This document shows positions 1-43,738 of a stretch of 43,738 bases of DNA, piece after piece. The notes under the pieces are model-generated. The model ran no database searches, had not been told where the DNA came from, and saw only the letters and a list, made by a program, of their open reading frames with translations. The stretch spans positions 1 through 43,738 of the forward strand of contig JBDRFD010000029.1 of assembly GCA_043819035.1 (NCBI GenBank). The letters run 5' to 3'. How positions within the stretch are numbered: the stretch's first letter is position 1; each line of letters begins with the position of its first letter. Source of the DNA: Patescibacteria group bacterium (lineage in GTDB: Bacteria; Patescibacteriota; Gracilibacteria; Peribacterales; Peribacteraceae). The translations under genes were made by a program, and so were the position numbers.

Positions 1-641
1 TGCGTTTCCCAGCTGCGGGTTTGAACGCGTCCGGAAACGAATAGGCGCTGTCCTTTGTGGACAGTTTTGCTGATTTCCTCGGCAAGCTCGCCCCAAATAA
101 CAACATTGTGAAATTCGGCGCGCTCTTTGGTTTCACCGGAAGACTTATCCTTCCAGCGCTCATTGGTAGCAACGCCAATCGATAGAACTTGCTTGCCACT
201 TGTAGTTGTGCGAAGTTCCGGATCACGTGTGATGTGCCCGATTATATCTGCACGATTAACAGCGCTTAAAATCGCAGAAGCGCCCTGTGGCGCAGGAATC
301 TGTCCGTCTTTTGGATCAAGAAGAATCATATCGAGTGCAACAATTTTTGTTTTGCTGCGTTTCTCGCCGCTCTTCTCATCTTCCCAGCTGTCCGTTTGCA
401 GACGGCCGGCAAGTGAAAGTTGTGAACCGGGACGAACGTATTGCCCGGCAATGTCTGCCATAGGACCCCACAAGGTAACCGTGTGGAATCCTTTTCCTGT
501 AAGTGTTTCGTCGCTATCGGATTTGAACTGATAGGGAACGACGATATTGAGGTCCGTAACACTCGATCCACCGGGTGTTTGGCGAACTTCAACTGGTTGT
601 GTCTGATAGCCGATGATGTGTACGCGATTGAGAGAAAACAT
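1..641 (-). CDS. ssb: Single-stranded DNA-binding protein with two tandem OB folds; the C-terminal end lies beyond the window edge
   Basis: Manual minus-strand translation from ATG (641..639) is open to position 3. It reads MFSLNRVHIIGYQTQPVEVRQTPGGSSVTDLNIVV...GFHTVTLWGPMADIAGQYVRPGSQLSLAGRLQTDSWEDEKSGEKRSKTKIVA (OB1). It continues NRADIIGHITRDPELRTTTSGKQVLSIGVATNERWKDKSSGETKERAEFHNVVIWGELAEEISKTVHKGQRLFVSGRVQTRSWET (OB2). It is absent from the ORF track because no stop falls inside the window. Confidence 0.85.
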   Translation of the reverse strand, partial: MFSLNRVHIIGYQTQPVEVRQTPGGSSVTDLNIVVPYQFKSDSDETLTGKGFHTVTLWGPMADIAGQYVRPGSQLSLAGRLQTDSWEDEKSGEKRSKTKIVALDMILLDPKDGQIPAPQGASAILSAVNRADIIGHITRDPELRTTTSGKQVLSIGVATNERWKDKSSGETKERAEFHNVVIWGELAEEISKTVHKGQRLFVSGRVQTRSWET

Positions 642-838
642 GTCTCTGAAGGGGTATGGAATTAGAGGAGGTCACTGTCTTGCGCGCGTATGTGACTGTA
701 CCTTTGTACACCCCCAATGTTTTTCTAGGCAACTACTTTATATTGCATGATTTATGAATTGGTGTTCTGGTTTTATTTTATTGCTCTCTTCTAACCCCCC
801 AGAGGATACCCCATCGGTTGGGTAGTAGATGAATCTGT

Positions 839-922
839 GGGCTAAAGCCCACTTGGTTTGGTAAGCGTTAACCCCGCGCTTAAGCGCGGGGTTAACGCTT
901 CGCCTGCGATGGGCTTTAGCCC
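839..922. repeat. Nested palindrome, family C: outer arms GGGCTAAAGCCC / GGGCTTTAGCCC, inner perfect 38-bp palindrome at 863..900
   Basis: AAGCGTTAACCCCGCGCTT|AAGCGCGGGGTTAACGCTT reads identically on both strands. The outer arms at 839..850 and 911..922 are reverse complements. A related copy lies at 29334..29469. Confidence 0.85.
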
Positions 923-1055
923 CATCTGGCTGCAAAGCTTAGTAAGCAGTCATACCTGGATGTGAAGTGAAGTAAGTGTAAGTGTAAACATTTATTTGCT
1001 CCCCAACCCATACCCCCATAAACCCCTTCCTCCACGGTTTACCTCCATCCCCCAA

Positions 1056-1151
1056 CCCCTTCCTCCACAGGAGGAAGGGGAGCTTCGCTATTGGAGTATT
1101 GAGATTTGCTCTCATCTTTAACAGAGTTCCCCTCCTCCCGTGGAGGAGGGG
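1056..1151. repeat. Twin-hairpin element, family B
   Basis: Hairpin 1 is CCCCTTCCTCC-ACA-GGAGGAAGGGG (1056..1080). It is followed by AGCT, a spacer containing AACAGAGTT, and hairpin 2 CCCCTCCTCC-CGT-GGAGGAGGGG (1129..1151). The same architecture recurs at 12120..12213. Confidence 0.8.
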
Positions 1152-1291
1152 CTAGGGGTGGAGGCAATTGCAGTAGGTCAGGGGTGGAGGAAATACAAAA
1201 GAAAATCCTTACTTACTTTTCATCAAAATTTCTGTTCACAGAAGAGTATCCTGTGGCATATCAACATCAATTCACGCTACTATAGATACCA

Positions 1292-4200
1292 ATGCGCGAC
1301 TGGTCTTCCGAAAAACCACCCTTCATGGGGAGGGCATTGGGCATAATGGGGATCGCCATAGTGGCCTCACTGCTTTTTGCAGAAACCGTCTCTGCCCTCA
1401 CAATCAATCTTTTTCCGGAAAGTTTTAAAACAATTGAAAAGGTATTGGGCATAGGAGACTCCTTTGGAGATGGAACAATCCCCAAAGATCTGGAAGAAGC
1501 GCAATGCGGCGGATTTGATTACGAAGTTACAGTTGCAGATAAGATTCCAAAGGTAAAAGGACTCCCGGGGAGAGACGGCGATTACTTCGGCAATATTACT
1601 TCCGGTATGGCGGTTCGCAATGATGATGGATTCATAGCTCCCGGAGATGTGGATGTTTGTGGTTACAGAACCGCCTGCCGCCCCGATGATCCTGAATTTA
1701 GAATGGACGATGAAAGCGATGATGATACCGGCGGTGGCTCCCCCGGTGATTCTCCTGGTGATTCTCCCGGTGATACCACTGACGATGCAGATGGTGACCG
1801 TTATTTCCCACCCTTCTTCGACACTTTCCCATGTCAGCGTCCGCTCGGCGATGCCACTCCGGAAAAACCCCCTGTTCCAACCGGACGTAACGGCGAGGAA
1901 TTCCCTTTCACCTGCGGTGGAGCCGAAATGCCTGCAGACGGACATGTGTGCAAAGCGGAATATGATTCCAACACAGCACTCAACGGTGGCCTATGCGGAT
2001 GGCTTAACAACCGGTGGCTCTATGGATACTATCAAAAAACGGTCCCCGTTGATTATGAGTGCAATGATAACCGAGACCCGGACGGTGATGGATCACAACT
2101 TATTGGAAAAACCCTCTGCATGGTCACACTTTATTCTGGGAGTACACAATGCCGCTTTGTTACAAAAGAGGATGCTGCGCTGGGCTTCAATGAGAGGGTG
2201 AGAAAAAGAGACGAGCTGAACAACTCACAACCTGATGATCCCGGATTGAACAACAGCCAATATAAATTAGACTGGGAAGCCGAACGGCAGTGCTGCACTT
2301 ACCAGAACACCAATGGTAGAATTTACGGGCCTGATGGGGCATACGACACATCCGGTGACGATTCTTCGACAATGGGCCTCATCAGAAACTGCATACCGTG
2401 CGAAGGGAGCGATTGCAGATATATACCGGGGGAATCTCCAAAGCCGCGATGGCAATACTATCCTCCGTGGGCCATTGAGGTTGATAGGAGAGGGCCGTGT
2501 TTCTACTGTGTAAATATAGAAGATTCTACGGAAGAAGTATCTTGCGATGCCGCCAATGCCAGCGAGCCAATTTACCCCTGCGAGAATTTGGTCAGTTACG
2601 AATCAGAAAGCGGACTGACTTATTCGGCAAGAGAGCGCGGACAAAAGAGATACCGCTCATACTTCCGCCACTACACAGGCTCCTACTCGCGCGCAAAAGT
2701 CCCTTTTACAGACTATGAAGGAAAAAAGCATCTTAACGAAGAACCCAAGAAGTACGTTACGGATGACAGTTCAAAATCCAAAATCCCCGTCTCCTGCTAC
2801 CGGATGTACAAGGAGGCGGACTACAGGACGCAGGTTGCGAAGCCCAATCAAAAAGCATGTGTGATTGCCGCGTACTACGGCGAGCCCGATCGCAACTTCT
2901 GGGAAATGGGCCGACGAGCCACTGTGAAGAGAGGCCCGAAACCGCTCAAAATACGAGGTACACAGGAGGGCAAGGGTGAGTACAACTGGGAGTTCCTGGA
3001 CATCCCGGCTCTTATCCGCGATACAACTTTTGATGAAGAAAAAGATCTTTGGTATTCGGGTATCGGCAATGCTTTTTCTCTGACGAATGGAAAAGTGATG
3101 GAAGAGAGATACAACAATGACCTCACAATGGTGCTGCTGCAGCCTTCGGATTCCGCGCATCTGGAAGCCGGCATTCAGCTCTATTACACCGAAGAAGATG
3201 AAGAGAACGAAGAGAAGCAAAAAGTGGCGCTCTCGTCCGGCGCGCTGATGCGGGCGTTTGATGATACCGTGCATGCGGAATATGTTTATGTCCCGGGTAT
3301 GGAATGGTATCCGGACCAAAGAACAATTGCAGAATGGTGGCAGCGGCAGGAAACGATGGCGAATCTGCTCTTTAAGCCTCCTGCCATTCATCTTTTACTC
3401 CCACCTGCCTGGTCTGTAGGCCTCGACCCGCTTGATCCCCTCTTCACCCCGGAGATTATTGAAAGTCAGAACCTTTCCAAAGACCCGCGCATGCAAGTGC
3501 TGGACGTGCAACTGGAAGCAAATGAAGATTTGATTGATGTGGTGAAAGCATTTTTGCAGAAGACGCTCACGCCGCAGTTGGAAGAAGAACTCATCCCTAT
3601 CCTTGTCCCGCTCGGATCACCCACGGAATTCCGTGCGCTGGCGGAAAAGTGGAATGCTTGGGCCATCGCGCAGAAGAAGCGCGGTGGGTCCGGAGCGGAT
3701 GAAGCTATCGAACTGGCTGCAAAGCTGGAACAGTACGCACGACATATCGAAGAGGTGCGCAAACTGCGCGGCGAGCTCGTGTGGTTCCATACAAAACTTC
3801 TGGAACACCAAACGGTAATTACCGAGACAATCGGCGCATGGCTGAATGAAGATGTTACCGCTAAGTATGACGAGTTTCGCGACCTTTACGCGCAGCTTGA
3901 GCCGCTCAGGGCAACCTGGCAACAAACGCAATCAACCTACAGAAAAATGCACGACCAATCTTCCATGCCCTGGTGCCACAATGAGCGGTTCACCGTGCCT
4001 ATTTATTCTCTGCTGGATGAATGGATGACAAGTCGCACCGAGGGCAGTGTTGACCTTACGGGTGGAAAGTGGAGAAAGGCGCAAAATTCTGTGGGAGATC
4101 TTGCATCCCTTGTCGTCCCGCGCATGATCGACGGCGTCTTTGACTTTACGGCGCTGCGAGCCGCATCCGGATCACTTGAGGTTCCGGTGCTTGATCCCAT

Positions 4201-5011
4201 TCAGGTTCGCCTCGCTATGGAAGTGATGGAGCCCCCGACAATTTACGAGGAAGGCGTAAAAGTGCCCGTCCTTCCGGATCTTCCTCCCATCCCTTCAGTC
4301 AGAAAACTCATTGGAAGCTCTACGACTCCCGGCAGTAATATTTATCCCAACATCAGCGTGGGAATACCTCCTCCTTCAATTGAATTTGAAATTTGGAGTG
4401 AGAGCGAAGTTAGCGCATTCCATGACATCCTCAATTCCATTAGCACGGTAATAACGGGAATGCAGGAGGAATACGAATTGTTCTGGAACAGCCAGAATAT
4501 GTTCAGTTACGATAATCCGCCCAAGGCGCTCACAGAACTCGATTGCTACGGCAGACACTCGGATACCTGTGTGCATACCGAATGGGATCTTCTGGAACGA
4601 CTGATGCGTTTTGGAACAAGGCCTGCGGTGCTGCTTTTGGAAGACTTCCTCTCCATCGGAAGATTCCGGGAAAATCCCGCTGATGTGGGGTACGGCATTG
4701 AATCGTGCCCCGACCGGGATTGGGCATGCCAGCTTTTGCATGGATCCGAAACACATTCCTATGAAGGATGGGATGTGAACTGGAAGGAAGGTGAGATGCC
4801 TGATCTTGGAAAATCTCTCTGCTTGGGGGCAAAGGGGACACTCGCCGATCAGCTGCGTTTCTGCATGTTCCAGGAAACACTCGTCAATATCGGTGGCGAG
4901 AATGCCTACCCTTACGCAGCCGAGCGTGAAAATATTATTCCCTCTTTCCATGTACCGGATGACACGTCCATTCTTCATGAAGTTGAACCTTCAGAGGAAG
5001 AGGAGCCTTAA
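1292..5011 (+). CDS. Very large (about 1239 aa) Cys-rich protein with an N-terminal hydrophobic signal/anchor; gene 1 of a five-gene operon; no recognised family
   Basis: A 3.7-kb ORF is far too long to be open by chance. The N-terminus reads MGRALGIMGIAIVASLLFAETVSA (alternative start 1325). It contains an acidic SPGDSPGDSPGD repeat, a DNRDPDGDG motif (Ca-binding-like) and many Cys pairs (CIPCEGSDC, CFYC). Confidence 0.8.
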   Translation: MRDWSSEKPPFMGRALGIMGIAIVASLLFAETVSALTINLFPESFKTIEKVLGIGDSFGDGTIPKDLEEAQCGGFDYEVTVADKIPKVKGLPGRDGDYFGNITSGMAVRNDDGFIAPGDVDVCGYRTACRPDDPEFRMDDESDDDTGGGSPGDSPGDSPGDTTDDADGDRYFPPFFDTFPCQRPLGDATPEKPPVPTGRNGEEFPFTCGGAEMPADGHVCKAEYDSNTALNGGLCGWLNNRWLYGYYQKTVPVDYECNDNRDPDGDGSQLIGKTLCMVTLYSGSTQCRFVTKEDAALGFNERVRKRDELNNSQPDDPGLNNSQYKLDWEAERQCCTYQNTNGRIYGPDGAYDTSGDDSSTMGLIRNCIPCEGSDCRYIPGESPKPRWQYYPPWAIEVDRRGPCFYCVNIEDSTEEVSCDAANASEPIYPCENLVSYESESGLTYSARERGQKRYRSYFRHYTGSYSRAKVPFTDYEGKKHLNEEPKKYVTDDSSKSKIPVSCYRMYKEADYRTQVAKPNQKACVIAAYYGEPDRNFWEMGRRATVKRGPKPLKIRGTQEGKGEYNWEFLDIPALIRDTTFDEEKDLWYSGIGNAFSLTNGKVMEERYNNDLTMVLLQPSDSAHLEAGIQLYYTEEDEENEEKQKVALSSGALMRAFDDTVHAEYVYVPGMEWYPDQRTIAEWWQRQETMANLLFKPPAIHLLLPPAWSVGLDPLDPLFTPEIIESQNLSKDPRMQVLDVQLEANEDLIDVVKAFLQKTLTPQLEEELIPILVPLGSPTEFRALAEKWNAWAIAQKKRGGSGADEAIELAAKLEQYARHIEEVRKLRGELVWFHTKLLEHQTVITETIGAWLNEDVTAKYDEFRDLYAQLEPLRATWQQTQSTYRKMHDQSSMPWCHNERFTVPIYSLLDEWMTSRTEGSVDLTGGKWRKAQNSVGDLASLVVPRMIDGVFDFTALRAASGSLEVPVLDPIQVRLAMEVMEPPTIYEEGVKVPVLPDLPPIPSVRKLIGSSTTPGSNIYPNISVGIPPPSIEFEIWSESEVSAFHDILNSISTVITGMQEEYELFWNSQNMFSYDNPPKALTELDCYGRHSDTCVHTEWDLLERLMRFGTRPAVLLLEDFLSIGRFRENPADVGYGIESCPDRDWACQLLHGSETHSYEGWDVNWKEGEMPDLGKSLCLGAKGTLADQLRFCMFQETLVNIGGENAYPYAAERENIIPSFHVPDDTSILHEVEPSEEEEP

Positions 5012-5018
5012 TCTACCC

Positions 5019-5972
5019 ATGCATTCCAAACTTATATCTTTCGGCATACTTATCACCCTCTTGCTCCTTCCCGCAGGCGGAAGGTCAGCGGATGATTCTC
5101 CTCTCCCATCAGCCGATCTTTGCCGCGCGGCAATCGATCAGGCTCTCGCCAAAGAGCAGCGTATTTATCGCACTGTTCTCTTCGGACGAAAAGAGGCAAA
5201 AGATGCCCCCGTAGGAGAAGTGCGTTTCGACAAACAGGGAAGGGCGTTTTACAAAAGAGACAAGTACATGTGGGTTCATGCAAGTAACGATGGGAATGTA
5301 TTCTATATCAATGCGATGATGGACAATGAGGCCGAGCTCGATAGCGTCCCTGTGGATCAGGGCGGAGCCGAATTGAGTAAAGATACATTGCCTCGCCGCG
5401 GCATTCTGGACACCAAACGCACAATGACTTCGGAGCTGATCCCCTATCTCGCACAGGCGTTCCGTGCATTTACCTGCAGAGTGGATATGGTGTGCGATCG
5501 TATCGAGAAATCGATGAATCAAGAGGGGAATTCTGAATCAGTAGAGATTCCTATTCGTGTAAATGGATGCATCCGTGTGGACAGTGAGGAATGGAATTCG
5601 ATTCCGGTGTGCCACTTTACAGGAGAGGGGGGCGCCGCCTATAAAGACATGGCGGATGTCACTCAGTATTGCCAGAAAGTGGGTGACGGACTCGTGCAGA
5701 GGGAAAATGAAATTCTCAAAATGTTGGTGGAGTACGACGCGGCGTACCGGTCACTCCTCCAATTCGCAGGCGTCTTCGATGAGTTTCTGCAGGAATTCAG
5801 GTGGACCATCACCGGGAGCATCCGCAAGGCGGCATCAATCATAGGATCACTCGGACGCATTCCGTGCTTTATCTCAAGCTGTGATGAACATCCCCCTCCA
5901 ACCACCGAACTCGATTATTTCATCGGGCAGCCGAGTCCAATCTATGTCCCGGACTATAGCCCGGGCGATTGA
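5019..5972 (+). CDS. Secreted/anchored hypothetical protein (317 aa), operon gene 2
   Basis: ATG at 5019 lies 7 nt after the gene 1 stop. The N-terminus MHSKLISFGILITLLLLPAGGRSADD is signal-peptide-like. The ORF-track start at 4791 overlaps gene 1 and is probably spurious. Confidence 0.7.
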   Translation: MHSKLISFGILITLLLLPAGGRSADDSPLPSADLCRAAIDQALAKEQRIYRTVLFGRKEAKDAPVGEVRFDKQGRAFYKRDKYMWVHASNDGNVFYINAMMDNEAELDSVPVDQGGAELSKDTLPRRGILDTKRTMTSELIPYLAQAFRAFTCRVDMVCDRIEKSMNQEGNSESVEIPIRVNGCIRVDSEEWNSIPVCHFTGEGGAAYKDMADVTQYCQKVGDGLVQRENEILKMLVEYDAAYRSLLQFAGVFDEFLQEFRWTITGSIRKAASIIGSLGRIPCFISSCDEHPPPTTELDYFIGQPSPIYVPDYSPGD

Positions 5973-5983
5973 TACGAAATCGA

Positions 5984-6949
5984 ATGGTAAAAAGATCTTC
6001 CGATACCCGGCCCCAAAAGAACCTCGACTCAAAGAGGGAGAATGGCACTATACCCATGTTTGTCCTCGCGCTTCTCCTGATTTTTATAGGAGCTCAAACA
6101 GCCCCGGCTGCATACGGAAACATTCCCAAGCGTTTTCCCGTACTCGCAGCATGCACGCGTTACGAATATAACATCTTTAAGGGTACCGACTTTAATAAAT
6201 ACAAATTTCCGGAAGTCACAACCGTGAGCGACGTCTCGCGTTGGACCAAGCAATATCATGAGACAGTCAGCGAAGTGGTGGATGAAGTCTTCAATGGCCC
6301 TCCGGGGCCTCCCATTTGCACCGCACCTTCGTATGAAGGACTCCTTCCTCTTTCCGCAAGCCCGAAGCTGGGCGAACTTGCATCCTCGCTTCCATCCTGG
6401 AATTCACTCACGTGGCAAGTGCCGCCTGCCGGCACGGATCCCGAAGATTTCGATGCGGATCCTGATCTTATGAACACAAATGCGGGGAAATTAAGCCAGC
6501 TGGATGTTGGAACCGTACTGCTCGAATACCTGCGCATGTACGAATGCGCGCTCGTGGAACGCAGCCTCTTCCTGATCAAAGACACCTATGACCAAGAGAA
6601 GGACCGCGATAAGAGAATGGAGAACCTCAAAACAGAAGTCTCGGGTGATGTCTTGGAATCGCTCCTGATATTTCTGAAGGGGAGACCTCTCAACTGGCCT
6701 ATGTACTTGAATTTTTTTGTTGGAGATCGCCAGATCATCTTGAGCGAACTGACACAAGCGCGGCGTTCGCTTAATCGAACTCTCGCATTCCTTGCCGGTT
6801 TCAATCGTATGAGACCGATAGACATAGAGCTTAAGTGTCTTCAGCAGGCATCGCTTGATGTTCGAAACGGCTTGGCGCTCGCTGCCGACGCAAGCTCCTG
6901 CCTGCCGCGCATTTGGAACATCAAAGATGTTCTGCGCGACTACAAGTAA
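5984..6949 (+). CDS. Membrane-anchored or secreted hypothetical protein, operon gene 3
   Basis: ATG at 5984 lies 11 nt after the gene 2 stop. The track start at 5969 is a TTG. The hydrophobic segment is MFVLALLLIFIGAQTAPAAYG, so 6056 is an alternative start. Confidence 0.65.
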   Translation: MVKRSSDTRPQKNLDSKRENGTIPMFVLALLLIFIGAQTAPAAYGNIPKRFPVLAACTRYEYNIFKGTDFNKYKFPEVTTVSDVSRWTKQYHETVSEVVDEVFNGPPGPPICTAPSYEGLLPLSASPKLGELASSLPSWNSLTWQVPPAGTDPEDFDADPDLMNTNAGKLSQLDVGTVLLEYLRMYECALVERSLFLIKDTYDQEKDRDKRMENLKTEVSGDVLESLLIFLKGRPLNWPMYLNFFVGDRQIILSELTQARRSLNRTLAFLAGFNRMRPIDIELKCLQQASLDVRNGLALAADASSCLPRIWNIKDVLRDYK

Positions 6950-6954
6950 TCCCC

Positions 6955-9549
6955 ATGAAGAAGTTCTTCCATCTCTCTCTCGGCATACTCGCTCTCTCTG
7001 CCCTCTTCATACCGGATGGAGCCTCCGCGGGCATCTACGGGTGGGCGCGCGCGCTAACCAATTTTGAGTATAAAGGAATTGACGGGCCGATCTCCGGTTT
7101 CATCACGCACAAGCAGGTGTTCAACCGGTCGGATACGGACCCGTTCTCCGGTGCGGATGTGAATGATGCCATGGAATACAGCACCGACAACATCTGCAGG
7201 AGGAGGCGGGATATTAAAGGGGCATTAAGTTGCGATGCAATCGCGCAACCTGTGCGTGATATCGCGCGACGTGAAGAGCTGGTGCGCACATTGGAGCGCG
7301 ATCTTCAGGCAATCGCACTGGGGTATGAGCTCCCCATCACCGATCACTCCATCGAGCCAATGTCGTTGGCGCCGCGAATGCCAAGCATTATCCGAATCTG
7401 GCAATCCAGCTCAGACTGGATCTACTCGCCTGTAACCGAACGACGTGTTCGCTCTCAGTCATTCCCGACCAAAGAAGAAGACCCCGTACTATATGACTTG
7501 GTTATGGGCAAAAAAGATGGGGATGGCAATATCATAAAACCCGGCATCAAGCAGCTCGCCGGTGAAGGCATGGCGCGGCGCTATAGGTGGGGACTCTTCA
7601 CGGTCAAAAGGGAGGACCCGCAGTTGGAAAATTGCAGCAAATGGTACGAATGCAAAGATTGGCTGAGTTGCTGGGAAAAACAGGACAACGATACGGAGCT
7701 TAAGCCGCTTTTTGTTCGCGGGTGCAGTACGATCCCGGAGGCAAGCCTGGAAGACATGCTTCAAAAAGTTCTAGACCATTTGCATGCGACGATCGTTTTC
7801 GACCCGCCGCTCCAAAATGGAGAAATTGTGATTTTTCCGCCATGGGAATTAAATGAAGATACCTTCATGTGGGTGCACATGAACTATGCGAGGAAAAGGG
7901 ACGATATCGGTCTGGGGGACAAGCTCCCTCTGGAACCGATGATGCTTAAGCTTGATTGCGACTGGGAGAATGATGAGTATGGAACTCCCGCATGTGTCCC
8001 GGGGATTGTCGGAGACACCTGTTTAAGCGGAGGCGACCCTGACACGTGTAAAAAGGGAATAATTCTGGGCGGCATGTACTTGGATCCGCCACGGGAACCT
8101 CCGATGACAGAAAAGGTATGCACCATGCCATTCTCTTCACACGGATACCTCTGCAAAGAAATTGATCAGATGCGTTGCCCTCCGCAGGAGCCGGAGGAAG
8201 GCGAAAAGGCTCCTTCGGATGAAGGAATTGTTCTCACTCGTTGCGATCCCGATAATCTCACCGGTGTCACATGGCAGATGGAGTCCGGACCCGATGCCTG
8301 CCGCATTGGAGGATGGCGATTCAATCCCGTCGGGTACAAAAATGATGAAGGTATCATTGAACCGGTTAAGGACACTCCTAAGAGGGATAAAGAAATTAAT
8401 CGCCCCTTCAACTGCAGCAACTGCGCTGTGGATCTGTTCTGCAGCGGACAGGGTGGCACATGTGTAGGAGGAGCATATACACTCTCGAAAAATGATAATG
8501 ACGTATTTGGGATTTGTCTCCCGGAAACTACCCCCATCAATTCGTACTTCCTTTTGCATGAGTTGGTACATGCACAACAATTCTGCAATCTACCACCGGA
8601 AGCAATGAGGGAAATGACAAGTACTCCGGAGCGGTGCTGCGCGGTGGAACAACCGGCATACTTCACCCAATGTGCAGCTGTGGCAGAAGATGGCCACTTT
8701 GAAGACACAGATCTCACTGTAGAAGTATGCACAAGTGCTTTTGCCAATCTCTCATGCCTTAAATCAATGTCACCGGGAAGTGGAGGGCTCCCTTGTACGG
8801 GAAATTATTACACTATCGATGAATTGATCGACATCACTAAAAGGGTTAATAAGGCAGCCGATAAGAATTTAGCTGGTCTTCCAGAAACGTGCGAAGACGT
8901 CATAAATTATATGGATCCGCGCGCAAAAATGTTTATAAACTCGCTCCCGCTTGTATGCTCAGCGGAATGCCAATCCGAATATCAGAACACAATCGGAAAT
9001 AACGCCTGTTATATCGCACAGTGCACCGAAGAATCACTGGAAACGCAGAGGTTGTACCCTGGGCGTATGAACTTTGTAACGCAGGATGAAGCTTTCCCGT
9101 GGGAATCGGATATCAAACCCGATCCTCTGATCGGTTCTGTGATGCCGATTCCCCCATTACCCCTCACACGATTCCCCTCCTATCGCCCCGAACTCTTTGT
9201 GAAGGATCTGGATCTGGCGCTCTGCCAATTGGCCGGACTTCCTATCAGTCAGCCTCCGCATCGCTGCGCCTTCCATGCGCTTCGGCAGTTGGCGTTACTC
9301 CCTTCAAATCCGTCTTTGCTTGGTTATGGCTTTGTAACCCAGACATCAGAGGGGCAGGAAGAAGCGTGGGGTTTGCAATCTTTGGCACCCAGCATCGGCG
9401 TGCGATTGGGAACAGACCTCTACATTCAGTATTTCCGGCGTGCGGGAAAAGCATTCTGGGAGCTGGTGCGCGGCGCGAACGAACTCATCGGCGGAATCGC
9501 CACACTGGAATTCCCCGCGGACTCCTGCCCCCGATACAACCCTCAGTAG
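6955..9549 (+). CDS. Large secreted Cys-rich protein (864 aa) with a single HExxH motif, operon gene 4
   Basis: ATG at 6955 lies 5 nt after the gene 3 stop. The signal peptide is MKKFFHLSLGILALSALFIPDGASA. HELVH is encoded at 8557..8571. Cys clusters include CSNCAVDLFCSGQGGTC. Confidence 0.8.
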   Translation: MKKFFHLSLGILALSALFIPDGASAGIYGWARALTNFEYKGIDGPISGFITHKQVFNRSDTDPFSGADVNDAMEYSTDNICRRRRDIKGALSCDAIAQPVRDIARREELVRTLERDLQAIALGYELPITDHSIEPMSLAPRMPSIIRIWQSSSDWIYSPVTERRVRSQSFPTKEEDPVLYDLVMGKKDGDGNIIKPGIKQLAGEGMARRYRWGLFTVKREDPQLENCSKWYECKDWLSCWEKQDNDTELKPLFVRGCSTIPEASLEDMLQKVLDHLHATIVFDPPLQNGEIVIFPPWELNEDTFMWVHMNYARKRDDIGLGDKLPLEPMMLKLDCDWENDEYGTPACVPGIVGDTCLSGGDPDTCKKGIILGGMYLDPPREPPMTEKVCTMPFSSHGYLCKEIDQMRCPPQEPEEGEKAPSDEGIVLTRCDPDNLTGVTWQMESGPDACRIGGWRFNPVGYKNDEGIIEPVKDTPKRDKEINRPFNCSNCAVDLFCSGQGGTCVGGAYTLSKNDNDVFGICLPETTPINSYFLLHELVHAQQFCNLPPEAMREMTSTPERCCAVEQPAYFTQCAAVAEDGHFEDTDLTVEVCTSAFANLSCLKSMSPGSGGLPCTGNYYTIDELIDITKRVNKAADKNLAGLPETCEDVINYMDPRAKMFINSLPLVCSAECQSEYQNTIGNNACYIAQCTEESLETQRLYPGRMNFVTQDEAFPWESDIKPDPLIGSVMPIPPLPLTRFPSYRPELFVKDLDLALCQLAGLPISQPPHRCAFHALRQLALLPSNPSLLGYGFVTQTSEGQEEAWGLQSLAPSIGVRLGTDLYIQYFRRAGKAFWELVRGANELIGGIATLEFPADSCPRYNPQ

Positions 9550-9550
9550 C

Positions 9551-11239
9551 ATGATGGCATCTCTTCCTTCGCAGGCAGCCCGAACAATGCGATGCGTCAT
9601 ACGGATGACACTTGTTATCGTACTGTTCGCACTGTCAATTTCCGCTTTCGCTGATGATACTGCCGTTGATAGCTTATGTAAGGGCGGAGAAGATGAGGCT
9701 GTGGAGGCGATCCTGAATTCCGTAACTCCCGTTTCCGCACACTTTACACAGAAAGTGCTCGACCGGGCGGAAAAGGGAATCGAGGAGGCATTCAGCCATA
9801 CTCAGACTTTCAATGACAAAGATTTTATGTCATGGGCAGAGCATACATTCCAGGCCTTCTCCGCAATTATCGATACCAAGTTGCGCCTGATCTATCAGGA
9901 ACGAGACTTAAGAGAAAATACAAGCTGCCTGCATATCGATCTTCTGCTGATCGAGACGATGATGGAAAAAGTTCGTTGCAAGATTCAGTTCGCGTTCGAA
10001 AAGAAGCAGCATGTCACCATCCTCCAACTCAAAGACATCATCATCTTCCTGAATGAATCGTATAACGATCTTTCGGAGGGTGCGCGGCACAACGCGTATG
10101 TGGCTTCGGGTTACCCGCAGAGCCGATCATTTGATGCCGATCCGGCCTGGTGCTGCCGTGACGGAAAGATGTGTGAATTATTCTACGAGCCGGGAGAGTG
10201 CGGCGGGAACAAAGAGGAAACCGTGTACTCATGCATGATTGAGACTGATTGCGGCTCCATGAAGCTTTGCCCTTTTCATTCGGACTATCTTCCCCCGTCT
10301 TCTTTCGGAAGCGGAGGGACTGTATTTGGGTACGGGTGTGATCTTGGAATCATCAGCCGCTACAGTTCCATCAGCGCTCCGGACTCTAAAATCGGAGATG
10401 CAATAAACGCGGAGGTAAAAGCCATGCGGGAATTAATCAATGAACGTGACAAATTTATTACGGACTCCATGCACCTAAAAGAAGACGCAACTAATCTTGA
10501 TCTCTGGATGGGAAGGGCTCCTTCTCCGAGACTTGAGTATTTTGGTATGACAGTCGACTCCCAACGTGAGCACTACACTGTCTTCGGATGCAGCGAAAGC
10601 CCATATGCATGGTCAGCTCCAATCTCGGACGAAGAAGAGGAAGAAGGAACCGACAGAACTCCGGACAGCCTCTGGCCGCCCATCTGGCCCGCCGGCGCAA
10701 TCCGGTGGCCGACATATGGAGCGTTCTCTTTTAATCGAAATGAGCTGCAGCTAATGAAGGAATATAGAAAGCTTCGCGAGGAATGGGGGAAGAGGAGGCC
10801 GCTCGCTTATGAGCTTCCTGATCAGTTTGGCTTCTACTTTTTCCTCCAGCTCTACTTCAGAGGGCAATTCAAGCTTTGGGACATATATCAAGAGCGCCTC
10901 ACAAGCACTATCGTCGCGCACGCAACCGATGTTCCCCGCCGCATAATCGCCGAGCTTACTCCACTGCGAGAAGCAGTAGGTGAATTCTCAACGTATGCAT
11001 CTGTTCTGCCGGCTGCCGATAGCGGGGCAGAAGCAAAAGGAGGCATCCGAGGTTTTGCCCGCGGGCTAGCATATTTCCTAAGACGCTCATGTATCACACG
11101 CCCGTGCAACGAGCGTCTCGAGCGCATCCTCAGGGTCGTCCTGCAGGACAAATGTTTCCCGTACACCGGCGGTAACTACAGCGGAAAGGTGTGGGAAGAT
11201 TGCAAGAAGGCAGCTGAGCTCGATGAATTTGCTCCTTGA
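9551..11239 (+). CDS. Secreted/anchored Cys-rich hypothetical protein (562 aa), operon gene 5
   Basis: ATG at 9551 lies 1 nt after the gene 4 stop. The hydrophobic N-terminus is MRCVIRMTLVIVLFALSISAFADD. A Cys cluster reads CCRDGKMCELFYEPGECGG. Confidence 0.75.
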   Translation: MMASLPSQAARTMRCVIRMTLVIVLFALSISAFADDTAVDSLCKGGEDEAVEAILNSVTPVSAHFTQKVLDRAEKGIEEAFSHTQTFNDKDFMSWAEHTFQAFSAIIDTKLRLIYQERDLRENTSCLHIDLLLIETMMEKVRCKIQFAFEKKQHVTILQLKDIIIFLNESYNDLSEGARHNAYVASGYPQSRSFDADPAWCCRDGKMCELFYEPGECGGNKEETVYSCMIETDCGSMKLCPFHSDYLPPSSFGSGGTVFGYGCDLGIISRYSSISAPDSKIGDAINAEVKAMRELINERDKFITDSMHLKEDATNLDLWMGRAPSPRLEYFGMTVDSQREHYTVFGCSESPYAWSAPISDEEEEEGTDRTPDSLWPPIWPAGAIRWPTYGAFSFNRNELQLMKEYRKLREEWGKRRPLAYELPDQFGFYFFLQLYFRGQFKLWDIYQERLTSTIVAHATDVPRRIIAELTPLREAVGEFSTYASVLPAADSGAEAKGGIRGFARGLAYFLRRSCITRPCNERLERILRVVLQDKCFPYTGGNYSGKVWEDCKKAAELDEFAP

Positions 11240-11320
11240 GGAGCCGGAGATTAGGGGTTAGGCCGGAGGCCAGTCGCACATTACTCATCCTCCTAGACCA
11301 AACCCCTAATCTCTGGCTCC
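11240..11320. repeat. Inverted repeat with 20-bp arms (19/20 match) directly after the operon stop
   Basis: GGAGCCGGAGATTAGGGGTT (11240..11259) pairs with AACCCCTAATCTCTGGCTCC (11301..11320). This is a possible operon terminator hairpin. Confidence 0.85.
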
Positions 11321-11360
11321 ACAGAATATCTGGTAGGGGTTTGGCTTAAGAACGACAGTA

Positions 11361-11490
11361 AGGTTATAGGTGTTAGGTTAAATAGGTTTGGGGGATAGGT
11401 GTTTGGGTTGAAAGGTTATTATTAGCAACCTATTCCCTCATTACCTTTTCCCCAAACCCATCACCTATAACCTATAACCCTATCGTAAAT
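11361..11490. repeat. Imperfect long palindrome built from GGTTATAGG / GGTTTGGGG units
   Basis: The left arm reads AGGTTATAGGTGTTAGGT...GGTTTGGGGGATAGGTG. The right arm reads CCCCAAACCCATCACCTATAACCTATAACC. Confidence 0.6.
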
Positions 11491-11564
11491 AGTACTTCAT
11501 ATTTCCCTATAAGCTACCAGCCACAACCTAGTCTGCTAAACTATCACCAACTCCCCTCCTCACT

Positions 11565-12014
11565 ATGAACCTCAAACAGCGCAACTCCTTCACCCGACTC
11601 CGCACACTCCGCCGAGGTTTCACCCTCCTCGAACTAATGATCGTGCTAGGAATATTCGGTATCCTCGCCCTCATCGTTCTGGTTGCAATAAATCCAACCA
11701 AACAACTAAGCGAAGCACGCGGCGCGAACCGTCATGCGTCCGTGAGGGAAATAGAGAACGCTGTCATCCAGTACATCATTGATGGAAATGCGCTCGCAGG
11801 TATCCCCGCGGGAAAAATAAACTCACAGGATATCTGCAGAACAGGAATCTCGGGTGCGTGTTACGAACTCGATGTCCTTTCTCCGACGTATTTAGTCTCA
11901 CTTCCCATCGACCCGGACGAAACGGACCCGGATCTCACGGGTTATCGAATTTACATGCTTGGCAGCTTCATCAAGGTCTGCTCGCCGAGGGTGGACACCG
12001 ATTGTGGGACGTAA
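11565..12014 (+). CDS. Type IV pilin-like / pseudopilin protein with a prepilin N-terminal cleavage-methylation motif
   Basis: RRGFTLLELMIVLGIFGILALIVLVAINP matches the class III signal (G|FTLxE followed by a hydrophobic helix). The C-terminal region contains a Cys pair. Confidence 0.85.
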   Translation: MNLKQRNSFTRLRTLRRGFTLLELMIVLGIFGILALIVLVAINPTKQLSEARGANRHASVREIENAVIQYIIDGNALAGIPAGKINSQDICRTGISGACYELDVLSPTYLVSLPIDPDETDPDLTGYRIYMLGSFIKVCSPRVDTDCGT

Positions 12015-12045
12015 AGAAAGGGTAAAGTGTAAGGGGTAAGGGGAA

Positions 12046-12430
12046 AGGGGAAAGGGAAAATGTCTGAACCGTAGATTACGAACAATGTCTGAATCACGGA
12101 TATTACCTCTCCCCTCGATCCCCTCTCCACAGGAGAGGGGAAGCTCTGTTATTGCAGAAAACAGAGTTTTTACTTGTTAAACGAAGCTCCCCTTCCTCCC
12201 GTGGAGGAAGGGGCCGGGGGATGGAGGTAAAATCCGTGATTCAGACAACGTAAGAAGTTATGACAGAGATAAGTCTGAAACTAGGATTTGAAAGATTATC
12301 GACCTTCGCCTCTTGGCTACTAGGGACAAACTATGCTACGACCGATAAGAAAGGATTAAAGGATTAGCATGATTAATCTAGTTAATCCTTTAATCATGTG
12401 AATCATGGTCCCAGACAATTTGCTATCAGT
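12046..12430. repeat. Non-coding composite of nested palindromes, bounded by a ~70-bp direct duplication of the pilin gene 3' end
   Basis: It contains a family A inverted repeat (12086..12247), family B twin hairpins (12120..12213) and ATTAAAGGATTA...TAATCCTTTAAT (about 12354..12392). It is flanked by 11974..12045 and 12431..12500. Confidence 0.7.
12086..12247. repeat. Family A inverted-repeat element (TGTCTGAATCACGGAT arms)
   Basis: TGTCTGAATCACGGAT (12086..12101) and ATCCGTGATTCAGACA (12232..12247) are a perfect 16-bp inverted repeat, extendable to about 25 bp. Relatives lie at 20704..20820 and 35953..36054. Confidence 0.85.
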
Positions 12431-12599
12431 TCGCCGAGGGTGGACACCGATTGCGGAACGTAAAAAAGAGTAAAGTGTAAGGGGTAAGGGAAAAAGGGTA
12501 AGGGGAAAACGAATTTAATCAAGTTTTCCACTTTCCCTTTTCACTTTTCAGTTTCTTTCCGTTTCCCTTTACCCTTTTCCCCTTTAGAATCAACTCTCT

Positions 12600-15500
12600 A
12601 TGCAGCCCTCCGATTTCGTCCACTTACATTGCCACTCGACATATTCCTTGCTCGAAGCCCTACCAAGCCCTGCAGAGATTGTCGAACGTGCAAAAGAGCT
12701 CAAACAAACGGCCGTGGGAATCGCGGATAAGGGCTACACCTACGGGCTCGTGGAATTCTATAAGGTCGCGAAGGAGCAGGACATCAAGCCGATTTTGGGA
12801 ATGACAACATATGTTGCGGCACGATCGCGCCACGACCGCGAACGCGGGGTGGACTCGAAGCGTTACCCGCTTGTTCTCCTCGCAGAGACACAGGAAGGTT
12901 ACTCCAACCTATTAAAGCTTGCGACATTCGCCGCACTCGAAGGCATGTACTACAAGCCGCGTGTCGACAAAGAGCTTCTCAAAAAATATGGGAAAGGATT
13001 GATCGCACTAAGCGGACCAATCAGCGGTGCAATCCCAAGGGCGGCACTCGCAGAAGATGGAGAAGCACTCACGAAGCTGGCTGAGGAGTATTGGTCATTC
13101 TTCGGCAAAGAGAATCTCTATTTTGAATTGATGGATTTGCCGGAAGTTGCAGGGCAAGCGGAGGTGAATCAACAACTCATTAAATGGGGAAATGAACTCG
13201 ATGTGCCGCTGGTCGCAACATGCAACAGCCACTACTGCCGTCCGGGGGATAGTGAAGCGCACGATGTGCTGCTGTGTATTCAGAAGAACGCGAATGTAAC
13301 TGACCCGAGCCGCTTTTCCATGCGAGACACGGACTTCTCCATGCGCCCGTTTGAAGAGTTGGAGAAAGCTTTCGAGCATGCACCACAGGCTCTGGAAAAT
13401 ACACGTGTGATTGCAGACCGTTGTGACGTCACATTGGAATTTGGAAAGTACCATATCCCCCGCTTCCCTCTCCCAAAAGGGACAACAGAGGAACAAGAGC
13501 TGAAACGGCTCGCCGAAGAAGGCCTGAAGAAACGCTACAGAAAACCCACCAAAGAGCATCGAGAACGTTTGGATTATGAATTGAAAATCATCGAACAAGT
13601 TGGCTTTGCCGGGTACTTCCTGATCGTCTCGGACTTTGTAAACGAAGCAAAGAGCAGAGGGATTACCGTAGGACCGGGGCGAGGATCTGCTGCAGGTTCG
13701 ATCATTGCTTATTGTTTAGGAATAACCGGACTTGATCCGCTCGAACACGGACTTTTCTTCGAACGTTTCCTGAATCCTGAGCGTATCTCGATGCCCGACT
13801 TTGATATCGACTTCGCCGACACGCGCAGAGATGAAGTACTCGAGTACGTTCGCGGGAAATATGGAGAAGATCATGTTGTGCAAATCTGCACCTTTGGAAC
13901 ATTGGCAGCCAGAGCCGCTGTAAAAGACGTCGGTCGTGCGTACGGCGTTCCATTCTTGGAGATGAATACGCTTGTAAAATTCATTCCGGAGCGCCCGGGC
14001 ACCACACTCGCGGAGGCACTGGAAACGAGCGAACTCAAGGCCGCCTACGATAGCAACAAGACGTATAAGCAGATCATTGATACGGCGCTCAAACTTGAAG
14101 GAAAAGCTCGACACGTTTCAGTCCATGCATGCGGCGTGATCATTACCGAAGAGCCGGCAGTGCATAACACCGCCCTTCAGCGCGCGCCAAAAGATGACCT
14201 GACGATAATCACACAAACCGCTGCCAAACCATTGGAAGCGTTGGGCTTGCTGAAAATGGACTTCCTGGGGCTGATGAACCTCACAGTAATCCAGACAACA
14301 CTTAAAATTATCGAACGAATCGATAAGAAAAAACTTGATATTTCTTCCATCCCCCTCGACGACAAAAAAACCTACGCGCTTTTGCAGCGCGGCGATACAA
14401 CCGGCGTCTTCCAGTTGGAATCCGGAGGAATGCGCCGGTACTTAAAGCAACTCAAACCAACGGAGTTCGAGGATATCACCGCGATGATCTCACTCTTCCG
14501 CCCGGGCCCCATGGAATGGATACCCAGCTTCATCAAACGCAAGCACGGCAAAGAGGAAGTGAAGTACATACACAAAGATCTGGAGCCGATCCTCAAGCCC
14601 ACACATGGTATCGGAGTTTATCAGGAGCAAATTCTGCAGATGGCACAGACCTTTGCGGGGTTTAGCCTGGGTGAGGCGGACCTCCTGCGTCGTGCCATCG
14701 GGAAAAAGATAAAAAAGGAGCTCGACGCACAGCGTGAAAAGTTTATTGAGGGTTCCAAAAAACAGGGATATGACGAAAATCTTGCTATCAAGATCTTTGA
14801 CGACGTAGTAATGCCCTTTGCGGGATACGGGTTTAATAAATCACATGCCGCGGGTTATGCGCGCATCTCTTACGAGACCGCTTACCTAAAAGCAAACTAC
14901 CCTGCGGAGTTTATGGCGGCGCTCCTGAGTAGTGACGCGCAGAGAACTGATCGTGTGATGATCGAAATCGAGGAATGCCGCACGATGGGAATGGAGGTGC
15001 TGCCTCCTGACATTAATGAGTCGCTCAGGCACTTTACTGTGGTCCCAGGAACTGACAATCTGACCAAATCAGAAATCAGAAATCAGAAATCACAAAACAT
15101 TCGCTTTGGGCTGACCGCTATTAAAGGTATTGGGGACAGTACCGTTCAACAGGTGATCGCCATCCGTGATGAAGGCGGCAAGTTTGAAAGTATTGAGGAT
15201 TTCGCCAAACGCATTCCCGCAAAGATTCTAAACAAGAAGCTCTTGGAATCGCTCGCGAAGTCAGGTGCGCTCGACTGTTTTGGAGAGCGTCATGTGCTTG
15301 TAGAACACTACGACAGTATCGTGAACTTTGCGAAAGCTTTTGGTGATGTGAGCAGCTCTCAGACCAATCTCTTCGCAGGGATGGACGAAGCGATGACCGC
15401 GCCTACACTTGAATTCCCTGAAACAAAGGAGGCCTCGCTGCAACAGAAACTACAATGGGAAAAGGAAACGCTTGGTCTGTATGTTTCCAGCCACCCGCTC

Positions 15501-16406
15501 GCAGGCCTAAAGAAGTACATAGGCAAGAAGGCGCAGTTGGTCGCCAACCTCACAACGAAAGAAGTCGGTAAGAAGGTGACACTCGCCGGCATTGTGGAAG
15601 GGGTAAAGAAAATTACTACGAAGAAGGGGGAAACAATGGCAATCGTGTTCCTGGAAGATCCGACCGGAAAAATAGAAATCACGCTTTTTCCGCGAACATA
15701 TGCAGAAGCGGCTGAGTTTTTGGAAGAGCCTGATGTTGTCCTTGTCGCAGCCGGAATGCTCGACTACCGCGCAGGCCAGCTCCAGATGCGTGCCAACGCG
15801 GTGAAGAAGGCATCACTTTCCACAATGATTTCTCACGCCAAAGAGCAGGGATTCTTCGATGAGGAAGAGGCCAAAAAAGGAATCTCCTTCGTCAAACCTA
15901 TTCTGGACGAAGAGGAGCAGGTGGAGGTTCTGGATGAGGAAGGCAATGTGGTCGCAGGAGAAACTGTCACAATCAGTGAAGGAAAGGAGGAAGAGGAATA
16001 TTTGGGGCCGTTGGGTTCGTGGATCATCGGAGGAATGGATACTACTGATGTTTTGAAAGTTATTGGATTATATAAAGTCCCGGAATCAGGAATCAGGAAT
16101 CAGGAATCTGAAAATTCCAAGAAACAATCCCCGAATTCCAAATCCCTGATTCCTGATTCCACCCCAAAAACGGAAGAAATAACATCTCCCACCCACATTT
16201 CTATCCACACGATTGAACTCCCCGAGCGCGCACCGAAGAAAATGCTCCTGGATCTTAAAAAGGTTCTCGAAACATTTCCCGGAAAAGAGAAGGTGCAGCT
16301 TAAGATTGGCAAGCAACTCATTCCCCTTCCCATGACCGTTAGTTATTCAACCATTCTGCTCAAGAAGGTCGATGAAGTGATTGAAAAGTATTCCGCTGTT
16401 GCATGA
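12600..16406 (+). CDS. dnaE: DNA polymerase III alpha subunit
   Basis: The PHP-domain start is MQPSDFVHLHCHSTYSLLEA. Other motifs are MPDFDIDF, GLLKMDFLGL, an OB fold (VTLAGIVEGVKKITTKKGETMAIVFLEDPTG) and a C-terminal extension. Confidence 0.97.
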   Translation: MQPSDFVHLHCHSTYSLLEALPSPAEIVERAKELKQTAVGIADKGYTYGLVEFYKVAKEQDIKPILGMTTYVAARSRHDRERGVDSKRYPLVLLAETQEGYSNLLKLATFAALEGMYYKPRVDKELLKKYGKGLIALSGPISGAIPRAALAEDGEALTKLAEEYWSFFGKENLYFELMDLPEVAGQAEVNQQLIKWGNELDVPLVATCNSHYCRPGDSEAHDVLLCIQKNANVTDPSRFSMRDTDFSMRPFEELEKAFEHAPQALENTRVIADRCDVTLEFGKYHIPRFPLPKGTTEEQELKRLAEEGLKKRYRKPTKEHRERLDYELKIIEQVGFAGYFLIVSDFVNEAKSRGITVGPGRGSAAGSIIAYCLGITGLDPLEHGLFFERFLNPERISMPDFDIDFADTRRDEVLEYVRGKYGEDHVVQICTFGTLAARAAVKDVGRAYGVPFLEMNTLVKFIPERPGTTLAEALETSELKAAYDSNKTYKQIIDTALKLEGKARHVSVHACGVIITEEPAVHNTALQRAPKDDLTIITQTAAKPLEALGLLKMDFLGLMNLTVIQTTLKIIERIDKKKLDISSIPLDDKKTYALLQRGDTTGVFQLESGGMRRYLKQLKPTEFEDITAMISLFRPGPMEWIPSFIKRKHGKEEVKYIHKDLEPILKPTHGIGVYQEQILQMAQTFAGFSLGEADLLRRAIGKKIKKELDAQREKFIEGSKKQGYDENLAIKIFDDVVMPFAGYGFNKSHAAGYARISYETAYLKANYPAEFMAALLSSDAQRTDRVMIEIEECRTMGMEVLPPDINESLRHFTVVPGTDNLTKSEIRNQKSQNIRFGLTAIKGIGDSTVQQVIAIRDEGGKFESIEDFAKRIPAKILNKKLLESLAKSGALDCFGERHVLVEHYDSIVNFAKAFGDVSSSQTNLFAGMDEAMTAPTLEFPETKEASLQQKLQWEKETLGLYVSSHPLAGLKKYIGKKAQLVANLTTKEVGKKVTLAGIVEGVKKITTKKGETMAIVFLEDPTGKIEITLFPRTYAEAAEFLEEPDVVLVAAGMLDYRAGQLQMRANAVKKASLSTMISHAKEQGFFDEEEAKKGISFVKPILDEEEQVEVLDEEGNVVAGETVTISEGKEEEEYLGPLGSWIIGGMDTTDVLKVIGLYKVPESGIRNQESENSKKQSPNSKSLIPDSTPKTEEITSPTHISIHTIELPERAPKKMLLDLKKVLETFPGKEKVQLKIGKQLIPLPMTVSYSTILLKKVDEVIEKYSAVA

Positions 16407-16508
16407 TATATACTATCTATGAAATGGTTGGACGGTTCTAAAGTGGCAACAAGCCTGAGAATCGCTTGCGAGCCATCCAGCCATCCAACTATCCAGCCAT
16501 CCAACCAC

Positions 16509-17096
16509 ATGCAGATCCTCACTCCATCAGAAGCGGCCATAAACGTTGCCCTCCAAACCCTCGAAGATGGCGGAATAGTCGCACACGCGACAGAAACCTG
16601 CTACGGCCTTGCCTGTGATATGACAAATCCGGAAGCAGTCGAAAAGCTCTTTCTCATTAAAGAGCGAAATCCAAACCAGCCCATAAGCGCACTCTTCCCC
16701 ACTGTCGAAGCAACCGAAGGGTGGGTGGAGTGGAACGATGAAGCACGTGAGCTTGCAGCCAAGGAACTCCCCGGCCCTCTCACCATTGTTCTACCATGTA
16801 TTAAAGAAGAAATCTTCCCCACATCACCACTCCATTATTCCACCACGCTCGGCATCCGTGTTTCCTCTCATCCAATTGCTAAAGAACTTTCTGAAAAGTT
16901 TGGTAAGCCCATCAGTACCACTTCAGCCAATGTTTCCGGAGAACCATGTTCTTACAGTGCAGAAAATATTATCGGACAGTTCAAAGACAAAGAGCATAAA
17001 CCAGACCTTATTTTGGATAGCGGGCAGCTGGAAGAGAGATCTCCTTCGAAGGTTGTGTCGTTTATAAAAGATGAACCGCAGGTGTTGCGGTATTGA
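16509..17096 (+). CDS. tsaC: L-threonylcarbamoyladenylate synthase (Sua5/YrdC/TsaC family)
   Basis: YrdC-type motifs are VAHATETCYGLACD, GPLTIVLP and SANVSGEP. I moved the start to ATG 16509 because the 30 upstream codons of the track ORF are encoded by an 8-mer tandem repeat. Confidence 0.85.
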   Translation: MQILTPSEAAINVALQTLEDGGIVAHATETCYGLACDMTNPEAVEKLFLIKERNPNQPISALFPTVEATEGWVEWNDEARELAAKELPGPLTIVLPCIKEEIFPTSPLHYSTTLGIRVSSHPIAKELSEKFGKPISTTSANVSGEPCSYSAENIIGQFKDKEHKPDLILDSGQLEERSPSKVVSFIKDEPQVLRY

Positions 17097-17135
17097 GAAA
17101 TAGTAGTAAACTGATCGTCCTATTCTCCATTCATT

Positions 17136-17447
17136 ATGACTAGAATTGATACTAGCTCCATGGTCTCACATTGGTTGGATACCACAAATCGAACTGGAGC
17201 AACTGTTTTGGCTTCAATGAACGGATTACCGCCTGAAACTCAACTCCTAATGATGCAAAAACTTGCCGAGATGCGAGCAGGAACCCATTTGTTGGCCTCA
17301 AAAGCTTTCAGTATGGATGCCTTCCTGCACGAAATGGATCAGGAACTTCTCAGAAGAACGAGAGAACATTATCATCCAAATCCACTTCCTAAAGAAATTG
17401 AAGAAATCTTTCGTAGAAAAGGAGATCCAGACTCAGGCGAAAATTAA
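17136..17447 (+). CDS. Hypothetical protein (103 aa)
   Basis: ORF only, with no recognisable motif. Its composition is plausible for coding sequence. Confidence 0.45.
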   Translation: MTRIDTSSMVSHWLDTTNRTGATVLASMNGLPPETQLLMMQKLAEMRAGTHLLASKAFSMDAFLHEMDQELLRRTREHYHPNPLPKEIEEIFRRKGDPDSGEN

Positions 17448-17458
17448 ACATATAATAA

Positions 17459-17489
17459 ACGCAGCTGCGACGCGGCGTCGCAGCTGCGT
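17459..17489 (+). terminator. GC-rich near-perfect palindrome with 15-bp arms; possible terminator or a mobile-element end relic
   Basis: ACGCAGCTGCGACGC-G-GCGTCGCAGCTGCGT lies 12 nt after the stop at 17447. No T-run follows it. Confidence 0.4.
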
Positions 17490-17655
17490 ACTGGAACCGG
17501 AGAAATTCAATTCCATTCTCATGGACTGGCTGGTCTGGTACAACTGTGAAAGGCCACATTATGCTCATAAACTGGAAACCCCACTCCAATTTCTGTTATC
17601 CTTCTCCAAGACCCAGCAGGAGTGCAATTACAGGTGGACCGATACATACACTTGA
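17488..17655 (+). pseudogene. C-terminal remnant (about 55 codons) of a DDE integrase-type (rve) transposase
   Basis: The translation ...FNSILMDWLVWYNCERPHYAHKLETPLQFL... matches the conserved W-YN-x-RPH-x-L-x-TP tail of IS3/IS481-type transposases. No catalytic core lies upstream. Confidence 0.6.
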
Positions 17656-17680
17656 CTTACAAGTAGGTGTAGTATACGTT

Positions 17681-17962
17681 ATGCTCATGAGTAACCCATT
17701 TGAAGCAGAAAGTTTAACAGAAAAGGCAGCAAGGCAACAGGCACTAAATCATTCCTGCGGAGAGCTTGGCCACCGCATTTCACCATCAGAAGGAATGCAA
17801 CAAGCAGATGGCTCGTGGTTATTTGGTCTTGCTATTGTCGGTTGTGAGCCTGATGAAATGGCGTTAAAACAAATTCCTGGTGCGTCATTGACTGTCCGCC
17901 CGGACGGCCGAATTGATGGGACCACACACGAAGAATTAGTGAAGCTTATTGGAGGCAAATAG
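17681..17962 (+). CDS. Hypothetical protein (93 aa)
   Basis: ORF from ATG 17681 (MLMSNPFEAESLTEKAARQQ...). No recognisable motif. Confidence 0.4.
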   Translation: MLMSNPFEAESLTEKAARQQALNHSCGELGHRISPSEGMQQADGSWLFGLAIVGCEPDEMALKQIPGASLTVRPDGRIDGTTHEELVKLIGGK

Positions 17963-18186
17963 TCTCCCCAATTCATCTTTGAACTCTCTAAAAAGTACTC
18001 GCCTATTCGTGCGAATAGTTCTTTATGAGAATATTGAAACGCATGTGTGAACATTTATACATTCCATACGAAAGGCCCTCTAACAAAATCAACAGGCCAG
18101 TCTATTTCGAGAGACTTCTCCATTCCTCGCCATCATATACTCAGCGCGCTCTGGAACGGGTGCTCCTGAGTGTTAATTGTTAACTG

Positions 18187-18241
18187 CTTGCCGGCCGTAG
18201 CCTTGCTTGCCGGCCATAGCCTTCTTGTCGACCGTAGCTTT
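18187..18241. repeat. Three tandem ~19-bp units, flanked by TGTTAA hexamer runs
   Basis: The units are CTTGCCGGCCGTAGCCTTG, CTTGCCGGCCATAGCCTT and CTTGTCGACCGTAGCTTT. GTTAATTGTTAAC lies to the left and GTTAACTGTTAAATGTTAA to the right. Confidence 0.7.
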
Positions 18242-18303
18242 AGCGGAGGTTGAAGCGACGGCTGGGCGGAGGCTGGTTAACTGTTAAATGTTAATTTATT
18301 CAC

Positions 18304-18750
18304 TCAAACAAACAACTTCCCCAGCTCCTCCTTAAATTCTTCCACGTCCTTAAACTCCCGGTGCACAGACGCAAAACGGATGTACGCAACTTTGTCGATC
18401 TTCTTAAGCGCGCGCATCACATCCATACCGATAGTGGAACTGGCAACTTCTTTTTTGTTCGCTCCCCACTTCTCTTCGAGCTTCGAAAGAAGATTATCGA
18501 TCTTCTCTTTGGAAATCGGTCGCTTGGTGCACGCCACCCAAATCCCACGCTCAAGTTTAGACCTACTGTAAGGTTCCCGCGTTCCATCGCGCTTCACAAC
18601 GATCAATGAGCTCAACTCTTGCCGCTCGTAAGTTGTGAACCGGTGCGAGCACTTGGTGCACTCGCGGCGCCTCCTCACAGCCCTCCCATCCTCCGCGATG
18701 CGGGTATCAACGACCGAGGTATCCGAGGATCGGCAATGGGGGCAATGCAT
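18304..18750 (-). CDS. nrdR: Transcriptional repressor NrdR (zinc ribbon plus ATP-cone)
   Basis: MHCPHCRSSDTSVVDTR...RRRECTKCSHRFTTYE is the canonical NrdR zinc ribbon. The ATP-cone follows. Confidence 0.95.
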   Translation of the reverse strand: MHCPHCRSSDTSVVDTRIAEDGRAVRRRRECTKCSHRFTTYERQELSSLIVVKRDGTREPYSRSKLERGIWVACTKRPISKEKIDNLLSKLEEKWGANKKEVASSTIGMDVMRALKKIDKVAYIRFASVHREFKDVEEFKEELGKLFV

Positions 18751-18925
18751 ACGGCTACAGTAACACGTAGGTTGATATTTCTACACAATCGACTAAGAGA
18801 AAAGGGCAAAAAGAGAGAAAAGGGCAAAAAGGGACGGTAACGTTTCACAAAGCACCAAGTTTGTGCAATTCCTTTTTTTCCCTTTTTACCTTTTTTGCCC
18901 TTTTTTCCCATATACAATAGCCACC

Positions 18926-20686
18926 ATGCTCAGATCTCACACCTGCGGCGAACTCACCCAAAAGAACCTCAAAGAGGAAGTGACTCTCTGTGGCTGGGTC
19001 CACAGGCGTCGTGACCACGGAGGGCTGATTTTCATCGACCTGCGGGATCGCTACGGGTTTACCCAGATTGTAATCGACCCTGATAACAAAGGAATCTTCT
19101 CGGCCGCCGAGAAAGTCCGTTCTGAGTGGGTGCTGAAGATTACGGGCAGCGTTCGCAAAAGGCTGGAAGGCGCTGAGCGTGAAGATAATCCTACAGGGGA
19201 AATTGAAGTACTGGTTAAAGAGATTGAAGTATTAAACGAATCAAAGACTCCTCCATTCGAAATTGATCAGGAGAAAGAAATTAACGAAGAGTTGCGGCTG
19301 CAATACAGATACTTGGATATGCGTCGCGAGCGCATGCAAAAGAATTTGAGCCTTAGATCAAAAGTATTTCAGGTGATTAGAAAATACTTTATAGATCAAG
19401 GATGTTTGGAAGTTGATACACCCTGTCTTATTAAAGGAACTCCGGAGGGAGCGCGTGAGTATCTGGTTCCTTCCCGTATGTACCCCGGCACTTTCTTTGT
19501 ACTGCCCCAAAGCCCGCAACAACTTAAACAGCTCTGCATGGTTGGCGGTATGGATCGCTACTTCCAGTTGGCACGATGTTTTCGGGATGAAGATCTGCGC
19601 GGAGACAGGCAGCCGGAATTCATGCAACTGGACTTCGAAATGAGTTTTTGCGAACAGCAAGACGTTATGGGTATCATCCAGGGCTCTTTGGAATCAATTC
19701 TGAAAGAATGTGGCAAAAAGCCTCTCAAGGGCAAAAAAGTAGAAAGGTACACATGGCAGGAAGTTATGGACAAGTACGGATCGGATAAGCCTGATCTTCG
19801 TTACGACCTACCTATAACAGATGTTTCTGATATAAGTGATGGATGCGGATTCCAGGTATTCGAAGACTCGCTAAAAAACAACGGTACGGTCCGCGCACTT
19901 TGTGTTCCCGGAGGAGCAGAATTATCCCGAAGTGAAATTGATAAATGGACAGATCTTGTAAAAGAACAAAAGGCCAGGGGCCTTGCGTACATTCTCTTCA
20001 AAGAAGACGGCCCTCAGTCGCCGCTTATTAAATTCTTCGCAGATGGATACCTGGAAAAACTGCAAAAGGCCACAGGTGCAAAGGCTGGAGATGCTCTCTT
20101 CTTTGGCGCAGACAAATTCAAAGTCGTATGCGCGGCTCTCGGAAAAATAAGACAGGAGGTAGCTGTTCGTTTTTCTTTGATTGATGAGTCTGTCCACTCC
20201 ATGCTCTGGGTAACGGACTTCCCTCTCTGTGAAGAAGGTGAAGATGGTGGAATTACATTCTCACATCATCCTTTCACGCATCCTTGTTTGGATGAGTGGG
20301 AAAAACGGGATACTGATCCGCTTGGCATTCACGCGATTTGTTATGACCTGATTTTGGATGGCTATGAACTTGGCTCCGGATCCATCAGGATTCATGACCG
20401 CAAACTGCAATCCGAAGTTTTCGATCTGCTTGGCATATCAAAAGAAGATCAGCTAAAGCGCTTCGGACATATGCTAAAGGCCTTCGAATACGGCGCCCCT
20501 CCGCACGGAGGATTCGCGTACGGAATAGACCGTGTTGTGATGATTTTGGCAGGAGAACCAAACATCCGCGAGGTAACTCCGTTCCCCAAGGACCAGAAGG
20601 CTAAGGACTTGATGCTGAGCGCACCATCTGTCGTTCCTAAAAAACAACTCGATGAGCTGGGGATAAAAGTGGTGGAGGGGGAGTAG
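18926..20686 (+). CDS. aspS: Aspartate--tRNA ligase (bacterial type)
   Basis: MLRSHTCGELTQKNLKEEVTLCGWVHRRRDHGGLIFIDLRDRYG, plus class II motifs (FFVLPQSPQQLKQL, FRDEDLRGDRQPEF, GSGSIRIHD). I moved the start to 18926 because the upstream track codons fall in a palindromic repeat. Confidence 0.95.
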   Translation: MLRSHTCGELTQKNLKEEVTLCGWVHRRRDHGGLIFIDLRDRYGFTQIVIDPDNKGIFSAAEKVRSEWVLKITGSVRKRLEGAEREDNPTGEIEVLVKEIEVLNESKTPPFEIDQEKEINEELRLQYRYLDMRRERMQKNLSLRSKVFQVIRKYFIDQGCLEVDTPCLIKGTPEGAREYLVPSRMYPGTFFVLPQSPQQLKQLCMVGGMDRYFQLARCFRDEDLRGDRQPEFMQLDFEMSFCEQQDVMGIIQGSLESILKECGKKPLKGKKVERYTWQEVMDKYGSDKPDLRYDLPITDVSDISDGCGFQVFEDSLKNNGTVRALCVPGGAELSRSEIDKWTDLVKEQKARGLAYILFKEDGPQSPLIKFFADGYLEKLQKATGAKAGDALFFGADKFKVVCAALGKIRQEVAVRFSLIDESVHSMLWVTDFPLCEEGEDGGITFSHHPFTHPCLDEWEKRDTDPLGIHAICYDLILDGYELGSGSIRIHDRKLQSEVFDLLGISKEDQLKRFGHMLKAFEYGAPPHGGFAYGIDRVVMILAGEPNIREVTPFPKDQKAKDLMLSAPSVVPKKQLDELGIKVVEGE

Positions 20687-20703
20687 GCGTCCGAGCCACC
20701 ATT

Positions 20704-20820
20704 TGTCAGAATCACGGATTACACTGATTCAACGGATTTCACAGATATTCGTTAAAGTGTGGCATGCAATTTTTATAATCCGTGTAATCCGCTTAATCCA
20801 TTAAATCCGTGATTCTGACA
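20704..20820. repeat. Family A inverted-repeat element; probably also the aspS terminator
   Basis: TGTCAGAATCACGGATT (20704..20720) and AATCCGTGATTCTGACA (20804..20820) are a perfect 17-bp inverted repeat followed by TTTTT. TAATCCG-type units are tandemly repeated in the interior. Confidence 0.85.
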
Positions 20821-20894
20821 TTTTTCCCGCTAACTGCTAATCCCCCATATTTGGGACACTAGTGGCTATTCTGGCCTATTTGTGCTAGAATAGG

Positions 20895-21926
20895 ATGATG
20901 CCCAAAAAGAAACCCAAAAAGAAACCGGGCCGAAAAAATCTGAGCCCAAAAGCCGCCCGTAAAGCTTTTTTACAGAAGCAATTTATGCAGGCCCAGCAAC
21001 TTGTCTTCAAAGAAAAAGCTCGCCAGGAAGCTACTAAAGGGGAACACAAAGAGGAAAGGGCAGCTGGGGAAGAGCTCGCACAGGAGCAGCTCAGTGAGAG
21101 ACAGCTTGAGGAAGAAAAGCAAAAGAAGGGGCGTGAGGAATGGAAGAAGAAAGAAGAAAAGGAAAAGGAGCTCCTCGCAGAAATGAAACGCAAACAAGAA
21201 GAAGAGAAGAAAAACCGCCGGAAATTCAAAGAACATCTGCAGGAGGAAGAGAAAAAGAATAAGCAACTGATGGAAGATCTCGCCGCTTCGAATGCCATCC
21301 GAGATAAAATGGAACGCAGAAAGATGGAAGGAGCTAAACTGGAAAGAGATACCAGGGCAGAGGCGAAAAGTACCGAAAACCGCAAACAGAATGAAGCTGA
21401 GATGAACGCAAAGAGTAAGAAGAAACAACTGGAATTGGCTAACAGAAAGGTGCAGGGGAAAATAGATGAAGAAGAACGGAGCAAAACGTATGTACTGGAG
21501 GATGAAGCACGAAGGCAAAAGGCAAAGCTTGACAACCAAGAACGCAAAAAGAAATCTGATCTTAAGTTCGCCTATGAACGCAAGCGAGCTGAAACACAAC
21601 GATTCACGAATCCGTATCAACAAAAAAGCGAAGTTATGAAGATTGACCGTGGGGAGCAAAGTGAACTGAAAAAGATAGAGGCAGAAACGCGCAGGCAGCA
21701 ATCGGAAATTGATGCGAAAACCAAGAAGGCGATCTTCGATGTTCAAAAGGAAGCAAGCCACAAGCGCGGTCAGGCCGCCTCGGATGAGCGCGGGCAAATA
21801 ACGCAGATCGACCTGGAGAAGCGTGAGGCCAAACGCCTGGCAGAACTGGAGGCCTCGCAGAAAAAGGCCGGCATCCGCCGCAGGCAGATCAAGATTTTGC
21901 ACGGAGAAGAGGAAACGGATTCCTAA
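20895..21926 (+). CDS. Highly charged Lys/Glu/Arg-rich low-complexity protein (343 aa)
   Basis: The plus frame gives a coiled-coil-like K/E/R sequence. The antisense ORFs are F/L/S-rich shadows. The 3' end has a diverged second copy at 22659..22715 with mostly synonymous differences, which supports this reading frame. Confidence 0.6.
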   Translation: MMPKKKPKKKPGRKNLSPKAARKAFLQKQFMQAQQLVFKEKARQEATKGEHKEERAAGEELAQEQLSERQLEEEKQKKGREEWKKKEEKEKELLAEMKRKQEEEKKNRRKFKEHLQEEEKKNKQLMEDLAASNAIRDKMERRKMEGAKLERDTRAEAKSTENRKQNEAEMNAKSKKKQLELANRKVQGKIDEEERSKTYVLEDEARRQKAKLDNQERKKKSDLKFAYERKRAETQRFTNPYQQKSEVMKIDRGEQSELKKIEAETRRQQSEIDAKTKKAIFDVQKEASHKRGQAASDERGQITQIDLEKREAKRLAELEASQKKAGIRRRQIKILHGEEETDS

Positions 21927-21962
21927 TGCACCGAACCAGGATTGAGGAGCTCCACTTCGTCT

Positions 21963-22319
21963 TCAAGAGTCACCATCCATATCGTTAAGCATTATGGTGA
22001 TTACTTTTTTGAGAACAGGCAGGTCTTTTTTAACAGTATCCCATACTCTCTGAACATTTGTCGCAGAGTATTCGTGAATGAGAATGTTGCGCATACTAAT
22101 AGCTTCCTTCCAGGATATCTGCTTGTACTTCTTTCTTAAAAGAACCGGCAGTTTACTGGCGGCTTCTCCGATAATCGATATCTGACGAATGACAGCATCC
22201 TGAGTTTTATCATCTCTACAAAACAATCTCTTCCCTTCGGTTGTGTATTCCTCAATATGAACAATGGCATTCAGGATATCATCCAAATATACCCGAACAT
22301 CTTTCTGTTGCTTGGTCAT
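21963..22319 (-). CDS. hepT: HEPN-domain (DUF86) toxin of a HepT/MntA-type module
   Basis: The R-x4-H motif is MRNILIHEY. The size and the 4-bp overlap with the upstream nucleotidyltransferase gene fit. Confidence 0.85.
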   Translation of the reverse strand: MTKQQKDVRVYLDDILNAIVHIEEYTTEGKRLFCRDDKTQDAVIRQISIIGEAASKLPVLLRKKYKQISWKEAISMRNILIHEYSATNVQRVWDTVKKDLPVLKKVITIMLNDMDGDS

Positions 22320-22627
22320 AATGCTCGAGCATCGGAAAGAATGCGCCTGCGTAGCGCAGGCTTGATGCTATCATCCGGAATAACATCTATTTTCCTTTGC
22401 AGAGTTTCTTCCAAATCAATTTTTAGTCCTGCAAGATCAAATAGCGTACTCCCCTTTGGCATCTTCACCAGAAGATCCAGATCGCTGCCCTTGGTCTGTT
22501 CCCCGCGGGAAAAAGAGCCGAAGACACGTACATTGCGCACTCCATGTTTGCGCGCAATACGCAACACCGGTGCACGCAGTCGTGCCATATTAAATCTCGC
22601 CTTGTGCAATTTCTTCTGATTGCTCAT
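22316..22627 (-). CDS. mntA: Minimal nucleotidyltransferase (MNT) antitoxin
   Basis: VFGSFSRGEQTKGSDLDLLV contains the GS-x-RGE...DxD nucleotidyltransferase motif. Confidence 0.85.
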   Translation of the reverse strand: MSNQKKLHKARFNMARLRAPVLRIARKHGVRNVRVFGSFSRGEQTKGSDLDLLVKMPKGSTLFDLAGLKIDLEETLQRKIDVIPDDSIKPALRRRILSDARAL

Positions 22628-22729
22628 AGCCTTATTATATCAAAGAACTATAAGACATAGAAAAAGGCCGGTATCCGCCGCAGGCAGATCAGAATCTTGC
22701 ATGGAGAAGAGGAAGAGTAATACGGCTTC

Positions 22730-22758
22730 GCGGAAAATATGCCATAAGCGTTTTCCGC
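22730..22758 (+). terminator. Hairpin after the relic copy of the K/E-gene 3' end
   Basis: GCGGAAAA, a 13-nt loop, then TTTTCCGC, followed by TAATTATT. Confidence 0.4.
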
Positions 22759-22894
22759 TAATTATTGAACATATGTACGATTCCGCTATGCCGCTATTAC
22801 TGCATATTTCTAGAAGTAATTAGCGTTAATTTCTTAACGATCTATCAGCAGAATGCTAGGCACAATCCCTAAAGAGAATTAGACTAAACACTGT

Positions 22895-22981
22895 GCCCAG
22901 GTGGCGGAATTGGTAGACGCGCTAGCCTTAGGAGCTAGTGGGATTAATCCCGTGGAGGTTCGATTCCTCTCCTGGGCACCA
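22895..22981 (+). tRNA. tRNA-Leu (anticodon UAG), class II with a long variable arm, CCA encoded
   Basis: Hand-folded cloverleaf. Acceptor GCCCAGG/CCTGGGC. Anticodon stem CTAGC/GCTAG with loop CTTAGGA. Variable arm GGGAT-TA-ATCCC. T arm GGAGG-TTCGATT-CCTCT. Discriminator A followed by CCA. Confidence 0.93.
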
Positions 22982-23116
22982 GAATTGAATCACATCAAAT
23001 AGCCTATTAGAATTTGTCATCTCCGAAAGGAGCCGTCCGTAGCTCCAATTTGTCCTACATAACTTTGGCAACGGAGGAAGGAGCGAGGGAGGCTCCTGGG
23101 CACCAGAAGATATTTA

Positions 23117-25444
23117 TTAAGCAATGTTTAAGTCGTCTGGACTAATAGTATCCGTCATGCCAACACTAGGATCGAGGGGCTCTGCAGCAAAATTATCATC
23201 TGGATTAACTTTAAACCCATCCATGAATTCTTGTTCCGCAACCTTCGCAAAGTAACCATTGGAATCTTTCTCGGGATTAGAATGTATGTGTTTCTTCCCT
23301 ACGTCTACAGAGATGGCTGACTCGTCTATATATTCTGCATTCATCCCTCGAGCTTGAGCATGACCGATTAGTGTAACAAGCTCTTGTGGGTCTGCGCTTA
23401 ATCTAAGTTTCATTTCAATTCTCCCATTAACTGCTTTTACATCAACATTGTATTTCATTGCGTCTGTATTTTTTTGAACAGTTTCAGCACATTCATTAAT
23501 ATCAAATTCTTCTGCTGTTTCTGGTACTTTGTCTGTTTTTTCGGCTGGTGCTGCAGCCACTTCTGTCGATTCTTTCGTTGATTTTGGTTCTGGTGTAGGA
23601 ATTTCGACTGTTGGGCTTTTGTCTGATTCTGTTGCTGTTTCTTCGGGTGCTTCTGCCGTAGCCTCATTTGGTTTTTTGACCGGCTCTTTTTCCGGAGCCT
23701 CTGCAGCTGGTTCATCAATTATCTTCGCACCTTTTTCGTCCATTAATGTATGACTCCATGAGGTACCTTCGTATCCTGATCCTTTATTAGGCCCATATCC
23801 TTCCTGTGTCTTCCAGAAACCGTCTTCGCCTTTCTGCCAACGATACCCATCTGAATCTTCGCGCACTTGTCCTTCTGGTGCATCTTTTGCCGGATCAAGT
23901 GCAGTTGGCTCTTCTTCCGGAGCCTTTTCTATTTTGCCTTTCTTTCCCTTTTTCTTCTCTTCCTTTTTTGTTCTATTAGCCTCTAGTTTTTCCACAACAG
24001 ACTTAAGAGTCTGCATGAATACTTCTGGAGGATTGCTCACAACATTTTTTCCATTCACTTTTACTGCTTCATCTACGCCAAGTTCGGCTGCCAAATCGTT
24101 TAGAGCTTGTACTGCCTCACCAGAATTGAACTTGATCTTCACCCTCATCTTTCCCTCTTGGAATTCAACCTTACTTATTCCGTTTATCGCCTGACCCAGC
24201 CTTGGGTCAAGTTCATTTGCTCTACTCTTTAGCGTGTTAATAACTTGATTTAGCCCATCTGCTGTAGTTTTTAAAGCTTCTACTTCGCTCTTAAATTCTT
24301 CTACATCTTTTTTAATCTTTGCACTTCTATTCTCAAGCTTATCAATTTGTTTTTGATTGGTATTAATCTTGTCATCAATCTTATTAAGCTTTTTCTCCAG
24401 TCTTGCCTTAGTCCTCTCAAGTTTCTTTACCCTTTTTGGATCGTTGGCTGCCTCTGCAATCTCCTCTCCTATTACACTAATCTCCTCTGTAAGTTCTGTC
24501 TTCTTTGTACCTAGCTTTTCGTTCTTACGAGTAAGCTTCTTAACTTCTTTATCATTCTTCGCAATCTTTTTCTCCTTCATCTCTACAAATTCGTCTGGTG
24601 TCTTTGCTCCCAATTCTTCATATTCACTCTTTGGTTTCTTATTGCCCTTTTCGGCCCCCTCTTTGTCTTCACTCTCTTTACCATCCTTTGGATCCTCATC
24701 TGGCTTTTCGTCATTTTTATCAGCCGTGTATTGTGCTGCTTCTGGACTGTTGCCACTCATTTTATTAGCTAGCTCCATTATCTTTTCTATAAGGACGCCT
24801 AGAACTGCTATGGCACCTTCGATCCCTTTCGAAAAAGCCTCTGCTGGTGTGTTCTTAGGATCATTGGCTTCACTCATCTTTTCTATAGCAGTTTGCAATT
24901 CGCTCTTTATCTTTGGCACTTCCGCGCTCGCCTCCGGCGATGCATCATCCAATTCCCCTTTCGCCTTGTCTGCTGTTTCAAGCCCAGCATCTAATTTCTT
25001 TCGTGCTTGAGCAACGGTATCCACATTACTGTCCTTTAAATTATTTGCTTTTTCTGGTTCATTACCAATATCCATTTTTGGAGCTTCAACAGGGGGAATT
25101 GGTTTCAAATCTACACTTGGAATATCGGCGGGCACTGCGTCTGGCTCATCGACCCCTGTTAGTACTGGACTTGCATCTGGAAGGCCATCTTCCGCAGATG
25201 CATCTGGTACCGATTCTGCTCTGGCCATCGATGCAGCAAGCTCCGTTCCTATTTTTGTTTTTGCTTTTTTCTCTACGGCCTGTTCCATTTTGTCTTCATT
25301 TATTAAATCGCTAAGTTCCTCTGGATTGATATTTTCAGGTAACACATTCTCCGGCTTTTCTTTTGGCGTTAAAGATAACCTAATAAGACGATGCTCACGA
25401 GCATCCGCGCCAGAACCTGTTTGTATATGTTTATGCGTAAACAT
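23117..25444 (-). CDS. Large acidic coiled-coil protein (775 aa), no signal peptide, unknown function
   Basis: A 2.3-kb ORF. It has central K/E-rich heptad-like segments and Pro/Glu/Ala-rich linkers. The C-terminal ~130 aa look globular. Confidence 0.7.
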   Translation of the reverse strand: MFTHKHIQTGSGADAREHRLIRLSLTPKEKPENVLPENINPEELSDLINEDKMEQAVEKKAKTKIGTELAASMARAESVPDASAEDGLPDASPVLTGVDEPDAVPADIPSVDLKPIPPVEAPKMDIGNEPEKANNLKDSNVDTVAQARKKLDAGLETADKAKGELDDASPEASAEVPKIKSELQTAIEKMSEANDPKNTPAEAFSKGIEGAIAVLGVLIEKIMELANKMSGNSPEAAQYTADKNDEKPDEDPKDGKESEDKEGAEKGNKKPKSEYEELGAKTPDEFVEMKEKKIAKNDKEVKKLTRKNEKLGTKKTELTEEISVIGEEIAEAANDPKRVKKLERTKARLEKKLNKIDDKINTNQKQIDKLENRSAKIKKDVEEFKSEVEALKTTADGLNQVINTLKSRANELDPRLGQAINGISKVEFQEGKMRVKIKFNSGEAVQALNDLAAELGVDEAVKVNGKNVVSNPPEVFMQTLKSVVEKLEANRTKKEEKKKGKKGKIEKAPEEEPTALDPAKDAPEGQVREDSDGYRWQKGEDGFWKTQEGYGPNKGSGYEGTSWSHTLMDEKGAKIIDEPAAEAPEKEPVKKPNEATAEAPEETATESDKSPTVEIPTPEPKSTKESTEVAAAPAEKTDKVPETAEEFDINECAETVQKNTDAMKYNVDVKAVNGRIEMKLRLSADPQELVTLIGHAQARGMNAEYIDESAISVDVGKKHIHSNPEKDSNGYFAKVAEQEFMDGFKVNPDDNFAAEPLDPSVGMTDTISPDDLNIA

Positions 25445-25446
25445 GA

Positions 25447-25776
25447 TTAAAGGGAGGAAATTGTATTTTCTAGATTTGCTAGCTGTTGCCGTTCCTTCGC
25501 CTTGTTATTTATCTCCGCAGACACAAACGCTTCCTTGCGGTATGCACCAATTTTTTGGTTTAGATCGATCATATATAACCCAAAAGATTTCATAAAAGCT
25601 TTATAAGCATTCTTATATCTTTCCGCACGTTCTTTGCGCTGCTCGGGCGTCTCCCCCTTATACTTCTCTTCTAAAAGTGGAACCTGAGACGAAACAAGCT
25701 CAGGTTCTATTCTCTCCATTAAGGAGTCGTAGAGCTCGTTCGTGCTTGGCACAATAGGAGGAGTGGGGTTTGTCAT
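25447..25776 (-). CDS. Small helical hypothetical protein (109 aa), apparently translationally coupled to the 775-aa gene
   Basis: Its stop lies 2 nt before the downstream ATG at 25444. Confidence 0.55.
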   Translation of the reverse strand: MTNPTPPIVPSTNELYDSLMERIEPELVSSQVPLLEEKYKGETPEQRKERAERYKNAYKAFMKSFGLYMIDLNQKIGAYRKEAFVSAEINNKAKERQQLANLENTISSL

Positions 25777-25865
25777 ATAGATGTTTATTTCCTCTATATT
25801 CTACCATATTTCACTCGATTCTTCAATCGGCGATTGTACGCTTCTATAAGCCCCTGGCTGGCGAA

Positions 25866-25918
25866 GGATAAACAGAAAAAAGAAGAAAAACAGGATTTGT
25901 CATGCTTAATCCTGTTTT
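25866..25918 (-). terminator. Rho-independent terminator of mfd; the stop codon sits inside the hairpin
   Basis: On the minus strand, AAAACAGGATT, a loop, then AATCCTGTTTT, followed by CTTCTTTTTTCTGTTT. The mfd TAA (25906..25908) lies at the loop/arm junction. Confidence 0.6.
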
Positions 25919-28900
25919 TCCTGTTTTTCCTGTTTTTCCTTTTTCTTCTTCACCATGGATTCCACCTCATTAGTTAGCTCCTTTAACCACTTATTAGCCT
26001 TCTCTCCACTCTTACGAACAATGGCGCCATGCTCAATCCTCAGTGTATTCCCGCTCACCCTCCACTGCGGATTTACTTTAAGCAGCTCCATAATTTCCTT
26101 GGCAGTTACCCTCGGACTCAGGGTCAGCACAATTTCTACGGAGTCTTTCTTGTTGCCAGACTCTTCTTTAACCCGCACAACTCCTGCGTGACGACATGCC
26201 ATTTTTAACCGCAGTACCGCGAAGAGATTCTCAACCTGCTCTGATAACTTGCCGTACTCCTCTTCCAGATCATCTTCGAACTCTTTCAGGATTTCTTCAT
26301 CCTCACTCCCCGCAAGCTTCTGGTACACGGATATTTTCTCCTGCGGGTCGGTGATGTAGAAAGAAGGAATCATCGCTTCCACGGGAAGAAGAATCTCCAC
26401 ATTAATTTCTTCCTCAGCTTCGCCTTTTCGTCCCGCTTTAATTTCCTCAACCGCAGCCTTGAGCATCCTGAGGTAATGGCTAACTCCAACCGTCTGCATC
26501 GTTCCCGACTGGTGCGCTCCGAGGATTTCACCGGCACCTCTGATCTCCAAATCTTTCATGGCTACCTGGAAACCGCTACCAAGTTCACACGCTTCCACAA
26601 TCGCACGGAGCCTCTTTCGCGCATCGTCCTTAAGTTTGGCGCCATGGTAAAGGAAATATGCGAAGGCCTGTCGCTTGCTGCGTCCGACTCGTCCACGCAG
26701 CTGATAGAGCTGCGCGAGGCCGAAGTTTTCCGCCCCGTTCACAATCAACGTATTCGCGCGTGGAAGGTCGATTCCGTTCTCGACGATGGTCGAACTCACC
26801 AGCACTTGGCACTCGCCTTTTTTAAAGGCCATGATTCGTTTCTCTAGATCATCGGGCCTAAGTTGCCCGTGTCCGACGATGAACGTCGCCTCGGGGATAA
26901 GTTCGCGCAGTTTGTCGGTAAATGCATCGATCGTTTCCACACGGTTATGCAACATGAAGACCTGCCCTTCACGCTTGATCTCTTCCAGAATCGCCTGGCG
27001 AACCAGCGAGTCTGAATATTTTCGCACTTCGGTGATAATGGGGAGGCGCCCCGGAGGAGGAGTGGTGATCGTCGTGATGTCACGCAACTTATGCAGTCCC
27101 AGGTTCAGTGTCCGGGGAATCGGTGTGGCGGTCAGCGTGAGGATGTCGACCGACGCGCGCATCTCCTTAAACTTTTCTTTCTGCTTCACACCAAAGCGTT
27201 GCTCCTCGTCTACTATTACAAGCCCCAAATTTAAAAACTGAACGTCAGGCTGGAGGAGGCGATGCGTTCCTATGATAATATCGATGTCCCCCTTCCTGAG
27301 TCTCTGAATAATTTCCTTCTGCTGCTTGGGACTTCTAAAGCGTGAGAGCATTTCGATGCGCACGGGAAAATCTGACATGCGTTCTTTGAAAGTATGGAAG
27401 TGCTGGTCGGCGAGAATGGTGATGGGCGCAACGAGCGCAACCTGTTTCCCGTCCTGCACTGCTTTGAATGCCGCGCGCATTGCCACTTCCGTTTTCCCGA
27501 ATCCCACATCTCCGCAGATCAGGCGGTCCATCGGGTAGTCATTCTCCATATCTTTTTTGAAATCTTCGATCGCTTTTAGCTGCCCCGGGGTTTCCTGGTA
27601 CGGGAATCCTTTTTCGAACTTTGCCTGGTCATTGTTATCATCCTTATAAGCAAACCCCTTGGCCTTCGCACGCTTCGCGTAGAGGTCTAGCAGGTCTTTG
27701 GCAATTTTCCTGGTCTCCACCCTCATCTTTTCGGATACTTTCTTCCATTCCATTGTCCCAAGCCTTGTCAGATTAGGTTCGTTCCCCTCTTCGTACACGA
27801 ACTTGCTGAGCTTGTCCGCCTGATCGACGGGGATAAAGAGTTTGTCGTTTTCCGCGTACGTCAATTCCAGATACTCGTGCATAGTGTTATCCACCTCCTT
27901 CTGTGTCATACCCTCAAATAGCCCAATCCCATGCTCCATGTGGACCACGTAGTCACCGGGGACGAGAGATGTGATAAAGTCGAGCGCGAGTTTGGCAATA
28001 CTCCTCTGCTTCCCGGCCTTCTTCAGAGAAAATATTTCGCGATCTGTGAGGAGCGCAAACTTGAGGTCCGGATTTTGGAGCGAGTGCGGGAGCAAATCAT
28101 CTTCTTCCGCGCCAATGAGAGTCACCACCCCCTTCTTGCTCTCCTTTTTTGTCGTATGTGCAATCCTCTCCTCACGCAAAATACCTTCCAGTTCTCCTAA
28201 ACGCTTTGTCACTACAAAGAGTGACCAGTCTTGGGTCAATTTATCGCGAATATCATTCAAGAAGTCGCCTAACGTATAGAACTTGAGAACCGAGAGATAG
28301 CGCACGTGCGCGTGATGTTCCTCGCCTGCCGGAAAAGGCGTAAACCTTAGCGCCGAATTCTGCAGAGGAAACTCGATATCATCCTGGTCATCCAGAACAA
28401 GGAGCGAATCCGCGGGCAGCTGCCTCGCAAGAGCGTTCGTCTGCTCATACACAATGGGGAAGACGGTGAGAGGTCCCTTGTACTCAGTCGTCTTGGAAAG
28501 ATCATCCCGATCAACCGCGAAGATCTTTTCGACCGTGTCAAACTCGAGCGCTACCCGAAAAGGTTGACTTTCCTGAATGGGATAAATGTCGAACACATCT
28601 CCGCTGCGTCTGTATTCCCCCGGCTGTAAGTACAGGTCTTCACCGTGGCTGTACCCTAAAGCCACTAATGACTCGACCACTTCTGTGAAATCAATCTCCT
28701 TTCCTTTCTTGAGAACGATTTTCTCTTCCTCCAGTTTTACAAATGATGGGAACATCGTGTCCCACGTTTTCCTTGAACAAAGATACACACCTACCCCCCT
28801 GCCACCGTCGCTCATGAGCGACGTGACTTGCATAAAGAGAAGGAACGGTTGCAGTGCCTGCGGGACTATCTCTCCCTCTCCATTTTCAATGGGGCTCAAG

Positions 28901-29130
28901 ACTTTTGTTTCCTGACCGAAGAATGCAAGCCAGTGCCGCCATGCCTCGCACTGCGCATCGTTCTCCGTGACGATGATGGTTGGTTGTTGGTTAAATGAGA
29001 GGAGATGACTGAGGAGCAACGCCTTTGCCGTCTCATTCGAGGCACCGGAAAGAATCAGCCGTCTTTTGGCCTTCAGAAGTTCTGCGAGTTCCCTGTGAGT
29101 TGCGCTCCCTAAAAGGAGAGAGGATTTCAT
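25906..29130 (-). CDS. mfd: Transcription-repair coupling factor
   Basis: Motifs are CGDVGFGKTEVA (Walker A), VIVDEEQRFGV (DEEQ box), LTLTATPIPRTL, QLYQLRGRVGRS, and a TRG-like C-terminal region. Confidence 0.95.
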   Translation of the reverse strand: MKSSLLLGSATHRELAELLKAKRRLILSGASNETAKALLLSHLLSFNQQPTIIVTENDAQCEAWRHWLAFFGQETKVLSPIENGEGEIVPQALQPFLLFMQVTSLMSDGGRGVGVYLCSRKTWDTMFPSFVKLEEEKIVLKKGKEIDFTEVVESLVALGYSHGEDLYLQPGEYRRSGDVFDIYPIQESQPFRVALEFDTVEKIFAVDRDDLSKTTEYKGPLTVFPIVYEQTNALARQLPADSLLVLDDQDDIEFPLQNSALRFTPFPAGEEHHAHVRYLSVLKFYTLGDFLNDIRDKLTQDWSLFVVTKRLGELEGILREERIAHTTKKESKKGVVTLIGAEEDDLLPHSLQNPDLKFALLTDREIFSLKKAGKQRSIAKLALDFITSLVPGDYVVHMEHGIGLFEGMTQKEVDNTMHEYLELTYAENDKLFIPVDQADKLSKFVYEEGNEPNLTRLGTMEWKKVSEKMRVETRKIAKDLLDLYAKRAKAKGFAYKDDNNDQAKFEKGFPYQETPGQLKAIEDFKKDMENDYPMDRLICGDVGFGKTEVAMRAAFKAVQDGKQVALVAPITILADQHFHTFKERMSDFPVRIEMLSRFRSPKQQKEIIQRLRKGDIDIIIGTHRLLQPDVQFLNLGLVIVDEEQRFGVKQKEKFKEMRASVDILTLTATPIPRTLNLGLHKLRDITTITTPPPGRLPIITEVRKYSDSLVRQAILEEIKREGQVFMLHNRVETIDAFTDKLRELIPEATFIVGHGQLRPDDLEKRIMAFKKGECQVLVSSTIVENGIDLPRANTLIVNGAENFGLAQLYQLRGRVGRSKRQAFAYFLYHGAKLKDDARKRLRAIVEACELGSGFQVAMKDLEIRGAGEILGAHQSGTMQTVGVSHYLRMLKAAVEEIKAGRKGEAEEEINVEILLPVEAMIPSFYITDPQEKISVYQKLAGSEDEEILKEFEDDLEEEYGKLSEQVENLFAVLRLKMACRHAGVVRVKEESGNKKDSVEIVLTLSPRVTAKEIMELLKVNPQWRVSGNTLRIEHGAIVRKSGEKANKWLKELTNEVESMVKKKKEKQEKQEKQD

Positions 29131-29333
29131 TAGATTTTCAAAATATTACTACTTTAGAAATGATGTATTCCGCTATAAGTCCCGCGATCCAAATAGATCG
29201 AGGAGACTGAGGTATTCACTGTGACTATGGATACTATAGCAATATTTTGGAGGGTTCTCAAGGATGATTTATATGTTTTTCTCTCCCAACAACCCAGATG
29301 TACTTCCATCACTACAGCTGGTGAAAGCTCTAA

Positions 29334-29469
29334 GGGCTAAAGCCCATTAAGTCTTTTGTTAACCCCGCATTCTCGCCTTCGCATAGCCGGATCGATAGTT
29401 CGAATGTCAATAAAATGTAGATGTCTCGTAAGAACGCTACGGCGGAGCAAGGTAAATGCGGGGTTAACA
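29334..29469. repeat. Second family C element, with an 85-nt interior
   Basis: GGGCTAAAGCCC (29334..29345). TGTTAACCCCGCAT (29357..29370) and ATGCGGGGTTAACA (29456..29469) are a perfect 14-bp inverted repeat. Confidence 0.75.
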
Positions 29470-29525
29470 AACGCATATTTTTAGTTGCACTTGCATGATT
29501 AGTAAGCATTCACGGTATTAAAGAG

Positions 29526-29562
29526 CTTACTCCTCCTGCAACCTAAGAGGCATTATCAGGTG
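29526..29562. repeat. Exact 37-bp copy of the dnaN 3' end (last 11 codons, stop, plus 1 nt)
   Basis: CTTACTCCTCCTGCAACCTAAGAGGCATTATCAGGTG is identical to 33040..33076. Confidence 0.9.
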
Positions 29563-29683
29563 GGGCGTACTCGCCGCTTATATCCCTGAGTGTTCCCCGA
29601 GATTTCATTATCGTTATTTAAAATTAATGTTCTATTATCAAAATAGATGTATAAAATACATATGATTTCCCCCCATCTTAATA

Positions 29684-31174
29684 ATGCTGAATATTGGCCT
29701 CGTACATCTTGTGCTCGTTGCTAGCTTATTAACAAACATCGTCTTGATGACTATCAATACACAAGGCCCTTCTCAGCTTGGGCAAATCATGGGAGACCCC
29801 TTTGTGGATGAATTTTATGAAGAGCCACAGGATATACTAGATCTTTTTGATTTTACGTCCGACCCCTCACCTGAACATGGTACATTTTACTCAGACTATG
29901 AAGATAGGGATGACGATGATGAGGAGCATGAGCCCTTTACTTCTGAAGCGCCTCTTGATCCTCCCGGTGAGCATGTCCCCGCTCTTACGCTTGCACATGA
30001 CACAGAGATCTCCTCATTACATAGCACTTTTGCCTCCGCTGCTGGACATGAGCCTGCTGAATCCGCAAGTGAATCTATTCACCATCCGGAAGATTCTTCC
30101 TACCATGACCCGGCTCTATCTACAGCTGGACATGACCCTGTGGTATCAACTGGCGATCATGAATCAACTCTTTCCCCGAGGCACGATGAAACACTCTCTA
30201 CTATGGGGCACTACCCTGTAGATAGTAGTACACATACAGCTTATGATTCTTTGAGCCATACCCCATCATTATCGACGAGCGGGCATTACCCCAGGCTCTC
30301 TGCAGACGGTAAACATGATCCCTCGGATTCTGGTTCTAAACATGATTCCTTTGCTTCTGCTACTCACGACATTACCGAATCATACATTGGGCATTGGCCA
30401 AGTGTGTCTGCTACGCATTCTGCTCTTGATTCATCCAGCCATGAAAGCGAGCTTTCTGTTGTTGGACACCACCCATCAATTTCCATACTACATACCATTG
30501 GTTACTCAGAAGCTCACAGCACCGAGGACTCTAAAGCTGGTCATGACCCCTTTGTGTCGACTGATGCTGAACATTCACCATCTGACTCATATGCTCATGA
30601 TCCTGTTGTAAGTGGAGCAGCCCCTCATGACCCTACTATGAGCACTGGTGGTCATTCTTTGAGTGACTCCTTAGGTGGTCATCCTGGTATGCATACGGTT
30701 TCATTAAGTGAAGAGGGGGCTCGTGCTCTTATGGAGGCTCATGCTATTGTTGGGAGTGAGCCTCATGACGCTGAATATTCCAGCTCTGATCATGATACTG
30801 CTGCTTCCGACGGTGAGCATAATCCTTTTTTATCACATGATCTAGCAACATCACTTGGTGATCATTTATCGAGTGCTTCCTCAATGCATACAGTACCTAA
30901 AAGCGAAGAAGGGGCTCATGATATTGTTGGGAGTGAGCCTCATGACGCTGAATATTCCGGTATTGGCCATACCACTAGTGACTCCTCAGGCATTCACGAT
31001 CCCGTTGTAAGTGAAGAAACCTATCATGATTCTGCTATGTCAACCGGTGACCATCCTGAGCCTCATGACCCGGCCTTCTCTGTTTTAGAACAACATTATG
31101 CCTCCGACTCAGGTCATGGGGAGGGTCACGATCCAATGGATTCATACGACGAAGATGGTGGTTACGGTGAGTAG
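29684..31174 (+). CDS. Membrane-anchored His/Asp/Ser/Pro-rich repeat protein (degenerate x-H-D-P-x-x-S units)
   Basis: The N-terminal TM segment is LVHLVLVASLLTNIVLMTI. It carries many GHDPVVS/HDPxxS-like units. The same repeat continues in frame after the TAG up to 31288. Confidence 0.7.
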   Translation: MLNIGLVHLVLVASLLTNIVLMTINTQGPSQLGQIMGDPFVDEFYEEPQDILDLFDFTSDPSPEHGTFYSDYEDRDDDDEEHEPFTSEAPLDPPGEHVPALTLAHDTEISSLHSTFASAAGHEPAESASESIHHPEDSSYHDPALSTAGHDPVVSTGDHESTLSPRHDETLSTMGHYPVDSSTHTAYDSLSHTPSLSTSGHYPRLSADGKHDPSDSGSKHDSFASATHDITESYIGHWPSVSATHSALDSSSHESELSVVGHHPSISILHTIGYSEAHSTEDSKAGHDPFVSTDAEHSPSDSYAHDPVVSGAAPHDPTMSTGGHSLSDSLGGHPGMHTVSLSEEGARALMEAHAIVGSEPHDAEYSSSDHDTAASDGEHNPFLSHDLATSLGDHLSSASSMHTVPKSEEGAHDIVGSEPHDAEYSGIGHTTSDSSGIHDPVVSEETYHDSAMSTGDHPEPHDPAFSVLEQHYASDSGHGEGHDPMDSYDEDGGYGE

Positions 31175-31294
31175 AACCATGATCCCTTTACTTCTGGGGC
31201 ACCGCATGATCCTGCTTTGAGCGAAGAAGCCAGTCATGATCCCTATGTGTCTGAACCTCATGATCCCTATATGTCAGAGTCAATGTAGTCTTTC

Positions 31295-32392
31295 TTAGTC
31301 GTTTTTTGGATCCTTTGTAATACAGCCTGTTAGCTCTTGTTGATCTTTAAACTTCTTTTGGCATGCAGCTACATGCCCCCAGATATCTACCATTTGTGAG
31401 TATGTTATGTATGGAGAGATAAGAACCCGGCTTGGCTTTCGATTGCCAGATTCATCCAGAAAATCTCCTCTTCCGCGTACTTTACCTTCTAAAGTTGGAT
31501 ATACCCTTATAATGTACTGCTCGAATTCTTCCGGATCCACAAAGTTATCTGCAAGCTGATCGAAGGGCCCATCATAATAATTATTCTGTCGCACATTCAT
31601 TTTATCTACTCCAAACAGAATTTTCCTTCCCATCCCAGGCTCATCATAAAATGCAAATCCTGAGCGCCTTCCTACGTAAATATCTTTCCCATACGGTTGA
31701 AGAAGATCGGGCAATGGTGCGGATTCATCTAGAACAAATCTGAATCTGGATTGCGTTTCATCAAAAAGAAGGACTAATTGAAATCCGGATTCATCAAATG
31801 TGCGCACAACAAATATTTCCCCCTCGTGCATTCTCATATCTACAGGCTCAGTTTGTGAAACATTGTGCAGAAGGAATGTTACAGTCTTATCTTTATATGT
31901 AACCGTGTATTCCAAATCATCAATTTTCTTCAGGATGACACCATCTTCATCGGAGAGATTTTTGTGCCATGATTCCCTATACTCAAAGTATGGTTCGCGC
32001 CGGTTTGTCACCCGAAAGTATGCGAAGCTAATGATCCCTTCTTCACGATCAATACTATCCAACCGAATATTCCCCCATATGTCCCCGCCATTTGCATAGA
32101 AATGGAAGTAGTAATAGTTCTCAGTTGGATACACATTCACAGTGTCTTTGAGCGAGCCAAACACGTATGAAAACATCGATTCAATGTCATCAAGATCCAG
32201 GGATTCTGATCTTACTTCGTCTATAAACTCTTCATTTGTATAGAGTTTGGGCATATTCCCTTTTAATGCTTCTGGGTCATTTCCTGTACCAACAGTTGAG
32301 CTCTGATTGGCACACCCCGTTAGAACCACACTAATTATGAGTGTTGCTATAGCGCCGATGGATTTCAAATAATTTATTTTCATCTTGTTCAC
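31295..32392 (-). CDS. Hypothetical lipoprotein (365 aa)
   Basis: The lipobox is ...IISVVLTGCANQSS, preceded by a basic N-terminus (MNKMKINYLK). Confidence 0.75.
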   Translation of the reverse strand: MNKMKINYLKSIGAIATLIISVVLTGCANQSSTVGTGNDPEALKGNMPKLYTNEEFIDEVRSESLDLDDIESMFSYVFGSLKDTVNVYPTENYYYFHFYANGGDIWGNIRLDSIDREEGIISFAYFRVTNRREPYFEYRESWHKNLSDEDGVILKKIDDLEYTVTYKDKTVTFLLHNVSQTEPVDMRMHEGEIFVVRTFDESGFQLVLLFDETQSRFRFVLDESAPLPDLLQPYGKDIYVGRRSGFAFYDEPGMGRKILFGVDKMNVRQNNYYDGPFDQLADNFVDPEEFEQYIIRVYPTLEGKVRGRGDFLDESGNRKPSRVLISPYITYSQMVDIWGHVAACQKKFKDQQELTGCITKDPKND

Positions 32393-32439
32393 TCTAACAT
32401 ATATTGCCTTATTTGCTCACATATCTTTAGCTGAGCAAC

Positions 32440-33010
32440 TGAGCAACTGAACACCCCTCGCCTTAAAGGCGAGGGGTTCGCGCTGCACTGAAGTGCCCTC
32501 GTTATTGGATATCCACAGTTCCGTGCTGCAATTCTTCTCCTTCTTGATTATCGATGTATTCCTTAATCATCTCATCTGTGATCGCACCACTTGATACTGC
32601 AAGGTATCCTCTTGCCCAGAAATGACGCCCCCAGAAGGTTTTGCGGACAGATGGAAAGAGAGAAAACAGTTTGTAAGGGCTTTCCCCTTTGATCTTTTGC
32701 ATAAGTTTTGAAATTGAAAGATGTGGTGGGTAGGATGCGAAGAGATGGACATGATCAATGGCAACTTTCCCTGAGATGATCTCTACATCTTCTTCCTGAC
32801 ATATTTGACGGATGAGATCTCGTACTTTCTCTCCAACTTGCCCATACAGTATTTTTTTGCGGTATTTTGGAACCCAGACTAGATGAACTTTAAGATCGTA
32901 TTTGCTGTGAGAAGTGGTGCGATAGTGCCTCATAAAAAGGCCACGTAGGGTACCACAAGTTGAGTAAGTGTCGAACTGAAGTCTCCGCCTAAAGGCGGGG
33001 GGTTTCACCC
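32440..33010 (-). mobile_element. IS200-type insertion sequence (IS200/IS605 family, tnpA only); boundaries approximate
   Basis: tnpA is flanked by subterminal hairpins CCCCTCGCC-TTAAA-GGCGAGGGG (32454..32476) and CTCCGCC-TAAA-GGCGGGG (32983..33000). Confidence 0.8.
32502..32933 (-). CDS. tnpA: IS200/IS605-family Y1 (HUH) transposase TnpA
   Basis: Motifs are MRHYRTTSHSKYDLKVHLVWVPKYRKK, the HUH motif HVHLF, and a C-terminal Tyr region (YIDNQ). I moved the start to 32933 so that the upstream hairpin is non-coding. Confidence 0.9.
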   Translation of the reverse strand: MRHYRTTSHSKYDLKVHLVWVPKYRKKILYGQVGEKVRDLIRQICQEEDVEIISGKVAIDHVHLFASYPPHLSISKLMQKIKGESPYKLFSLFPSVRKTFWGRHFWARGYLAVSSGAITDEMIKEYIDNQEGEELQHGTVDIQ

Positions 33011-33040
33011 ATTCCCCGAACTAGATACTAAGGACCACAC

Positions 33041-34201
33041 TTACTCCTCCTGCAACCTAAGAGGCATTATCAGGTGCAGCGACTGCTTTGCAGATGGAAT
33101 GTGGAATACCGCGGGGTGCATACTATCTGTGATGTGTACTTCCACCTCTTGATCGTCCACATGAGTTAAAAAGTCGAGGAGGTACGAGGAGCTTAGGGCA
33201 ATCTTGTTCGCGCTTCCGTCGACCGACACATCAAGCGTGGCTTCGTCTGTTCCGATCTGCGTCTGTGGAGTTTTGATGTGAAGGGATCCCTTTTTGAAAC
33301 TGAATGTGAGATTGTTATTAATCTCTTTCGCGAAGTAGTGCATACGTTTTACAACCGTAAGGAGTTCCTTTGTAGGAATCTTCACCTTGGTATTCGAGTC
33401 TTTTGGAATAATCTGCTGATAGTCCGGGAACTTTCCTTCGATCAGGCGCGAAAGGAGTTGTGTCTGCCCCACTGCCAATTCAATTTGTTGGCTACTCAAA
33501 GAGATCTCAACCTTTGGAGCTGCCTTTTTCTTTTTGTCCTCTTCTTCTCCACCCTTTTCTGTTTTCCCATCCTCCTTTTTGGAACCCAGTACACTCTTAA
33601 GTTCTTCCAAGACCTTTGCAGGAATGATGCAGGAGATATCGGATCCTCCGCTCATCGGAATACTATATTCAGAGAGTCTGTAGCTGTCTGTGGCCACAAA
33701 TACCAATTTCCCCTTCTCCGCGCGCAAATATACTCCGGAGAGTACCGGTCTTAGTGTTGATTTCGCTGATGCGAATGTCACCATATGAAGCGCATCCAGA
33801 AGCGGACCGGTATCCAAAGAGAATGACACTTCTTTTTCTATGGATGTGATTGTGGGATATTCAGATGCTGCTTCACCTGCAATTATTGTCTTTGCGTGTT
33901 TAGAGGTACATTTAAGTTGGGTCCCCTCACTGGTCTCCAAGAGAACCTCGTCATCAGAATTATATTGCGCAAAGTTTAATATTGCTTTTGATGGCACCGT
34001 AATCGCCCCCTCGTTTTCTATACTCGCTTCAAAGCTTGTCACAATACTCAGTTCCAAATCGGTTGCACTTACGGTGCACCTCTTTCCTTCGGCCACAATT
34101 AAAATATTTCCAAGAATCGGAAGTGCCTGCTGCCCGCTTATCGCACGACTCACAAGATGAATTGATTGGAGAAGTTGTGATGTTTGGCAGGAAAATTTCA
34201 T
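33041..34201 (-). CDS. dnaN: DNA polymerase III beta sliding clamp
   Basis: The N-terminus is MKFSCQTSQLLQSIHLVSRAISGQQALPILGNILIVAEG. The three-domain length fits, and the C-terminus is LIMPLRL. A K/E-rich insertion (KKEDGKTEKGGEEEDKKKKAAP) is present. Confidence 0.95.
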   Translation of the reverse strand: MKFSCQTSQLLQSIHLVSRAISGQQALPILGNILIVAEGKRCTVSATDLELSIVTSFEASIENEGAITVPSKAILNFAQYNSDDEVLLETSEGTQLKCTSKHAKTIIAGEAASEYPTITSIEKEVSFSLDTGPLLDALHMVTFASAKSTLRPVLSGVYLRAEKGKLVFVATDSYRLSEYSIPMSGGSDISCIIPAKVLEELKSVLGSKKEDGKTEKGGEEEDKKKKAAPKVEISLSSQQIELAVGQTQLLSRLIEGKFPDYQQIIPKDSNTKVKIPTKELLTVVKRMHYFAKEINNNLTFSFKKGSLHIKTPQTQIGTDEATLDVSVDGSANKIALSSSYLLDFLTHVDDQEVEVHITDSMHPAVFHIPSAKQSLHLIMPLRLQEE

Positions 34202-34566
34202 GTCTCTATAGTAATAAAGAAATATAATATTATAAATAGAAATAGAAGTAATAGTGTACTCTTCCCATAAAATAAATAATCAGTGTCTCATCTGTGGATG
34301 ATATGGGGACAAAAAAGAAACACAAGCATATTCTCAATTTAAAGCCACACAGCGTTGTGGAAGTTCAAAATTTGTATGTGTGGGGGGTGTGGAAAACTTG
34401 TGGATAACCATATTGACGGAACACCTGTAGCAACAATCTGTACTTTTAGTTTAACGCAAGCCAAAAGAGTTGGGTGGGTGTGGAAAAGTAGCAAAACATG
34501 TGGAGGTGGAGGAGCGAGGTCTTTCCACAGACGTTGTGGATAACTTTTGTGTCCAAAAGAGAGGAG
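34202..34566. promoter_or_regulatory. oriC-like region: AT-rich stretch plus a cluster of DnaA boxes upstream of dnaN
   Basis: There are perfect TTATCCACA complements at 34399..34407 and 34535..34543. One-mismatch boxes lie at 34293..34301, 34388..34396 and 34479..34487. Weaker boxes lie at 34356..34364 and 34521..34529. The stretch 34205..34290 is AT-rich. Confidence 0.65.
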
Positions 34567-35874
34567 CTAACGAGATATTTTGTTGCGGAAGGCGTTTCTC
34601 TCTTCAGGAAGAGGGACTTTGGAACGGTTGGGTTTTACACACATCTCCCCCTTTTTCATTGTGACAAAACTTGAGTCGGGAATATCTTCTCCTACGAGCA
34701 CATGGCTGCCAATAAATGCCCCGCTTCCTATTTTTTTGCCGGGATTGATTCCGCAGTGGATACCAAGGCGGCAATGACTTCCGATAGCAGTTCCAAATTT
34801 AATGAGTCCGGTTTTTATTTCTTCTCCTTGTACATTTGAATCAATTTCTCCTTCATCCAATCGCAGATTTCCCGTCACACTTCCTGCGCCAAAGGAAACA
34901 TTCGACCCGATCACACTGTCTCCGATATACGAGGAGTGCGTCCACACATGGTTGCAGAGAATGCCGGATTTTATCTCACTTGCGAAGCCGACGACGCAAT
35001 CATCTCCAATACTTGAGCCGCGCACCAGCGCGTTATTTGCGACTATACTCCTTTTTCCGATTGTGCAGGGGCCTTTGATCGTCGCAAAAGGGAATACTTT
35101 CACTCCTTCTTCTATGATGACGGGGCCATTGATCACTGCGCTGGGGTGAATGTCTGCGGATGGATGAATGTGCTGGGAAGTGACGTCTTCTAAGAGTATT
35201 GGCAACAGCTCGAGGATGTGCCAGGGGTACTTCACCGCCTGCCACACACCCTCATACGGAACCGCGTTGTAGGTATGCTTTTTAAAGAGCGCATCAAGCG
35301 CCTGTTCATATCCATCATCTGTCCCATCCTTTACTTTCGTAAGTTCTTCCAACAAAAGTGCCGCATCATTGTGCACATGTGCCACAATATTGACGAGGTC
35401 ACTGGGCTCACTCCCCTTCTTCGGCTTCTCGATAACAGAAGCGATTCGTCCGTCTTCCAGCTGGAGGTATCCTCCGGGGAAGTAACTCTTAACCCGTTGA
35501 GCAAGAAGTGCGCCCTGTGTCCCCGATTGCTTTGAAGATGCGATGAGATGTTTGTAAGCACCCGATTCAATCACGTCGTTTACACACACAATCAGTACAG
35601 CCTCCGATCCGCATTGCGGGAGGGCATCAAGTAACGCACCGCGCATACCAAGTTCCAGATCTTTCTGTTCGATGGCAGGGAACTGAGGGTATAGGTCGCC
35701 GACTTCTTCCAGGTTATGTGATCCTCCGATCAAGATGATGTCATGAAGCCCCGCCTCCTTCAGTCGGCCGGTCGTAATCTCCAAAAGGTTCGTTCCACAA
35801 ATTGGGAAGAGCGTCTTCTCACTCAATGGCCAGAAGCGCTTGGAACGGCCGGCAATAAGAAGGAGAACCCTCAT
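34567..35874 (-). CDS. Bifunctional-type sugar-phosphate nucleotidyltransferase with a C-terminal left-handed beta-helix (GlmU-like)
   Basis: The N-terminus is MRVLLLIAGRSKRFWPLSEKTLFPICG (nucleotidyltransferase G-x-G-x-R loop type). The C-terminal half has hexapeptide repeats (IGDDCVVG, IGSNVSFG, IGSHCRLG). I moved the start to 35874. Confidence 0.8.
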   Translation of the reverse strand: MRVLLLIAGRSKRFWPLSEKTLFPICGTNLLEITTGRLKEAGLHDIILIGGSHNLEEVGDLYPQFPAIEQKDLELGMRGALLDALPQCGSEAVLIVCVNDVIESGAYKHLIASSKQSGTQGALLAQRVKSYFPGGYLQLEDGRIASVIEKPKKGSEPSDLVNIVAHVHNDAALLLEELTKVKDGTDDGYEQALDALFKKHTYNAVPYEGVWQAVKYPWHILELLPILLEDVTSQHIHPSADIHPSAVINGPVIIEEGVKVFPFATIKGPCTIGKRSIVANNALVRGSSIGDDCVVGFASEIKSGILCNHVWTHSSYIGDSVIGSNVSFGAGSVTGNLRLDEGEIDSNVQGEEIKTGLIKFGTAIGSHCRLGIHCGINPGKKIGSGAFIGSHVLVGEDIPDSSFVTMKKGEMCVKPNRSKVPLPEERNAFRNKISR

Positions 35875-35952
35875 AGCAAGCGAGGGGAGTATAGGCGTGA
35901 ATCTTAAGGGGATCACGTGTTTTGAGGGGATTTTTGGGGTTACCTGTTCCCT

Positions 35953-36054
35953 TGTCTGAACCACAGATTACGCAGATTTCAACATAAGACCCTGTTGCTC
36001 CTTAAACTTGTATCAGTGAAATCTGCGTAATCTGCGTAATCTGTGGTTCAGACA
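35953..36054. repeat. Family A-related inverted repeat with a 9-nt unit expansion in one arm
   Basis: TGTCTGAACCACAGATTACGCAGATTT (35953..35979) pairs with AAATCTGCGTAATCTGCGTAATCTGTGGTTCAGACA (36019..36054). Confidence 0.85.
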
Positions 36055-36063
36055 GTGTTCATC

Positions 36064-36891
36064 TCAAAACTCCATCGACACCGTCCCCTCCTTCCGTGTT
36101 TCATGTGTTGGAATGCCAAGCGAGGAGTATCGCTCAAGTGTCCAGGGATCAGGATGGCCGAAACTATTTTCTTCTCCAACCGAGATGATTGCCTGATTAG
36201 GATTCACCACCAGGAGGAACTGCTGCGATGAAGATGTCCGTGATCCATGGTGTGCAACCTTAAGAACTTTTGATCGAATATCTGCTCCAGTATCGAGGAG
36301 TGCATACTCAGCCTCATTTTCAATATCACCCGTGAGGAGAATAGATTGATCTGCAAAGAGCGCACGTATTACTACAGATGAGTTGTTAAGGTTTTTGTCA
36401 TTGCGAAAACTTTTTTCAGGCCAGACCACATCAAGCACCACACCATCACCAAGGTCGATGTCTTCTGTAGGGTCAGCAATGCTCACGGGGATATGCTGGT
36501 TTTTCACTTCATGAAGAAGTGCCAGGTATCGGCTCACTTCTGCCTCTGTGCCGGCAAGAAGGATATGTTTGACCTCATAACGCTTCGCCACTTCGGGAAA
36601 AGATGCCAGGTGATCGGTATGTGGATGTGTAAGAACTAGCAGGTCAATGCTCCGGTCAAAGAAGGGCATGTACTTTCCGAGGTGTTCAAGTGTGGACATA
36701 TCCGGCCCCCCATCCACTAATACTTGCTTGCCGGATGGAGTAATAAGAAAAGTAGAATCACCCTGCCCTACATCCAGAAAGTGCACGTGGAGCTTCCCGT
36801 CCGGTAGGAGGATAAGCTCATGAAGCGCAAGCAGAACCGCAATAGCCGTGAAAGCTATAAGTAAACGCCGGAGGGAATAGGATGCACTCAT
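36064..36891 (-). CDS. Metallo-beta-lactamase fold protein, ComEC/Rec2 C-terminal-domain-like, with an N-terminal TM anchor
   Basis: Motifs are HFLDVGQGDSTFLITPSGKQVLVDGG, THPHTDH (the HxHxDH motif) and VAHHGS. Confidence 0.8.
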   Translation of the reverse strand: MSASYSLRRLLIAFTAIAVLLALHELILLPDGKLHVHFLDVGQGDSTFLITPSGKQVLVDGGPDMSTLEHLGKYMPFFDRSIDLLVLTHPHTDHLASFPEVAKRYEVKHILLAGTEAEVSRYLALLHEVKNQHIPVSIADPTEDIDLGDGVVLDVVWPEKSFRNDKNLNNSSVVIRALFADQSILLTGDIENEAEYALLDTGADIRSKVLKVAHHGSRTSSSQQFLLVVNPNQAIISVGEENSFGHPDPWTLERYSSLGIPTHETRKEGTVSMEF

Positions 36892-37058
36892 AAAAGTCCA
36901 CTACTCTACGGATGTGTACATGGAAATCAATAATAAAGAGGCCTAATGGTCAGTTGATATGTGAAGGAGTCGACAGGCGTGTTTATGTAGTGTACTGCCA
37001 ATGAGTTAAATGAGGGGGCGCCGACAAGCACAACAAATCTAAACAAAACAATTTGTCA

Positions 37059-37469
37059 TTAGGCTTCCTTCTTTAGTCCTTCTGCTACCGAAGATAGCCA
37101 CTGCTCTAAATGTTCCTCATTTGCAGGAGTCCCGTCTGGCTTTGGAAGGCATTGAATACCTGTTCCCTCTAATCTTCTCTTTATATGACGATTGCCCGCT
37201 ATTCCTGAGTAAAGGGCGACATTAGGTACTCCAGCCTCTCTTGCTTGAAGTGTTAGATTCTGACCGTCCTCTGTCCGATCCTGATGTAATCTACATCCAG
37301 ATACAAGCATAAATATCGTTTCAGCTTCTTGCTCTAGAACTGTCATAATTTTAACTACTACTCCTTCTTGTATCACTTCTAAATCCGGAAATGCTTTGCT
37401 TATAGCGGCAGCAACTTCTTCCATAGTGTCTTTCTTTCCGTCTACGACTAATGCTTTTGTTCTTTCCAT
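37059..37469 (-). CDS. Hypothetical protein (136 aa); possibly a receiver-like (flavodoxin-like) fold lacking the phospho-acceptor Asp
   Basis: ALVVDGKKD..., IFMLVSGC, ALYSG and LPKP loosely resemble CheY beta-strand ends. This is weak evidence. Confidence 0.45.
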   Translation of the reverse strand: MERTKALVVDGKKDTMEEVAAAISKAFPDLEVIQEGVVVKIMTVLEQEAETIFMLVSGCRLHQDRTEDGQNLTLQAREAGVPNVALYSGIAGNRHIKRRLEGTGIQCLPKPDGTPANEEHLEQWLSSVAEGLKKEA

Positions 37470-37574
37470 AATTGTATAATTAAAAAGAAATAAGGATTAA
37501 TTTAATCAATAAAACAGTCTTAAGTCAAGGTTGATCCCCGGAAATTCAACAAGGATTAGAATATGTGACACAAC

Positions 37575-37700
37575 GTTTCGGAATATGGGGCTTGTCCCCC
37601 GCCCGTCTCGGCGCGTCCGAGCCGCGACGGAAAGCCCCGTCCCGCTTAAGTGGCAGGACGAAGGCGGAAACCGTATATGTCGTGTAAGGCGACGTATGGT
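37575..37700. other. GC-rich, strongly self-complementary non-coding segment within an AT-rich spacer (candidate structured RNA or element relic)
   Basis: GGGGCTT (37584..37590) pairs with AAGCCCC, enclosing CGTC-TCGG-CGCGT-CCGA-GCCGC-GACG. A further stem is ATATGTCG-TGTAAGG-CGACGTAT. I found no match by eye to tmRNA, RNase P or SRP core motifs. Confidence 0.3.
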
Positions 37701-37989
37701 GCAGGCGATTTGTAATATACAGAAGAGACAGGAAAAGGATTTTTATTCCGTAATACTCCGCACTTAGAGTGCGGGGTAGTTCATTAAACAAAATACACAA
37801 GGAAATGTTGCACTGTTTCTATTGAGAAAGATTTAAGCAATCTTGTGTTTGGTTGCATAACAATTAAATCTCAGACTGATATGATGTTCACTTATGTTCG
37901 AGTAAGAATTCATTTTGATTTTTGTTATGGCGCAGGTAAATATTCTTGATATTTGAAACCACTGAATATTGTACGAATAGATTCACAAC

Positions 37990-38421
37990 TTATCCGGGCA
38001 TGACACGTGGATTATCGCTGAAGTCATTTTCTGCACATGCGTTGTAATACTCAATTAGCTCTTCAATCTGTGCTTCTACCAATCGCTCTTTAATGTGTTG
38101 TCGTTCGAGTGCAATTTTTAACAAACGAGGTGAGAGATACTTAATGTTATCCACCTCTTTTGCACTTGCATGCCCCTCTATTGCAACCATTGCTGCCTCT
38201 CCAACATCATCATCGTCTCGCAAAGCAAGAGGTAAGTCTCTTAGCAATAGAGGCTCTCTCGACACACCAAAGATTGCAACCCTCTTCATTGATTTAATGT
38301 GATGAGGAGCATCTTGATAGCTTCTGAAAAGATTCTTGCCCATGGCAGCAAGTACTGCTGATACTTCAATATCAGGATCAGCACCATCTTCTTGCCCGCG
38401 CATATCGTCAGGTGATGTCAT
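37990..38421 (-). CDS. Hypothetical acidic protein (143 aa)
   Basis: ORF from ATG 38421 (MTSPDDMRGQEDG...). No recognisable motif. Confidence 0.45.
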   Translation of the reverse strand: MTSPDDMRGQEDGADPDIEVSAVLAAMGKNLFRSYQDAPHHIKSMKRVAIFGVSREPLLLRDLPLALRDDDDVGEAAMVAIEGHASAKEVDNIKYLSPRLLKIALERQHIKERLVEAQIEELIEYYNACAENDFSDNPRVMPG

Positions 38422-38534
38422 AATTATATAATAACATAAAATGTTATAGATATCAATTGTGCTGTGCGGTGGACAACCTTTAAATACTGTTTTTTGTATG
38501 TTTTTCCCCTTCCCAAGCAAAAAATTCTTCGCGC

Positions 38535-38693
38535 AACACGGCTTATGTGGCTCGTCGGCGGCACTTTATGAGATTTCTACAATATTGACTGTGCCACCTC
38601 CTCGACCCAAATGCTTCGGCTGTAGCCCTGCGGGACATTATACAGCCTCGCACTTCACATAAGCCGAAACGTTGGCCAAAATAGATTTTTTCC
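38535..38693 (+). repeat. Structured ~155-nt element, left copy (inverted partner at 39721..39876)
   Basis: It is closed by GGCTTATGTG (38540..38549) pairing with CACATAAGCC (38656..38665). The inner stem is GGCTGT...ACAGCC around a CCC-TGC-GGG hairpin. The termini are AAC...GTT. Confidence 0.85.
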
Positions 38694-38899
38694 CTCCTTC
38701 CTGCCACCGTCGCACATGTGCGACGTGGCCTGCGGTTGCCCTCCGCTTTTCTTTTCGTTAACCGAACAAATACATTCAAACTACGATAATCGGTAGTTGA
38801 TTGATTGCTTGACTCTTGTATTGTTTCTGAGTTCCTGCAAGGGACGATAAGAGTAGGAACAGGTCCTGCTCATTCACAACTTTTTTCGGAGGAACGATC

Positions 38900-39619
38900 A
38901 TGTTTGGAAGAATTCAAGAATTCTGTGTACGTAGAGCGGATAGGTGTCGGATGAAAAAAGTGGCAGTAATCATCCGAAATGTCGATTGGCATTGGAATCA
39001 ATATCGACAAGAGCACTATCTGAACTATTTCTGGATTCCGGCTGGGCGTTCACGCGTCCTTGCTCGCAGATTGATACTCAAGAATCTGCGCAGCGCTGCC
39101 TATTACACCCTCGACGACGTCAGCAAATGGCTGATGATACTTCATCTCCTGGATAAAGGAATCCAAAGCACAGAAAGGTCCGGACAGGCTATCATCGATT
39201 GCCTCAGAGAAAGTGCCACGGAGTGCCAGATCGATATTATCGGCACTGTCTTTGAGTGCAATATTCCTGAAGCTATCGTCCGGAAGATATGCGATTCGGA
39301 AGAGAATGTCATATCCCTTCGCCGGAAGGGGCACGCAGTTCCTGCCGACATCCTTGATCCTCTCGTGGAACACGCTGCTGAAAGTGGCGAACTCGAGAAG
39401 CTCAGAATCCTATACGGAACTGAGCCCCCGGAACAATTTCTGCATGTATGCATGGAAGCTGCACGTACACGGAACATACCGGTGGCGGTTGAGTGTGCGC
39501 AGGTTCTCAGAGACTATCGGGCACTTGCCGAGATACTCTCTGTTGCAGGCACGCCCCACGAGATGCTCACAGCCAAGTTGTATCTTGAGGGACGAGTACC
39601 AGAAAGCGAACTCTCATGA
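38900..39619 (+). CDS. Hypothetical protein (239 aa) bracketed by the inverted structured repeats
   Basis: A strong Shine-Dalgarno GGAGGA lies 7 nt upstream of the ATG, which is unusual in this window. No recognisable motif. Confidence 0.6.
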   Translation: MFGRIQEFCVRRADRCRMKKVAVIIRNVDWHWNQYRQEHYLNYFWIPAGRSRVLARRLILKNLRSAAYYTLDDVSKWLMILHLLDKGIQSTERSGQAIIDCLRESATECQIDIIGTVFECNIPEAIVRKICDSEENVISLRRKGHAVPADILDPLVEHAAESGELEKLRILYGTEPPEQFLHVCMEAARTRNIPVAVECAQVLRDYRALAEILSVAGTPHEMLTAKLYLEGRVPESELS

Positions 39620-39720
39620 CCCGTCCAATTAAGAGCAGGACCACGCAAGCCCTGTACCACCAAGGTATGGGGCTTCTTAAACACGTACGAAAAGAAAAGC
39701 TGCGGGTACCTTGGAATTCG

Positions 39721-39876
39721 GGAAAAAATCTACATCGGCCAACGTTCCGGCTTATGTGAAGTACGAGGCTGTATAATATCCCGAAGGGGCACAGCCGAAG
39801 AATTTGGGTCGAGGAGCGCCGACCTCCTTAATTTAAAAATCAAAAAAGAGGCGCGACGAGCCACATAAGCCGTGTT
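39721..39876 (-). repeat. Structured ~155-nt element, right copy (reverse complement of 38535..38693)
   Basis: The reverse complement aligns with the left copy over a 23-nt 5' block and a ~95-nt 3' block at roughly 85-90% identity by eye. A non-homologous central hairpin sits between the blocks. Confidence 0.85.
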
Positions 39877-40018
39877 ATATGATGTACGTACTTTTCCTTT
39901 TACTCGCCAGAGCGAGACTGCTCTTAATATAATCCGATTTTGTTTCCACCTTTTTAGCGACGGGTAGAGGGGAATTAAAGGGGTGAATGCCCGGAGCACA
40001 AAGAAAACAACAAACAAT

Positions 40019-41527
40019 TTACAATTTTTCCAATGCATCCTTCAGAACCATCGTTGCCTTGCAATCATCTTCGTTGTATTCGAGAATTCTATCCATTATG
40101 GATTCATCTTTTGTTTCGAGATACTTATTGAACCATTGTATAGACAGCGCACCTGATGGTGTTTCGTCTCTCCATTTGAATTTAAGATATGTTGCTAGTG
40201 CTTTTAGTGAATAACTGCCAACAGGCCAGTCCGTATGCTTTTGTACAACACTGTATAGGTCAATAACATTTGGATTATCGTAAAAATCTTCAACCTCTTT
40301 CAATGTTATTACATCAGGATATCGTTTTTGTAGTCTCTTGTAGGTCGTTTTCTCATGATGTGAGTAGTAATAAACAGCAAAATCATTCGGTGGTAGTGAG
40401 TTAATGTAACCCCAAAAGTCCTGCCAGATTTTTTTCTCTGCATCATCGGAAATCTCATTGGCAGTAAAATGAACAAAGTGTTCACCGTTACTATTGCGCT
40501 CATAAACACCATGAAGGTAGACAAAATCTTGAGTTGGATCGTCTTCTATATCAAAAAAGAGCTCGTGGCTTACCTTCGGGAAATCTAAAGTGCCATACAA
40601 AACAGGCTTCTTTGTTCGATGTAGGATATTTGCTCTGCAAACAGCTTTTGCCAGACTATCTTTTCCAATTCGATACAAAAAATCCTTGTTTCCAGACTTC
40701 TTCTCACTCTCTTTTTGCTTCATTACTTCCTCAATATCCAAATCAACAAATTCGTCTAAGCTCTCGATGAGGAGATCTTCGTTGATTTTGTCACGGTTGT
40801 TCCTTCCTACGTAGAACACAGTTGTGAGATCCTGCGCTGCTTCACACCACTTTTTACAGGAATTGTACCATGGGCAAAGTGTGCAGACAGCAGACATAGC
40901 CGGTTTGTTTTTGTCCTGATTACTCATGAGAATTGCTACATTGTTTTTGACTTGTTCGTAGTACTCCCACCACGTCATCTTTGATCGTGGTCCCATAAGA
41001 GCGGATAAGTCGTACTTCACCTGCTCACCATGTATATCAATGACGATACCGTTATCATGAGAGCAGAATCCGATAGCCTTGAGGAGTTCGTTGTAGAGGC
41101 AAAGTTGCACAGCGTAATGCTTCTTTGGCTTTCCTTCGTCTCCCGTTTTTTCATCGGCTCCTTCTTTGCCCGTACCTGATTTAATGTCGATGGGCATGTA
41201 GGTATCATCTGGCAACTTTTTGAGGAGATCGGGTATGCCGAGCATGTTTTCATGAATAAGTACACCTTGGTAGATCAGCGGAGATTTGTTCTTCATTGCT
41301 TCAATAGTTTTCGTAAAACGCTCAGAGTGATTGCCTTCACTGAGATCCAGATATTCACCAATTTGAGAGACAATCTTTTCTTCATGCTTCACACCCTTTT
41401 TCCACAGGAGCTCAACGAAAGGGTTTGTTTCTTCAATTTTCTCTTCCTGTGGACCGTAAATGTCACGCCAGACGCGGTGAGGACATTGAATATAGTCGTA
41501 GAGCTTTGAGGCTGTAATATATGTCAT
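40019..41527 (-). CDS. TM0106-family RecB-like (PD-(D/E)xK, Cas4-like Cys cluster) nuclease fused to a C-terminal RNase H-like exonuclease-type domain
   Basis: The N-terminus is MTYITASKLYDYIQCPHRVWRD. Motifs are IPDLL...MPIDIKSG, the Cys cluster CTLCPWYNSCKKWC, and the C-terminal FFDIEDDP...YYYSHHEKT...DCKAT. I moved the start to ATG 41527. Confidence 0.85.
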   Translation of the reverse strand: MTYITASKLYDYIQCPHRVWRDIYGPQEEKIEETNPFVELLWKKGVKHEEKIVSQIGEYLDLSEGNHSERFTKTIEAMKNKSPLIYQGVLIHENMLGIPDLLKKLPDDTYMPIDIKSGTGKEGADEKTGDEGKPKKHYAVQLCLYNELLKAIGFCSHDNGIVIDIHGEQVKYDLSALMGPRSKMTWWEYYEQVKNNVAILMSNQDKNKPAMSAVCTLCPWYNSCKKWCEAAQDLTTVFYVGRNNRDKINEDLLIESLDEFVDLDIEEVMKQKESEKKSGNKDFLYRIGKDSLAKAVCRANILHRTKKPVLYGTLDFPKVSHELFFDIEDDPTQDFVYLHGVYERNSNGEHFVHFTANEISDDAEKKIWQDFWGYINSLPPNDFAVYYYSHHEKTTYKRLQKRYPDVITLKEVEDFYDNPNVIDLYSVVQKHTDWPVGSYSLKALATYLKFKWRDETPSGALSIQWFNKYLETKDESIMDRILEYNEDDCKATMVLKDALEKL

Positions 41528-41614
41528 ATTGAGTGCATGGTACGCTCTCAGTATGCTTGCGGAAAGGATCAATAGAGGGAACACACACTCTTGTATATTG
41601 CGGTTGTGTGATGG

Positions 41615-43207
41615 CTACACATCAGCGACAATTCCTAAATATTTTTTGAAGTAATTTCTCAGTCCATCATCAACAATGTAGATATATGTTCCGTGTATTC
41701 CCCGTGTGAGCAGTGTCTTATAAATGTTAATTATATAGCGTTTCAATTCTGCTGGGTCTTGTATGCCTGCATGGCCTTTTGTATCAAAGTACAACTCTTT
41801 ATTAACGACAAACGTTTTATTTTCAGAATCATACGATAGCTCTGGTCCAATGATGACACCAACGTAGTTCAGGTCATACCCCTGTATGGTGTGAATGCAC
41901 CCCACTTCGTTGATTGCATTTGGAGAATTCACCCAGTCGTGCGACGTGCTATTCCATACCAATTTGATGCCATCGATCTCAATGTCATAATCTTGCGCTT
42001 GCTCATCCTTTCCCTTCTTCGTGTTCCAAGGCCAAGCATATCCAGCCACGACGCGACAGAGTCCGTGTTCTATTTCTCGTTGCTTGATGTCGTTAAGGAA
42101 TGGGCGAATATCCTCATACAATCGAAATTCGTATTCACCGAATTTACGTGTGGTTGGCACCTGTCGATTGAACAGATGCTCGATGAAATCGATGTACTCT
42201 GTTCCGCCCTTCACTCTCACCTGTGTGGAAAGTTCAAAGTAGTCGGTATGGATAGCATCAAAGTCTTCTGCGCGTACATCGGAAGGCTTAATCGATTGAT
42301 TCTGATCGTAGAAAAGAACGTGGGCGCGAGACGACTGTAGAATCCAGTTCAGTTCAGTAGCATCTTCCGGTAAGTTTAATTGCTTGTTTATGGCATCAAA
42401 GGCGGCGTAATTCGTGATATTCTTACGTCGGCGCAGTCGGTGCGCCTCATCAACGATTAAGAGGTCGTATCCGCCTCTGGTTGCATCTGCTGGGCCAATG
42501 ACCATAGAACTCTTCAGCCCTTTTACGTGCCTGAAGACCTTTTGGACCGTTTTGCGCAGAGACATCATTGGCACCACCAGTCCCACATTCAGATGTTGCG
42601 TTTTCTCGTTTTCCTGCAGATATTTGAAGAGGTAGATGGCCAAGATTGTCTTGCCTGTGCCAGGCTTGCCGTTGACGATATAGGTGTGACTTTTTTGTTG
42701 TTCTAGATCTTCCACAATAGAGTGGGCGACAGACATTTGATCTTCCGTGAGTGATTTGTAAGGGGAATACTTAAAAAGATCGCCATTCTTGATTTCAGCC
42801 ATGGTATGGGTGGCCAGCTCCATCTCACGCAACTTTTCCCATGCAAGCTCGAACTTAGTCTTGTATCGTTCTTTGTCGTAGTAATTGTGATCCTTCATGC
42901 CTCCGTTTCCATTCTGTAGAATAAAACGTCCATCGCCGGACATGTACTGGATCAGCCACGATTCTATGTCCAGCGTTGCAGAGACGTTGAATTCCTCATC
43001 AGAAATGACATGCATGGTGGAAAGCTTCCGCTTCTCTACATTTTCGTAATGTTGTTTGCAACGAGAGAGAAGATGGACAGTTTGGCCGATGTAGACCTCT
43101 TTACCGTTTTCCGATACGTAAACGACAGGCCAATTGGTACCAAAGTAGTATTCTCTCCATCTCTGAAACGATTCGGGCTTGAACGGGAGGGAGTAGATTT
43201 TGGCCAT
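41615..43207 (-). CDS. GIY-YIG-like N-terminal domain fused to a DUF2075 (Schlafen group III helicase-like) P-loop ATPase
   Basis: The GIY-YIG-like segment is VVYVSENGKEVYIGQTVHLLSRCKQH. Walker A is NGKPGTGKT and Walker B is LLIVDEAHRL. The C-terminal segment is IHTIQGYDLNYVGVIIG. Confidence 0.85.
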   Translation of the reverse strand: MAKIYSLPFKPESFQRWREYYFGTNWPVVYVSENGKEVYIGQTVHLLSRCKQHYENVEKRKLSTMHVISDEEFNVSATLDIESWLIQYMSGDGRFILQNGNGGMKDHNYYDKERYKTKFELAWEKLREMELATHTMAEIKNGDLFKYSPYKSLTEDQMSVAHSIVEDLEQQKSHTYIVNGKPGTGKTILAIYLFKYLQENEKTQHLNVGLVVPMMSLRKTVQKVFRHVKGLKSSMVIGPADATRGGYDLLIVDEAHRLRRRKNITNYAAFDAINKQLNLPEDATELNWILQSSRAHVLFYDQNQSIKPSDVRAEDFDAIHTDYFELSTQVRVKGGTEYIDFIEHLFNRQVPTTRKFGEYEFRLYEDIRPFLNDIKQREIEHGLCRVVAGYAWPWNTKKGKDEQAQDYDIEIDGIKLVWNSTSHDWVNSPNAINEVGCIHTIQGYDLNYVGVIIGPELSYDSENKTFVVNKELYFDTKGHAGIQDPAELKRYIINIYKTLLTRGIHGTYIYIVDDGLRNYFKKYLGIVADV

Positions 43208-43209
43208 AT

Positions 43210-43560
43210 TTATAGCTGGTTATATTTGTGGTGCTTGCCTTTGGATTTGCTGACAGGATACTTATTGGCATTCTTCTGCAGTTTTTCCTCCATAGCCTGC
43301 AGCAAATCAATTCCCAAGTTATCCGAGAATTCAAAGAGATAAATGGCCACATCTGCTATCTCTTCTCCTATCTCATCTTGGTGTGTTTTTACGTACTCTT
43401 CTACTTCTTCCTTGTCTTTCCATTGGAAATGTTCCAGCAGTTCAGCAGCTTCAATTGTGATTGAGGCTGCCATACTCTTCGGATCGTGAAACTGCATCCA
43501 GTCACGTTCGTCGCGAAATGCTCTGATCTGTCTCAAAATTGTATTAAAATCTATCATCAT
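43210..43560 (-). CDS. MazG-like nucleotide pyrophosphohydrolase (small all-alpha NTP-PPase)
   Basis: FRDERDWMQFHDPKSMAASITIEAAELLEHFQW...EEIADVAIYL carries the E-x-x-E...E-x-x-D metal-binding pattern. Its stop lies 2 nt before the DUF2075 start. Confidence 0.85.
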   Translation of the reverse strand: MMIDFNTILRQIRAFRDERDWMQFHDPKSMAASITIEAAELLEHFQWKDKEEVEEYVKTHQDEIGEEIADVAIYLFEFSDNLGIDLLQAMEEKLQKNANKYPVSKSKGKHHKYNQL

Positions 43561-43738
43561 AGGTAAAGAATAGCAGAATGCAATAATCGTGATAAATTAT
43601 CAGAACTGTCCAAAGAAACTTTAGAACAAACTTGGTTGCGGACCAGCTCTGATGCGCAGCCGATTGAGTGTATTTGGCCTCAATGAGGCTAATTCGACGA
43701 ATTGAACTCTATGGAGAATGACGGTGGCAATCATTCGT

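What the first reader, a model, noticed from the sequence alone, without database searches (positions are those of the whole stretch)
1292..11239. Tightly coupled five-gene operon of large Cys-rich exported proteins with no recognisable family, next to a type IV pilin gene
Five consecutive plus-strand genes cover nearly 10 kb. After start correction they encode about 1239, 317, 321, 864 and 562 aa. The gaps between them are only 7, 11, 5 and 1 nt. Each product begins with a single hydrophobic signal or anchor segment and is rich in Cys pairs, which predicts extracellular disulfide-bonded proteins. I recognise no domain except one HExxH motif, an acidic SPGD repeat and a DxDxDG-like motif. A prepilin-type pilin gene follows. 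The stoichiometric-looking coupling suggests one multi-subunit surface structure (adhesin, host-contact or secretion-associated apparatus). This is my best candidate in the window for an undescribed system.
Basis: partly seen in the sequence, partly recalled or inferred. Interest (0 to 1): 0.8.

Follow-up and report, generated by a model that had tools for sequence, protein, structure and literature searches.

The report
Conserved five-gene secreted-protein operon, Peregrinibacteria
Five back-to-back genes for exported, cysteine-rich proteins that match nothing known are kept in exactly this order in at least 70 species of the uncultured Peregrinibacteria, so they probably build one still-undescribed cell-surface assembly, and the neighbouring pilin gene is not part of it.

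Summary
Five + strand genes (1239, 317, 321, 864 and 562 aa; gaps 7, 11, 5 and 1 nt) each start with a cleavable-looking signal peptide and have no other membrane segment.

None matches Pfam, NCBIfam, PADLOC, PHROGs or PDB sequences. A confident AlphaFold model of gene 4 (pLDDT 81.7) has no Foldseek neighbour in PDB or BFVD.

The block is not an orphan. The order g1-g2-g3-g4-g5 is kept, with no inserted gene, in every one of 62 species-level Peregrinibacteria loci that hold both g1 and g5, down to about 21-26% identity. It nearly always lies between ssb and dnaE.

The pilin gene lies between g5 and dnaE in only 11 of 62 genome loci and 9 of 32 metagenome loci, so the pilus link is not supported.

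The HExxH stretch of g4 is a separate module. Some lineages lack it, one carries it in g1, and a Planctomycete carries it after an Rhs core. About a quarter of the family has lost the metal ligands.

Two species fuse g5 to a VirB2-like two-helix membrane domain.

Best reading, at moderate confidence: one disulfide-stabilised extracellular complex at the cell surface. Its function is unknown.

The parts
3..641 (-). ssb (single-stranded DNA-binding protein), the divergently transcribed upstream neighbour. It is context and not part of the system.
   Evidence: Translation reads as a tandem-OB SSB. An SSB gene on the minus strand lies upstream of g1 in 38 of 62 related loci.
642..1291 (.). 650-nt non-coding region that must hold the promoter of the block. 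It contains a two-hairpin element of about 130 nt at 1040-1170.
   Evidence: No ORF. Dense inverted repeats. The same element recurs at 12110-12240. No consensus sigma-70 promoter was found here.
1292..5011 (+). g1, 1239 aa. Signal peptide aa 1-35 (predicted cleavage VSA|L). Conserved N-terminal domain (AQCGGWD motif). Variable Cys-rich acidic region with SPGD repeats at aa 150-161 (nt 1739-1774). Conserved core from about aa 450 to 1160 with a coiled-coil-like stretch at about aa 770-915.
   Evidence: Orthologues in 52 loci. No Pfam, NCBIfam or PDB match. Only coiled-coil noise when 40 members were scanned.
5019..5972 (+). g2, 317 aa, signal peptide plus a mature protein with 8 conserved cysteines.
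   Evidence: No family or PDB match, including a scan of 63 members.
5984..6949 (+). g3, 321 aa, signal peptide plus a mature protein with exactly five invariant cysteines (C57, C112, C188, C285, C306).
   Evidence: No family or PDB match, including a scan of 62 members.
6955..9549 (+). g4, 864 aa, signal peptide plus three regions: N-terminal region aa 26 to about 450, HExxH module aa about 455-670, and C-terminal region aa about 675-864 with the invariant NTIGNNxCYxxQCxEE motif and a 64-residue helix.
   Evidence: Alignments A1 and A8. AlphaFold model with mean pLDDT 81.7 and pTM 0.76. Foldseek found no match at E<=0.001 in PDB or BFVD. 279 sequence clusters in an exhaustive HMM search.
8317..8964 (+). 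Zincin-like HExxH module inside g4 (aa 455-670). HELVH is at nt 8557-8571. The candidate third ligand E565 lies on the next long helix.
   Evidence: H535, E536, H539 and E565 are invariant in A1 and intact in about 70 of 95 family representatives. Predicted layout is strands, then the HExxH helix 529-543, then helix 558-578. The module is absent from g4 in L070, L072, L073 and L074, present in g1 of L074 and L071, and follows an Rhs core in L075.
9551..11239 (+). g5, 562 aa, signal peptide (predicted cleavage AFA|DD), helical N-terminal part, Cys-rich middle, and the conserved C-terminal motif AYFLRRSCIxRPCN...CFPY.
   Evidence: No family or PDB match for the window protein. Orthologues in L047 and L054 carry a C-terminal PF18895 domain.
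11565..12014 (+). Type IV (pseudo)pilin gene, 149 aa. It is a neighbour in this genome but not a conserved partner of the block.
   Evidence: N_methyl E 3.5e-8. TIGR02532 E 2.1e-8. Present between g5 and dnaE in 11 of 62 genome loci and 9 of 32 metagenome loci.
12600..16406 (+). dnaE (DNA polymerase III alpha subunit), the conserved downstream neighbour. It is context.
   Evidence: Pfam domains of the orthologues. Directly downstream of g5 in 54 of 62 genome loci, often only 13-150 nt away, and in nearly all 32 metagenome loci.

Best explanation
The five genes encode five Sec-exported, disulfide-stabilised subunits of one extracellular assembly that sits at the cell surface of Peregrinibacteria.

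Shown:
- All five have signal peptides and no other membrane segment.
- They are always encoded together, in the same order, with nothing in between.
- They evolve at the same fast rate.
- They have no detectable relative outside this lineage.
- One subunit has a fold with no solved neighbour.

Inferred:
- They are made in fixed proportions from one transcript. Stop and start codons abut or overlap.
- They are exported unfolded, oxidised outside the membrane, and joined into a hetero-oligomer. g1 (about 1200 aa) and g4 (about 860 aa) would be the large scaffold subunits. g2, g3 and g5 would be smaller partners.
- At least one inter-chain disulfide is likely, because g3 has five invariant cysteines.
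- g4 (in some lineages g1) carries a small gluzincin-like metallopeptidase module of the kind used as an Rhs toxin tip. In this window its HExxH and downstream Glu are intact, so it is probably an active protease acting on a surface substrate, either the organism's own or a partner cell's. A quarter of the family has lost the ligands, so catalysis is not the core function.
- The most likely role is a constitutive envelope or partner-contact structure of these presumed symbionts.
- The pilin gene is not part of it.
For: - Export: one N-terminal hydrophobic segment with AxA-type sites in all five proteins and in their orthologues, and no other segment.
- Order: g1 to g5 is kept in every Peregrinibacteria locus with enough flank (62 loci with both g1 and g5, identity down to 21-26%).
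- Tightness: across 60-69 junctions of each kind, no locus has room for an inserted gene. The largest distance from a stop codon to the first aligned codon of the next gene is 370 nt. The flanks are looser, with the g5-dnaE gap reaching 3.5 kb.
- Independent confirmation in 32 metagenome loci.
- Overlapping stop/start codons in annotated orthologues, and 1-11 nt gaps here.
- Rates: mean p-distance 0.62-0.67 for all five against 0.29 for DnaE. Between-family distance correlations are 0.89-0.95, against 0.75-0.84 with DnaE.
- Module transfer between g1 and g4.
- g3 has five invariant cysteines.
- g5 is fused through a Pro/Ser linker to a two-helix PF18895 membrane domain in L047 and L054. g3 has a 270-aa Ser/Gly tail in L021. 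Both fit a surface location.
- HExxH and E565 are invariant in close relatives and sit on two consecutive predicted helices after a beta-sheet.
- The only recurring weak fold hits are ImmA/IrrE-type zincins.
Against: - No interaction was computed or measured. AlphaFold was possible for g4 only.
- The surrounding housekeeping genes (ssb, dnaE, sua5, nrdR, aspS) are also largely syntenic in these genomes. Part of the order conservation may therefore be general synteny and not selection on a complex.
- The distance correlations partly reflect shared phylogeny.
- The cysteine parity argument depends on a conservation threshold for g1.
- The Foldseek zincin hits are not significant (E>=1, probability <=0.21).
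- The membrane-anchor fusion occurs in only 2 of 68 g5 sequences.
- The signal peptides were judged by eye and hydropathy, not by a trained predictor.
- The genome scan used exact peptide patterns, so presence in all Peregrinibacteria is not shown.
Confidence: 0.45

Rival explanations
1. The five are independent secreted proteins, for example enzymes or binding proteins acting on the envelope or on nutrients. They share an operon and a conserved position but do not form a complex.
For: The whole region ssb to aspS is syntenic across these genomes, so order conservation alone is weak evidence for a complex. No paralogy or shared domain links the five. One of them has a protease-like module.
Against: Not a single insertion, loss or rearrangement inside the block in 60-69 junctions, although the flanks do vary. 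Evolutionary rates are equal and tightly correlated. The HExxH module moves between g1 and g4. g3 has an odd number of invariant cysteines. Apart from the HExxH module, no enzyme-family signature is seen in any of the five or in up to 68 orthologues of each.
Confidence: 0.25
2. The five form a surface contact or adhesin set that works with the Patescibacteria type IV secretion-like system, which is reported to lack a recognisable adhesin. g5 would be the link to the VirB2-like pilin layer.
For: g5 of L047 and L054 ends in a PF18895 'T4SS_pilin' domain (E 5e-9 and 1e-8, above the Pfam cut-off). VirB2-like proteins are widespread in Patescibacteria and no PrgB-type adhesin was found there (bioRxiv 10.1101/2025.01.22.634366).
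Against: The fusion is seen in only 2 of 68 g5 sequences, and in none of 32 metagenome loci. No stand-alone PF18895 gene and no virB4 lies near the block in any locus or in the 43.7-kb window. The domain may simply serve as a membrane anchor.
Confidence: 0.1
3. It is a type IV pilus accessory or tip set (minor-pilin/PilY1-like).
For: A prepilin-type pilin gene follows g5 in this window and in a minority of relatives.
Against: None of the five has a prepilin leader or any pilin, PilY1/PilC or GspK-type match. The pilin is absent from that position in 51 of 62 genome loci, where dnaE follows g5 within 13-150 nt. No pilus assembly genes are in the window.
Confidence: 0.06
4. It is a polymorphic-toxin or effector cassette, with g4 as a secreted metallopeptidase toxin and the others as helpers or immunity proteins.
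For: The HExxH module of g4 is homologous to the segment that follows an Rhs-associated core (TIGR03696, E 3.5e-8) in a Planctomycete ORF.
Against: No Rhs repeats, no delivery domain and no cytoplasmic immunity-like partner: all five are exported. Each contig returned by the scan carries one locus, at a fixed chromosomal position among housekeeping genes, in line with vertical inheritance. The module is internal, degenerate in about 25% of the family and deleted in several lineages, while the rest of the block stays.
Confidence: 0.05

Closest known systems
Minor-pilin/PilY1 tip complexes of type IV pili (fimU-pilVWXY1E-type operons) and T2SS pseudopilin sets
   Same: A multi-gene operon for an extracellular multi-protein structure, here next to a pilin gene. 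One large subunit of about 1200 aa plus smaller ones.
   Different: No prepilin leader and no pilin or PilY1 domain in any of the five. Pilin adjacency is not conserved.
C-terminal metallopeptidase toxin modules of Rhs/polymorphic toxins
   Same: The g4 module (HE[LM]xHAQQxC ... CCxxE) aligns with the segment after an Rhs-associated core in L075.
   Different: In the window the module is internal to a conserved scaffold protein, with no Rhs repeats. It has lost its ligands in about 25% of relatives and is dispensable in some lineages. No curated Pfam toxin family matches.
ImmA/IrrE-type minimal zincins (PprI/IrrE, CapP)
   Same: HExxH on a helix after a small beta-sheet, with a Glu on the following helix. 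These are the only recurring Foldseek hits (7t5t, 8sln, phage IrrE).
   Different: The hits are not significant (E 1-2.7, TM 0.23-0.41 over 120-170 columns). Those enzymes are cytoplasmic regulators without a cysteine scaffold.
VirB2-like 'T4SS_pilin' (PF18895) proteins of Patescibacteria
   Same: Two g5 orthologues end in this domain.
   Different: Absent from the window's g5 and from 66 of the 68 g5 sequences. No T4SS genes are nearby.
Large cysteine-rich extracellular proteins of Peribacteria (Anantharaman et al. 2016, PMC4736985)
   Same: Same lineage, exported, cysteine-rich, proposed to act in attachment.
   Different: Those are described as a 14-gene cluster with 7.2% Cys, average length 1655 aa, strain-variable, and with weak integrin or pappalysin-like annotations. 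The block here has 1.6-4.1% Cys, a fixed composition and conserved order. I found no description of this block in the papers searched.

Membership tests
Type IV pilus / T2SS accessory (pseudo)pilin set | Class III (prepilin) signal peptide, G|FxxxE, on the subunits | tested here: not met
   N_methyl and TIGR02532 match only the separate pilin gene 11565-12014 and none of g1-g5. The N-termini are classical signal peptides.
Type IV pilus / T2SS accessory (pseudo)pilin set | Conserved genomic linkage to pilin or pilus-assembly genes | tested here: not met
   A pilin lies between g5 and dnaE in 11 of 62 genome loci and 9 of 32 metagenome loci. No assembly ATPase or platform gene is in any locus.
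Type IV pilus / T2SS accessory (pseudo)pilin set | PilY1/PilC-type or GspK-type domain in the large subunit | tested here: not met
   No Pfam or NCBIfam hit for g1 or g4, nor for 40 g1 orthologues.
Zincin (gluzincin) metallopeptidase | HExxH motif on a helix | tested here: met
   HELVH 535-539 is invariant in 18 close relatives, lies in predicted helix 529-543 at pLDDT above 90, and is intact in about 70 of 95 representatives.
Zincin (gluzincin) metallopeptidase | Third zinc ligand (Glu) on a downstream helix | tested here: inconclusive
   E565 is invariant in A1 and present in 78 of 95 sequences in A8, on predicted helix 558-578.
Zincin (gluzincin) metallopeptidase | Significant sequence or fold match to a known peptidase family | tested here: not met
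   Pfam and NCBIfam give nothing for the module. Foldseek gives only weak ImmA/IrrE-type hits, E>=1.
Zincin (gluzincin) metallopeptidase | Zinc-dependent peptidase activity | not testable with these tools
   Needs recombinant protein and an E536A control.
Rhs / polymorphic toxin | Rhs/YD repeats and an Rhs-associated core ending in DPxGL before the toxin module | tested here: not met
   Absent from g1-g5. Present only in the Planctomycete ORF of L075 (TIGR03696 E 3.5e-8).
Rhs / polymorphic toxin | Adjacent cytoplasmic immunity gene; variable toxin tips between strains | tested here: not met
   All neighbours in the block are exported proteins. The block has a fixed composition at a fixed locus.
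VirB2-like T4SS pilin (PF18895) | Match to PF18895 with two hydrophobic helices | tested here: not met
   Not in the window's g5. Met only by the C-termini of the L047 and L054 g5.
Sec-exported soluble protein | N-terminal n-h-c signal peptide with an AxA-type site and no further membrane segment | tested here: met
   Hydropathy scan and inspection of the five proteins and their orthologues. SignalP and DeepTMHMM were not available.

The most novel reading that the evidence does not exclude
The five proteins build a previously unknown kind of extracellular machine that is the main partner-cell contact organelle of Peregrinibacteria. It would be a disulfide-locked five-subunit complex of novel folds. 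It would have captured an Rhs-type metallopeptidase toxin module to open or process the partner's surface. In some lineages it is tethered by a VirB2-like domain, which would make it the missing contact or adhesin component of the Patescibacteria T4SS-like system.
Probability: 0.15. Interest if true: 0.85.

Novelty: categorically new. Interest (0 to 1): 0.66.

Why it matters
Peregrinibacteria are a large, uncultured branch of the Candidate Phyla Radiation. They are presumed to live attached to, or dependent on, other cells, but no host or contact mechanism is known for them.

A five-protein exported set is kept in fixed order, as a single locus on every contig the scan returned, among core replication genes and across the lineage. 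It is therefore very likely central to their envelope or lifestyle.

It offers concrete handles for follow-up:
- recombinant subunits as baits to find partner cells;
- antigens for imaging;
- a protease module with a testable active site.

It also adds at least one new fold (g4), and probably several, to the protein universe.

It shows an Rhs-type toxin module recruited into a conserved structural protein and then repeatedly inactivated or moved between subunits.

Tried and rejected
- **Single-sequence family scans.** Pfam, NCBIfam, PADLOC and PHROGs on all five gave nothing above noise.
- **Pfam scans of many orthologues.** 68 g5, 63 g2, 62 g3 and 40 g1 orthologues, plus 10 long g4 relatives. 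Only the PF18895 fusion in two g5 sequences and coiled-coil noise in g1 appeared.
- **PDB sequence searches.** Single sequence and profiles for all five: no hit.
- **First AlphaFold model of g4.** With 18 sequences it was poor (pLDDT 55.7) and its Foldseek hits were meaningless. A 95-sequence alignment fixed the model but still found no neighbour.
- **Paralogy among the five.** BLAST and hhalign show only the signal peptides in common.
- **Profile search for more g1 homologues.** Returned the same 7 proteins, so g1, g2, g3 and g5 have no models.
- **Viral contigs.** No relative, so a phage origin is rejected.
- **Multihaem or Fe-S reading of the cysteines.** Rejected: there is no CxxCH motif and the proteins are Sec-exported.
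- **Lipoprotein anchoring.** No consistent lipobox.
- **Rfam on the region.** Only sub-threshold miRNA-like hairpin matches.
- **Resemblance of HELVHAQQ to the DUF4157 motif.** This is from memory only. Pfam did not report it even at E<=10, so it is not claimed.


Full report
**1. The observation**

The window has five consecutive + strand ORFs. After start correction they are g1 1292-5011 (1239 aa), g2 5019-5972 (317), g3 5984-6949 (321), g4 6955-9549 (864) and g5 9551-11239 (562). The gaps are 7, 11, 5 and 1 nt. The public gene call for g4 is the same 864-aa protein.

Each product has one N-terminal hydrophobic stretch followed by an AxA-like site, and no other hydrophobic segment. Examples are g1 ...ETVSA|L and g5 ...SAFA|DD. 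The orthologues show the same pattern: VHA|G, AKA|E, VYA|E, AAA|QC. So these look like cleavable Sec signal peptides and not membrane anchors. This is by hydropathy and inspection only.

All five proteins are acidic. Cysteine is 1.6-4.1%, against 1.18% in 11 other proteins of the window. The HELVH motif, the SPGD repeats and the DPDGDG motif are present. The next gene (11565-12014) is a prepilin-type pilin.

**2. No known family, and a fold without a neighbour**

- Pfam, NCBIfam, PADLOC and PHROGs give nothing for the five.
- Single-sequence and profile searches of PDB sequences give nothing.
- Pfam scans of 40-68 orthologues per family give nothing, with one exception described in section 6.
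- BLAST and hhalign find no paralogy among the five beyond their signal peptides.
- A first AlphaFold model of g4 from 18 sequences was poor, with pLDDT 55.7.
- With 95 family members the model reached mean pLDDT 81.7 and pTM 0.76. Foldseek still found no match at E<=0.001 in PDB (best E 0.13) or in BFVD.

At least g4 is therefore a confidently predicted fold with no solved neighbour.

**3. The block is conserved across Peregrinibacteria**

g4 has 17 homologues in the indexed search, all from Peregrinibacteria or Patescibacteria MAGs. An exhaustive HMM search finds 279 clusters at 50% identity.

A scan of one genome per GTDB species gave 71 loci. Nearly all are labelled Peregrinibacteria, Peribacteria or Peribacteraceae. 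The one labelled Kiritimatiellales (L005) has the same ssb-block-pilin-dnaE synteny, so it is probably mis-binned.

HMMs of the five families found g1-g2-g3-g4-g5 in that order in every such locus with enough flank. That is 62 loci with both g1 and g5, at identities to the window down to 21-26%. In 60-69 junctions of each type, the distance from a stop codon to the first aligned codon of the next gene never exceeds 370 nt. No locus has an inserted gene. In annotated relatives the stop and start codons overlap. Thirty-two metagenome loci retrieved with a g5 motif show the same g4-g5-dnaE arrangement.

**4. Neighbours**

The upstream gene is ssb on the other strand. This holds in 38 of 62 loci. 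dnaE follows g5 directly in 54 of 62 loci, often after only 13-150 nt, and is followed by sua5, nrdR and aspS.

The pilin lies between g5 and dnaE in only 11 of 62 genome loci and 9 of 32 metagenome loci. None of the five has a prepilin leader.

The scan returned one locus per contig. The block lies at a fixed position among housekeeping genes. This argues for a vertically inherited, probably constitutive function. It also means that general synteny contributes to the order conservation. Even so, the block is tighter than its flanks.

**5. The HExxH module**

In close relatives H535, E536, H539, Q542, C544 and E565 are invariant. In the model, four short strands are followed by helix 529-543 (HELVH) and helix 558-578 (E565), all at pLDDT above 90. 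This is the gluzincin layout, as I know it from established descriptions of zincins.

The only recurring Foldseek hits, none of them significant, are ImmA/IrrE-type zincins: CapP 7t5t, PprI 8sln, and a phage IrrE and peptidase.

The module (HMM positions about 430-640) is missing from g4 in L070, L072, L073 and L074. It sits in g1 of L074 (aa 75-278) and in both g1 and g4 of L071. In a Planctomycete contig (L075) the same module ('IRHEMVHAQQFCD') follows an Rhs-associated core domain (TIGR03696, E 3.5e-8), which is the toxin position of an Rhs protein.

Among 95 representatives, about 70 keep HExxH. The rest have replaced the ligands while keeping the cysteine scaffold.

So the module is a mobile, toxin-type peptidase domain recruited into the block. 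It is probably active in this window, but it is not the conserved core of the system. Its movement between g1 and g4 is the best sequence-level hint that these two proteins work together.

**6. Other hints for a surface complex**

- The five families evolve at the same fast rate: mean p-distance 0.62-0.67, against 0.29 for DnaE. Their pairwise distance matrices correlate at 0.89-0.95, against 0.75-0.84 with DnaE.
- Conserved cysteine columns number 17, 8, 5, 24 and 8 for g1 to g5. The five cysteines of g3 are all invariant, so at least one cannot pair within the monomer.
- In L047 and L054, g5 continues through a Pro/Ser linker into a two-helix PF18895 'T4SS_pilin' domain (E 5e-9 and 1e-8, above the cut-off). 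This places g5 at the membrane surface in those species.
- No stand-alone copy of that domain lies near the block elsewhere.
- In L021, g3 has a 270-aa Ser/Gly-rich tail.
- VirB2-like proteins are widespread in Patescibacteria, and no adhesin is known for their T4SS-like system (bioRxiv 10.1101/2025.01.22.634366). This is a lead, not a result.

**7. Interpretation**

The best-supported reading is one extracellular, disulfide-stabilised assembly of five Sec-exported subunits at the cell surface. It would carry an optional metallopeptidase module and serve a core envelope or partner-contact role (confidence about 0.45).

The rivals are:
- independent secreted proteins that merely share an operon (0.25);
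- a contact set for the T4SS-like system (0.10);
- a type IV pilus accessory set (0.06);
- a toxin cassette (0.05).

No interaction has been computed or measured. That is the main gap.

**8. Comparison with the literature**

The 2016 description of Peribacteria genomes mentions large, very cysteine-rich extracellular proteins. These are a 14-gene cluster with 7.2% Cys, average length 1655 aa, and strain-variable (PMC4736985). The block here differs in composition, size and conservation. I found no paper that describes it.

**9. Verdict**

This is a real, strongly conserved, lineage-wide operon whose products lie outside every family and system I could test. I rate it categorically new in kind, with two caveats. 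Four of the five subunits were not tested at the fold level. The function is inferred, not shown. Interest 0.66.

Noticed in passing
window 1040-1170 and 12110-12240: A two-hairpin element of about 130 nt, containing the perfect palindrome CCCCTTCCTCC-NNN-GGAGGAAGGGG at 1056-1080 and 12189-12213. It occurs once upstream of g1 and once between the pilin gene and dnaE. No copies are expected by chance. It looks like a small repeated intergenic (MITE/REP-like) element that brackets the block plus the pilin gene.
   Followed up: partly
window 11981-12060 and 12430-12510: The last 30 nt or so of the pilin ORF, plus about 45 nt downstream, are repeated almost exactly just before dnaE. It looks as if about 450 nt, including the hairpin element, was inserted with a flanking duplication.
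   Followed up: partly
L075 9485-10468 (Planctomycetaceae MAG): An ORF with an Rhs-associated core domain (TIGR03696, E 3.5e-8) followed by the same HExxH module as g4. No large Rhs gene lies upstream, so it may be an orphan toxin cassette.
   Followed up: partly
L047 9230-11428 and L054 5652-7709: g5 orthologues fused through a Pro/Ser-rich linker to a C-terminal PF18895 'T4SS_pilin' domain with two hydrophobic helices.
   Followed up: yes
L021 1192-2853: A g3 orthologue of 553 aa with a Ser/Gly-rich low-complexity C-terminal tail of about 270 aa.
   Followed up: partly
L005 (JAIPIN010000018.1): This contig is labelled Kiritimatiellales but carries the full Peregrinibacteria arrangement ssb, five-gene block, pilin, dnaE, sua5, nrdR at 62-67% identity to the window. 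It is probably mis-binned.
   Followed up: partly
window 18304-18750 (-): nrdR is on the minus strand here, as in L005 and L006, but on the plus strand downstream of sua5 in most other loci. This is a small local inversion in this clade.
   Followed up: no
window 29684-31174 (+), 23117-25444 (-), 20895-21926 (+): Three low-complexity ORFs: a 496-aa His/Asp/Ser-rich protein with many 'HDP..S'-like repeats and an N-terminal hydrophobic segment, a 775-aa Lys/Glu/Ala-rich protein, and a 343-aa Lys/Glu-rich protein. None was analysed.
   Followed up: no
window 32502-33008 (-): A 168-aa ORF whose sequence (…HLVWVPKYRKK…HVHLF…) looks, from memory, like an IS200/IS605-type Y1 transposase. Not tested against any library.
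   Followed up: no

Follow-up and report, generated by a model that had tools for sequence, protein, structure and literature searches.

The window analysed here, a stretch of 43,738 nucleotides (contig JBDRFD010000029.1) from a member of the Peribacteraceae, raises the question of why the 3′ end of a pilin gene occurs twice, once in the gene itself and once as an orphan in front of dnaE, and what kind of event left the second copy there. The pilin gene (11565–12014, forward strand, as are all genes, copies, hairpins and tracts with a strand below) is an open reading frame of 149 aa. Its product is type IV pilin-like: the N terminus carries a class III signal with the methylation motif GFTLLELMIV, followed by a hydrophobic helix, and the Pfam profile PF07963 (N_methyl) matches residues 16–39 at 33.1 bits against a cut-off of 21.2 (E = 3.5e-8). 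A Cys-x8-Cys loop lies at the C terminus. The gene downstream (12600–16406) was named dnaE, for the alpha subunit of DNA polymerase III (1268 aa), from a reading of its translation and its conservation, the first 200 residues being 76–87% identical in relatives. As the conserved downstream neighbour, it served as the synteny anchor when the locus was compared between genomes.

The last 33 nt of the pilin gene, which read SPRVDTDCGT-stop, occur exactly twice in the window (11982–12014 and 12431–12463), and no match is expected from 100 shuffles. As an earlier note on this DNA had reported, both copies encode the same residues and differ in their coding part only at TGT/TGC and GGG/GGA, both synonymous. 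The note's start for the first copy, 11974, is corrected to 11982, and the start-to-start spacing is 449 nt rather than 457 nt. Beyond the stop codon the likeness runs on into G/A-rich heptamers, and positions 11982–12060 align with 12431–12508 over 79 nt at 90% identity, with a single indel (genome-wide blastn, E = 2.6e-21). Copy A (11982–12060) consists of the last 30 coding nt and the stop codon of the pilin gene, followed by 46 nt of heptamers that make up the left arm of a terminator-type hairpin, with no right arm directly after it. Copy B (12431–12509) consists of the orphan tail at 12431–12463, with no usable open reading frame upstream, and a hairpin left arm that belongs to a complete long hairpin before dnaE (12470–12585; left arm about 12470–12513, then the apex, then the right arm at 12529–12585). 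Either left arm can pair with this right arm. Past the stop codon, the repeat belongs to a family of hairpin arms with 25–35 copies in the genome, which leaves the 33-nt coding tail as the main locus-specific part of the duplication. A promoter and terminator scan of 11200–12700 gave nothing above shuffled expectation. Searches of the genome by blastn and tblastn detected no other pilin 3′ fragment and one distant paralogue only, which refutes the suggestion of a silent-cassette-like system.

A second tail could also be the product of a strain-collapsed or chimeric assembly, or the A/B differences a mosaic of two strains. Against this, contigs assembled independently from two further groundwater runs reproduce both new junctions: the A-to-insert junction is bridged over 12007–12161 with 0 differences and the insert-to-B junction over 12202–12460 with 2 differences. 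The locus also lies midway in a 43.7-kb contig, and since the longest exact match between A and B in the window is no more than 23 nt, the repeat could not have confused an assembler at the usual k. On the other side, the window's version of 12460–12710 was not seen in the metagenomic runs compared, and A and B seem identical in a related strain, so that the assembler could have picked the two synonymous differences, bubble by bubble, from variants of different strains. We regard an artefact, which the earlier note had named as its refuting case, as very improbable. The related strain is otherwise 98% identical, and the break points of its contigs imply that it carries the A/B repeat too, with A equal to B over at least 55 nt: contigs end at 12011 and at 12460 (12011 + 449) and start at 12007, which is the pattern expected at k = 31 from an exact repeat that starts at 11982. 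A contig that skips 488 nt was considered as an empty-site allele and withdrawn, its ends matching this pattern. The contig graph of runs X1 and X2 can be read as a filled locus or as an empty site accompanied by a circle of 449 nt, as contigs cannot phase a repeat of at least 55 nt, and in both runs the depth of the insert contigs is about 1.45 times that of the flanks. Runs X3 and X7 contained only conserved pieces of the elements or dnaE genes of relatives and are uninformative for the locus. The marine metagenomes X4–X6, each with a 0.06 share of the sampled words of the query, do not bear on habitat.

Comparison with the same strain delimits a diverged tract at 12594–12710, with about 27% differences, which takes in the final 6 nt before dnaE and 111 nt of the 5′ end of that gene and changes only 3 residues. 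This is a recombination tract adjoining the duplicated region; both versions of the exchanged dnaE 5′ end are within the interspecies range. A larger imported tract, 12047–12710, was considered and withdrawn, as the hairpin right arm at 12535–12593 is about 98% identical between the strains and only 12594–12710 is diverged.

The 370 nt between the copies are a mosaic of MITE/BIME-like palindromes with the termini TGTCTGAAY...RTTCAGACA. The earlier description of this interval as 385 bp made entirely of nested palindromes holds for most of it and fails for 12248–12349, which is a linker and an interrupted element arm. Folding of the intergenic region 12015–12600 gave −117 kcal/mol (z = −10.9), with a 162-nt palindrome containing three inner hairpins and a second hairpin element. 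Read from the left, the insert begins with an isolated left terminus, TGTCTGAACCGTAGATTACGAACAA (12061–12085), a fragment that also stands in front of full elements at two further loci (contigs C86 and C67). It is followed by element E1 (12086–12247), the 162-nt palindrome, with termini TGTCTGAATCACGGAT and ATCCGTGATTCAGACA, an outer stem and a twin-hairpin core, of which the genome has about 9 full copies. The conserved linker ACGTAAGAAGTTATGACAGAGATAA (12248–12272) joins successive elements at several loci, its sequence following elements as their right flank on contigs C17, C24, C86 and C5; elements joined in this way give a BIME-like doublet architecture. Element E3, a long form (12273–12417), has the left end GTCTGAAAC and the right terminus GGTCCCAGACA; its arm is interrupted by a segment of about 50 nt (12300–12349), after which come a GGATTAA-type hairpin and the right terminus, and an interrupted element like it stands before dnaE in the related genome G001. 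A 13-nt spacer, ATTTGCTATCAGT (12418–12430), separates the last element terminus from copy B, recurs nowhere else in the genome and has no likeness to the pilin gene.

These palindromes are ordinary residents of the genome. About 43 paired TGTCTGRA...TYCAGACA units, with a modal length of 100–120 nt, are present in its 1.29 Mb, their terminal 9-mers are 7 times commoner than expected, and copies also occur in sister genomes. Like MITEs and REP/BIME sequences, the elements of the insert are small, non-coding, intergenic and dispersed in many copies with terminal inverted repeats; the insert contains no recombinase and no open reading frame longer than 35 aa. The seven Y1_Tnp (PF01797) genes of the genome were considered as mobilisers of the palindromes and rejected, as none of the seven is flanked by TGTCTGAAY...RTTCAGACA elements. 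The idea that palindromes always lie in the apex of larger hairpins was likewise dropped, flank complementarity being equal to that of controls. An Rfam search of 10500–13500 (E ≤ 1) returned sub-threshold matches to microRNA-type hairpins and no known RNA family, and an 18-mer across the element/spacer junction, scanned against genome contigs, had only chance matches in unrelated phyla.

Could the palindromes themselves have made the repeat, by duplicating 79 nt of target as they transposed? Copies A and B do bracket the element array, as an unusually long target-site duplication would. Of the 34 element clusters of the genome, however, a single one exceeds the control distribution in flanking direct repeats; copy B is not in contact with an element terminus but lies beyond the 13-nt spacer, and several gene-end duplications elsewhere have no such element. 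Because the elements normally lack long flanking repeats, the 79-nt repeat is not their target duplication, and an origin of this kind is largely refuted and can be given almost no weight. The same results count against the view, put forward in the earlier note, that an element landed at the 3′ end of the pilin gene and brought that end along or rebuilt it: the insert is drawn from a genome-wide palindrome family, has neither reading frame nor recombinase, and is set off from copy B by unique sequence.

Relatives offer a different model for the locus. Orthologues of the pilin are 84% identical in genome G003 and 66% identical in G006 and G007. In G006, a genome of the same genus, two tandem pilin genes lie directly before dnaE, that is, an intact tandem state at the orthologous position. 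The two genes have 72% DNA identity overall, with a difference-free stretch of 68 nt near the 3′ end, and the first ~80 nt after their stop codons are also alike; their 3′ ends and downstream arms are homogenised. The number of pilin genes beside dnaE is 0 in G001, G004, G005 and G007, 1 in G003 and 2 in G006, and since it varies across the genus, gain and loss must be frequent. At least two pilin genes were present at 25 of 80 metagenomic loci with pilin relatives, some pairs being near-identical at their 3′ ends. Among the pilin tails of relatives, the one closest to the repeat is that of the dnaE-proximal G006 paralogue, which matches copy B at 27 of 33 positions and copy A at 25; in copy B, all 8 codons for residues shared with it are identical. 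The genes that most resemble the pilin of the window in their bodies have tails that match at only 21–22 of the 33 positions.

We tentatively favour reading copy B as a stump, left over from a second pilin gene that was lost, without placing this above an even chance. We infer that this lineage had a second pilin and lost it by deletion. That gene would once have stood between the present pilin gene and dnaE, and gene conversion would have kept the 3′ ends and the following hairpin arm alike among the tandem pilins. Deletion of the body and promoter of the dnaE-proximal paralogue would then have left its tail and the complete terminator hairpin, copy B being its last 33 nt and terminator arm, without function. 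The gap between the tails is taken up by ordinary small palindromic (MITE/BIME-like) copies that were not the makers of the duplication. A stump is suggested by the position of copy B, which sits where the dnaE-proximal tail sits in G006, directly before the hairpin and dnaE, and by the G006 locus itself, where the repeats are arranged alike but enclose a whole gene. Only synonymous differences between A and B are expected if these arose while both copies were in working genes, and the equality of A and B over at least 55 nt in the 98%-identical strain fits continuing conversion between the copies. That palindromes make no long flanking repeats elsewhere supports this reading as well. The earlier note had offered, as its alternative, the relic of a second pilin allele; with the tandem pilins of G006, the closeness of codons and the synonymous differences behind it, this part of the note fits better than the insertion of an element.

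The sequence between the tails has no residual homology to a gene body. Neither the body nor the promoter of a second pilin has left a trace there, which speaks against a stump: from 12017 to about 12425 all is repeat-family sequence, and tblastn with the pilin gives only a 12-residue tail, ISSPRVDTDCGT. Genome G003, the closest by pilin sequence, has a single pilin and no stump, and pilin-tail relics upstream of dnaE were found neither there nor in G001. The codon argument, for its part, concerns 33 nt and one reference paralogue, to which copy A is almost as close as copy B. A scan of metagenomes with the pilin protein had a best match of 59% identity and detected no strain-level relatives and no empty-site or donor allele.

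The arrangement is not peculiar to the pilin gene. In a genome-wide self-BLAST, the layout of gene, tail, unrelated insert and tail recurs at about 16 genes, with repeats of 30–343 nt, and in this one symmetric test on a single 1.3-Mb genome duplicated 3′ ends were found at 16 genes and duplicated 5′ ends at 4. The cargo varies (a HepT/MntA-like pair, a methyltransferase, small open reading frames, hairpins), and none of the inserts inspected contains a recombinase. In at least 16 genes the 3′ end is repeated further downstream, and near most of them there is no hint of a tandem paralogue; this points to a general process that needs no paralogue. One can imagine a regular, polar and as yet undescribed process in Peribacteria and other CPR, in which any DNA, be it palindromes, toxin-antitoxin pairs or single genes, may be inserted just after a gene with duplication of 30–340 nt of its 3′ end and with no recombinase left in the inserts inspected, perhaps triggered at long, heptamer-built terminator hairpins or proceeding through a small excisable circle of repeat plus insert; we consider this doubtful.

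A close rival to the stump reading is one-sided homologous recombination, of the homology-facilitated illegitimate recombination (HFIR) or insertion-duplication type, in which an import displaced the end of the resident gene. The donor, from a related strain, would have supplied the 3′ part of a pilin gene or a whole allele, together with a left hairpin arm and the palindrome array. One end would have joined by homology in or upstream of the pilin gene and the other illegitimately, 33 nt before the resident stop codon, making copy A donor-derived and copy B the displaced original end of the resident gene with its terminator intact. A single event would thus explain why A has only a left arm and palindromes and B a complete hairpin, and it would account for the sharp left edge of B and for the same layout with varied cargo at about 16 genes. 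The region is moreover a recombination hot zone, as judged by the 27%-diverged, mostly synonymous tract at 12594–12710. Type IV pilins serve DNA uptake in many bacteria, and this genome encodes them. HFIR, as the account in PMC3240628 defines it, is an established route in naturally transformable bacteria, and its layout of an anchor repeat flanking other DNA fits the locus, where one junction would be illegitimate. Against import, scans of metagenomes and genome contigs found no donor-like or empty-site genome, both dnaE 5′ versions lie in the interspecies range and give no direction of exchange, and the likeness to the second G006 paralogue needs an earlier, separate event. Nor does HFIR predict the 3′ excess of 16 to 4, for which selection must be invoked. 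One-sided import is possible, at a level that we would place below that of the stump.

Copying at the terminator hairpin and integration by a recombinase have less in their favour. Replication slippage or template switching at the long hairpin could have copied a short unit of gene tail and hairpin arm twice, with palindromes settling later in the first unit. Contigs C64 (4300–4710) and C87 (11450–11980) do carry gene tail and hairpin together as two to three tandem copies that lie almost or entirely back to back, hairpins immediately after stop codons would explain the 3′ bias, and A and B look identical in the related strain, as they would after recent local copying. Slippage nevertheless seems unlikely: copy A lacks a right arm, the array of three element parts would have had to insert later exactly at the junction, and the 13-nt spacer shows no significant similarity to the apex that follows copy B (p about 0.2), giving no sign that the first unit runs on past the insert. 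A remnant of a site-specific integrative element, with attL and attR at the gene 3′ end, now reduced to non-coding DNA and mobilisable only in trans in the manner of a CIME, is a shade less likely still. Direct repeats of 55–79 nt over a gene 3′ end are the classic footprint of a tyrosine integrase that rebuilds the end of its target, two tyrosine recombinase genes lie elsewhere in the genome, and the contig graph of the related strain, with an insert depth of ~1.45 times the flanks, is also compatible with an empty site and a 449-nt circle. Yet the 370-nt insert, with no open reading frame longer than 35 aa, encodes no recombinase, no integrase lies nearby, and PF00589 matches occur only on other contigs (C44 and C83). 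One or two integrases could not have used all of the gene ends concerned, about 16 with repeats that differ in length (30–343 nt), as sites, and the insert is made of ordinary dispersed repeats.

Taken together, these data argue that the feature is most likely neither a new mobile element nor a pilin-switching system but a silent scar that recombination has left in the genome of a tiny groundwater bacterium. We are fairly confident that copy B in particular is such a scar, as opposed to a transposition footprint or a functional cassette. It is silent in that the pilin protein is unchanged and no reservoir for pilin variation is provided. The number of pilin genes beside dnaE changes between species, with tails and terminator arms kept alike by recombination and palindromes filling the gaps, and the scar serves as a marker of the turnover of surface-structure genes in very small uncultured genomes. 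Should the 3′ excess reflect a dedicated mechanism, as opposed to selection on the products of ordinary recombination, it would amount to a new way for bacteria of the Candidate Phyla Radiation to acquire genes.

The locus recalls several known systems in part. Like attL/attR elements and CIMEs it has direct repeats over a gene 3′ end that bracket an insert and leave the gene intact; unlike them it has no integrase, no cargo genes and an insert of dispersed repeats, and no evidence of excision was found. With pilE/pilS of Neisseria it shares a partial pilin gene that lacks promoter and 5′ end, lies near the expressed pilin and has the conserved 3′ end in common, but here there is a single 33-nt fragment with the same 10 residues and no variable region, which has no new sequence to donate. 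The palindromes resemble the REP/BIME sequences of enterobacteria and MITEs such as Correia, RUP and ERIC in being imperfect, with conserved termini and tens of copies, and in lying in intergenic DNA after genes, often in arrays with conserved linkers. Their termini, TGTCTGAAY...RTTCAGACA, and their size of 85–160 nt are particular to this lineage, and in contrast to REPs with their RAYT no parent transposase was identified among the seven Y1 genes, nor any Rfam match. As in HFIR or Campbell-type insertion-duplication, and in transformation-generated duplications (PMC3784515), an anchor repeat flanks unrelated DNA with one sharp junction and no recombinase is needed, and many gene ends of this genome are laid out in this way; in contrast to HFIR, the repeat is short (79 nt), no donor or empty site was seen, and the 3′-end bias is not a known property. 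Tandem paralogue clusters that evolve by recombination in conserved gene ends, such as the lpl cluster of Staphylococcus aureus (PMC2568036), and the pseudogene stumps that deletions leave behind differ in that here only 33 coding nt are left of a presumed second gene, whose presence in this lineage is inferred, and the gap is filled by dispersed palindromes. With such clusters the locus shares neighbouring paralogues that recombine in a conserved end and the adjoining intergenic DNA and vary in copy number, a state that is preserved intact in G006.

The open reading frame at 11565-12014 encodes a 149-aa product with a C-terminal Cys-x8-Cys loop and a match to the prokaryotic N-terminal methylation motif (PF07963) that scores 33.1 bits, above the cut-off of 21.2; these two features identify the frame as a type IV pilin-like gene. 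The sequence of its final 33 nt (SPRVDTDCGT-stop), at 11982-12014, is found again at 12431-12463 and at no other site in the window, and no second match to a tail of this length is expected by chance. The two copies, A and B, differ in their coding part only by TGT/TGC and GGG/GGA, both synonymous, as an earlier note on this DNA had claimed; the start coordinate given there, 11974, has to be raised by 8 nt, and the copies are spaced by 449 nt, not 457. Past the stop codon the likeness runs on into a G/A-rich heptamer run, and in a self-comparison of the whole genome 11982-12060 and 12431-12508 aligned across 79 nt at 90% identity with a single indel (E 2.6e-21). The apex and right arm of the hairpin (12529-12585) are present after copy B only, immediately before dnaE at 12600; copy A leads into the insert. 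The longest frame through copy B spans 21 codons and starts at a GTG within a palindrome. The search for further pilin 3′ fragments, proposed by the earlier note with silent cassettes in mind, found none in the genome, where the only other pilin is a single 44% identical paralogue. Long post-gene hairpins were seen in the window at 11237-11480, 12017-12060 and 12470-12585. Their heptamer words vary by locus (GGGGTAA/GGGGAAA and GGTTATA/GGGTTTA; CGTTTAT-type in the same-genus genome G006), and on contig C21 of the window's own genome GGGGTAA-type words form a tandem array of more than 200 nt (21018-21239).

Logan contigs from two groundwater-metagenome runs of one study, X1 and X2, contain a strain ~98% identical to the window. 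Since only ~60% of the query's sampled 31-mers were contained in these runs, they are probably not the window's source. Groundwater as the habitat and the small genome are both consistent with a member of the Peribacteria (CPR). One contig (12007-12161) bridges the junction between copy A and the insert with 0 differences, and another (12202-12460) bridges the junction between the insert and copy B with two. The earlier note had raised the prospect of an assembly artefact at this site; with both junctions present in the contigs of this strain, we consider that highly improbable. The contig carrying the pilin stops at 12011 and the one running from the insert to copy B at 12460, which is 12011 plus 449, and both outgoing contigs begin at the position corresponding to 12007. 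At k = 31, these ends indicate an exact repeat from 11982 to ~12036, and we infer that the X1/X2 strain has the same structure as the window, with no difference between copies A and B across 55 nt or more. Given this repeat structure, a contig that apparently skips 488 nt (12046 to 12535) is the path from copy B to the hairpin, placed on copy A. An alternative state, consisting of an empty site and a 449-nt circle or tandem array, would yield identical contigs. In both runs the depth of the insert contigs (12007-12460) was ~1.45x that of the pilin and dnaE contigs on either side; additional copies, as tandem units or as a 449-nt circle, could be the cause, as could a second strain or short-contig noise. 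At 12594-12710 the window differs from this strain by 29 substitutions in 108 nt, with 3 residue changes, between flanks that are 98% identical, and this segment is a short recombination tract that includes the first 111 nt of the essential gene dnaE. The window's version of 12460-12710 was absent from every run compared.

Relatives of all parts of the region from 12017 to ~12425 were found elsewhere in the 1.29-Mb, 100-contig genome, leaving the two coding tails as the only locus-specific sequence. Small palindromes that share the conserved termini TGTCTGAAY...RTTCAGACA make up the insert as an array. A lone left terminus (12061-12085) comes first, followed by a 162-nt element (12086-12247) that combines an outer stem with a twin-hairpin core. 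Next is a 25-nt linker (12248-12272), which also connects elements at several further loci, and then, at 12273-12417, the long form of an 85-nt element, with an interruption in its left arm. Paired units number ~43 in the genome, most of them 100-120 nt in length, and their terminal 9-mers are 7 times as frequent as expected. Within the window the family is represented at 12061-12417, 1020-1185 and 35953-36054. Its stems are variable and built of heptamers (GGATTAC/GGATTAA words), and its units are often doublets connected by the linker ACGTAAGAAGTTATGACAGAG. Each of the seven same-genus genomes searched contains copies, as do other genera of the taxonomic family; in one of these genomes, G001, a similar interrupted element precedes dnaE without a pilin there. 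No Rfam family matched the palindromic elements.

The twin-hairpin core was observed at 12105-12232 and 1038-1167 of the window, on contigs C23, C5, C78, C93, C50 and C12 of the same genome, and before dnaE in G006 (locus L025) and in a further genome, G010 (locus L031); three different species thus have one upstream of dnaE. Its right hairpin, GCTCCCCTTCCTCC-CGT-GGAGGAAGGGGC, is nearly invariant, being 90-95% identical even across genera, and its left hairpin exists in two compensating versions, CTCTCC/GGAGAG and TCCTCC/GGAGGA. Seven matches to Y1 transposases (IS200/IS605-type) were detected in the 1.3-Mb genome, at 32544-32903 of the window and on contigs C83, C2, C18, C33, C1 and C52. None is flanked by palindromic elements of the insert family, and no mobilising enzyme for these elements was identified among the seven genes. 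The C83 transposase gene lies between ATTTGCGCAAAT-type palindromes, which belong to a different repeat family.

The earlier note had suggested that an inserted element carried or regenerated the pilin end. Flanking direct repeats exceeded the control distribution at only 1 of 34 element clusters, 13 unique nt separate the last element terminus from copy B, and nesting in larger hairpins was not a general trait of the clusters. The palindromic elements did not make the pilin-tail duplication, and a long target duplication of their making is very improbable.

The number of pilin genes before dnaE varies within the genus. G006 has two in tandem, G003 has one (84% aa identity to the window's pilin), and G001, G004, G005 and G007 have none, G007 carrying two tandem pilins on another contig, away from dnaE; in G002 this region coincides with a contig end. 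The tandem pilins of G006 are 72% identical overall, with 68 nt near the 3′ end that show no difference, and the first ~80 nt after their stops are alike and form the left arm of a hairpin. G006 has the same layout as the window, except that a whole gene separates the repeats. Of 80 metagenomic loci carrying more distant pilins, 25 contain at least two pilin copies, and some pairs share 3′ ends. Codon by codon, the best match to the window's repeat is the dnaE-proximal gene of G006 (27/33 for copy B, 25/33 for copy A), and all 8 shared-residue codons of copy B are identical to it. The tails of the first G006 gene and of the G003 gene match the repeat at only 21-22/33, despite having the closest pilin bodies. 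This discrepancy between tail and body would point to exchange of the 3′ end with a gene of the second-paralogue type, a history that, over 33 nt and against one reference sequence, is suggestive only.

Local direct repeats were also scanned symmetrically across the genome, comparing the last 150 nt of genes with downstream, and the first 150 nt with upstream, non-coding DNA. With crude ORF-based gene calls, 16 genes had 3′ ends repeated downstream and 4 had 5′ ends repeated upstream (p ~0.01, two-sided binomial). The cargo between the repeats differs from locus to locus. At 21859-22714 of the window it consists of two small minus-strand ORFs. On C12, 343-nt direct repeats (16132-16474 and 17445-17787, 94% identical), each composed of 118 nt from the 3′ end of an ATP-grasp/MATCAP-domain gene and one palindromic element, surround a minus-strand methyltransferase gene. 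On C7 the last 35 codons of an Eco57I-type methylase gene (2428-2532) are repeated 0.8 kb downstream (3237-3341) as an in-frame but diverged (82%) tail, after two small ORFs without a Pfam match. A unit made up of a gene tail and a long heptamer hairpin occurs in two to three tandem copies 3′ of an unannotated gene on C64 (4300-4710) and of a glycosyltransferase gene on C87 (11450-11980). Several distal copies contain stops or frameshifts. This genome-wide recurrence is the aspect that deserves follow-up.

Taken together, the pilin-tail duplication is real and well explained in kind: all the evidence points to copy B as non-coding debris, probably from recombination, and the product neither of transposition nor of a pilin-variation system. 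As to its history, we tentatively favor one in which there was once a second, dnaE-proximal pilin gene, whose tail, as seen in G006, had become homogenised with the tail of the first gene; copy B would be its remaining stump. The main alternative, possible but less likely, would be a one-sided homologous import, of the HFIR (homology-facilitated illegitimate recombination, in the definition given in PMC3240628) or insertion-duplication type. The palindrome array, and perhaps the current pilin allele as well, would have arrived with the imported DNA, and the resident tail would have been displaced along with its intact terminator. Such an import accounts for the absent right arm after copy A and agrees with the genome-wide pattern of 3′-end duplications, but it requires selection for the 3′ bias and an additional event for the likeness to the second paralogue. 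Local slippage at the hairpin is improbable, and a reduced integrative element slightly more so.

Both components of the locus belong to known kinds. The insert is a set of dispersed palindromic repeats of the REP/BIME and MITE kind, its linker-joined arrays resembling enterobacterial BIMEs and its single units MITEs. The repeat family itself seems to be undescribed; the 2016 report of Peribacteria genomes (PMC4736985) does not mention such elements, and the terms 'palindrom', 'hairpin' and 'intergenic' are absent from it. Copy B is not part of a pilE/pilS system, and the pilin-tail duplication belongs neither with transposons that form target site duplications nor, on present evidence, with integrase-borne elements; it is of the kind known as a recombination scar or gene stump.

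What the first reader, a model, noticed from the sequence alone, without database searches (positions are those of the whole stretch)
11974..33076. Recurrent pattern: intact gene, inserted segment, then a relic copy of that gene's 3' end (four loci)
The four cases are as follows.
- Pilin: 11974..12045 and 12431..12500; the insert is 385 bp of palindromes.
- K/E-rich gene: 21859..21915 and 22659..22715; the insert is the HepT/MntA cassette.
- tRNA-Leu: 22969..22984 and 23093..23108; the insert is 108 bp.
- dnaN: 33040..33076 and 29526..29562; the insert is 3.5 kb with IS200, a lipoprotein and a repeat protein.
In all four the intact gene comes first in its own transcriptional direction and the relic lies on the far side of the insert. 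This is the polarity expected for site-specific integration into gene 3' ends, where the incoming DNA supplies a replacement end. No integrase is present in any insert. Two of the repeat pairs differ only by synonymous-type changes. This suggests either trans-acting or lost recombinases, or an uncharacterised cassette-insertion or gene-end-targeted recombination process.
Basis: partly seen in the sequence, partly recalled or inferred. Interest (0 to 1): 0.7.

Follow-up and report, generated by a model that had tools for sequence, protein, structure and literature searches.

The report
Displaced gene-end relics flanking inserted DNA
Four genes in this Peribacteria (CPR) contig are each followed by inserted DNA and then a short leftover copy of the gene's own end; the pattern is real and recurs in related genomes. 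It fits a known kind of recombination scar ("insertion with long target duplication") rather than a new integrase-like system.

Summary
All four repeat pairs exist, and chance does not explain them. They are the pilin gene (about 80 nt), the K/E-rich gene (51/57), tRNA-Leu (16/16) and dnaN (37/37). Related Peribacteria genomes supply empty sites for all four. The closest relative carries a different insert, with its own dnaN-end relic, at the same dnaN site. At least seven more gene-end relics occur in 101 related loci, at dnaE, nrdR, aspS and a K/E-like gene, plus one 5' relic.

Each protein-gene relic runs in frame to its own stop codon. Differences between intact and relic copies fall mostly at third codon positions (38 of 57). 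The two copies are therefore diverged functional alleles, not fresh target duplications.

No insert in the window or in relatives encodes a tyrosine or serine recombinase. Relic lengths for the same gene differ between lineages, and some "inserts" are only 44-163 nt.

Best reading: these are recombination scars from uptake of related DNA, joined by homology on one side and imprecisely on the other, which displaces one gene end. [quoted passage not shown] Interest is moderate.

The parts
11565..12014 (+). Intact type IV pilin-like gene (149 aa)
   Evidence: Pfam N_methyl motif. An ortholog in L070 is followed by a 208-nt gap with no relic, which is the empty site.
11977..12060 (+). Pilin repeat copy A: the last about 12 codons, the stop codon and about 46 nt of purine-rich downstream sequence
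12061..12425 (.). Insert 1: non-coding, strongly palindromic. It holds a MITE-like element at 12086-12247 with TGTCTGAATCACGGAT termini.
   Evidence: Inverted repeats. Further copies of the termini lie at 20704-20820 and 35953-36054. The inner palindrome recurs at 1033-1168. Fold z-score is -10.9.
12426..12509 (+). Pilin relic: the last 10 codons with their own TAA stop, then the purine-rich arm that pairs with the pyrimidine-rich arm at about 12530-12580
   Evidence: Two differences in the coding part, both synonymous. Fold.
20895..21926 (+). Intact K/E-rich gene (343 aa) with a novel tail ...EEETDS*
   Evidence: Orthologs in L001 and L036 lie at the same syntenic position. No Pfam family.
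21859..21915 (+). K/E repeat copy A, inside the live gene
21927..22658 (-). Insert 2: HepT (21963-22319) and MntA (22316-22627) toxin-antitoxin cassette
   Evidence: Pfam HepT-like and NTP_transf_2. The cassette is absent in L001 and L036, where the K/E stop lies within about 50 nt of tRNA-Leu. The closest cassette (77% nt) sits in an unrelated context.
22659..22720 (+). K/E relic: 19 codons plus its own stop (...HGEEEE*), carrying the ancestral-type end GAGTAAT
   Evidence: 51/57 identity. The end matches the gene ends in L001 and L036.
22895..22981 (+). Intact tRNA-Leu (anticodon TAG)
   Evidence: ARAGORN and Rfam
22985..23092 (.). Insert 3: 108 nt with no ORF and no match elsewhere
23093..23108 (+). 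tRNA-Leu 3'-end relic (16/16). It lies 8 nt from the stop of the convergent 775-aa gene, the position the real tRNA end occupies in L001 (11 nt).
33041..34201 (-). Intact dnaN
   Evidence: Pfam DNA_pol3_beta domains
33040..33081 (-). dnaN repeat copy A: the last 11 codons, the stop and 1 nt
29563..33039 (.). Insert 4 (3.5 kb): IS200-type element (about 32440-33030, tnpA at 32502-33008 on the minus strand), lipoprotein gene (31295-32392, minus) and repeat protein gene (29684-31174, plus)
   Evidence: Pfam Y1_Tnp. The cargo has no homolog in 101 related loci. 33 of 40 related loci have dnaN-mfd gaps of 23-323 nt.
29526..29567 (-). dnaN relic: 37/37 identical, in frame to its own TAA stop

Best explanation
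The four structures are recombination scars, not the work of a dedicated integrase.

In each case, DNA from a related lineage was spliced into the chromosome. That DNA carried the end of the same gene plus whatever lay beside it in the donor: a toxin-antitoxin pair, palindromic elements, or an IS-bearing segment. One side joined through homology in the conserved gene or tRNA. The other side joined imprecisely, so one copy of the gene end was displaced downstream rather than replaced. The alternative route to the same product is a single crossover with a circular intermediate that carries one copy of the gene end.

Only short, often diverged duplicates persist. Long ones would be removed again by recombination between the repeats. 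Selection keeps the events that leave the gene whole, which favours gene 3' ends.

This is the pattern described as 'insertion with long target duplication'. It is related to homology-facilitated illegitimate recombination and to 3'-end displacement arrays.

Shown here: the repeats, the empty sites, the recurrence, the two-allele signature and the absence of recombinases. Inferred: the joining mechanism and the role of DNA uptake.
For: 1. Empty sites exist in relatives for all four cases.
2. Every protein-gene relic is a complete terminal fragment that runs in frame to its own stop codon. In L014 and L016 the tails have diverged the way orthologs do.
3. Intact-versus-relic differences fall 10/9/38 by codon position over 12 pairs. 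This gives p=3e-7 against 1/3, and p=0.002 against the 0.47 expected if a dead copy diverged in place. The L070 nrdR relic has 6 of 6 synonymous changes, and the L001 dnaN relic is all synonymous. The copies were therefore separate functional alleles.
4. There is one novel junction per event, at the relic's upstream edge. No motif is shared among these junctions.
5. No tyrosine or serine recombinase is present in the window or in any insert of relatives.
6. Relic boundaries vary for the same gene in different lineages.
7. Some inserts are tiny: 44 nt in L070, 163 nt in L016, 108 nt for the window tRNA.
8. In L014 the insert is gene X, the ordinary neighbour of dnaE in eight other lineages that lack a relic.
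9. A 5'-end relic of dnaE occurs in L051, so the process is not strictly 3'-specific. Downstream 3' relics still outnumber upstream 5' relics by about 10 to 1.
10. The pattern is published for restriction-modification genes. It occurs mostly in naturally competent species, with repeats spanning stop or start codons (PMC2853133). Similar displacement by homology-facilitated illegitimate recombination was proposed for T6SS arrays (PMC5361080).
11. CPR Saccharibacteria are naturally competent (PMC10633639).
Against: - No donor arrangement for the window's own inserts was found.
- No clear microhomology is visible at the junctions.
- From my own knowledge, not checked here: laboratory homology-facilitated illegitimate recombination usually gives insertion-deletions rather than duplications.
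- The dnaN and tRNA repeats are 100% identical, so they carry no allele signal. A tRNA 3' end is also the classic integrase target.
- The left edges of the dnaN relics in the window and in L001 lie within 3 nt of each other.
- L024 shows two successive additions of related cargo (39% identical) at the same nrdR end. This hints at site preference.
- Competence of this particular organism is not shown.
Confidence: 0.5

Rival explanations
1. Site-specific integration by tyrosine or serine integrases that target gene 3' ends. The element's attP supplies a replacement end, as e14 and phage 21 do at icd or as islands do at tRNA genes. The integrase is either encoded elsewhere and acts in trans, or was lost when the elements decayed to small remnants.
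For: - The geometry and polarity are those of attL and attR at a gene 3' end.
- The K/E relic carries the ancestral end while the live gene has a new tail.
- A tRNA 3' end is a classic target.
- The dnaN end was hit independently in two lineages, with left edges 3 nt apart.
- L024 has a tandem array at nrdR.
- Synonymous differences are also what attP-borne gene ends show, as at icd with e14 (own knowledge).
Against: - No integrase is present in the four window inserts or in the inserts at eight sites in relatives.
- At least seven different target genes lie in one 25-kb syntenic neighbourhood. Each would need its own specificity.
- Boundaries vary for nrdR, aspS and the K/E gene.
- Inserts of 44-163 nt are hard to obtain by decay without losing a repeat.
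- A 5' relic exists.
- The L014 insert is a normal neighbouring gene in other lineages.
- Viral contigs contain neither the dnaN-end nor the tRNA-end sequence.
Confidence: 0.25
2. An unknown insertion mechanism makes a long target duplication at the moment of insertion, for example a widely staggered break that is filled in. The two copies then diverge in place.
For: - The dnaN (37/37) and tRNA (16/16) pairs are identical, as fresh duplications would be.
- The K/E live gene could simply read from the duplicated target into the insert until a chance stop (TDS*).
Against: - The third-position bias of differences (38/57) exceeds what a dead copy diverging in place predicts (p=0.002).
- Relics in L070 and L001 carry 5-6 changes, all synonymous.
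- The relic tails in L014 and L016 look like orthologous gene ends.
Confidence: 0.15
3. Assembly artefact: a chimeric join of strain variants in a metagenome assembly created false duplicates.
For: - The window is a whole 43.7-kb metagenomic contig.
- Exact 55-nt repeats spaced 155 nt apart in the SPAdes contig L012 and in L006 look like k-mer artefacts. This shows that such errors occur.
Against: - The pilin and K/E copies are diverged, not k-mer-exact.
- The lengths (16, 37, 57, about 80 nt) match no common k.
- The same kind of structure occurs in independent assemblies from other samples: L001, L014, L016, L024, L032, L057 and L070.
- Each copy has unique flanks on both sides.
Confidence: 0.04

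Closest known systems
Insertion with long target duplication (Nobusato et al. 2000, Gene 259:99; Furuta et al. 2010, NAR, PMC2853133)
   Same: Small gene sets are inserted without an integrase or transposase. They are flanked by direct repeats of more than 30 bp that are single-copy in an empty-site genome. The repeats often span a stop or start codon, so the target gene stays whole. The pattern occurs mostly in naturally competent bacteria. The cargo is an addiction-type module.
   Different: The cargo here is a HepT/MntA toxin-antitoxin pair, palindromic MITE-like DNA and an IS200-bearing segment, not restriction-modification genes. The host is a CPR bacterium. The tRNA repeat (16 nt) is below the 30-bp cut-off those authors used. 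The codon-position signature of two alleles was measured here; I did not find it discussed in the passages I read.
Homology-facilitated illegitimate recombination and 3'-end (C-terminal) displacement arrays (de Vries & Wackernagel 2002; Rhs, Jackson 2009; T6SS arrays, Kirchberger 2017, PMC5361080)
   Same: The anchor lies in a conserved gene with an imprecise join on the other side. Incoming DNA brings a new gene end plus neighbouring genes and pushes the old 3' end downstream as an orphan. Successive events build arrays, as at L024 nrdR.
   Different: The targets here are housekeeping genes (dnaN, dnaE, nrdR, aspS, a pilin gene, a tRNA), not polymorphic toxin genes. The relics are only 10-33 codons long. 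No junction microhomology was demonstrated.
Integrase-mediated islands and prophages at gene 3' ends (tRNA/tmRNA islands; e14 and phage 21 at icd)
   Same: An intact gene is followed by an insert and then a relic 3' end. The replacement end differs mainly by synonymous changes.
   Different: No integrase is present in any insert. The inserts range from 44 nt to 3.5 kb. Crossover positions vary. Many different targets lie close together.

Membership tests
Insertion with long target duplication | Insert flanked by direct repeats longer than 30 bp | tested here: met
   Pilin 79-84 nt, K/E 57 nt, dnaN 37-42 nt. The tRNA case has only 16 nt and fails this cut-off.
Insertion with long target duplication | The repeat is single-copy at an empty site in a related genome | tested here: met
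   K/E and tRNA in L001 and L036. dnaN in L036 and 32 other loci. Pilin in L070.
Insertion with long target duplication | No integrase or transposase that accounts for the insertion; insert shorter than 20 kb | tested here: met
   Pfam finds only an IS200 Y1 transposase, in insert 4. From my own knowledge, IS200 elements make no target duplication. The inserts are 108 nt to 3.5 kb.
Insertion with long target duplication | Cargo is a restriction-modification system (a search criterion of the original papers) | tested here: not met
   The cargo is HepT/MntA, palindromic DNA, and an IS200 element with a lipoprotein gene and a repeat protein gene.
Site-specific integrative element (tyrosine/serine integrase) | Integrase gene inside the element | tested here: not met
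   None in the window or in the cargo of relatives' inserts.
Site-specific integrative element (tyrosine/serine integrase) | Fixed crossover position in independent insertions at the same gene | tested here: inconclusive
   nrdR 12 vs 25 codons, aspS 14 vs 21 and K/E about 19 vs 26 argue against it. dnaN at 11 vs 10 codons argues for it. The lineages compared are distant.
Site-specific integrative element (tyrosine/serine integrase) | Excision to a circular form with attP | not testable with these tools
   This needs reads or an experiment. Viral contigs hold no match to the dnaN-end or tRNA-end sequences.
Homology-facilitated illegitimate recombination | Donor DNA from a diverged relative, with one homologous anchor | tested here: met
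   The third-position bias of differences (38/57) and the in-frame relic stops show two functional alleles.
Homology-facilitated illegitimate recombination | Illegitimate junction at short microhomology | tested here: inconclusive
   No convincing microhomology and no shared motif at the relic upstream edges.
Homology-facilitated illegitimate recombination | Host takes up DNA (natural competence) | not testable with these tools
   The only support is a pilin gene in the window and competence shown for CPR Saccharibacteria (PMC10633639).
Transposon target-site duplication | Short duplication of fixed length, terminal inverted repeats and a transposase | tested here: not met
   The repeats are 16-84 nt and variable. 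Inserts 2-4 have no bounding inverted repeats.

The most novel reading that the evidence does not exclude
Peribacteria may have a real gene-end-directed cassette system. It could take either of two forms. In one, a trans-acting recombinase not yet recognised targets gene 3' ends. In the other, a recombinase-free cycle operates: a cassette carrying a copy of a host gene end loops out by recombination between the flanking repeats, transfers, and re-inserts by a single crossover at the same gene end in new hosts. Two observations fit this reading: the successive additions of related cargo at nrdR in L024, and the two independent hits at nearly the same dnaN position.
Probability: 0.12. Interest if true: 0.7.

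Novelty: new member of a known kind. Interest (0 to 1): 0.4.

Why it matters
These structures show that small, streamlined CPR genomes gain accessory DNA at the ends of essential genes without carrying the usual mobility enzymes. The gains include toxin-antitoxin modules, IS elements and small unknown genes.

The relics also record exchange between diverged lineages. They could be used as markers to trace donors and to measure recombination in uncultivated bacteria.

The two-allele signature gives a concrete, testable handle on how "insertion with long target duplication" arises. The passages of Furuta et al. 2010 that I read propose no mechanism for that pattern.

Tried and rejected
- Exact-protein look-ups for DnaN, the K/E protein and the pilin found no other contig, so no same-species strain was available.
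- A protein search with the K/E protein gave nothing, probably because of low complexity.
- The closest HepT/MntA cassette (76% aa, 77% nt) sits in an unrelated context with no flanking relic, so it says nothing about a donor.
- Scans of viral contigs for the dnaN-end and tRNA-end sequences found nothing.
- Rfam found only the tRNA.
- No motif is shared at the relic upstream edges.
- A DNA-level scan comparing 3' and 5' ends at a lenient threshold was noisy with 15-19 nt hits. Only the longer hits and the protein-level scan are used.
- IS200 as the cause of the dnaN repeat was rejected, because to my knowledge this family makes no target duplication and the element lies at only one end of the insert.
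- Tandem duplication was rejected. The inserts are not paralogous to the DNA beyond the relic, and the two L024 cargo proteins are only 39% identical while the relics are 95-100% identical.
- Larger dnaN-mfd gaps in L081, L082, L091, L093 and L024 hold extra genes but no dnaN relic. None is obviously integrase-like, though these were not scanned with Pfam.
Full report
**What the window is.** The window is a complete 43.7-kb metagenomic contig with 47% G+C. It comes from a Peribacteria/Peregrinibacteria (CPR) bacterium. The closest genomes in the species-representative collection are Peribacteria MAGs with 77-90% AspRS identity. The gene order pilin, dnaE, sua5, nrdR, aspS, K/E-rich gene, tRNA-Leu, coiled-coil gene, mfd, dnaN is conserved across these relatives.

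All four repeat pairs exist.
- Pilin: 11977-12060 vs 12426-12509. With gaps, this is 79 nt at 90% identity.
- K/E gene: 21859-21915 vs 22659-22715, 51/57.
- tRNA-Leu: 22969-22984 vs 23093-23108, 16/16.
- dnaN: 33040-33076 vs 29526-29562, 37/37.

A self-BLAST finds five dispersed direct repeats under 12 kb apart in the window. Three of them, including the two strongest, are the protein-gene cases. An exact 16-mer repeated within 300 nt occurs at only one other place, inside the repeat protein. Shuffles give 0.005 such pairs. In each case the intact gene comes first and the relic lies downstream in the gene's own direction.

**Empty sites in relatives.**
- In L001 and L036 the K/E ortholog's stop codon lies within about 50 nt of tRNA-Leu, and there is no HepT/MntA cassette.
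- Both orthologs end ...xE* with the sequence GAGTAAT. The window's relic ends the same way, whereas the live gene ends ETDS*.
- In L001 the tRNA-Leu 3' end lies 11 nt from the stop of the convergent downstream gene. In the window the relic holds that position, at 8 nt.
- In L070 the pilin ortholog is followed by 208 nt and then dnaE, with no relic.
- Of 40 related loci holding both dnaN and mfd, 33 have a gap of 23-323 nt. The window's gap is 3914 nt.

**The pattern recurs.** L001 is one of the three closest relatives. The window, L001 and L036 are roughly equidistant at 74-81% nt identity. L001 has a different 0.85-kb insert, encoding a 229-aa protein of unknown function, at the same dnaN end. 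That insert is flanked by a repeat of about 110 nt covering the last 10 dnaN codons plus the downstream region. All differences in those 10 codons are synonymous.

A scan of 101 related loci (1.3 Mb) found further cases:
- the dnaE end in L014
- a K/E-like gene end in L016
- the nrdR end in L024, with two successive relics
- the nrdR end in L070
- the aspS end in L032 and L057

Same-strand downstream relics of C-termini outnumber upstream relics of N-termini by about 10 to 1. The single 5' relic is the first 10 codons of dnaE in L051, 86 nt upstream of the real start.

**What the relics are.** Every protein-gene relic runs in frame to its own stop codon, at the same or nearly the same position as in the live gene. 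In L014 and L016 the relic tails differ from the live tails the way orthologs differ. Over 12 pairs, nucleotide differences fall 10/9/38 by codon position. This gives p=3e-7 against an even spread. It gives p=0.002 against the 47% third-position share expected if a dead copy had diverged in place beside a constrained live copy. The L070 nrdR relic sits only 44 nt beyond the live gene end, has no cargo, and differs by six changes that are all synonymous. The two copies are therefore ends of two functional alleles brought together. They are not a duplication made at insertion. Each event has only one visible novel junction, at the upstream edge of the relic, and those edges share no motif.

**What the inserts are.**
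- Insert 1 is non-coding and palindromic. It contains a MITE-like element whose termini recur at 20704-20820 and 35953-36054. Its core recurs at 1033-1168.
- Insert 2 is a HepT/MntA cassette. Its closest relative (77% nt) sits in an unrelated context without a relic.
- Insert 3 is 108 nt with no feature.
- Insert 4 holds an IS200-type element next to dnaN, a lipoprotein gene and a repeat protein gene. None of these has a homolog in the related loci.

No tyrosine or serine recombinase is present in the window or in the inserts of relatives. In L014 the 'insert' gene is the normal neighbour of dnaE in eight other lineages that have no relic. The inserted DNA can therefore simply be what lay beside the gene in the donor. 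In L024 the two cargo proteins are only 39% identical, while the nrdR relics are 95-100% identical. This indicates successive additions rather than a tandem duplication.

**Mechanism.** The best-supported reading is recombination with DNA from related lineages. One side is anchored by homology in a conserved gene or tRNA, and the other side is joined imprecisely, so that one gene end is displaced instead of replaced. A single crossover with a circular intermediate carrying one copy of the gene end would give the same product. Short, diverged repeats persist because longer ones would recombine and delete the insert. Selection for intact genes would favour 3' ends. The joining step and the role of DNA uptake are inferred, not shown. 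CPR Saccharibacteria are naturally competent (PMC10633639), and the window encodes a pilin.

**Comparison with what is known.** The anatomy matches 'insertion with long target duplication'. That pattern was described for restriction-modification genes in Helicobacter, Haemophilus, Neisseria and others. [quoted passage not shown] It also resembles displacement arrays attributed to homology-facilitated illegitimate recombination (PMC5361080). It differs in host and in cargo. The integrase model explains the geometry. It is weakened by the absence of any integrase in all the inserts examined, by variable boundaries for nrdR, aspS and the K/E gene, by the tiny inserts, by the 5' relic and by the L014 case. 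It keeps some weight because a tRNA end is a classic integrase target, because the two dnaN relics start within 3 nt of each other, and because of the L024 array.

**Artefact.** Reads were not available. The diverged copies, the repeat lengths that match no common k-mer size, and the same pattern in independent assemblies all argue against artefact. Exact 55-nt repeats spaced 155 nt apart in L006 and L012 do look like assembler artefacts and were not counted.

**Verdict.** The structures are a new example, in CPR bacteria and with new cargo, of a known kind of rearrangement whose mechanism is still open. Interest is moderate.

Noticed in passing
window 12086-12247, 20704-20820, 35953-36054; core also at 1033-1168: A family of palindromic MITE- or REP-like intergenic elements with TGTCTGAAYCACRGAT termini. 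There are six terminus matches against 0.44 expected. Among 101 related loci, only L081 shares the termini.
   Followed up: partly
window 38535-39876: Nested inverted repeats (104-nt arms at 88%, outer 23-nt arms at 100%) bracket a 239-aa ORF with no Pfam match. This may be an unrecognised IS or an invertible segment. Next to it lie defence-like genes: a Schlafen-type helicase with a GIY-YIG hit, an RNase H-like protein and a MazG-like protein (40019-43560).
   Followed up: partly
L036 2327-2417 compared with window 22894-22984: tRNA-Leu is inverted in L036 relative to the window and L001, although it is 100% identical in sequence. The K/E-tRNA junction is therefore rearranged in several ways across lineages.
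   Followed up: no
L024 7245-9670: nrdR is followed by two successive units of cargo plus an nrdR 3'-end relic. The cargo proteins (197 and 206 aa, no Pfam match) are 39% identical paralogs on the opposite strand.
   Followed up: partly
L051 4579-4644: A 5'-end relic of dnaE: the first 10 codons, with 5 synonymous and 1 non-synonymous change, lie 86 nt upstream of the real start. It is the only 5' relic found.
   Followed up: partly
L006 17385-17594; L012 9042-9251 and 11788-11997: Exact 55-nt direct repeats spaced exactly 155 nt apart in L006 and in the SPAdes contig L012. These are probably k=55 assembly artefacts and are a caution for repeat surveys in MAGs.
   Followed up: no
window 28798-28831 and 38700-38733: A 34-nt palindrome-containing sequence (CCTGCCACCGTCGC.CATG.GCGACGTG) occurs inside mfd and again, at 88% identity, in an arm of the 38.6-kb inverted repeat.
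   Followed up: no
window 29355-29475 and 863-900: Hairpins built on GTTAACCCCGC/GCGGGGTTAAC lie upstream of mfd and near the start of the contig. They may be another small repeat family. The whole mfd upstream region (29131-29525) is unlike that of L001 and L036.
   Followed up: no
L016 11820-12554: A RelB-type antitoxin gene and a 93-aa partner sit between aspS and the K/E-like gene. The aspS to K/E to tRNA stretch therefore collects toxin-antitoxin cassettes in more than one lineage.
   Followed up: no
window 20895-21926: The K/E-rich protein gave no hit in the 5.8-billion-protein search, although syntenic orthologs exist in L001 and L036 (67-68% nt). Its function is unknown.
   Followed up: partly

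Follow-up and report, generated by a model that had tools for sequence, protein, structure and literature searches.

Introduction

Integrative elements are known to target the 3' ends of housekeeping genes, with one of the two repeats restoring the gene end, and CIMEs, which are decayed remnants of ICEs or IMEs, keep attL and attR without an integrase and can accrete in tandem (PMC5704250). Within a coding gene, e14 is flanked by icd and by a relic of its C-terminal end, icdC, and the differences between the two ends are synonymous and conservative (PMC13626634). Insertion-duplication (Campbell-type) integration and homology-facilitated illegitimate recombination (HFIR) have been described in competent bacteria (PMC3240628; PMC3784515). 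The genes carried by the locus described here also have characterised counterparts: HepT is an RNase (RX4H motif), and MntA (GSX10DXD motif) AMPylates the tyrosine of the RX4HXY motif, which neutralises HepT (PMC7641770).

The window analysed in this study (the whole stretch of DNA, 43,738 nt) comes from an uncultured Candidatus Peribacteria (CPR) bacterium. CPR bacteria contain few classical mobile elements, yet have competence-like machinery. A preliminary description of the window had proposed that a HepT/MntA toxin-antitoxin pair interrupts the 3' end of a K/E-rich gene as a discrete mobile cassette between diverged direct repeats. Here, this locus is compared with its relatives, and the possible origins of its repeats are weighed.

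Results

The ancestral order of this lineage is aspS, the K/E gene, a short spacer and tRNA-Leu(TAG), and the position of the K/E gene downstream of aspS is conserved in Peribacteria. In the window, an intact MntA-HepT operon with its own promoter-proximal region is inserted near the 3' end of the K/E gene, six bases before the stop codon (Table 1). Through the proximal copy of the repeat the K/E protein loses almost nothing of its length: its last residue, Glu, has given way to Thr-Asp-Ser, the codon for that Glu and the native stop being replaced by a short tail and stop from the inserted DNA. The original end of the gene survives as the distal copy, displaced by the insert but still attached to the native stop and spacer. 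The insertion took place later than the split from the L001 and L036 lineages (89% AspRS identity) and earlier than that from the sister strains.

Table 1. Features of the K/E-cassette region, in positions of the window.
Feature	Position	Strand	Basis or remark
K/E-rich coiled-coil-like gene, 343 aa, insertion target	20895..21926	+	ORF; tblastn homologues
Copy A (proximal repeat)	21859..21914	+	translated as K/E protein end (..KKAGIRRRQIKILHGEEE)
New 3-codon tail and stop, ACGGATTCCTAA = TDS-stop	21915..21926	+	from inserted DNA
Inserted segment, 744 bp, missing in relatives	21915..22658		comparison with relatives' loci
Predicted HepT toxin, 118 aa, HEPN RNase, R77-x4-H82-x-Y84	21963..22319	-	PF01934 E=4.7e-24
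Predicted MntA antitoxin, 103 aa, minimal nucleotidyltransferase, G37S38-x10-D49-x-D51	22316..22627	-	PF01909 E=7.9e-15
Extended -10-like element TGATATAAT upstream of mntA	22634..22642	-	read from sequence, L085 alignment
Copy B (22659-22714) plus GAGTAA, displaced native K/E end (..HGEEEE-stop)	22659..22720	+	untranslated
134-nt insert specific to the window, holds hairpin	22722..22855	+	missing in sister strains and L001
Native spacer, K/E stop to tRNA-Leu	22856..22894	+	homologous to sister/L001 spacer, roughly 40 nt
tRNA-Leu(TAG)	22895..22981	+	conserved right-hand neighbour of K/E gene

The two repeat copies lie where the preliminary description had placed them. They are 56 nt long, agree at 51 of 56 positions and are spaced 800 nt start to start, a match for which the chance expectation in the window is about 8e-15. 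The codon differences listed earlier were also recovered: GGC/GGT, ATT/ATC and CAC/CAT are synonymous, and AAG/AGA exchanges Lys and Arg, a change that arose in copy A of the window's strain. Copy B does read as KKAGIRRRQIRILHGEEEE followed by a stop, as had been stated; however, an in-frame TAG exactly at its left junction rules out translation from upstream, so the copy is untranslated. Copies A and B, with the K/E ORF kept, agree in this respect with site-specific integrative elements and their decayed CIME form.

The K/E protein had no Pfam or NCBIfam match, and a search of this low-complexity query against a set of 5.8 billion proteins gave none at E<=1e-5. Despite that empty result, tblastn recovered homologues in related loci, namely L036 (60% identity), L001 (58%) and six clearer, more distant ones, and dN/dS of the gene against the sister strain is about 0.14. 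Exact-protein look-ups of the K/E protein, HepT and the window's DnaN found nothing on record.

As described previously, the toxin-antitoxin pair takes up the space between the copies: the 744 bp contain only hepT and mntA, both on the minus strand, and since these two genes fill the segment there is no recombinase gene in it. The insertion is discrete and its junctions are sharp. HepT scored 84.8 bits against PF01934 (cutoff 23.5), and its match to NF047751 (E=2.3e-11) fell under that model's cutoff. The HepT family profile aligned with S. oneidensis HepT (5YEP, E=8e-12) across the RNIxxHxY motif, and a single-sequence phmmer search found no PDB HepT. Residues 77-84 read RNILIHEY, an intact RX4HXY motif, in which R77 and H82 are invariant among 23 HepT homologues and Y84 is nearly so (at least 90%). 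MntA matched PDB 1WOT (E=6.4e-17) and PADLOC PDC-S09 (E=2.4e-31), and its residues 37-51 (GSFSRGEQTKGSDLD) retain the GSX10DXD motif. The mntA gene is upstream of hepT, and its stop overlaps the hepT start (ATGA). From these matches and motifs we infer a class-I type VII toxin-antitoxin module, in which Y84 would be the acceptor tyrosine for AMP; the pair itself is ordinary. Loss of the module would free the HepT toxin and, with repeats that differ by 9%, the insert should thus be stabilised. The -10-like element upstream of mntA, for which the L085 equivalent is TGGTACAAT, is probably the cassette promoter. Any -35 for mntA would span the junction with copy B, and a consensus promoter scan did not call the -10-like element.

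The discreteness of the cassette stands, but its mobility is unproven; a second near-identical copy was found nowhere. A search for the same cassette with other flanks, as had been suggested, returned a closest relative (HepT 76% identical in amino acids, 77% in nucleotides) that sits in an unrelated context without flanking repeats. Three further relatives are likewise in unrelated contexts and free of flanking repeats; two have the MntA-HepT pair, and in L094 only HepT was called. The L085 cassette aligns from about 22653 to about 21977 of the window, that is from some 25 nt upstream of mntA to near the end of hepT, so this homology spans the promoter-proximal region and both genes and ends at the junctions. 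We regard the inserted operon as foreign. Scans of viral contigs with the K/E repeat, HepT and a degenerate dnaN-end pattern were negative.

No transposase lies between the repeats and no inverted repeats are present at the cassette ends; the IS200-like TnpA of the window is 10 kb away from the cassette. Transposons typically leave target-site duplications of about 2-15 bp, and the 56-bp duplication of the cassette is not of this short type. The repeats on either side consist of target-gene sequence and do not form an imperfect palindrome, and no intI was found among the subset of window ORFs that was scanned.

An empty site in relatives had been predicted from the window alone, and relatives do have it. 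Eight related Peribacteria loci possess the K/E gene but not the toxin-antitoxin pair. In five of the eight, the distance from the K/E gene to tRNA-Leu ranges from a few tens of nt to about 150 nt. The two closest loci, L001 and L036, end in ...ILHGKEGE-stop and ...ILHGKEDE-stop, as copy B does, and copy B with its GAGTAA matches their native K/E end; both lack HepT/MntA and have tRNA-Leu 12-41 nt past the stop. In L051, L072, L055 and L056, tRNA-Leu is similarly close behind the K/E stop. A check for relatives with both copies and no cassette saw none. Metagenome scans with K/E alignments returned no relatives, no cassette-free strain was found at >90% identity, and neither a circular form nor an empty-site strain variant turned up in the metagenome and viral scans.

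The cassette, with both of its junctions, is also present in four assemblies of a sister strain (~97% identical), which allows an assembly artefact to be dismissed. In these assemblies copy B runs on into TAA, then into a 40-nt spacer with homology in L001, and then into tRNA-Leu. Divergence between the window and the sister strain is uneven: the K/E gene including copy A differs by 6.6%, the cassette by about 1-1.3% and copy B at 0 of 63 positions. This pattern shows that, after the insertion, the K/E gene including copy A was overwritten through recombination with a diverged allele. The A/B differences neither date nor explain the insertion; in their present form they most likely reflect recombination with functional alleles that had diverged, and not decay. 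The differences between repeat copies arose under purifying selection, with five random substitutions giving at most one amino-acid change at P=0.025 for K/E and no amino-acid change at P=0.001 for the L001 dnaN repeat. A reading of the perfect conservation of copy B as functional constraint was set aside as not demonstrable, with blocks of 0% divergence 600 nt long elsewhere in the mosaic.

The hairpin at 22730-22758 that had been noted beyond copy B is present, with an 8-bp stem and a 13-nt loop, but its description as a terminator of the K/E gene did not hold: it is not the native terminator, as it lies within the 134-nt insert that the sister strains and L001 lack. It was not among the calls of a terminator scan, and the sequence around it folds in an unremarkable way (z = -0.73). 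No further copy of the insert was found in the window or the 98 related loci. Homology past copy A with a 7-nt gap (ACGGATTCC vs ACGGCTTCG) was considered and rejected, as the DNA downstream of copy B is this lineage-specific insert. Rfam found the tRNA in the K/E-cassette region and nothing else.

The same layout, with a gene 3' end, a small recombinase-free cassette and a relic 3' end, recurs at dnaN, aspS and nrdR; with the K/E locus, 1.24 Mb of related sequence holds six such loci. At dnaN in the window the relic is an exact 37-nt copy (37/37), 3.5 kb apart, and at dnaN in L001 copies of 95 nt and 126 nt flank a 0.8-kb insert; dnaN adjoins mfd in 12 other loci. The aspS gene of L057 has 71-nt repeats around DUF5320 and DUF134, with two non-synonymous codon changes in the relic, and aspS of L032 also shows the layout. 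At nrdR in L024, two paralogous cassettes form an array with an nrdR-end relic after each. The relic and promoter region are 86-95% identical between these cassettes and the proteins are 39% identical, a pattern that fits a conserved att-proximal module. Both L024 and L032 are tandem arrays with repeated relics. No remnants of integrase, excisionase or transfer genes were found in the six cases, nor was there an intact element at the K/E, dnaN, aspS or nrdR ends among the 98 loci. Together, the cases at dnaN, aspS and nrdR suggest a recurrent process in the Peribacteria clade.

Two ORFs of 365 aa and 496 aa in the dnaN insert were entertained as integrases, for which there was no supporting Pfam or NCBIfam match. 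Repeat pairs that self-comparison returned in L014, L048, L079 and L047 are paralogues or internal protein repeats and were not counted.

Discussion

The explanation that we favour, at a probability of about one half, is single-crossover (Campbell-type) integration of a circle that carried the cassette together with a short stretch homologous to the 3' end of its target gene. Campbell-type integration would yield just such an attL/attR-like layout of repeats. A site-specific recombinase supplied in trans could have catalysed the crossover, in which case the cassette would be a decayed, CIME-like integrative element, or the homologous recombination system of the host could have done so following DNA uptake.

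Several observations count against this origin. The homology of copy A ends 6 nt before the stop codon, where a selected mimic of the gene end should include the stop. Flanking repeats are missing around three related MntA-HepT cassettes and one related HepT locus in other genomes. Divergence confined to synonymous sites would follow just as well from an in-situ duplication in which the functional copy later underwent allelic replacement, and the relic in L057 has non-synonymous changes, as simple decay predicts. None of the six sites holds a recombinase remnant or an intact element, and the metagenome and viral scans contained no circle, empty-site variant or second copy of the cassette.

The duplication could instead have been made in situ, by illegitimate insertion with a long target duplication, followed by recombination between the K/E gene and alleles that had diverged from it; we consider this less probable. 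Linear foreign DNA may have entered a double-strand break whose staggered nicks lay 56 nt apart, the overhangs being filled, or joining may have taken place between two sister chromosomes broken 56 nt apart. Both routes would give initially identical copies, in which allele recombination then made the synonymous differences. The sharp junctions without microhomology or recombinase agree with this, as do the identity of the dnaN copies in the window and the non-synonymous decay in L057. When copy B is taken as the outgroup, copy A in its ancestral state differed from it at only 2-3 sites, post-insertion allelic replacement of the K/E gene is directly visible, and related cassettes elsewhere lack repeats, all of which an in-situ origin accommodates. 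However, transposase-type duplications are not known to come near repeats of 37-126 nt in length, every case involves a conserved gene at its 3' end, and dnaN was struck at nearly the same position in two genomes. Moreover, the L024 relics resemble one another more than they do the functional end, and the non-coding segment beside them is conserved; such features of the array are hard to derive from independent random breaks.

A two-step origin is improbable. Here the cassette would have inserted 62 nt upstream of the stop, costing the K/E protein 20 residues, and HFIR would then have restored the end from a diverged but intact K/E allele, with the gene body as its anchor and an illegitimate join just past ...GAGGAA. 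This would account for the native stop missing from copy A and for the position of copy A within the high-divergence K/E block, with the last difference 9 nt before its end; the C-terminal AGIRRxQIxILHG block that would have been restored is conserved in relatives, and HFIR is documented for integration with one-sided homology (PMC3240628). It nevertheless requires two rare events by way of a truncated intermediate that was not seen, and it fails for the repeats that include the stop and downstream DNA (dnaN in the window and in L001, aspS in L057).

That the HepT/MntA module, or a site it carries in cis, drives its own transposition and makes the 56-bp duplication is very improbable. The discrete cassette with its sharp junctions speaks for it; however, both proteins lack a domain for DNA recombination, no inverted repeats mark the ends of the cassette, the three related MntA-HepT cassettes and one HepT locus elsewhere lack flanking duplications, and the other cases of the layout hold unrelated cargo. 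Although all sequences come from metagenome assemblies, in which short repeats may cause errors, an artefact of assembly, or else plain tandem duplication of the gene end, is the least credible origin of all, as both junctions are common to five assemblies from two diverged strain types, the copies differ at 5 positions and so could not be collapsed in assembly, the intervening DNA is a foreign operon with homologues elsewhere, and no relative has two copies without the cassette.

The K/E locus is a well-resolved case of an addiction module that settled in a very compact CPR genome with the conserved gene kept, and one for which both the ancestral empty site and what followed the insertion can be traced. 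Its wider interest lies in the recurrence of the layout, with six loci in 1.24 Mb that have a duplicated housekeeping-gene end and no recombinase. If they share a mechanism, for which host-mediated single-crossover integration and a trans-acting integrase are the candidates, this would be a route by which CPR bacteria gain accessory genes. It would also provide a simple sequence signature for spotting acquired DNA in CPR genomes. More speculatively, and with considerable doubt on our part, Peribacteria and perhaps other CPR bacteria may host recombinase-less cassettes that use a short copy of a housekeeping-gene 3' end (K/E gene, dnaN, aspS or nrdR) as attachment site, circulate as circles or taken-up DNA, integrate by host-driven single crossover and form arrays, in an integron-like, gene-end-anchored manner that would bring toxin-antitoxin and other accessory genes into very small genomes.

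Comparison with known systems

The toxin-antitoxin pair resembles SO_3166/SO_3165 of Shewanella oneidensis (PMC7641770) in having a PF01934 HEPN gene downstream of a PF01909 MNT gene with the two overlapping, in its intact RX4HXY and GSX10DXD motifs, and in the alignment of its profile to the catalytic motif of 5YEP. It differs in being distant in sequence, with NCBIfam equivalog scores under the cutoff, in its CPR host, and in that its activity is predicted.

With e14 and phage 21 in E. coli icd, the locus shares an insert in the 3' end of a coding gene, a functional alternative end, a relic on the far side and, for e14, gene ends that differ by synonymous or conservative changes. However, e14 is a roughly 15-kb prophage with an integrase and SOS-induced excision, whereas the insert here is 0.74 kb, has no recombinase, and shows homology that ends 6 nt before the stop codon. 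As in CIMEs, there are direct repeats of which one contains the 3' end of a housekeeping gene, integration and transfer genes are absent, and relatives (L024, L032) have relic-bearing tandem arrays. Set against CIMEs, the repeats here measure 37-126 nt, and unlike CIMEs the locus has no trace of ICE or IME descent, with no cognate integrase or intact element seen at the repeat sites in 1.24 Mb of related loci.

Another comparison is with the Neisseria-type minimal mobile elements, reportedly those of Saunders and Snyder in 2002. These lack a flanking duplicate of a piece of the neighbouring gene, which the present locus has; in common are small cassettes that differ, or are missing, from strain to strain between the same conserved genes, the absence of mobility genes, and exchange presumed to proceed via DNA uptake and homologous recombination. 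The mosaic between the window and the sister strain shows frequent recombination. Finally, Campbell-type and HFIR integration have been documented chiefly in laboratory constructs and in transformation work, unlike the locus described here, but their predicted product is the same in form, a homologous segment, foreign DNA and a homologous segment, and requires no element-encoded enzyme.

Gene-end repeat and inserted operon

A direct repeat around the toxin-antitoxin (TA) pair had been noted in the preliminary description of this DNA, and this was correct: two 56-nt copies, A and B, are identical at 51 of 56 positions and spaced 800 nt apart, against a chance expectation of ~8e-15 for such a match in the window. 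Beyond copy A, the lysine/glutamate-rich (K/E) ORF runs on as ACGGATTCCTAA (Thr-Asp-Ser-stop). Copy B runs on into GAGTAA (Glu-stop), reading KKAGIRRRQIRILHGEEEE and stop, and an in-frame TAG exactly at its left junction makes it an untranslated relic. The 744 nt between the copies hold only mntA and hepT, which overlap by ATGA, and are not distinguishable from their surroundings in G+C content. The earlier view of a discrete cassette with no recombinase of its own thus stands, and its mobility is unproven.

Features of the window, with divergence from the sister strains where available
Feature	Position	Strand	Description	Differences, window vs sister strains
Pilin-like gene	11565-12014		N_methyl motif	
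84-nt repeat	11977-12060; 12426-12509		pilin-like gene 3' end and G-rich downstream sequence	
aspS	18863-20686		aspartyl-tRNA synthetase	
Intergenic hairpin	20704-20820		43-nt arms, 81% complementary; 31-nt loop	
K/E-rich ORF	20895-21926	+	343 codons; copy A is its end	6.6%, dS 0.24
Copy A	21859-21914			5/56: four synonymous, one Lys/Arg
Cassette	21915-22658		744 nt	10/744
hepT	21963-22319	-	PF01934, E=4.7e-24	
mntA	22316-22627	-	PF01909, E=7.9e-15	
Copy B	22659-22714			0/63 (with stop)
Window-specific insert	22722-22855		134 nt	
Hairpin in insert	22730-22758		8-bp stem	
tRNA-Leu(TAG) 3' end	22969-22984; 23093-23108		exact repeat	
dnaN-end copies	29526-29562; 33040-33076		exact repeat	
dnaN-insert ORFs	29684-31174; 31295-32392		no family matches	
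IS200-like element	32440-33030		minimal	
Hairpins flanking the transposase	about 32452-32485; 32975-33010		similar, G+C-rich	
IS200-like TnpA	32502-33008		within dnaN insert; Y1 transposase PF01797, E=2.4e-40	
dnaN	33041-34201	-	second target of same layout	

RNILIHEY in HepT (R77-x4-H82-x-Y84) and GS-x10-DLD in MntA (residues 37-51) are the two signature motifs by which HepT/MntA pairs of class I are defined. The MNT enzyme of the Shewanella system places three AMP on the RX4HXY tyrosine, blocking the RNase (PMC7641770). A profile built from 23 homologues matched S. oneidensis HepT (5YEP) at E=8e-12 with the motif covered, and MntA matched both the minimal nucleotidyltransferase 1WOT (E=6e-17) and the PADLOC candidate family PDC-S09. 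In all five assemblies that carry them the two genes are intact, with low dN; within the most abundant TA family, the pair is a new but ordinary member.

Among cassettes elsewhere, the closest (HepT 76% identical in amino acids; 77% in nucleotides over 602 nt) has unrelated genes as neighbours. The alignment to it begins ~25 nt upstream of the mntA start, so that an extended -10-like element, TGnTAnAAT, is covered, continues nearly to the hepT end and stops at the K/E-repeat junctions; what was inserted is therefore an entire foreign operon, promoter-proximal region included. Flanking repeats are absent at this cassette and at three other related loci in different genomes (an MntA-HepT pair in two, HepT alone called at the third, L094), so the duplication belongs to this insertion event and not to the TA family.

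Related loci and sister strains

By its flanking aspS gene, the window belongs to Candidatus Peribacteria/Peregrinibacteria in the CPR. The K/E gene follows aspS in eight related loci, with a weaker ninth match in L004 by tblastn. HepT is encoded in none of 80 related loci, and an MntA-like gene only in L018, a less closely related locus, where a solitary, distant version (11207-11530, 44% identical) lies between the K/E homologue and tRNA-Leu, with no HepT match and no flanking repeats at that locus. The aspS-K/E intergenic region of the window holds a long imperfect hairpin; its only Rfam matches, to microRNA precursors, were weak, sub-threshold and surely spurious.

In L001 and L036, the closest two of these loci (AspRS 89% identical), the K/E protein ends in ...ILHGKEGE and ...ILHGKEDE, respectively; the conserved block is followed by one Glu and a stop, as in copy B, and tRNA-Leu(TAG) begins within 12-41 nt. 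The tRNA is likewise close behind the K/E stop in L051, L072, L055 and L056. The predicted empty site thus exists in relatives, although there the K/E gene is followed by a tRNA and not by the expected terminator. Relatives without the cassette and sister strains with it together support insertion of the TA pair.

The junction between K/E and tRNA is a hotspot of rearrangement: in L036 the tRNA-Leu beside the K/E stop (2330-2416) has the reverse orientation to that in L001, the window and the sister strains. A binning error is suggested for L036 and L070, whose label is Kiritimatiellales although their genes are Peribacteria-like.

Four other contigs (Logan assemblies SRR10598175 and SRR10598176; NCBI MAGs GCA_018827745.1 and GCA_018827065.1), ~96.7% identical to window positions 14287-22721, encode the 90-residue version of MntA without any difference. 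All four sister contigs share the cassette, both repeat copies and both junctions; an assembly artefact is thereby excluded, and the insertion predates the divergence of these strains. Divergence from them is a mosaic of blocks of 0-11% per 300 nt, with 0% blocks adjoining 5-11% blocks, and climbs to ~20% right of the relic. Mosaics of this kind are typical of recombining populations, and this one is a sign that homologous recombination is frequent in this CPR population.

Since the sisters have Arg in copy A, as in copy B, the Lys is a change specific to the window strain; rooting on copy B leaves only two or three differences, all synonymous, between the copies at the strain split. Five random substitutions would alter no more than one amino acid with P=0.025, and an unconstrained relic changing by nothing but mutation, at the observed synonymous rate, would have diverged far more. 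The A/B differences therefore stem from recombination with K/E alleles that are diverged yet functional. As such post-insertion replacement is directly visible, these differences cannot tell in-situ duplication, with its identical start, from an imported homologue.

In the sister strains, the relic stop is followed by 40 nt of spacer, homologous to the L001 spacer, with tRNA-Leu(TAG) next. The window has an extra 134 nt ahead of this spacer, with no second copy in the window or 98 loci. The hairpin previously taken as the K/E terminator sits within this window-specific insert and is thus not a native terminator; a terminator scan made no call there, and the region around it folds in no unusual way.

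The tRNA-Leu(TAG) 3' end, CTCCTGGGCACCAGAA, recurs exactly 124 nt downstream. L001 and L036 share the window's allele, and the sisters carry another, ~78% identical, behind which a piece of the window-type 3' end remains (L082 5457-5543 and about 5390-5370). These repeats and remnants resemble scars left by integration or replacement at the tRNA. Past it, the window encodes one 775-aa protein versus 304/313-aa and 944-aa proteins in the sisters.

The same layout at other gene ends

A window-wide repeat search found that the last 36 nt of dnaN and one following base recur exactly, the copies lying 3.5 kb apart and enclosing two ORFs and an IS200-like element. In 12 related loci dnaN and mfd are adjacent (gaps 42-262 nt), and in the window the distal copy is joined to native downstream DNA, as at K/E. 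The IS200-like element adjoins the dnaN stop codon and has a hairpin on either side of its transposase.

Further small cassettes of this kind stand in related Peribacteria loci. In L001, a 0.8-kb insert with a 229-codon ORF lies behind dnaN (9939-8931, minus), flanked by 95-nt and 126-nt copies of the dnaN end and downstream DNA whose five coding differences are all synonymous (P=0.001 by chance). In L057, 71 nt of the aspS end flank a DUF5320+DUF134 pair on both sides (9717-10698), and the relic has two non-synonymous codon changes. Behind the nrdR end in L024 (5245-7674) are two paralogous cassettes (39% amino-acid identity), each followed by an nrdR-end relic, with a 237-nt relic-plus-upstream block 86% identical between them. 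The aspS end of L032 is repeated three times among tandem paralogues (9724-11699). The separate IS200-like element aside, none of these inserts has an integrase or transposase of its own.

An 84-nt repeat elsewhere in the window (74% identical; 79 nt at 90% by blastn) has copies 449 nt apart with no long ORF between them, and could represent either a tandem paralogue in decay or one more relic of the K/E and dnaN kind.

Origin of the insertion

An integrative element would insert at a housekeeping gene's 3' end, one flanking repeat restoring the gene; RecA-mediated single-crossover integration of a circle carrying a gene-end homologue would yield the same product. Taken as one family, these explanations are favoured, at a probability of roughly 0.5, because the layout recurs at conserved gene ends, the dnaN repeat limits nearly coincide in two genomes, and L024 shows an array.

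Somewhat less probable is the main rival, in which illegitimate insertion took place at staggered breaks and duplicated 56 bp in situ. It draws on the finding of neither a recombinase nor an intact element, on the exact identity of the two dnaN copies in the window, on the way the L057 relic has decayed and on the ending of copy A short of the stop codon. Less likely still are a two-step truncation-and-repair route, a self-mobile TA, given the repeat-free related cassettes, and an assembly artefact, given the shared junctions.

The recurrence of this recombinase-free architecture in Peribacteria merits a systematic survey. Known analogues exist. Integrative elements aimed at housekeeping-gene 3' ends leave one flanking repeat that restores the gene (PMC5704250), and the textbook case in a protein gene is the e14 prophage, which has icd on one side and the icdC relic on the other (PMC13626634). 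CIMEs are decayed integrative elements that keep attL and attR without an integrase and can accrete in tandem (PMC5704250); the layout of the K/E insert, gene-end repeats with no integrase, matches theirs.

Follow-up and report, generated by a model that had tools for sequence, protein, structure and literature searches.

The locus examined here raises the question of how a 3.5-kb islet (a 3514-bp unit, of which 2.9 kb is cargo) came to lie between the genes dnaN and mfd, bounded on both sides by an exact direct repeat of the dnaN 3′ end. The window, that is, the whole stretch of 43.7 kb that was analysed, shows the following features in this region.

25906–29130, minus strand: mfd (transcription-repair coupling factor), identified by its Pfam domains; a conserved neighbour of dnaN.
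29131–29525, minus strand: ancestral dnaN-mfd intergenic region, collinear with the dnaN-mfd spacer of relative L063.
29526–29562, minus strand: left repeat copy, a non-coding remnant of the dnaN tail, displaced from the gene and still continuous with the ancestral dnaN-mfd spacer.
29563–29683, no strand assigned: distal end of the islet, which precedes the repeat-protein gene and meets the relic with the sequence ...GCGGCGAGTACGCCC.
29684–31174, plus strand: cargo gene 2, an ORF with internal repeats for an acidic His/Asp/Pro-rich repeat protein of 496 aa.
31295–32392, minus strand: cargo gene 1, a lipoprotein of 365 aa with the lipobox LTGC.
32429–32445, minus strand: distal half of the spacer, TGCTCAGTTGCTCAGCT, from the right end of the IS to the start of homology with the sister islet.
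32446–33031, minus strand: IS200 element of 586 bp (PF01797, 2.4e-40; NF033573, 3.5e-44, 150 bits against a cutoff of 55).
32502–32933, minus strand: IS200 tnpA, 143 aa from the ATG used by its homologues.
33032–33039, minus strand: dnaN-proximal half of the spacer, TGTGGTCC, from the repeat to the left end of the IS.
33040–33076, minus strand: right repeat copy, the functional dnaN 3′ tail (codons HLIMPLRLQEE, stop and 1 base; in frame).
33041–34201, minus strand: dnaN (DNA polymerase III beta clamp), with three Pfam beta-clamp domains and TIGR00663 at 1e-74.

The repeat is real and lies where an earlier note on this DNA had placed it: CTTACTCCTCCTGCAACCTAAGAGGCATTATCAGGTG has two exact matches on the plus strand of the window, at 29526–29562 and 33040–33076, and none in 100 shuffles. 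No further match with up to 3 mismatches occurs in the window, and similarity between the copies fades at once on both sides, with 2 mismatches in the next 5 bases and nothing beyond. Reverse-complemented, the right copy reads as the final 11 codons of dnaN, the stop codon and one extra base, and its context in the contig as assembled is dnaN-37mer-TGTGGTCC-IS200. That of the left copy is ...GCGGCGAGTACGCCC (the GCCC end)-37mer-CTCTTTAAT; no ORF in the open reading frame list enters it and, together with its downstream flank (TCTTTAA...), it is collinear with the true dnaN tail and downstream sequence of the islet-free relatives L063 and L064.

Other identities for the repeat were considered. 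A tRNA or tmRNA att site was ruled out, since Rfam gave no match between 29000 and 33200, even at E ≤ 1, and the only tRNA of the window is at 22895. It was likewise ruled out that the mfd promoter includes the relic, because a conserved promoter-like site (TTGAGA-17-TATAGT, with TG upstream) lies ca. 270 bp onward, at 29261–29233. A dif/Xer-like site was unconvincing by eye: the 37-mer contains ATAA-6 bp-TTAG without palindromic arms, and conservation of the motif does not extend to relative L021. Also within the intergenic region, at 29355–29471, there is a palindrome with a 17-bp perfect inverted repeat, whose loop of ca. 83 bp (29372–29454) is missing from L063.

Domain matches, the lipobox and the ORFs bear out the proposed content of the bounded segment, namely an IS200-type tnpA, a lipoprotein gene and a gene for a protein with His/Asp/Pro repeats. 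The lipoprotein is 92% identical in amino acids to P0001, from a sister genome, and has more than 1000 homologues from many phyla in unrelated contexts. It did not match Pfam and gave only a negligible dapD-like NCBIfam match, far below cutoff, and its AlphaFold2 model (pLDDT 88) did not match any PDB fold at E ≤ 0.001. The repeat protein has a hydrophobic N-terminus and no match in Pfam or NCBIfam; its gene is convergent with that of the lipoprotein, and the repeats run on in frame past the TAG stop to 31288. Searches for exact matches to the proteins that dnaN, the lipoprotein gene and mfd of the window encode returned nothing.

The islet is an insertion, as the earlier note had held, and the empty site that it predicted was found in relatives. 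In L063 and L064 nothing separates the true dnaN tail from the homologue of 29525 to 29131, beyond which lies mfd, and in L001 the tail likewise runs directly into the sequence that adjoins the left copy in the window. The order dnaN then mfd occurs in ca. 55 Peribacteria loci, the genes being adjacent in most, with gaps of 6–350 bp. This gap is a variable hotspot across Peribacteria: in 11 relatives it contains toxin-antitoxin pairs, a PD-(D/E)XK protein and large secreted or membrane proteins. The same islet is present, there without IS200, in a sister genome (GCA_018827745.1): on contig L062 a 24-bp spacer separates dnaN from the lipoprotein gene, next to which lies the repeat-protein gene, and contig L067 leads from the repeat-protein gene through GCCC and the relic to mfd. 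Contig L066, from a second MAG, shows 0 mismatches to L067 in 2701 bp, and the distal junction of the islet is identical to that of the window in both.

It had been proposed that the exactness of the repeat points to a recent event, and this claim does not stand. The two copies of the sister differ at 13 of 37 positions and flank the same cargo with the same distal junction, so the islet is older than the split of both genomes. Moreover, 37 bp cannot be dated, because unrecombined parts of the window and sister genomes differ by 0.5% or less. The exactness of the repeat thus gives no date for the insertion.

The locus is strongly mosaic. In the comparison of window and sister, dnaN shows 7 mismatches in ca. 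1120 nt and is followed by a divergent patch, from 33076 to ca. 32002, with 63–88% identity; beyond it there is 1 mismatch in 2.4 kb (one mismatch is counted from 31997 to 30099), and divergence sets in again from base 11 of the relic. In mfd, blocks of 100% identity alternate with blocks of 81–89%. Both repeat copies are situated at edges of recombination patches. Gene conversion between the copies fails as an account of this pattern, since the patch divergent from the sister extends ca. 490 bp past the right copy, into the lipoprotein gene.

We consider that the islet probably, if by no means securely, arose by homology-driven insertion with duplication of a gene tail in this heavily mosaic locus, and not by transposition. 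The sequences themselves show the anatomy of the islet, the empty site, the secondary IS, the junction shared with the sister and the mosaicism. The incoming DNA would have consisted of a dnaN tail followed by the cargo (the lipoprotein and His/Asp/Pro-repeat protein genes), which would have recombined through dnaN homology and been rejoined to the recipient immediately before the tail that was resident there. The recombination route that we infer could be either homology-facilitated illegitimate recombination (HFIR), the joint being placed within the homology and short of its end, or insertion-duplication, in which a recircularised fragment crosses over once. By either route dnaN would now have the incoming tail as its functional end, and the 37 bp that closed the resident gene would be left 3.5 kb farther downstream, a relic that the old intergenic region and mfd still adjoin. 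The 586-bp IS200 would have inserted later into the 25-bp spacer beside dnaN, and frequent homologous exchange among co-occurring strains would, in the order of patch exchanges that we infer, have rewritten both repeat copies afterwards.

Several observations agree with such a process. The insert is contiguous on one side with its anchor, dnaN, and a patch boundary falls at the tail. In the sister, L002 and L021, the differences between relics and working tails are almost only synonymous, which indicates that both derive from functional dnaN ends of different lineages. Duplicated tails are also not confined to one dedicated site. In the window itself, the tail of a pilin gene is duplicated at 11977–12060 and 12426–12509 (84 bp, 74% identity), and that of a K/E-rich ORF at 21859–21914 and 22659–22714 (56 bp, 91%), flanking a HepT/MNT cassette; together with the 37 bp at dnaN, there is a duplication of ca. 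105–130 bp around a 229-aa ORF in L002 and one further tail duplication in L020. Genes for a ComEC-type MBL domain protein and for type IV pilins occur nearby, which is compatible with DNA uptake.

The mechanism has known counterparts. HFIR and insertion-duplication (de Vries and Wackernagel, 2002, and Prudhomme et al., 2002, as cited in PMC5361080) likewise anchor one side in a homologous gene, place novel DNA beside it and leave the insert flanked by a direct repeat of the anchor end; duplications of homologous segments result when a truncated, recircularised molecule crosses over once (PMC3240628), and displacement of 3′ ends has been attributed to HFIR (PMC5361080). There are two differences: classical HFIR usually causes deletion of recipient DNA, whereas the islet has a duplication, and the repeats in PMC3240628 measured 109–950 bp, as opposed to 37 bp here. 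The first of these counts against homology-driven insertion, as does the inefficiency to be expected of a single crossover on 37 bp of homology alone. C-terminal displacement at Rhs, CDI and T6SS effector loci, as treated in PMC5361080 (and in Jackson et al., 2009, cited there), resembles the islet in that a new 3′ end is brought in and the old one is orphaned downstream, and these arrays spread by ordinary homologous recombination. At those loci, however, it is toxic tips and immunity genes that are exchanged, and the orphan fragments retained are long, whereas the essential dnaN keeps the same peptide tail and the cargo consists of unrelated surface-type genes. For Peribacteria themselves, we know of no experimental work on recombination.

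The position of the relics is less easily accommodated. The start points of three independent dnaN relics fall within a span of 4 nt, at 36 (window and sister), 33 (L002) and 33 (L021, a 33-nt relic) bases before the end of the stop codon, and neither shorter nor longer relics appeared in ca. 75 loci; a second metagenome scan with dnaN added 21 loci and no new relic. This is tighter than random illegitimate joints predict and argues against homology-driven insertion. So does the GCCC end of the cargo, which abuts the relic in two genomes whose sequences past the relic are unrelated: one junction in two unrelated contexts needs either a crossover within ≤10 nt or site-specific insertion.

Site-specific integration is a possible, if rather unlikely, alternative, and the earlier note was right to name it and homology-driven insertion as the pair to be weighed. 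The conserved last 11–12 codons of dnaN would act as attB and the two 37-mers as attL and attR, the cargo being a non-autonomous cassette with its own mimic of the dnaN tail (attP), moved by a recombinase encoded elsewhere; such a cassette might be likened to CIMEs, mobilisable islands and Xer-dependent IMEX elements. Besides the clustered starts and the single cargo end joined at the same base to two host contexts, this would explain why the block of identity runs from the junction to just past the stop, as with integrases that target gene 3′ ends, and why working tail and relic come from different lineages, as expected if the element brings its own tail. It also agrees with the enrichment of relics at dnaN relative to ca. 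1000 other ORFs scanned. Integrase-borne islands are well known at the 3′ ends of housekeeping and tRNA genes, as are decayed, att-flanked CIMEs, for example at fda in Streptococcus thermophilus. The islet is like them in its direct repeat of the target gene 3′ end (11 codons, stop and 1 base), and they too include elements that supply the working end and non-autonomous remnants that lack an integrase.

Against this stands the absence of any tyrosine or serine recombinase from the islet and the larger ORFs of the window, and of a recognisable integrase or remnant from the ORFs listed in the dnaN-mfd gaps of the 11 relatives inspected. The limits of the duplication are also uneven: their right-hand ends range from 1 base to ca. 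100 bases past the stop, total lengths from 33 to ca. 130 bp, and in L002 the repeat, which begins 33 bases before the end of the dnaN stop codon, reaches ca. 100 bp into ordinary intergenic sequence. The same type of scar occurs at other genes of the window, and no inverted core sites or dif-like palindrome are evident by eye in the 37-mer. The cargo was not found at other loci or as a circle, no excised form being known, and an exact search of JGI metagenome contigs with the 37-mer gave 0 matches. Against homology-driven insertion, in turn, no donor arrangement with dnaN followed by the cargo and lacking a relic was found.

A more specific version, which we regard as improbable, is that Peribacteria have a dedicated route of cassette insertion, in which a recombinase encoded elsewhere recognises the last 11–12 codons of dnaN and inserts integrase-less cargo together with a synonymous replacement tail. 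If true, the end of dnaN, next to the likely replication origin, would be a chromosomal dock for cassettes, comparable to an integron attI or a dif/IMEX site.

Duplicative insertion, in which staggered breaks 37 bp apart gave a long target-site duplication whose copies were overwritten later in relatives, is very unlikely. The copies are identical in the window genome and, the locus being mosaic, either could have been overwritten by real tails of other lineages; however, the relics of the sister, L002 and L021 carry differences of the synonymous type. Unlike a target-duplicating transposon, the islet has no terminal inverted repeats, no inverted repeat pairs its ends, and its only transposase belongs to a nested, unrelated IS200. 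We know of no transposition system that makes duplications of variable length between 33 and 130 bp.

Even less credit is due to an assembly ambiguity, by which an islet-free chromosome and a 3514-bp circle sharing the 37-mer were threaded together. Both configurations give the same k-mer graph at k ≤ 37, and validation of the contig needs reads, but common assemblers end at k > 37. Independent sister assemblies also put the cargo between dnaN (L062) and mfd (L067 and L066), and the sister's repeats, being non-identical, could not have collapsed in a graph.

The element next to dnaN has the properties of the IS200/IS605 family: a Y1 HUH TnpA, subterminal hairpins, discrete ends, and neither terminal inverted repeats nor a target duplication. 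Its ends were fixed by alignment to L069, L070 and L071; L069 and L070 hold related copies of 581 bp that are 100% identical to each other in different flanks, and the window's element aligns with them end to end. Two similar subterminal hairpins are present, a perfect 12-bp one at 32453–32477 and CCGCC-TTTA-GGCGG at ca. 32983–32996, and the flanks, TGTGGTCC and TGCTCAGT, are unrelated. Since the sister islet lacks it, the element entered the 25-bp spacer that separates dnaN from the lipoprotein gene later, in an event of its own, and it did not make the 37-bp repeat, as had been suspected from the sequence. An interaction of IS200 TnpA with the beta clamp is reported in PMC5027513, and was dismissed as the cause of insertion beside the clamp gene, being a coincidence of names. 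That its transposase moved the whole 3.5-kb unit, tnpA being the sole mobility gene in the islet and adjoining the right copy, is effectively refuted by the IS-free islet of the sister. It is also opposed by the IS ends, which match those of related copies and are set into the spacer by 8 bp (on the side of the repeat) and 17 bp, and by Y1 transposition, which, according to PMC5027513, produces no duplications.

On the reading favoured here, recombination of an ordinary kind left the islet as its footprint at the end of dnaN, an essential gene. There are two practical lessons: a short repeat cannot be dated by its exactness, and an islet was not necessarily moved by the IS that it contains, which here is a passenger. 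For a CPR bacterium with a small genome, the locus illustrates how toxin-antitoxin cassettes and surface or secreted proteins peculiar to a strain are gained next to core genes near the likely origin, at dnaN-mfd and without recognisable mobile-element machinery, and how this leaves tail-duplication scars that frequent homologous exchange rewrites.

The exact 37-bp direct repeat that the earlier note had placed at the borders of the islet between dnaN and mfd was confirmed, because a search of the window with CTTACTCCTCCTGCAACCTAAGAGGCATTATCAGGTG found exactly two exact copies (29526-29562 and 33040-33076), with no third copy in the window at up to 3 mismatches and none in shuffled sequences. 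Similarity between the copies ends at the edges of both. In reverse complement, the right copy gives the final 11 codons of dnaN (HLIMPLRLQEE), the stop codon and one further base. On the minus strand, going from dnaN towards mfd, an IS200-type tnpA gene is followed by a lipoprotein ORF and then by an ORF on the opposite strand encoding a repeat protein:

33041-34201, minus strand: dnaN
33031-32446: IS200 element, 586 bp, whose left end starts TTAGTA and whose right end finishes GTTCAGT
Between the repeat copies, minus strand: lipoprotein ORF, 365 aa, lipobox LTGC
Between the repeat copies, strand opposite to the lipoprotein ORF: His/Asp/Pro-repeat ORF, 496 aa, acidic, with a hydrophobic N-terminus
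25906-29130, minus strand: mfd

No ORF reads into the left copy, there are no inverted repeats at the islet ends, and Rfam and tRNA searches gave no match at the site. The lipoprotein family comprises over 1000 members, from many phyla and unrelated contexts; the model predicted for the window protein is confident (pLDDT 88) and showed no fold match in the PDB. The repeat protein had no family match, and both are probably cell-surface or secreted proteins. The repeat ORF stops at a TAG codon (31172-31174), after which the repeat goes on in frame for 37 codons to a second TAG (to 31288); this stretch is identical in the sister genome GCA_018827745.1, and the first TAG may have arisen recently by nonsense mutation, or may be read through.

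The relatives of dnaN place the window in the Peribacteria (Peregrinibacteria, CPR), the closest proteins being those of loci L001 and L002 (91% and 90% identity, respectively). Around 55 loci conserve the order MBL-fold protein, GlmU-like protein, dnaN, mfd and small ORF, with a dnaN-mfd gap that is usually of 6-350 bp and reaches 0.6-6 kb in some lineages. This gap is an accessory-gene hotspot, since the larger gaps are filled with unrelated accessory genes, such as a Phd/ParE toxin-antitoxin pair with other ORFs (L024), a PD-(D/E)XK protein (L003), an 803-aa membrane protein (L004 and L005) and a 1426-aa secreted protein (L014). A recognisable integrase was found in none of the 11 gaps inspected, and the lipoprotein, the repeat protein and the window-type tnpA are absent from all 61 genome loci. 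Six DnaA-box-like sites (TTWTCCACA) cluster just upstream of dnaN, at 34293-34543, including four of the six perfect matches in the window; the region probably represents oriC or is regulated by DnaA, and the hotspot would then lie ca. 1.2 kb from a likely origin. Two genes upstream of dnaN, 36064-36891 encodes a stand-alone 275-aa protein, conserved across Peribacteria, whose only match is to the metallo-beta-lactamase domain at the C-terminus of ComEC/Rec2 (TIGR00361, 3.5e-36, below cutoff).

The empty site expected in relatives exists in L063 and L064, two JGI metagenome contigs reached via members of the mfd cluster of the window. In both, the real dnaN tail, CATCTGATAATGCCTCTGAGGCTGCAGGAGGAGTAG, is joined directly to the sequence that follows the left copy (TCTTTAA...), and then come a spacer, collinear with 29525 to 29131 of the window, and mfd. 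The left copy thus occupies the original position of the dnaN tail, and is a displaced relic of it. Within the spacer, the window contains a perfect 17-bp inverted repeat (29355-29471) with arms about 83 nt apart; its L063 equivalent (GTTAACCCCGCATTT/AAATGCGGGGTTAAC) forms a tight hairpin, which makes the loop in the window (29372-29454, about 83 bp) look like the product of an insertion, with no other copy of palindrome or insert in the window or any locus. Additionally, a 34-nt repeat that contains a palindrome has one copy within the mfd coding region (28798-28831) and one in an intergenic region (38700-38733), with 88% identity; the extra residues of Mfd at the first site, VTSLMSDGGRGV versus GEE in L002, suggest a small in-frame insertion of a repeat element.

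P0001, the nearest homologue of the lipoprotein with 92% aa identity, comes from the sister genome, on contig L062, where dnaN is followed by a 24-bp spacer, the lipoprotein gene and the repeat-protein gene, without IS200. A second contig, L067, runs from the 5′ end of the repeat-protein gene through ...GCGGCGAGTACGCCC, the relic and the intergenic region to mfd, and L066, from a second MAG, shows 0 mismatches with it in 2701 bp. Independent assemblies therefore show chromosomal integration of the cargo with one and the same distal junction. The working tail of the sister, CATTTGATTATGCCGTTGAGGTTGCAGGAGGAATAAA, has 8 differences from the window 37-mer, of which 7 are in codons and all synonymous; its relic, CACCTGATAACGCCACTGAGACTTCAGGAAGAGTGAG, also has 8, one of them non-synonymous, and 13 of 37 positions distinguish the two sister copies. 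Comparison of both genomes defined four zones of differing identity:

Zone 1, dnaN: 7 mismatches in about 1120 nt
Zone 2, 33076 to about 32002 (tail, spacer and 5′ third of the lipoprotein gene): 63-88% identity
Zone 3, 31997 to 29563: 1 mismatch in 2.4 kb
Zone 4, from relic base 11 onward: divergence

Past the relic, the intergenic regions are unrelated, that of the window resembling L063 and that of the sister L001/L002, and in mfd 100% blocks alternate with blocks of 81-89% identity. This pattern places both repeat copies at the edges of recombination patches. Since divergence in unrecombined segments does not exceed 0.5%, the intact 37-mer carries no dating information, and the earlier reading of its exactness as a sign of a recent event was wrong.

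The ends of the IS200 element were set by alignment to related elements in L069, L070 and L071, those of L069 and L070 being 100% identical over 581 bp in unrelated flanks. The window element carries similar subterminal hairpins, lacks a flanking duplication and sits in a 25-bp spacer, splitting off TGTGGTCC and TGCTCAGTTGCTCAGCT on either side, 8 bp from the repeat. This placement and the IS-free sister islet show that the element did not make the repeat, bearing out the earlier claim; it is a later passenger. Elsewhere, 17263-17655 weakly matches the rve_3 integrase core (E 2e-4, below cutoff), and may be a degraded DDE transposase fragment.

Gene-tail relics also occur at other sites. In L002, a 229-aa ORF without family match is inserted after dnaN (10816-11948), flanked by an imperfect repeat (ca. 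105-130 bp) of the dnaN tail and intergenic sequence, which starts 33 bases before the stop-codon end and extends about 100 bases beyond that end; in the distal copy, synonymous codons spell LIMPLRLQEE and a stop. The relic in L021 (MFLRLQEE and a stop, 33 nt, with differing codons; 9452-9525) lies 48 nt past the real stop, with a GC-rich hairpin in between. A scan of about 75 loci revealed no further dnaN-tail relics, even with the search reduced to the last six residues and the stop, nor did reverse-strand controls yield any. The window itself contains a second tail-duplication scar, a repeat (11977-12060 and 12426-12509; 74% identity, 449 bp apart) of the last ca. 38 nt of a type IV pilin-like gene (11565-12014) and ca. 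46 nt downstream. Likewise, the tail of a K/E-rich ORF (20895-21926) is duplicated 800 bp downstream (21859-21914 and 22659-22714, 91% identity), flanking an opposite-strand toxin-antitoxin cassette of HepT (21963-22319) and an MNT nucleotidyltransferase (22316-22627). Scanning 1090 ORF tails yielded one additional case, in L020. A hairpin-type repeat, CCC(C/T)TCCTCCCGTGGAGGA(G/A)GGG, is present at 1129-1158 and 12190-12219, one copy falling within the segment inserted after the pilin gene.

A homology-driven insertion that replaced and duplicated the gene tail explains the islet most economically. It could have proceeded by homology-facilitated illegitimate recombination, with the joint upstream of the homology end, or by a single crossover of a recircularised fragment, and strains would later have exchanged DNA by ordinary homologous recombination. 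There are precedents for duplications of homologous segments in E. coli (PMC3240628) and for 3′-end displacement at T6SS and Rhs loci (PMC5361080). Two observations fit this reading less well and keep alive a site-specific insertion: the dnaN relics start within a narrow range, 33 to 36 bases before the stop-codon end, and the junction of cargo with relic does not change between two downstream contexts that are unrelated. No recombinase was found among the larger window ORFs, and the enzyme would have to act in trans, a scenario that we consider rather improbable. Misassembly of a circle with an empty site is unlikely, as the sister contigs speak against it. Returning to homology-driven insertion, the ComEC-type domain protein and the type IV pilin genes nearby are compatible with DNA uptake, and the islet is a recombination scar of an already known kind.

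Follow-up and report, generated by a model that had tools for sequence, protein, structure and literature searches.

Two structured repeats in inverted orientation bracket an orphan gene in the window, by which we mean the whole 43,738-nt stretch of Peribacteraceae DNA analysed here, and the question is whether they are the ends of a mobile element, the sites of a recombination system or RNAs. The two copies reported in a preliminary description of this DNA are indeed present, with a mean column identity of 86% in pairwise alignment, and the covariance model R1 delimits them, and a weak third candidate, as follows.

38535..38673, plus strand: core copy L (R1 129.7 bits, E 1.9e-30)
39741..39876, minus strand: core copy R (R1 150.3 bits, E 1.2e-35)
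37572..37754, minus strand: candidate decayed third core (weak; 8.9 bits, E 0.12 by R1 with filters off; also an inverted-repeat match)

A repeat search of the window returned one pair of inverted arms of 23 nt at 100% identity (38535-38557 / 39854-39876) and another of 104 nt at 88% (38598-38701 / 39713-39816), and an 18-mer and a 30-mer of the element occur twice each in the window, against shuffle expectations of 0.01 and 0.00. Copy L reads AAC-A-L'' (CGGCTTATGTGG)-P2 arm-CCCAAAT-P3 hairpin-ATTATA-L' (CACATAAGCCG)-AAAC-GTT, and copy R has an identical architecture. Folding recovered the stems proposed earlier, namely a closing stem of 10-12 bp (GGCTTATGTG/CACATAAGCC), an inner GGCTGT/ACAGCC stem capped by a small hairpin and, apart from these, a middle hairpin. 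The further proposal that this middle hairpin had been swapped for an unrelated one holds in part: a separate hairpin does fold in both copies, but their sequences are not unrelated, since the loop motif TTTnTGAgATTT is retained. Across the family this stem is homologous, evolves fast and has undergone compensatory changes; in the model set out below it would be the P2 arm. The length given for the unit, ~155 nt, was too short, because the conserved stretch is longer and inverted arms extend beyond AAC and GTT (38674-38765, 39687-39740 and 39877-~39990). The third candidate retains the stem CGGAATA/TATTCCG followed by AAAC-GTT; its junction motifs are gone.

These repeats belong to a family, with about 70 further core copies on contigs of Peribacteria, Peregrinibacteria and other Patescibacteria. 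Pattern scans yielded 6 genome loci and 14 loci from metagenomes with genuine copies, once 9 of 15 genome matches and 15 of 29 metagenome matches had been dropped, by eye and with the covariance model, as chance palindromes or coding sequence. The covariance-model search that the preliminary description had recommended gave ~48 copies in the pattern-scan loci; both the additional copies and the covariation on which it had staked its reading were found. Outside the window, every array of copies detected by the covariance model has a single orientation, with six copies in locus L009, four in L031 and three each in L021, L016, L008, L019 and L038. The interval between cores usually holds one or two ORFs (one to a few genes overall), mostly co-oriented with the cores, and the cargo comprises restriction-modification and other defence-type genes as well as many ORFans. 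Two element patterns found no match among viral contigs, and the element is therefore not phage-borne in that collection. The window shares synteny with L009 through genes for an MBL and a GlmU-like protein, yet the cassettes differ. Copy R agrees in orientation with the L009 array relative to the MBL gene and with L014/L034 relative to the RecB/Cas4-like gene, and copy L has the reverse of the orientation expected from synteny. From this comparison copy L is probably a flipped core, and the two cores of the window would be inverted to each other because of this one flip.

A core is ~105-190 nt long and consists of invariant AAC and GTT ends, a closing stem P1, a variable arm P2 and an inner hairpin P3; P2, the covarying P3 and CCCAAAT, a conserved motif that stays unpaired, are at a three-way junction. 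The equivalents of the R box and the L box are paired around an unpaired spacer, the asymmetry of which (1 nt on one side, 4 nt on the other) is found in every copy. In 45 copies, 92.2% of stem cells are paired, against 72.9% in shuffles and 30-43% in slid controls, and both sides have changed in 21 of the 24 pairs; covariation is strong in P3 and P3b, both distant from any crossover. As DNA, the bottom strand is the more stable in 37 of 43 copies (mean 2.7 kcal/mol, Wilcoxon p = 1e-7), with -27.4 against -20.5 kcal/mol for the top strand in copy L, and the robust helices hold 28 A.C mismatches against 6 G.U; part of this strand asymmetry could be due to base composition. An apparent preference for the top strand in the whole RNAalifold structure (52 G.U against 29 A.C) was rejected, as it stems from three doubtful pairs chosen on the top strand and is reversed by the robust helices. 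Some cores are chimeric, their L'' and L' halves being mismatched, and in locus L058 whole genes lie within the P2 arm, where P1 pairing would span 0.5-1 kb.

The starting point of the arrays is an attI-like site, next to which a divergent tyrosine recombinase is encoded. At 8 of the 11 recombinase loci fetched, with 7 distinct recombinases, the array starts about 65-125 nt from a divergent recombinase gene encoding ~270 aa; the gene is divergent from and upstream of the array in L016, L043, L046, L051, L053, L056 and L058, while in L055 the recombinase and the attI-like site are accompanied by a single AAC...GTT element that was seen by eye and missed by R1, and L057 has the recombinase and attI-like site only. 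This conserved site, 65-125 nt away from the start codon at all of these loci, is made up of TTCG(C/T)ATAA repeats, 5-8 nt and then GTT. The array recombinase scores 211.6 bits with NF040815 ('XerA/integron integrase'; cut-off 220), 199.8 bits with TIGR02249 ('integron integrase'; cut-off 265) and 119 with PRK15417 (435), in each case below the cut-off, and its scores with XerD (179) and XerC (177) are far under theirs. Among PDB entries it matches VchIntIA best (2a3v, E 1.8e-40), with a C-terminal G-x-x-SPL motif common to both; in the two stretches of this alignment, made with the L016 protein (identical to P0001), the ~43-aa IntI-specific insertion is missing, VchIntIA 183-245 being replaced by query residues 179-198 (20). 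It belongs to a very large CPR family (5412 matches at E < 1e-30) and could be the housekeeping Xer, with the attI-like site as dif. A scan of the window for the recombinase of this system and for an attI-like site found neither, and the window is therefore linked to the recombinase only through homology of the sites.

The ends of cassettes match one another, and those of elements do not. In 17 of 24 cassettes, the 4 nt that follow the GTT of one element are fully complementary to the 4 nt preceding the AAC of the next, whereas the flanks of a single element are so in only 3 of 38 cases and pair at 3.6 of 8 positions, against a background of 3.5; the observed mean of cassette-end pairing was not attained in any of 20000 permutations. 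Further matching ends were found in L058 (9 of 10 cassettes) and L056 (4 of 4), and at related loci the bases after the attI-like GTT are matched by the far end of the first cassette, the ends of which match in L016, L043, L046, L051, L053 and L056. A cassette takes the form TT-N4-GA... at its start and ...TC-N4-AA at its end, with inverted arms specific to it. Three strains (L050, L051 and L052) carry an identical recombinase and an attI-like site that is identical as far as GAGGGAGTTGT; past it, L050 continues into an MFS cassette (100% identity to L021 1-383) and L051 and L052 into a 198-aa cassette, the strains parting from GTTGT onward. The N runs in L050 (308 and 339 nt, in a UBA scaffold) were taken as scaffold gaps, and the evidence for alternative junctions comes from the sequences flanking them. 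Comparison of these junctions shows that cassettes have been exchanged, the crossover falling on the conserved AAC/GTT or directly beside it.

The intervals around the two cores of the window can be described in the same terms.

38505..38534, plus strand: end arm of the left-hand cassette, CCCAAGCAAAAAATTCTTCGCGC directly before AAC
38674..38765, plus strand: start arm of the 239-aa cassette, GGCCAAAATAGATTTTTTCCC ... CCGCTTTTCTTTTCGT, an inverted repeat of the end arm of the same cassette
38900..39619, plus strand: 239-aa orphan ORF, cassette cargo (ORF list)
39687..39740, plus strand: end arm of the 239-aa cassette, ACGAAAAGAAAAGC ... GGGAAAAAATCTACATCGGCC, abutting AAC and complementary to the start arm
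39877..39990, minus strand: long conserved 5' arm of copy R, which is the end arm of the RecB/Cas4-like cassette, with GGAAAAGTACGTACATCATAT directly before AAC, and TTAAGAGCAG
40019-41584, minus strand: Cas4/RecB-like nuclease with an RNase_H_2 domain (Pfam, PADLOC)
41615-43207, minus strand: GIY-YIG plus SLFN-g3/DUF2075-type helicase, with weak Nhi/AbiO similarity (Pfam, PADLOC)
43210-43560, minus strand: MazG-like protein (Pfam, PADLOC)

Judged by its ends, the 239-aa ORF is an ordinary cassette: it starts with GTT and GGCC...TTTTTTCCC and finishes with GGGAAAAAA...GGCC and AAC, the 4 nt adjacent to the triplet being GGCC on both sides. Alignment of the start arm with the reverse complement of 39680-39743 gives conserved blocks of 31 and 26 nt, and the start arm also holds a 31-nt insertion with a small hairpin of its own; the end arm is homologous to the one that precedes L041:105-252. 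The idea that the 239-aa protein might be a hidden recombinase was rejected, with no sign of a recombinase or DNA-binding fold, as the ORF has no match in Pfam, NCBIfam or PADLOC, an exact-protein lookup was empty, a homologue search of 5.8 billion proteins returned only the protein itself, the single-sequence AlphaFold2 model is all-helical and of low confidence (pLDDT 52.5), and a Foldseek comparison of this model with the PDB gave nothing below E 0.19. The left-hand cassette carries a 176-aa ORF (37990-38520, minus strand), and its end arm is near-identical to that of the MFS cassette before L021:1310 (CCCAAGCAAAAAATTCTTCGCAC before AAC). On the other side, the arm at 39877..39990 is 77-89% identical to the sequence that precedes the core in L004/L038, L027, L001/L026, L032 and L014/L034, the genes ahead of it there being unrelated, and a matching inverted arm comes after GTT in L001 and L014. 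By their domain content the genes to the right of copy R (40019..43560) are defence-type cargo resembling that of arrays elsewhere, and the RecB-like gene together with its arm and core is 84% identical to L014/L034. We also considered the right-hand genes as a sign of cassette mobility and discarded them, the homology of the RecB-like gene with L014 stopping within the gene, not at a site; likewise, the helicase has no kinship with that of the first cassette of L057 beyond the family level. By analogy with CALIN elements, which are attC clusters lacking an integrase, the window would contain the tail of a cassette array.

Altogether, we favor, at a probability of about 0.72, a model whereby the repeats of the window are attC-like cores of an integron-like cassette platform of Peribacteria/Peregrinibacteria and other CPR bacteria. 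Each cassette would comprise one or few genes, or none, with cassette-specific inverted arms at its ends, and a core of ~105-190 nt would part consecutive cassettes, with P1 as the equivalent of the L box. Cassette exchange would be catalysed by the Xer-like recombinase, which its sequence suggests to be kin to integron integrases, and the core would probably act as a folded single strand, likeliest the bottom strand, in the manner of integron attC and CTX-phage attP(+). The left core of the window probably flipped between its own inverted arms. The early impression that the termini recall attC R/L boxes and might be recombination sites of a cassette system thus gains from the arrays, from the complementary cassette ends split at AAC/GTT and from the stem covariation, and it is also backed by the adjacent tyrosine recombinase and attI-like site in related genomes. 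A bolder version, which we put forward tentatively and at somewhat less than even odds, is that the ~270-aa recombinase annotated as 'XerD / integron integrase', which almost all CPR bacteria have, is the integrase of a phylum-wide integron analogue, or doubles as the chromosomal Xer, and captures cassettes beside its own gene through folded three-way-junction sites without the IntI-specific domain that is regarded as essential to attC recognition. Genes might then dock in the variable arm as well, the integron principle might here have been invented independently, or the system might be a surviving relative of the Xer-like ancestor of integrons, and it might be a main route for the acquisition and shuffling of defence genes in these tiny genomes.

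We regard as unlikely that the cores are instead double-stranded modules of the Xer/dif type, comparable to Acinetobacter pdif and IMEX, in which the two core ends (R''-spacer-L'' at the 5' end, L'-spacer-R' at the 3' end) would be duplex sites in alternating orientation for the single Xer of the cell, and the chromosomal dif, adjoining xer as in XerS/difSL, would be what we call the attI-like site; genes could then lie within cores as well as between them, with strand folding dispensable. Such modules would suit an Xer-like recombinase that has no IntI insertion and comes from a family found almost throughout CPR bacteria, they would accommodate chimeric cores, and they would account for the genes of L058 in both inter-core and intra-core P2 intervals, each with matching inverted arms. 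The core ends can also be read as a double-stranded dif-like inverted repeat, CATAA-N6-TTATG, and at the 5' end CATATAA-CACGGC-TTATGTG has an ATAA-N6-TTAT arrangement like that of dif. However, the central regions are unequal, ~6 against ~9 nt, and the constant 1-versus-4-nt asymmetry is better suited to a bulged fold, P3 and P3b covary strongly far from the crossover, and the asymmetry of the strands in wobble pairs and in energy would be unexpected for duplex sites. It is quite improbable that the covariation is that of RNA structure and the cores are structured RNA genes or leaders, whether a small RNA, a cis-regulatory element ahead of each cassette gene (cis-regulatory and antisense RNAs had been suggested before) or an RNA cofactor of the recombinase. 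Consistent with RNA are the three-way junction, the conserved unpaired CCCAAAT and ATTATA/TATAAT, the very strong covariation, the start of most co-oriented ORFs 40-250 nt past the core and a promoter-like TTCACA-17-CAAAAT across the core 3' end. Nonetheless, no Rfam family fits: at gathering score Rfam 15 returned only tRNA for the whole window, and for 38400-40000 at E <= 10 the best match, an unrelated one, had E 1.7. Moreover, wobble pairs and energy both favor the strand antisense to most cassette ORFs, cores also occur before reversed ORFs and core genes and at the ends of arrays, and RNA alone would leave unexplained the complementary N4 ends, the attI-like site and the strain polymorphism at GTT.

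Hardly any weight attaches to miniature transposable elements (MITE; REPIN/PATE moved by the IS200-like Y1 at 32502-33008), or to the terminal repeats of a 1.34-kb composite around the 239-aa gene. Cores are palindromic and multi-copy, assemblies break at copies, and a Y1_Tnp gene (PF01797, E 2.4e-40) lies 5.5 kb off, but the Y1 protein of the window is an IS200/IS605 TnpA (NF033573, 149 bits) and not REP-associated (23.9 bits against a cut-off of 80). On these NCBIfam scores, together with the absence of core copies flanking the Y1 gene, the RAYT/REPIN idea that the gene had prompted was rejected. The ends of a transposon should match each other; the mismatch of same-element flanks and the match of cassette ends therefore argue against one, and no target-site duplication was seen. 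Nor do arrays of one orientation anchored at a tyrosine recombinase fit the terminal inverted repeats of a non-autonomous 1.34-kb element that had been envisaged for the pair, the inverted arrangement being peculiar to the window and attributable to the single flipped core.

Integrons, the classic gene-capture device of bacteria, owe their definition to a special integrase domain, and only a limited number of phyla are known to have them. The platform proposed here resembles them in the divergent tyrosine recombinase that adjoins a primary site (at the related loci, not in the window), in the one-orientation arrays parted by imperfect palindromes that run from ...AAC to GTT..., in a crossover at the triplet such that the distal right-hand box belongs to the next cassette, in a conserved structure with variable sequence of which the bottom strand apparently folds, in the ORFan and defence cargo and in the occurrence of arrays without an integrase; the closest solved relative of the recombinase, VchIntIA, shares its G-x-x-SPL tail. 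By contrast, the CPR recombinase lacks the defining IntI insertion and stays under the TIGR02249 cut-off, and the CPR sites, at mostly 105-190 nt, exceed those of integrons in size and have a three-way junction with conserved motifs in place of a simple bulged hairpin. Their boxes are usually TC-N4-AAC and GTT-N4-GA rather than RYYYAAC and GTTRRRY, which fit some copies only (as with the ACCTAAC and GTTAGGT of L009), the cassette ends bear long inverted arms of 25-90 nt, and genes may also lie inside the variable arm of the site. The ~124-nt VCRs, the attC sites of the Vibrio cholerae superintegron, are likewise long, similar imperfect palindromes between ORFan cassettes in a chromosomal array, and they too were first noticed as 'repeats' and understood only later; they have no sequence similarity to the CPR cores, however, and are single bulged hairpins served by a canonical IntI.

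In CTX-phage, an Xer-type recombinase acts on a folded single-stranded hairpin of ~150 nt that has two inverted dif-like halves and an unpaired centre, and successive integrations of the IMEX of this type make arrays beside the chromosomal site. The proposed system would share with these a recombinase that acts on a folded single-stranded site without the IntI insertion, and arrays beside a primary site, but its inserted units are small gene cassettes and not phage genomes, its sites exist in dozens of variants with covarying stems, and its primary site, at most a putative dif, is directly beside the recombinase gene. Acinetobacter pdif modules are similar in being small and bounded by inversely oriented, alternating sites, with module-specific inner arms like those of L058 and the 239-aa cassette. 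They differ in that pdif sites are 28-bp duplexes without an intervening structured core, their arrays have no anchoring recombinase gene or primary site, and the covariation of the internal hairpin of CPR cores has no pdif counterpart.

Patescibacteria are not on a published list of integron-bearing phyla (PMC8618304), and full-text searches of the literature returned no description of integrons in CPR bacteria or of such a gene-capture system. If an Xer-like enzyme without the IntI domain runs the platform, this would bear on the origin of integrons from Xer and on what recombination of folded DNA requires. For CPR biology, the platform would explain how ultra-small symbiotic bacteria undergo gene flux at the level of strains, with restriction-modification and other defence cassettes among the genes concerned, and thousands of 'XerD/integrase' annotations would merit re-examination; with the covariance model and the attI-like motif the system can be searched for at once. 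The platform would likewise account for the breaks of CPR assemblies at these repeats. Finally, we note that the skew maximum of the window, at ~22 kb, is 16 kb away from the cores.

Just outside the invariant AAC and GTT ends of the ~140-nt hairpin-forming element (the core) lies a variable tetranucleotide (N4) followed by a conserved TC/GA, and the pairing of these flanks follows the prediction for an integron-like cassette, against that for a transposon-like unit. A transposon-like unit predicts pairing between the two flanks of one element, whereas an integron-like cassette, comprising the gene or genes between consecutive cores, predicts that the bases after GTT pair with those before the next AAC. 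Within a cassette, start and end showed perfect N4 pairing in 17 of 24 cases, with a mean of 5.5 of 8 positions paired that was reached in 0 of 20,000 permutations. The two flanks of the same element paired perfectly in 3 of 38 cases (mean 3.6 of 8, against a background of 3.5 of 8 for flanks from different loci), and a transposon-like unit was rejected because the element's own flanks are unmatched. Cassette-end pairing extends to more distant arrays (9/10 in L058, 4/4 in L056), and in some cassettes it spans 25-55 nt of arm. Since cassette ends match each other, we conclude that cassettes entered as units and that a single palindromic site, opened at AAC/GTT or immediately beside it, gave rise to both ends. 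A MITE or REPIN was also rejected, given the unmatched flanks and the identity of the nearby Y1 protein as an ordinary IS200 TnpA rather than a REP-associated transposase. This standard IS200/IS605 Y1 transposase gene (32502-33008, minus strand; PF01797, E 2.4e-40; NF033573, 149 bits) directly adjoins dnaN (33041-34201), and no copies of the structured element lie near it.

Features of the window at and around the cores
37572-37754, minus strand: possible decayed third copy of the core
38535-38673, plus strand: left core
38900-39619, plus strand: 239-aa ORF between the two cores
39741-39876, minus strand: right core
Right of the right core: Cas4/RecB-like nuclease (Pfam/PADLOC)
Right of the right core: GIY-YIG plus SLFN/DUF2075-type helicase, with weak Nhi/AbiO similarity (Pfam/PADLOC)
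Right of the right core: MazG-like protein (Pfam/PADLOC)

The two inverted, structured copies and their stems reported in the preliminary description are correct: a repeat search of the window recovered inverted arms at 38535-38557/39854-39876 (23 nt, 100% complementary) and 38598-38701/39713-39816 (104 nt, 88%), the aligned copies have a per-column identity of 86%, and each of two core sub-patterns has exactly two occurrences in the window versus 0.01 and 0.00 times expected from shuffles. Folding gave a 12-bp closing stem, P1 (CGGCTTATGTGG/UCACAUAAGCCG), and recovered the middle hairpin P2 and the inner hairpin P3 (GGCTGT/ACAGCC, topped by a small stem). The middle hairpins do form stems, as had been described, but their sequences, taken to be unrelated, have a loop motif in common and are homologous; similarly, the AAC/GTT ends hold, but conservation does not stop there, as the conserved inverted arms reach past them. 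No Rfam family matched the window cores at the gathering threshold or at E <= 10.

Further copies, for which a search had been proposed, are numerous. A closing-stem scan of species-representative genomes returned 15 loci, 6 of them true copies (in MAGs of Candidatus Peribacter, 'Peribacteria' and 'Patescibacteria group', with one binned as Planctomycetota), a 5'-block scan of metagenomes added 14 true loci, and a covariance model built from 17 distinct cores detected ~48 core copies in the genome and metagenome loci. Outside the window, the copies detected with this model have a single orientation within each array.

Arrays of cores detected with the covariance model, each in one orientation
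L009: six copies in 4.5 kb
L031: four copies, spacing about 550 nt
L021, L016, L008, L019 and L038: three copies each

One or two ORFs, mostly co-oriented with the elements, lie between consecutive cores, and the arrays occupy several genomic sites, with DnaE, Mfd and the MBL gene as neighbours. L009 is syntenic with the window (metallo-beta-lactamase 69%, GlmU-like 77% amino-acid identity) and carries a different inserted gene set at the same place; in L004/L038 the inserted genes are two restriction-modification systems. The window's RecB/Cas4-like gene, adjacent arm and core are common to L014/L034 (84%). L014 itself (JAHISE010000046.1, a k141 contig of 5760 bp), which carries this RecB/Cas4-like gene, has an identical element at both ends with a ~141-nt overlap, and represents either a circle or a stretch of chromosome flanked by two identical cores.

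At L016, a 274-aa tyrosine recombinase lies upstream of and divergent from the array, and L043 has a homologue (54% identical) in the same geometry. When contigs encoding relatives of the L016 recombinase were fetched and scanned with the covariance model, arrays were found directly upstream of a divergent recombinase in L046, L051, L053 (Peregrinibacteria, GCA_002787035.1), L056 and L058. All seven of these loci have a conserved attI-like site, 65-125 nt from the recombinase start codon, that also occurs in L055 (a Shapirobacteria relative) and L057; its sequence has TTCG(C/T)ATAA repeats in direct and inverted orientation and then, after 5-8 nt, GTT. Downstream of this GTT, the sequence is complementary to the distal end of the first cassette (for example GTACGCCA/TGGCGTAC in L051; 21 nt in L046; 31 nt at 87% in L053). 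L050, L051 and L052 encode an identical recombinase and share identical DNA up to ...GAGGGAGTTGT, past which L050 continues into an MFS-transporter cassette (100% identical to L021 1-383) and L051 and L052 into a 198-aa cassette; this divergence is strain-level cassette replacement at the predicted crossover. Three independent assemblies with the same recombinase (L047, L048 and L049) have contigs ending at the first core, and L050 has a scaffold gap (402-709) right after the attI-like GTT. These breaks are consistent with population heterogeneity starting at these sites, and the sites are a practical cause of fragmentation in CPR assemblies. At 38654-38682 (plus strand) in the window, the L' arm of P1 (TTCACA or TTCGCA) is followed after 17 nt by CAAAAT/GAAATA just beyond the crossover, a geometry that recurs at attI-like sites such as that of L016; it resembles an outward sigma-70-type promoter and could drive expression of the cassette downstream. 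The other strand of the core has a conserved TATAAT, seen as ATTATA on the top strand (38637-38642).

The recombinase has Phage_integrase and SAM-like N-terminal domains (Pfam). Its first-ranked NCBIfam model is NF040815 'XerA / integron integrase' (211.6 bits, cut-off 220), followed by TIGR02249 'integron integrase' (199.8 bits, cut-off 265), XerD (179) and XerC (177). The best solved-structure match is VchIntIA, an integron integrase of Vibrio (2a3v, E 1.8e-40), with archaeal XerA just behind. Both VchIntIA and the recombinase have a C-terminal G-x-x-S-P-L tail; their alignment is split in two, with 63 VchIntIA residues (183-245) against 20 in the recombinase, so the IntI-specific insertion is absent. 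The family numbers 5412 proteins in CPR bacteria at E < 1e-30, typically ~55% identical and ~270 aa long. On account of the scores, the missing insertion and the family size, the recombinase appears to be Xer-like, close to IntI without being a canonical IntI, and it may be the housekeeping Xer of the lineage.

Covariation, which the preliminary description had taken as a gauge of the structure, is present in the 45 copies aligned to the covariance model: standard pairs fill 92.2% of cells versus 72.9 +/- 0.8% in column shuffles and 30-43% with slid partners, and 21 of 24 pairs have changes on both sides (177 cells versus 45 expected). P1 variants, each with its complement, include CGGCTTATGTGG, CGGGTTACCCGG, GCGCTTAGCCGG, CGGGCTATGCGG, GCGGTTGTGCGG, GCGTGTATACGG and others, and P3 and the P2 stem also covary. 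The cores may also function as RNA, though this is improbable, and such a function cannot on its own explain the system, as it leaves the cassette-end matches and the recombinase with its attI-like site unaccounted for. In the robust helices the top strand has 28 A.C mismatches versus 6 G.U; a top-strand A.C mismatch is a G.T wobble on the complementary strand. With DNA parameters, this bottom strand is more stable in 37 of 43 copies (mean 2.7 kcal/mol, Wilcoxon p = 1.3e-7). Between P1 and the AAC/GTT box the spacer invariably differs in length between the two sides, with 1 nt at the 5' end and 4 nt (AAAC/GAAC) at the 3' end. Integron attC sites recombine as folded bottom strands with unpaired spacers, which the strand asymmetry and spacers of the cores would parallel.

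The main rival is a double-stranded mechanism resembling that of pdif modules, with each core end reading as a duplex dif-like inverted repeat, CATAA-N6-TTATG. Such a mechanism gains support from L058:1-10010 (GCA_018818885.1, JAHIRB010000035.1), in which four or five of ten cores hold whole genes (96-252 aa; two in one element) within the P2 arm. These cores have R''-L'' before the gene and CCCAAAT-P3-L'-R' after it, with L''/L' still matching, and the inserts have inverted ends of their own (TAAATAAAAT... / ...ATTTTATTTTTAAC), an observation that suggests the site has a second place for docking. Chimeric cores with unpairable L''/L' halves of different P1 types (L004:2727-2865, L027:4630-4769, L009:1149-1295) point the same way and would imply that exchange is not confined to AAC/GTT but also takes place within cores. 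Arguments against a double-stranded mechanism are that the spacers differ in length, that the strands are asymmetric and that P3, which lies far from any crossover, covaries. Gene-less 'empty cassettes' were also observed, one in L055:780-1090 (a 38-nt hairpin that separates the attI-like GTT from the first element) and one in L058 (~100 nt, with a core on either side). In L055 the element ends in AAC...GTT and is closed by a GC-rich stem but lacks the CCCAAAT junction; the sites of this family thus diversify between CPR lineages, whereas the attI-like motif is conserved.

In architecture the system is an integron, with an integrase, a primary site, cassettes, folded palindromic AAC/GTT sites and crossover at the triplet. 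However, its recombinase falls outside the definition of an integron integrase and its sites are unlike those of integrons in size, shape and box consensus, and it should therefore not be classed as a canonical integron. There are likenesses also to the Xer-mediated integration of the folded attP of CTX phage and to the pdif modules of Acinetobacter plasmids. Searches of published full texts turned up no account of integrons or comparable platforms in Patescibacteria, Peregrinibacteria or CPR generally; the phyla listed as integron-bearing in a 2021 review exclude these groups (PMC8618304), and in the Peribacteria genome paper the sole mention is of 'one direct repeat region' surrounding a segment of ~3 kb (PMC4736985).

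Neither a recombinase nor an attI-like site is present in the window, which reads as an array end beside the MBL gene, analogous to a CALIN (an attC cluster without integrase). The 239-aa ORF sits in a normal cassette, which starts GTT|GGCCAAAATAGATTTTTTCCC... at 38671 and ends ...GGGAAAAAATCTACATCGGCC|AAC at 39743. Its two arms are inverted repeats and, being symmetric, leave polarity to the cores only. The two window cores face each other; three lines, namely synteny with L009, whose cores face the MBL gene, synteny with L014/L034, and the possible decayed third copy on the minus strand, indicate that the right core probably keeps its native orientation, with the left core having been inverted within the pair of arms that flank it. 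The flip could have come about by site-specific recombination or by palindrome-mediated template switching. The 239-aa ORF is an orphan, with no homologue in a homologue search and no family match, and its low-confidence, all-helical model matches no solved fold; the earlier suggestion of a hidden recombinase is thus unsupported, and such an ORF is typical of integron cargo. The three genes right of the right core are defence-like. Elsewhere in the window, the cumulative GC skew peaks near 22 kb (~20000-24000), where gene orientation converges (plus strand to the left, minus strand to the right), and this may be a replication terminus; a tRNA-Leu lies at 22895-22981. The 21001-22000 bin is extremely purine-skewed (AT skew 0.51, GC skew 0.20), and two long ORFs overlap there on opposite strands (20895-21926, plus; 20970-21902, minus).
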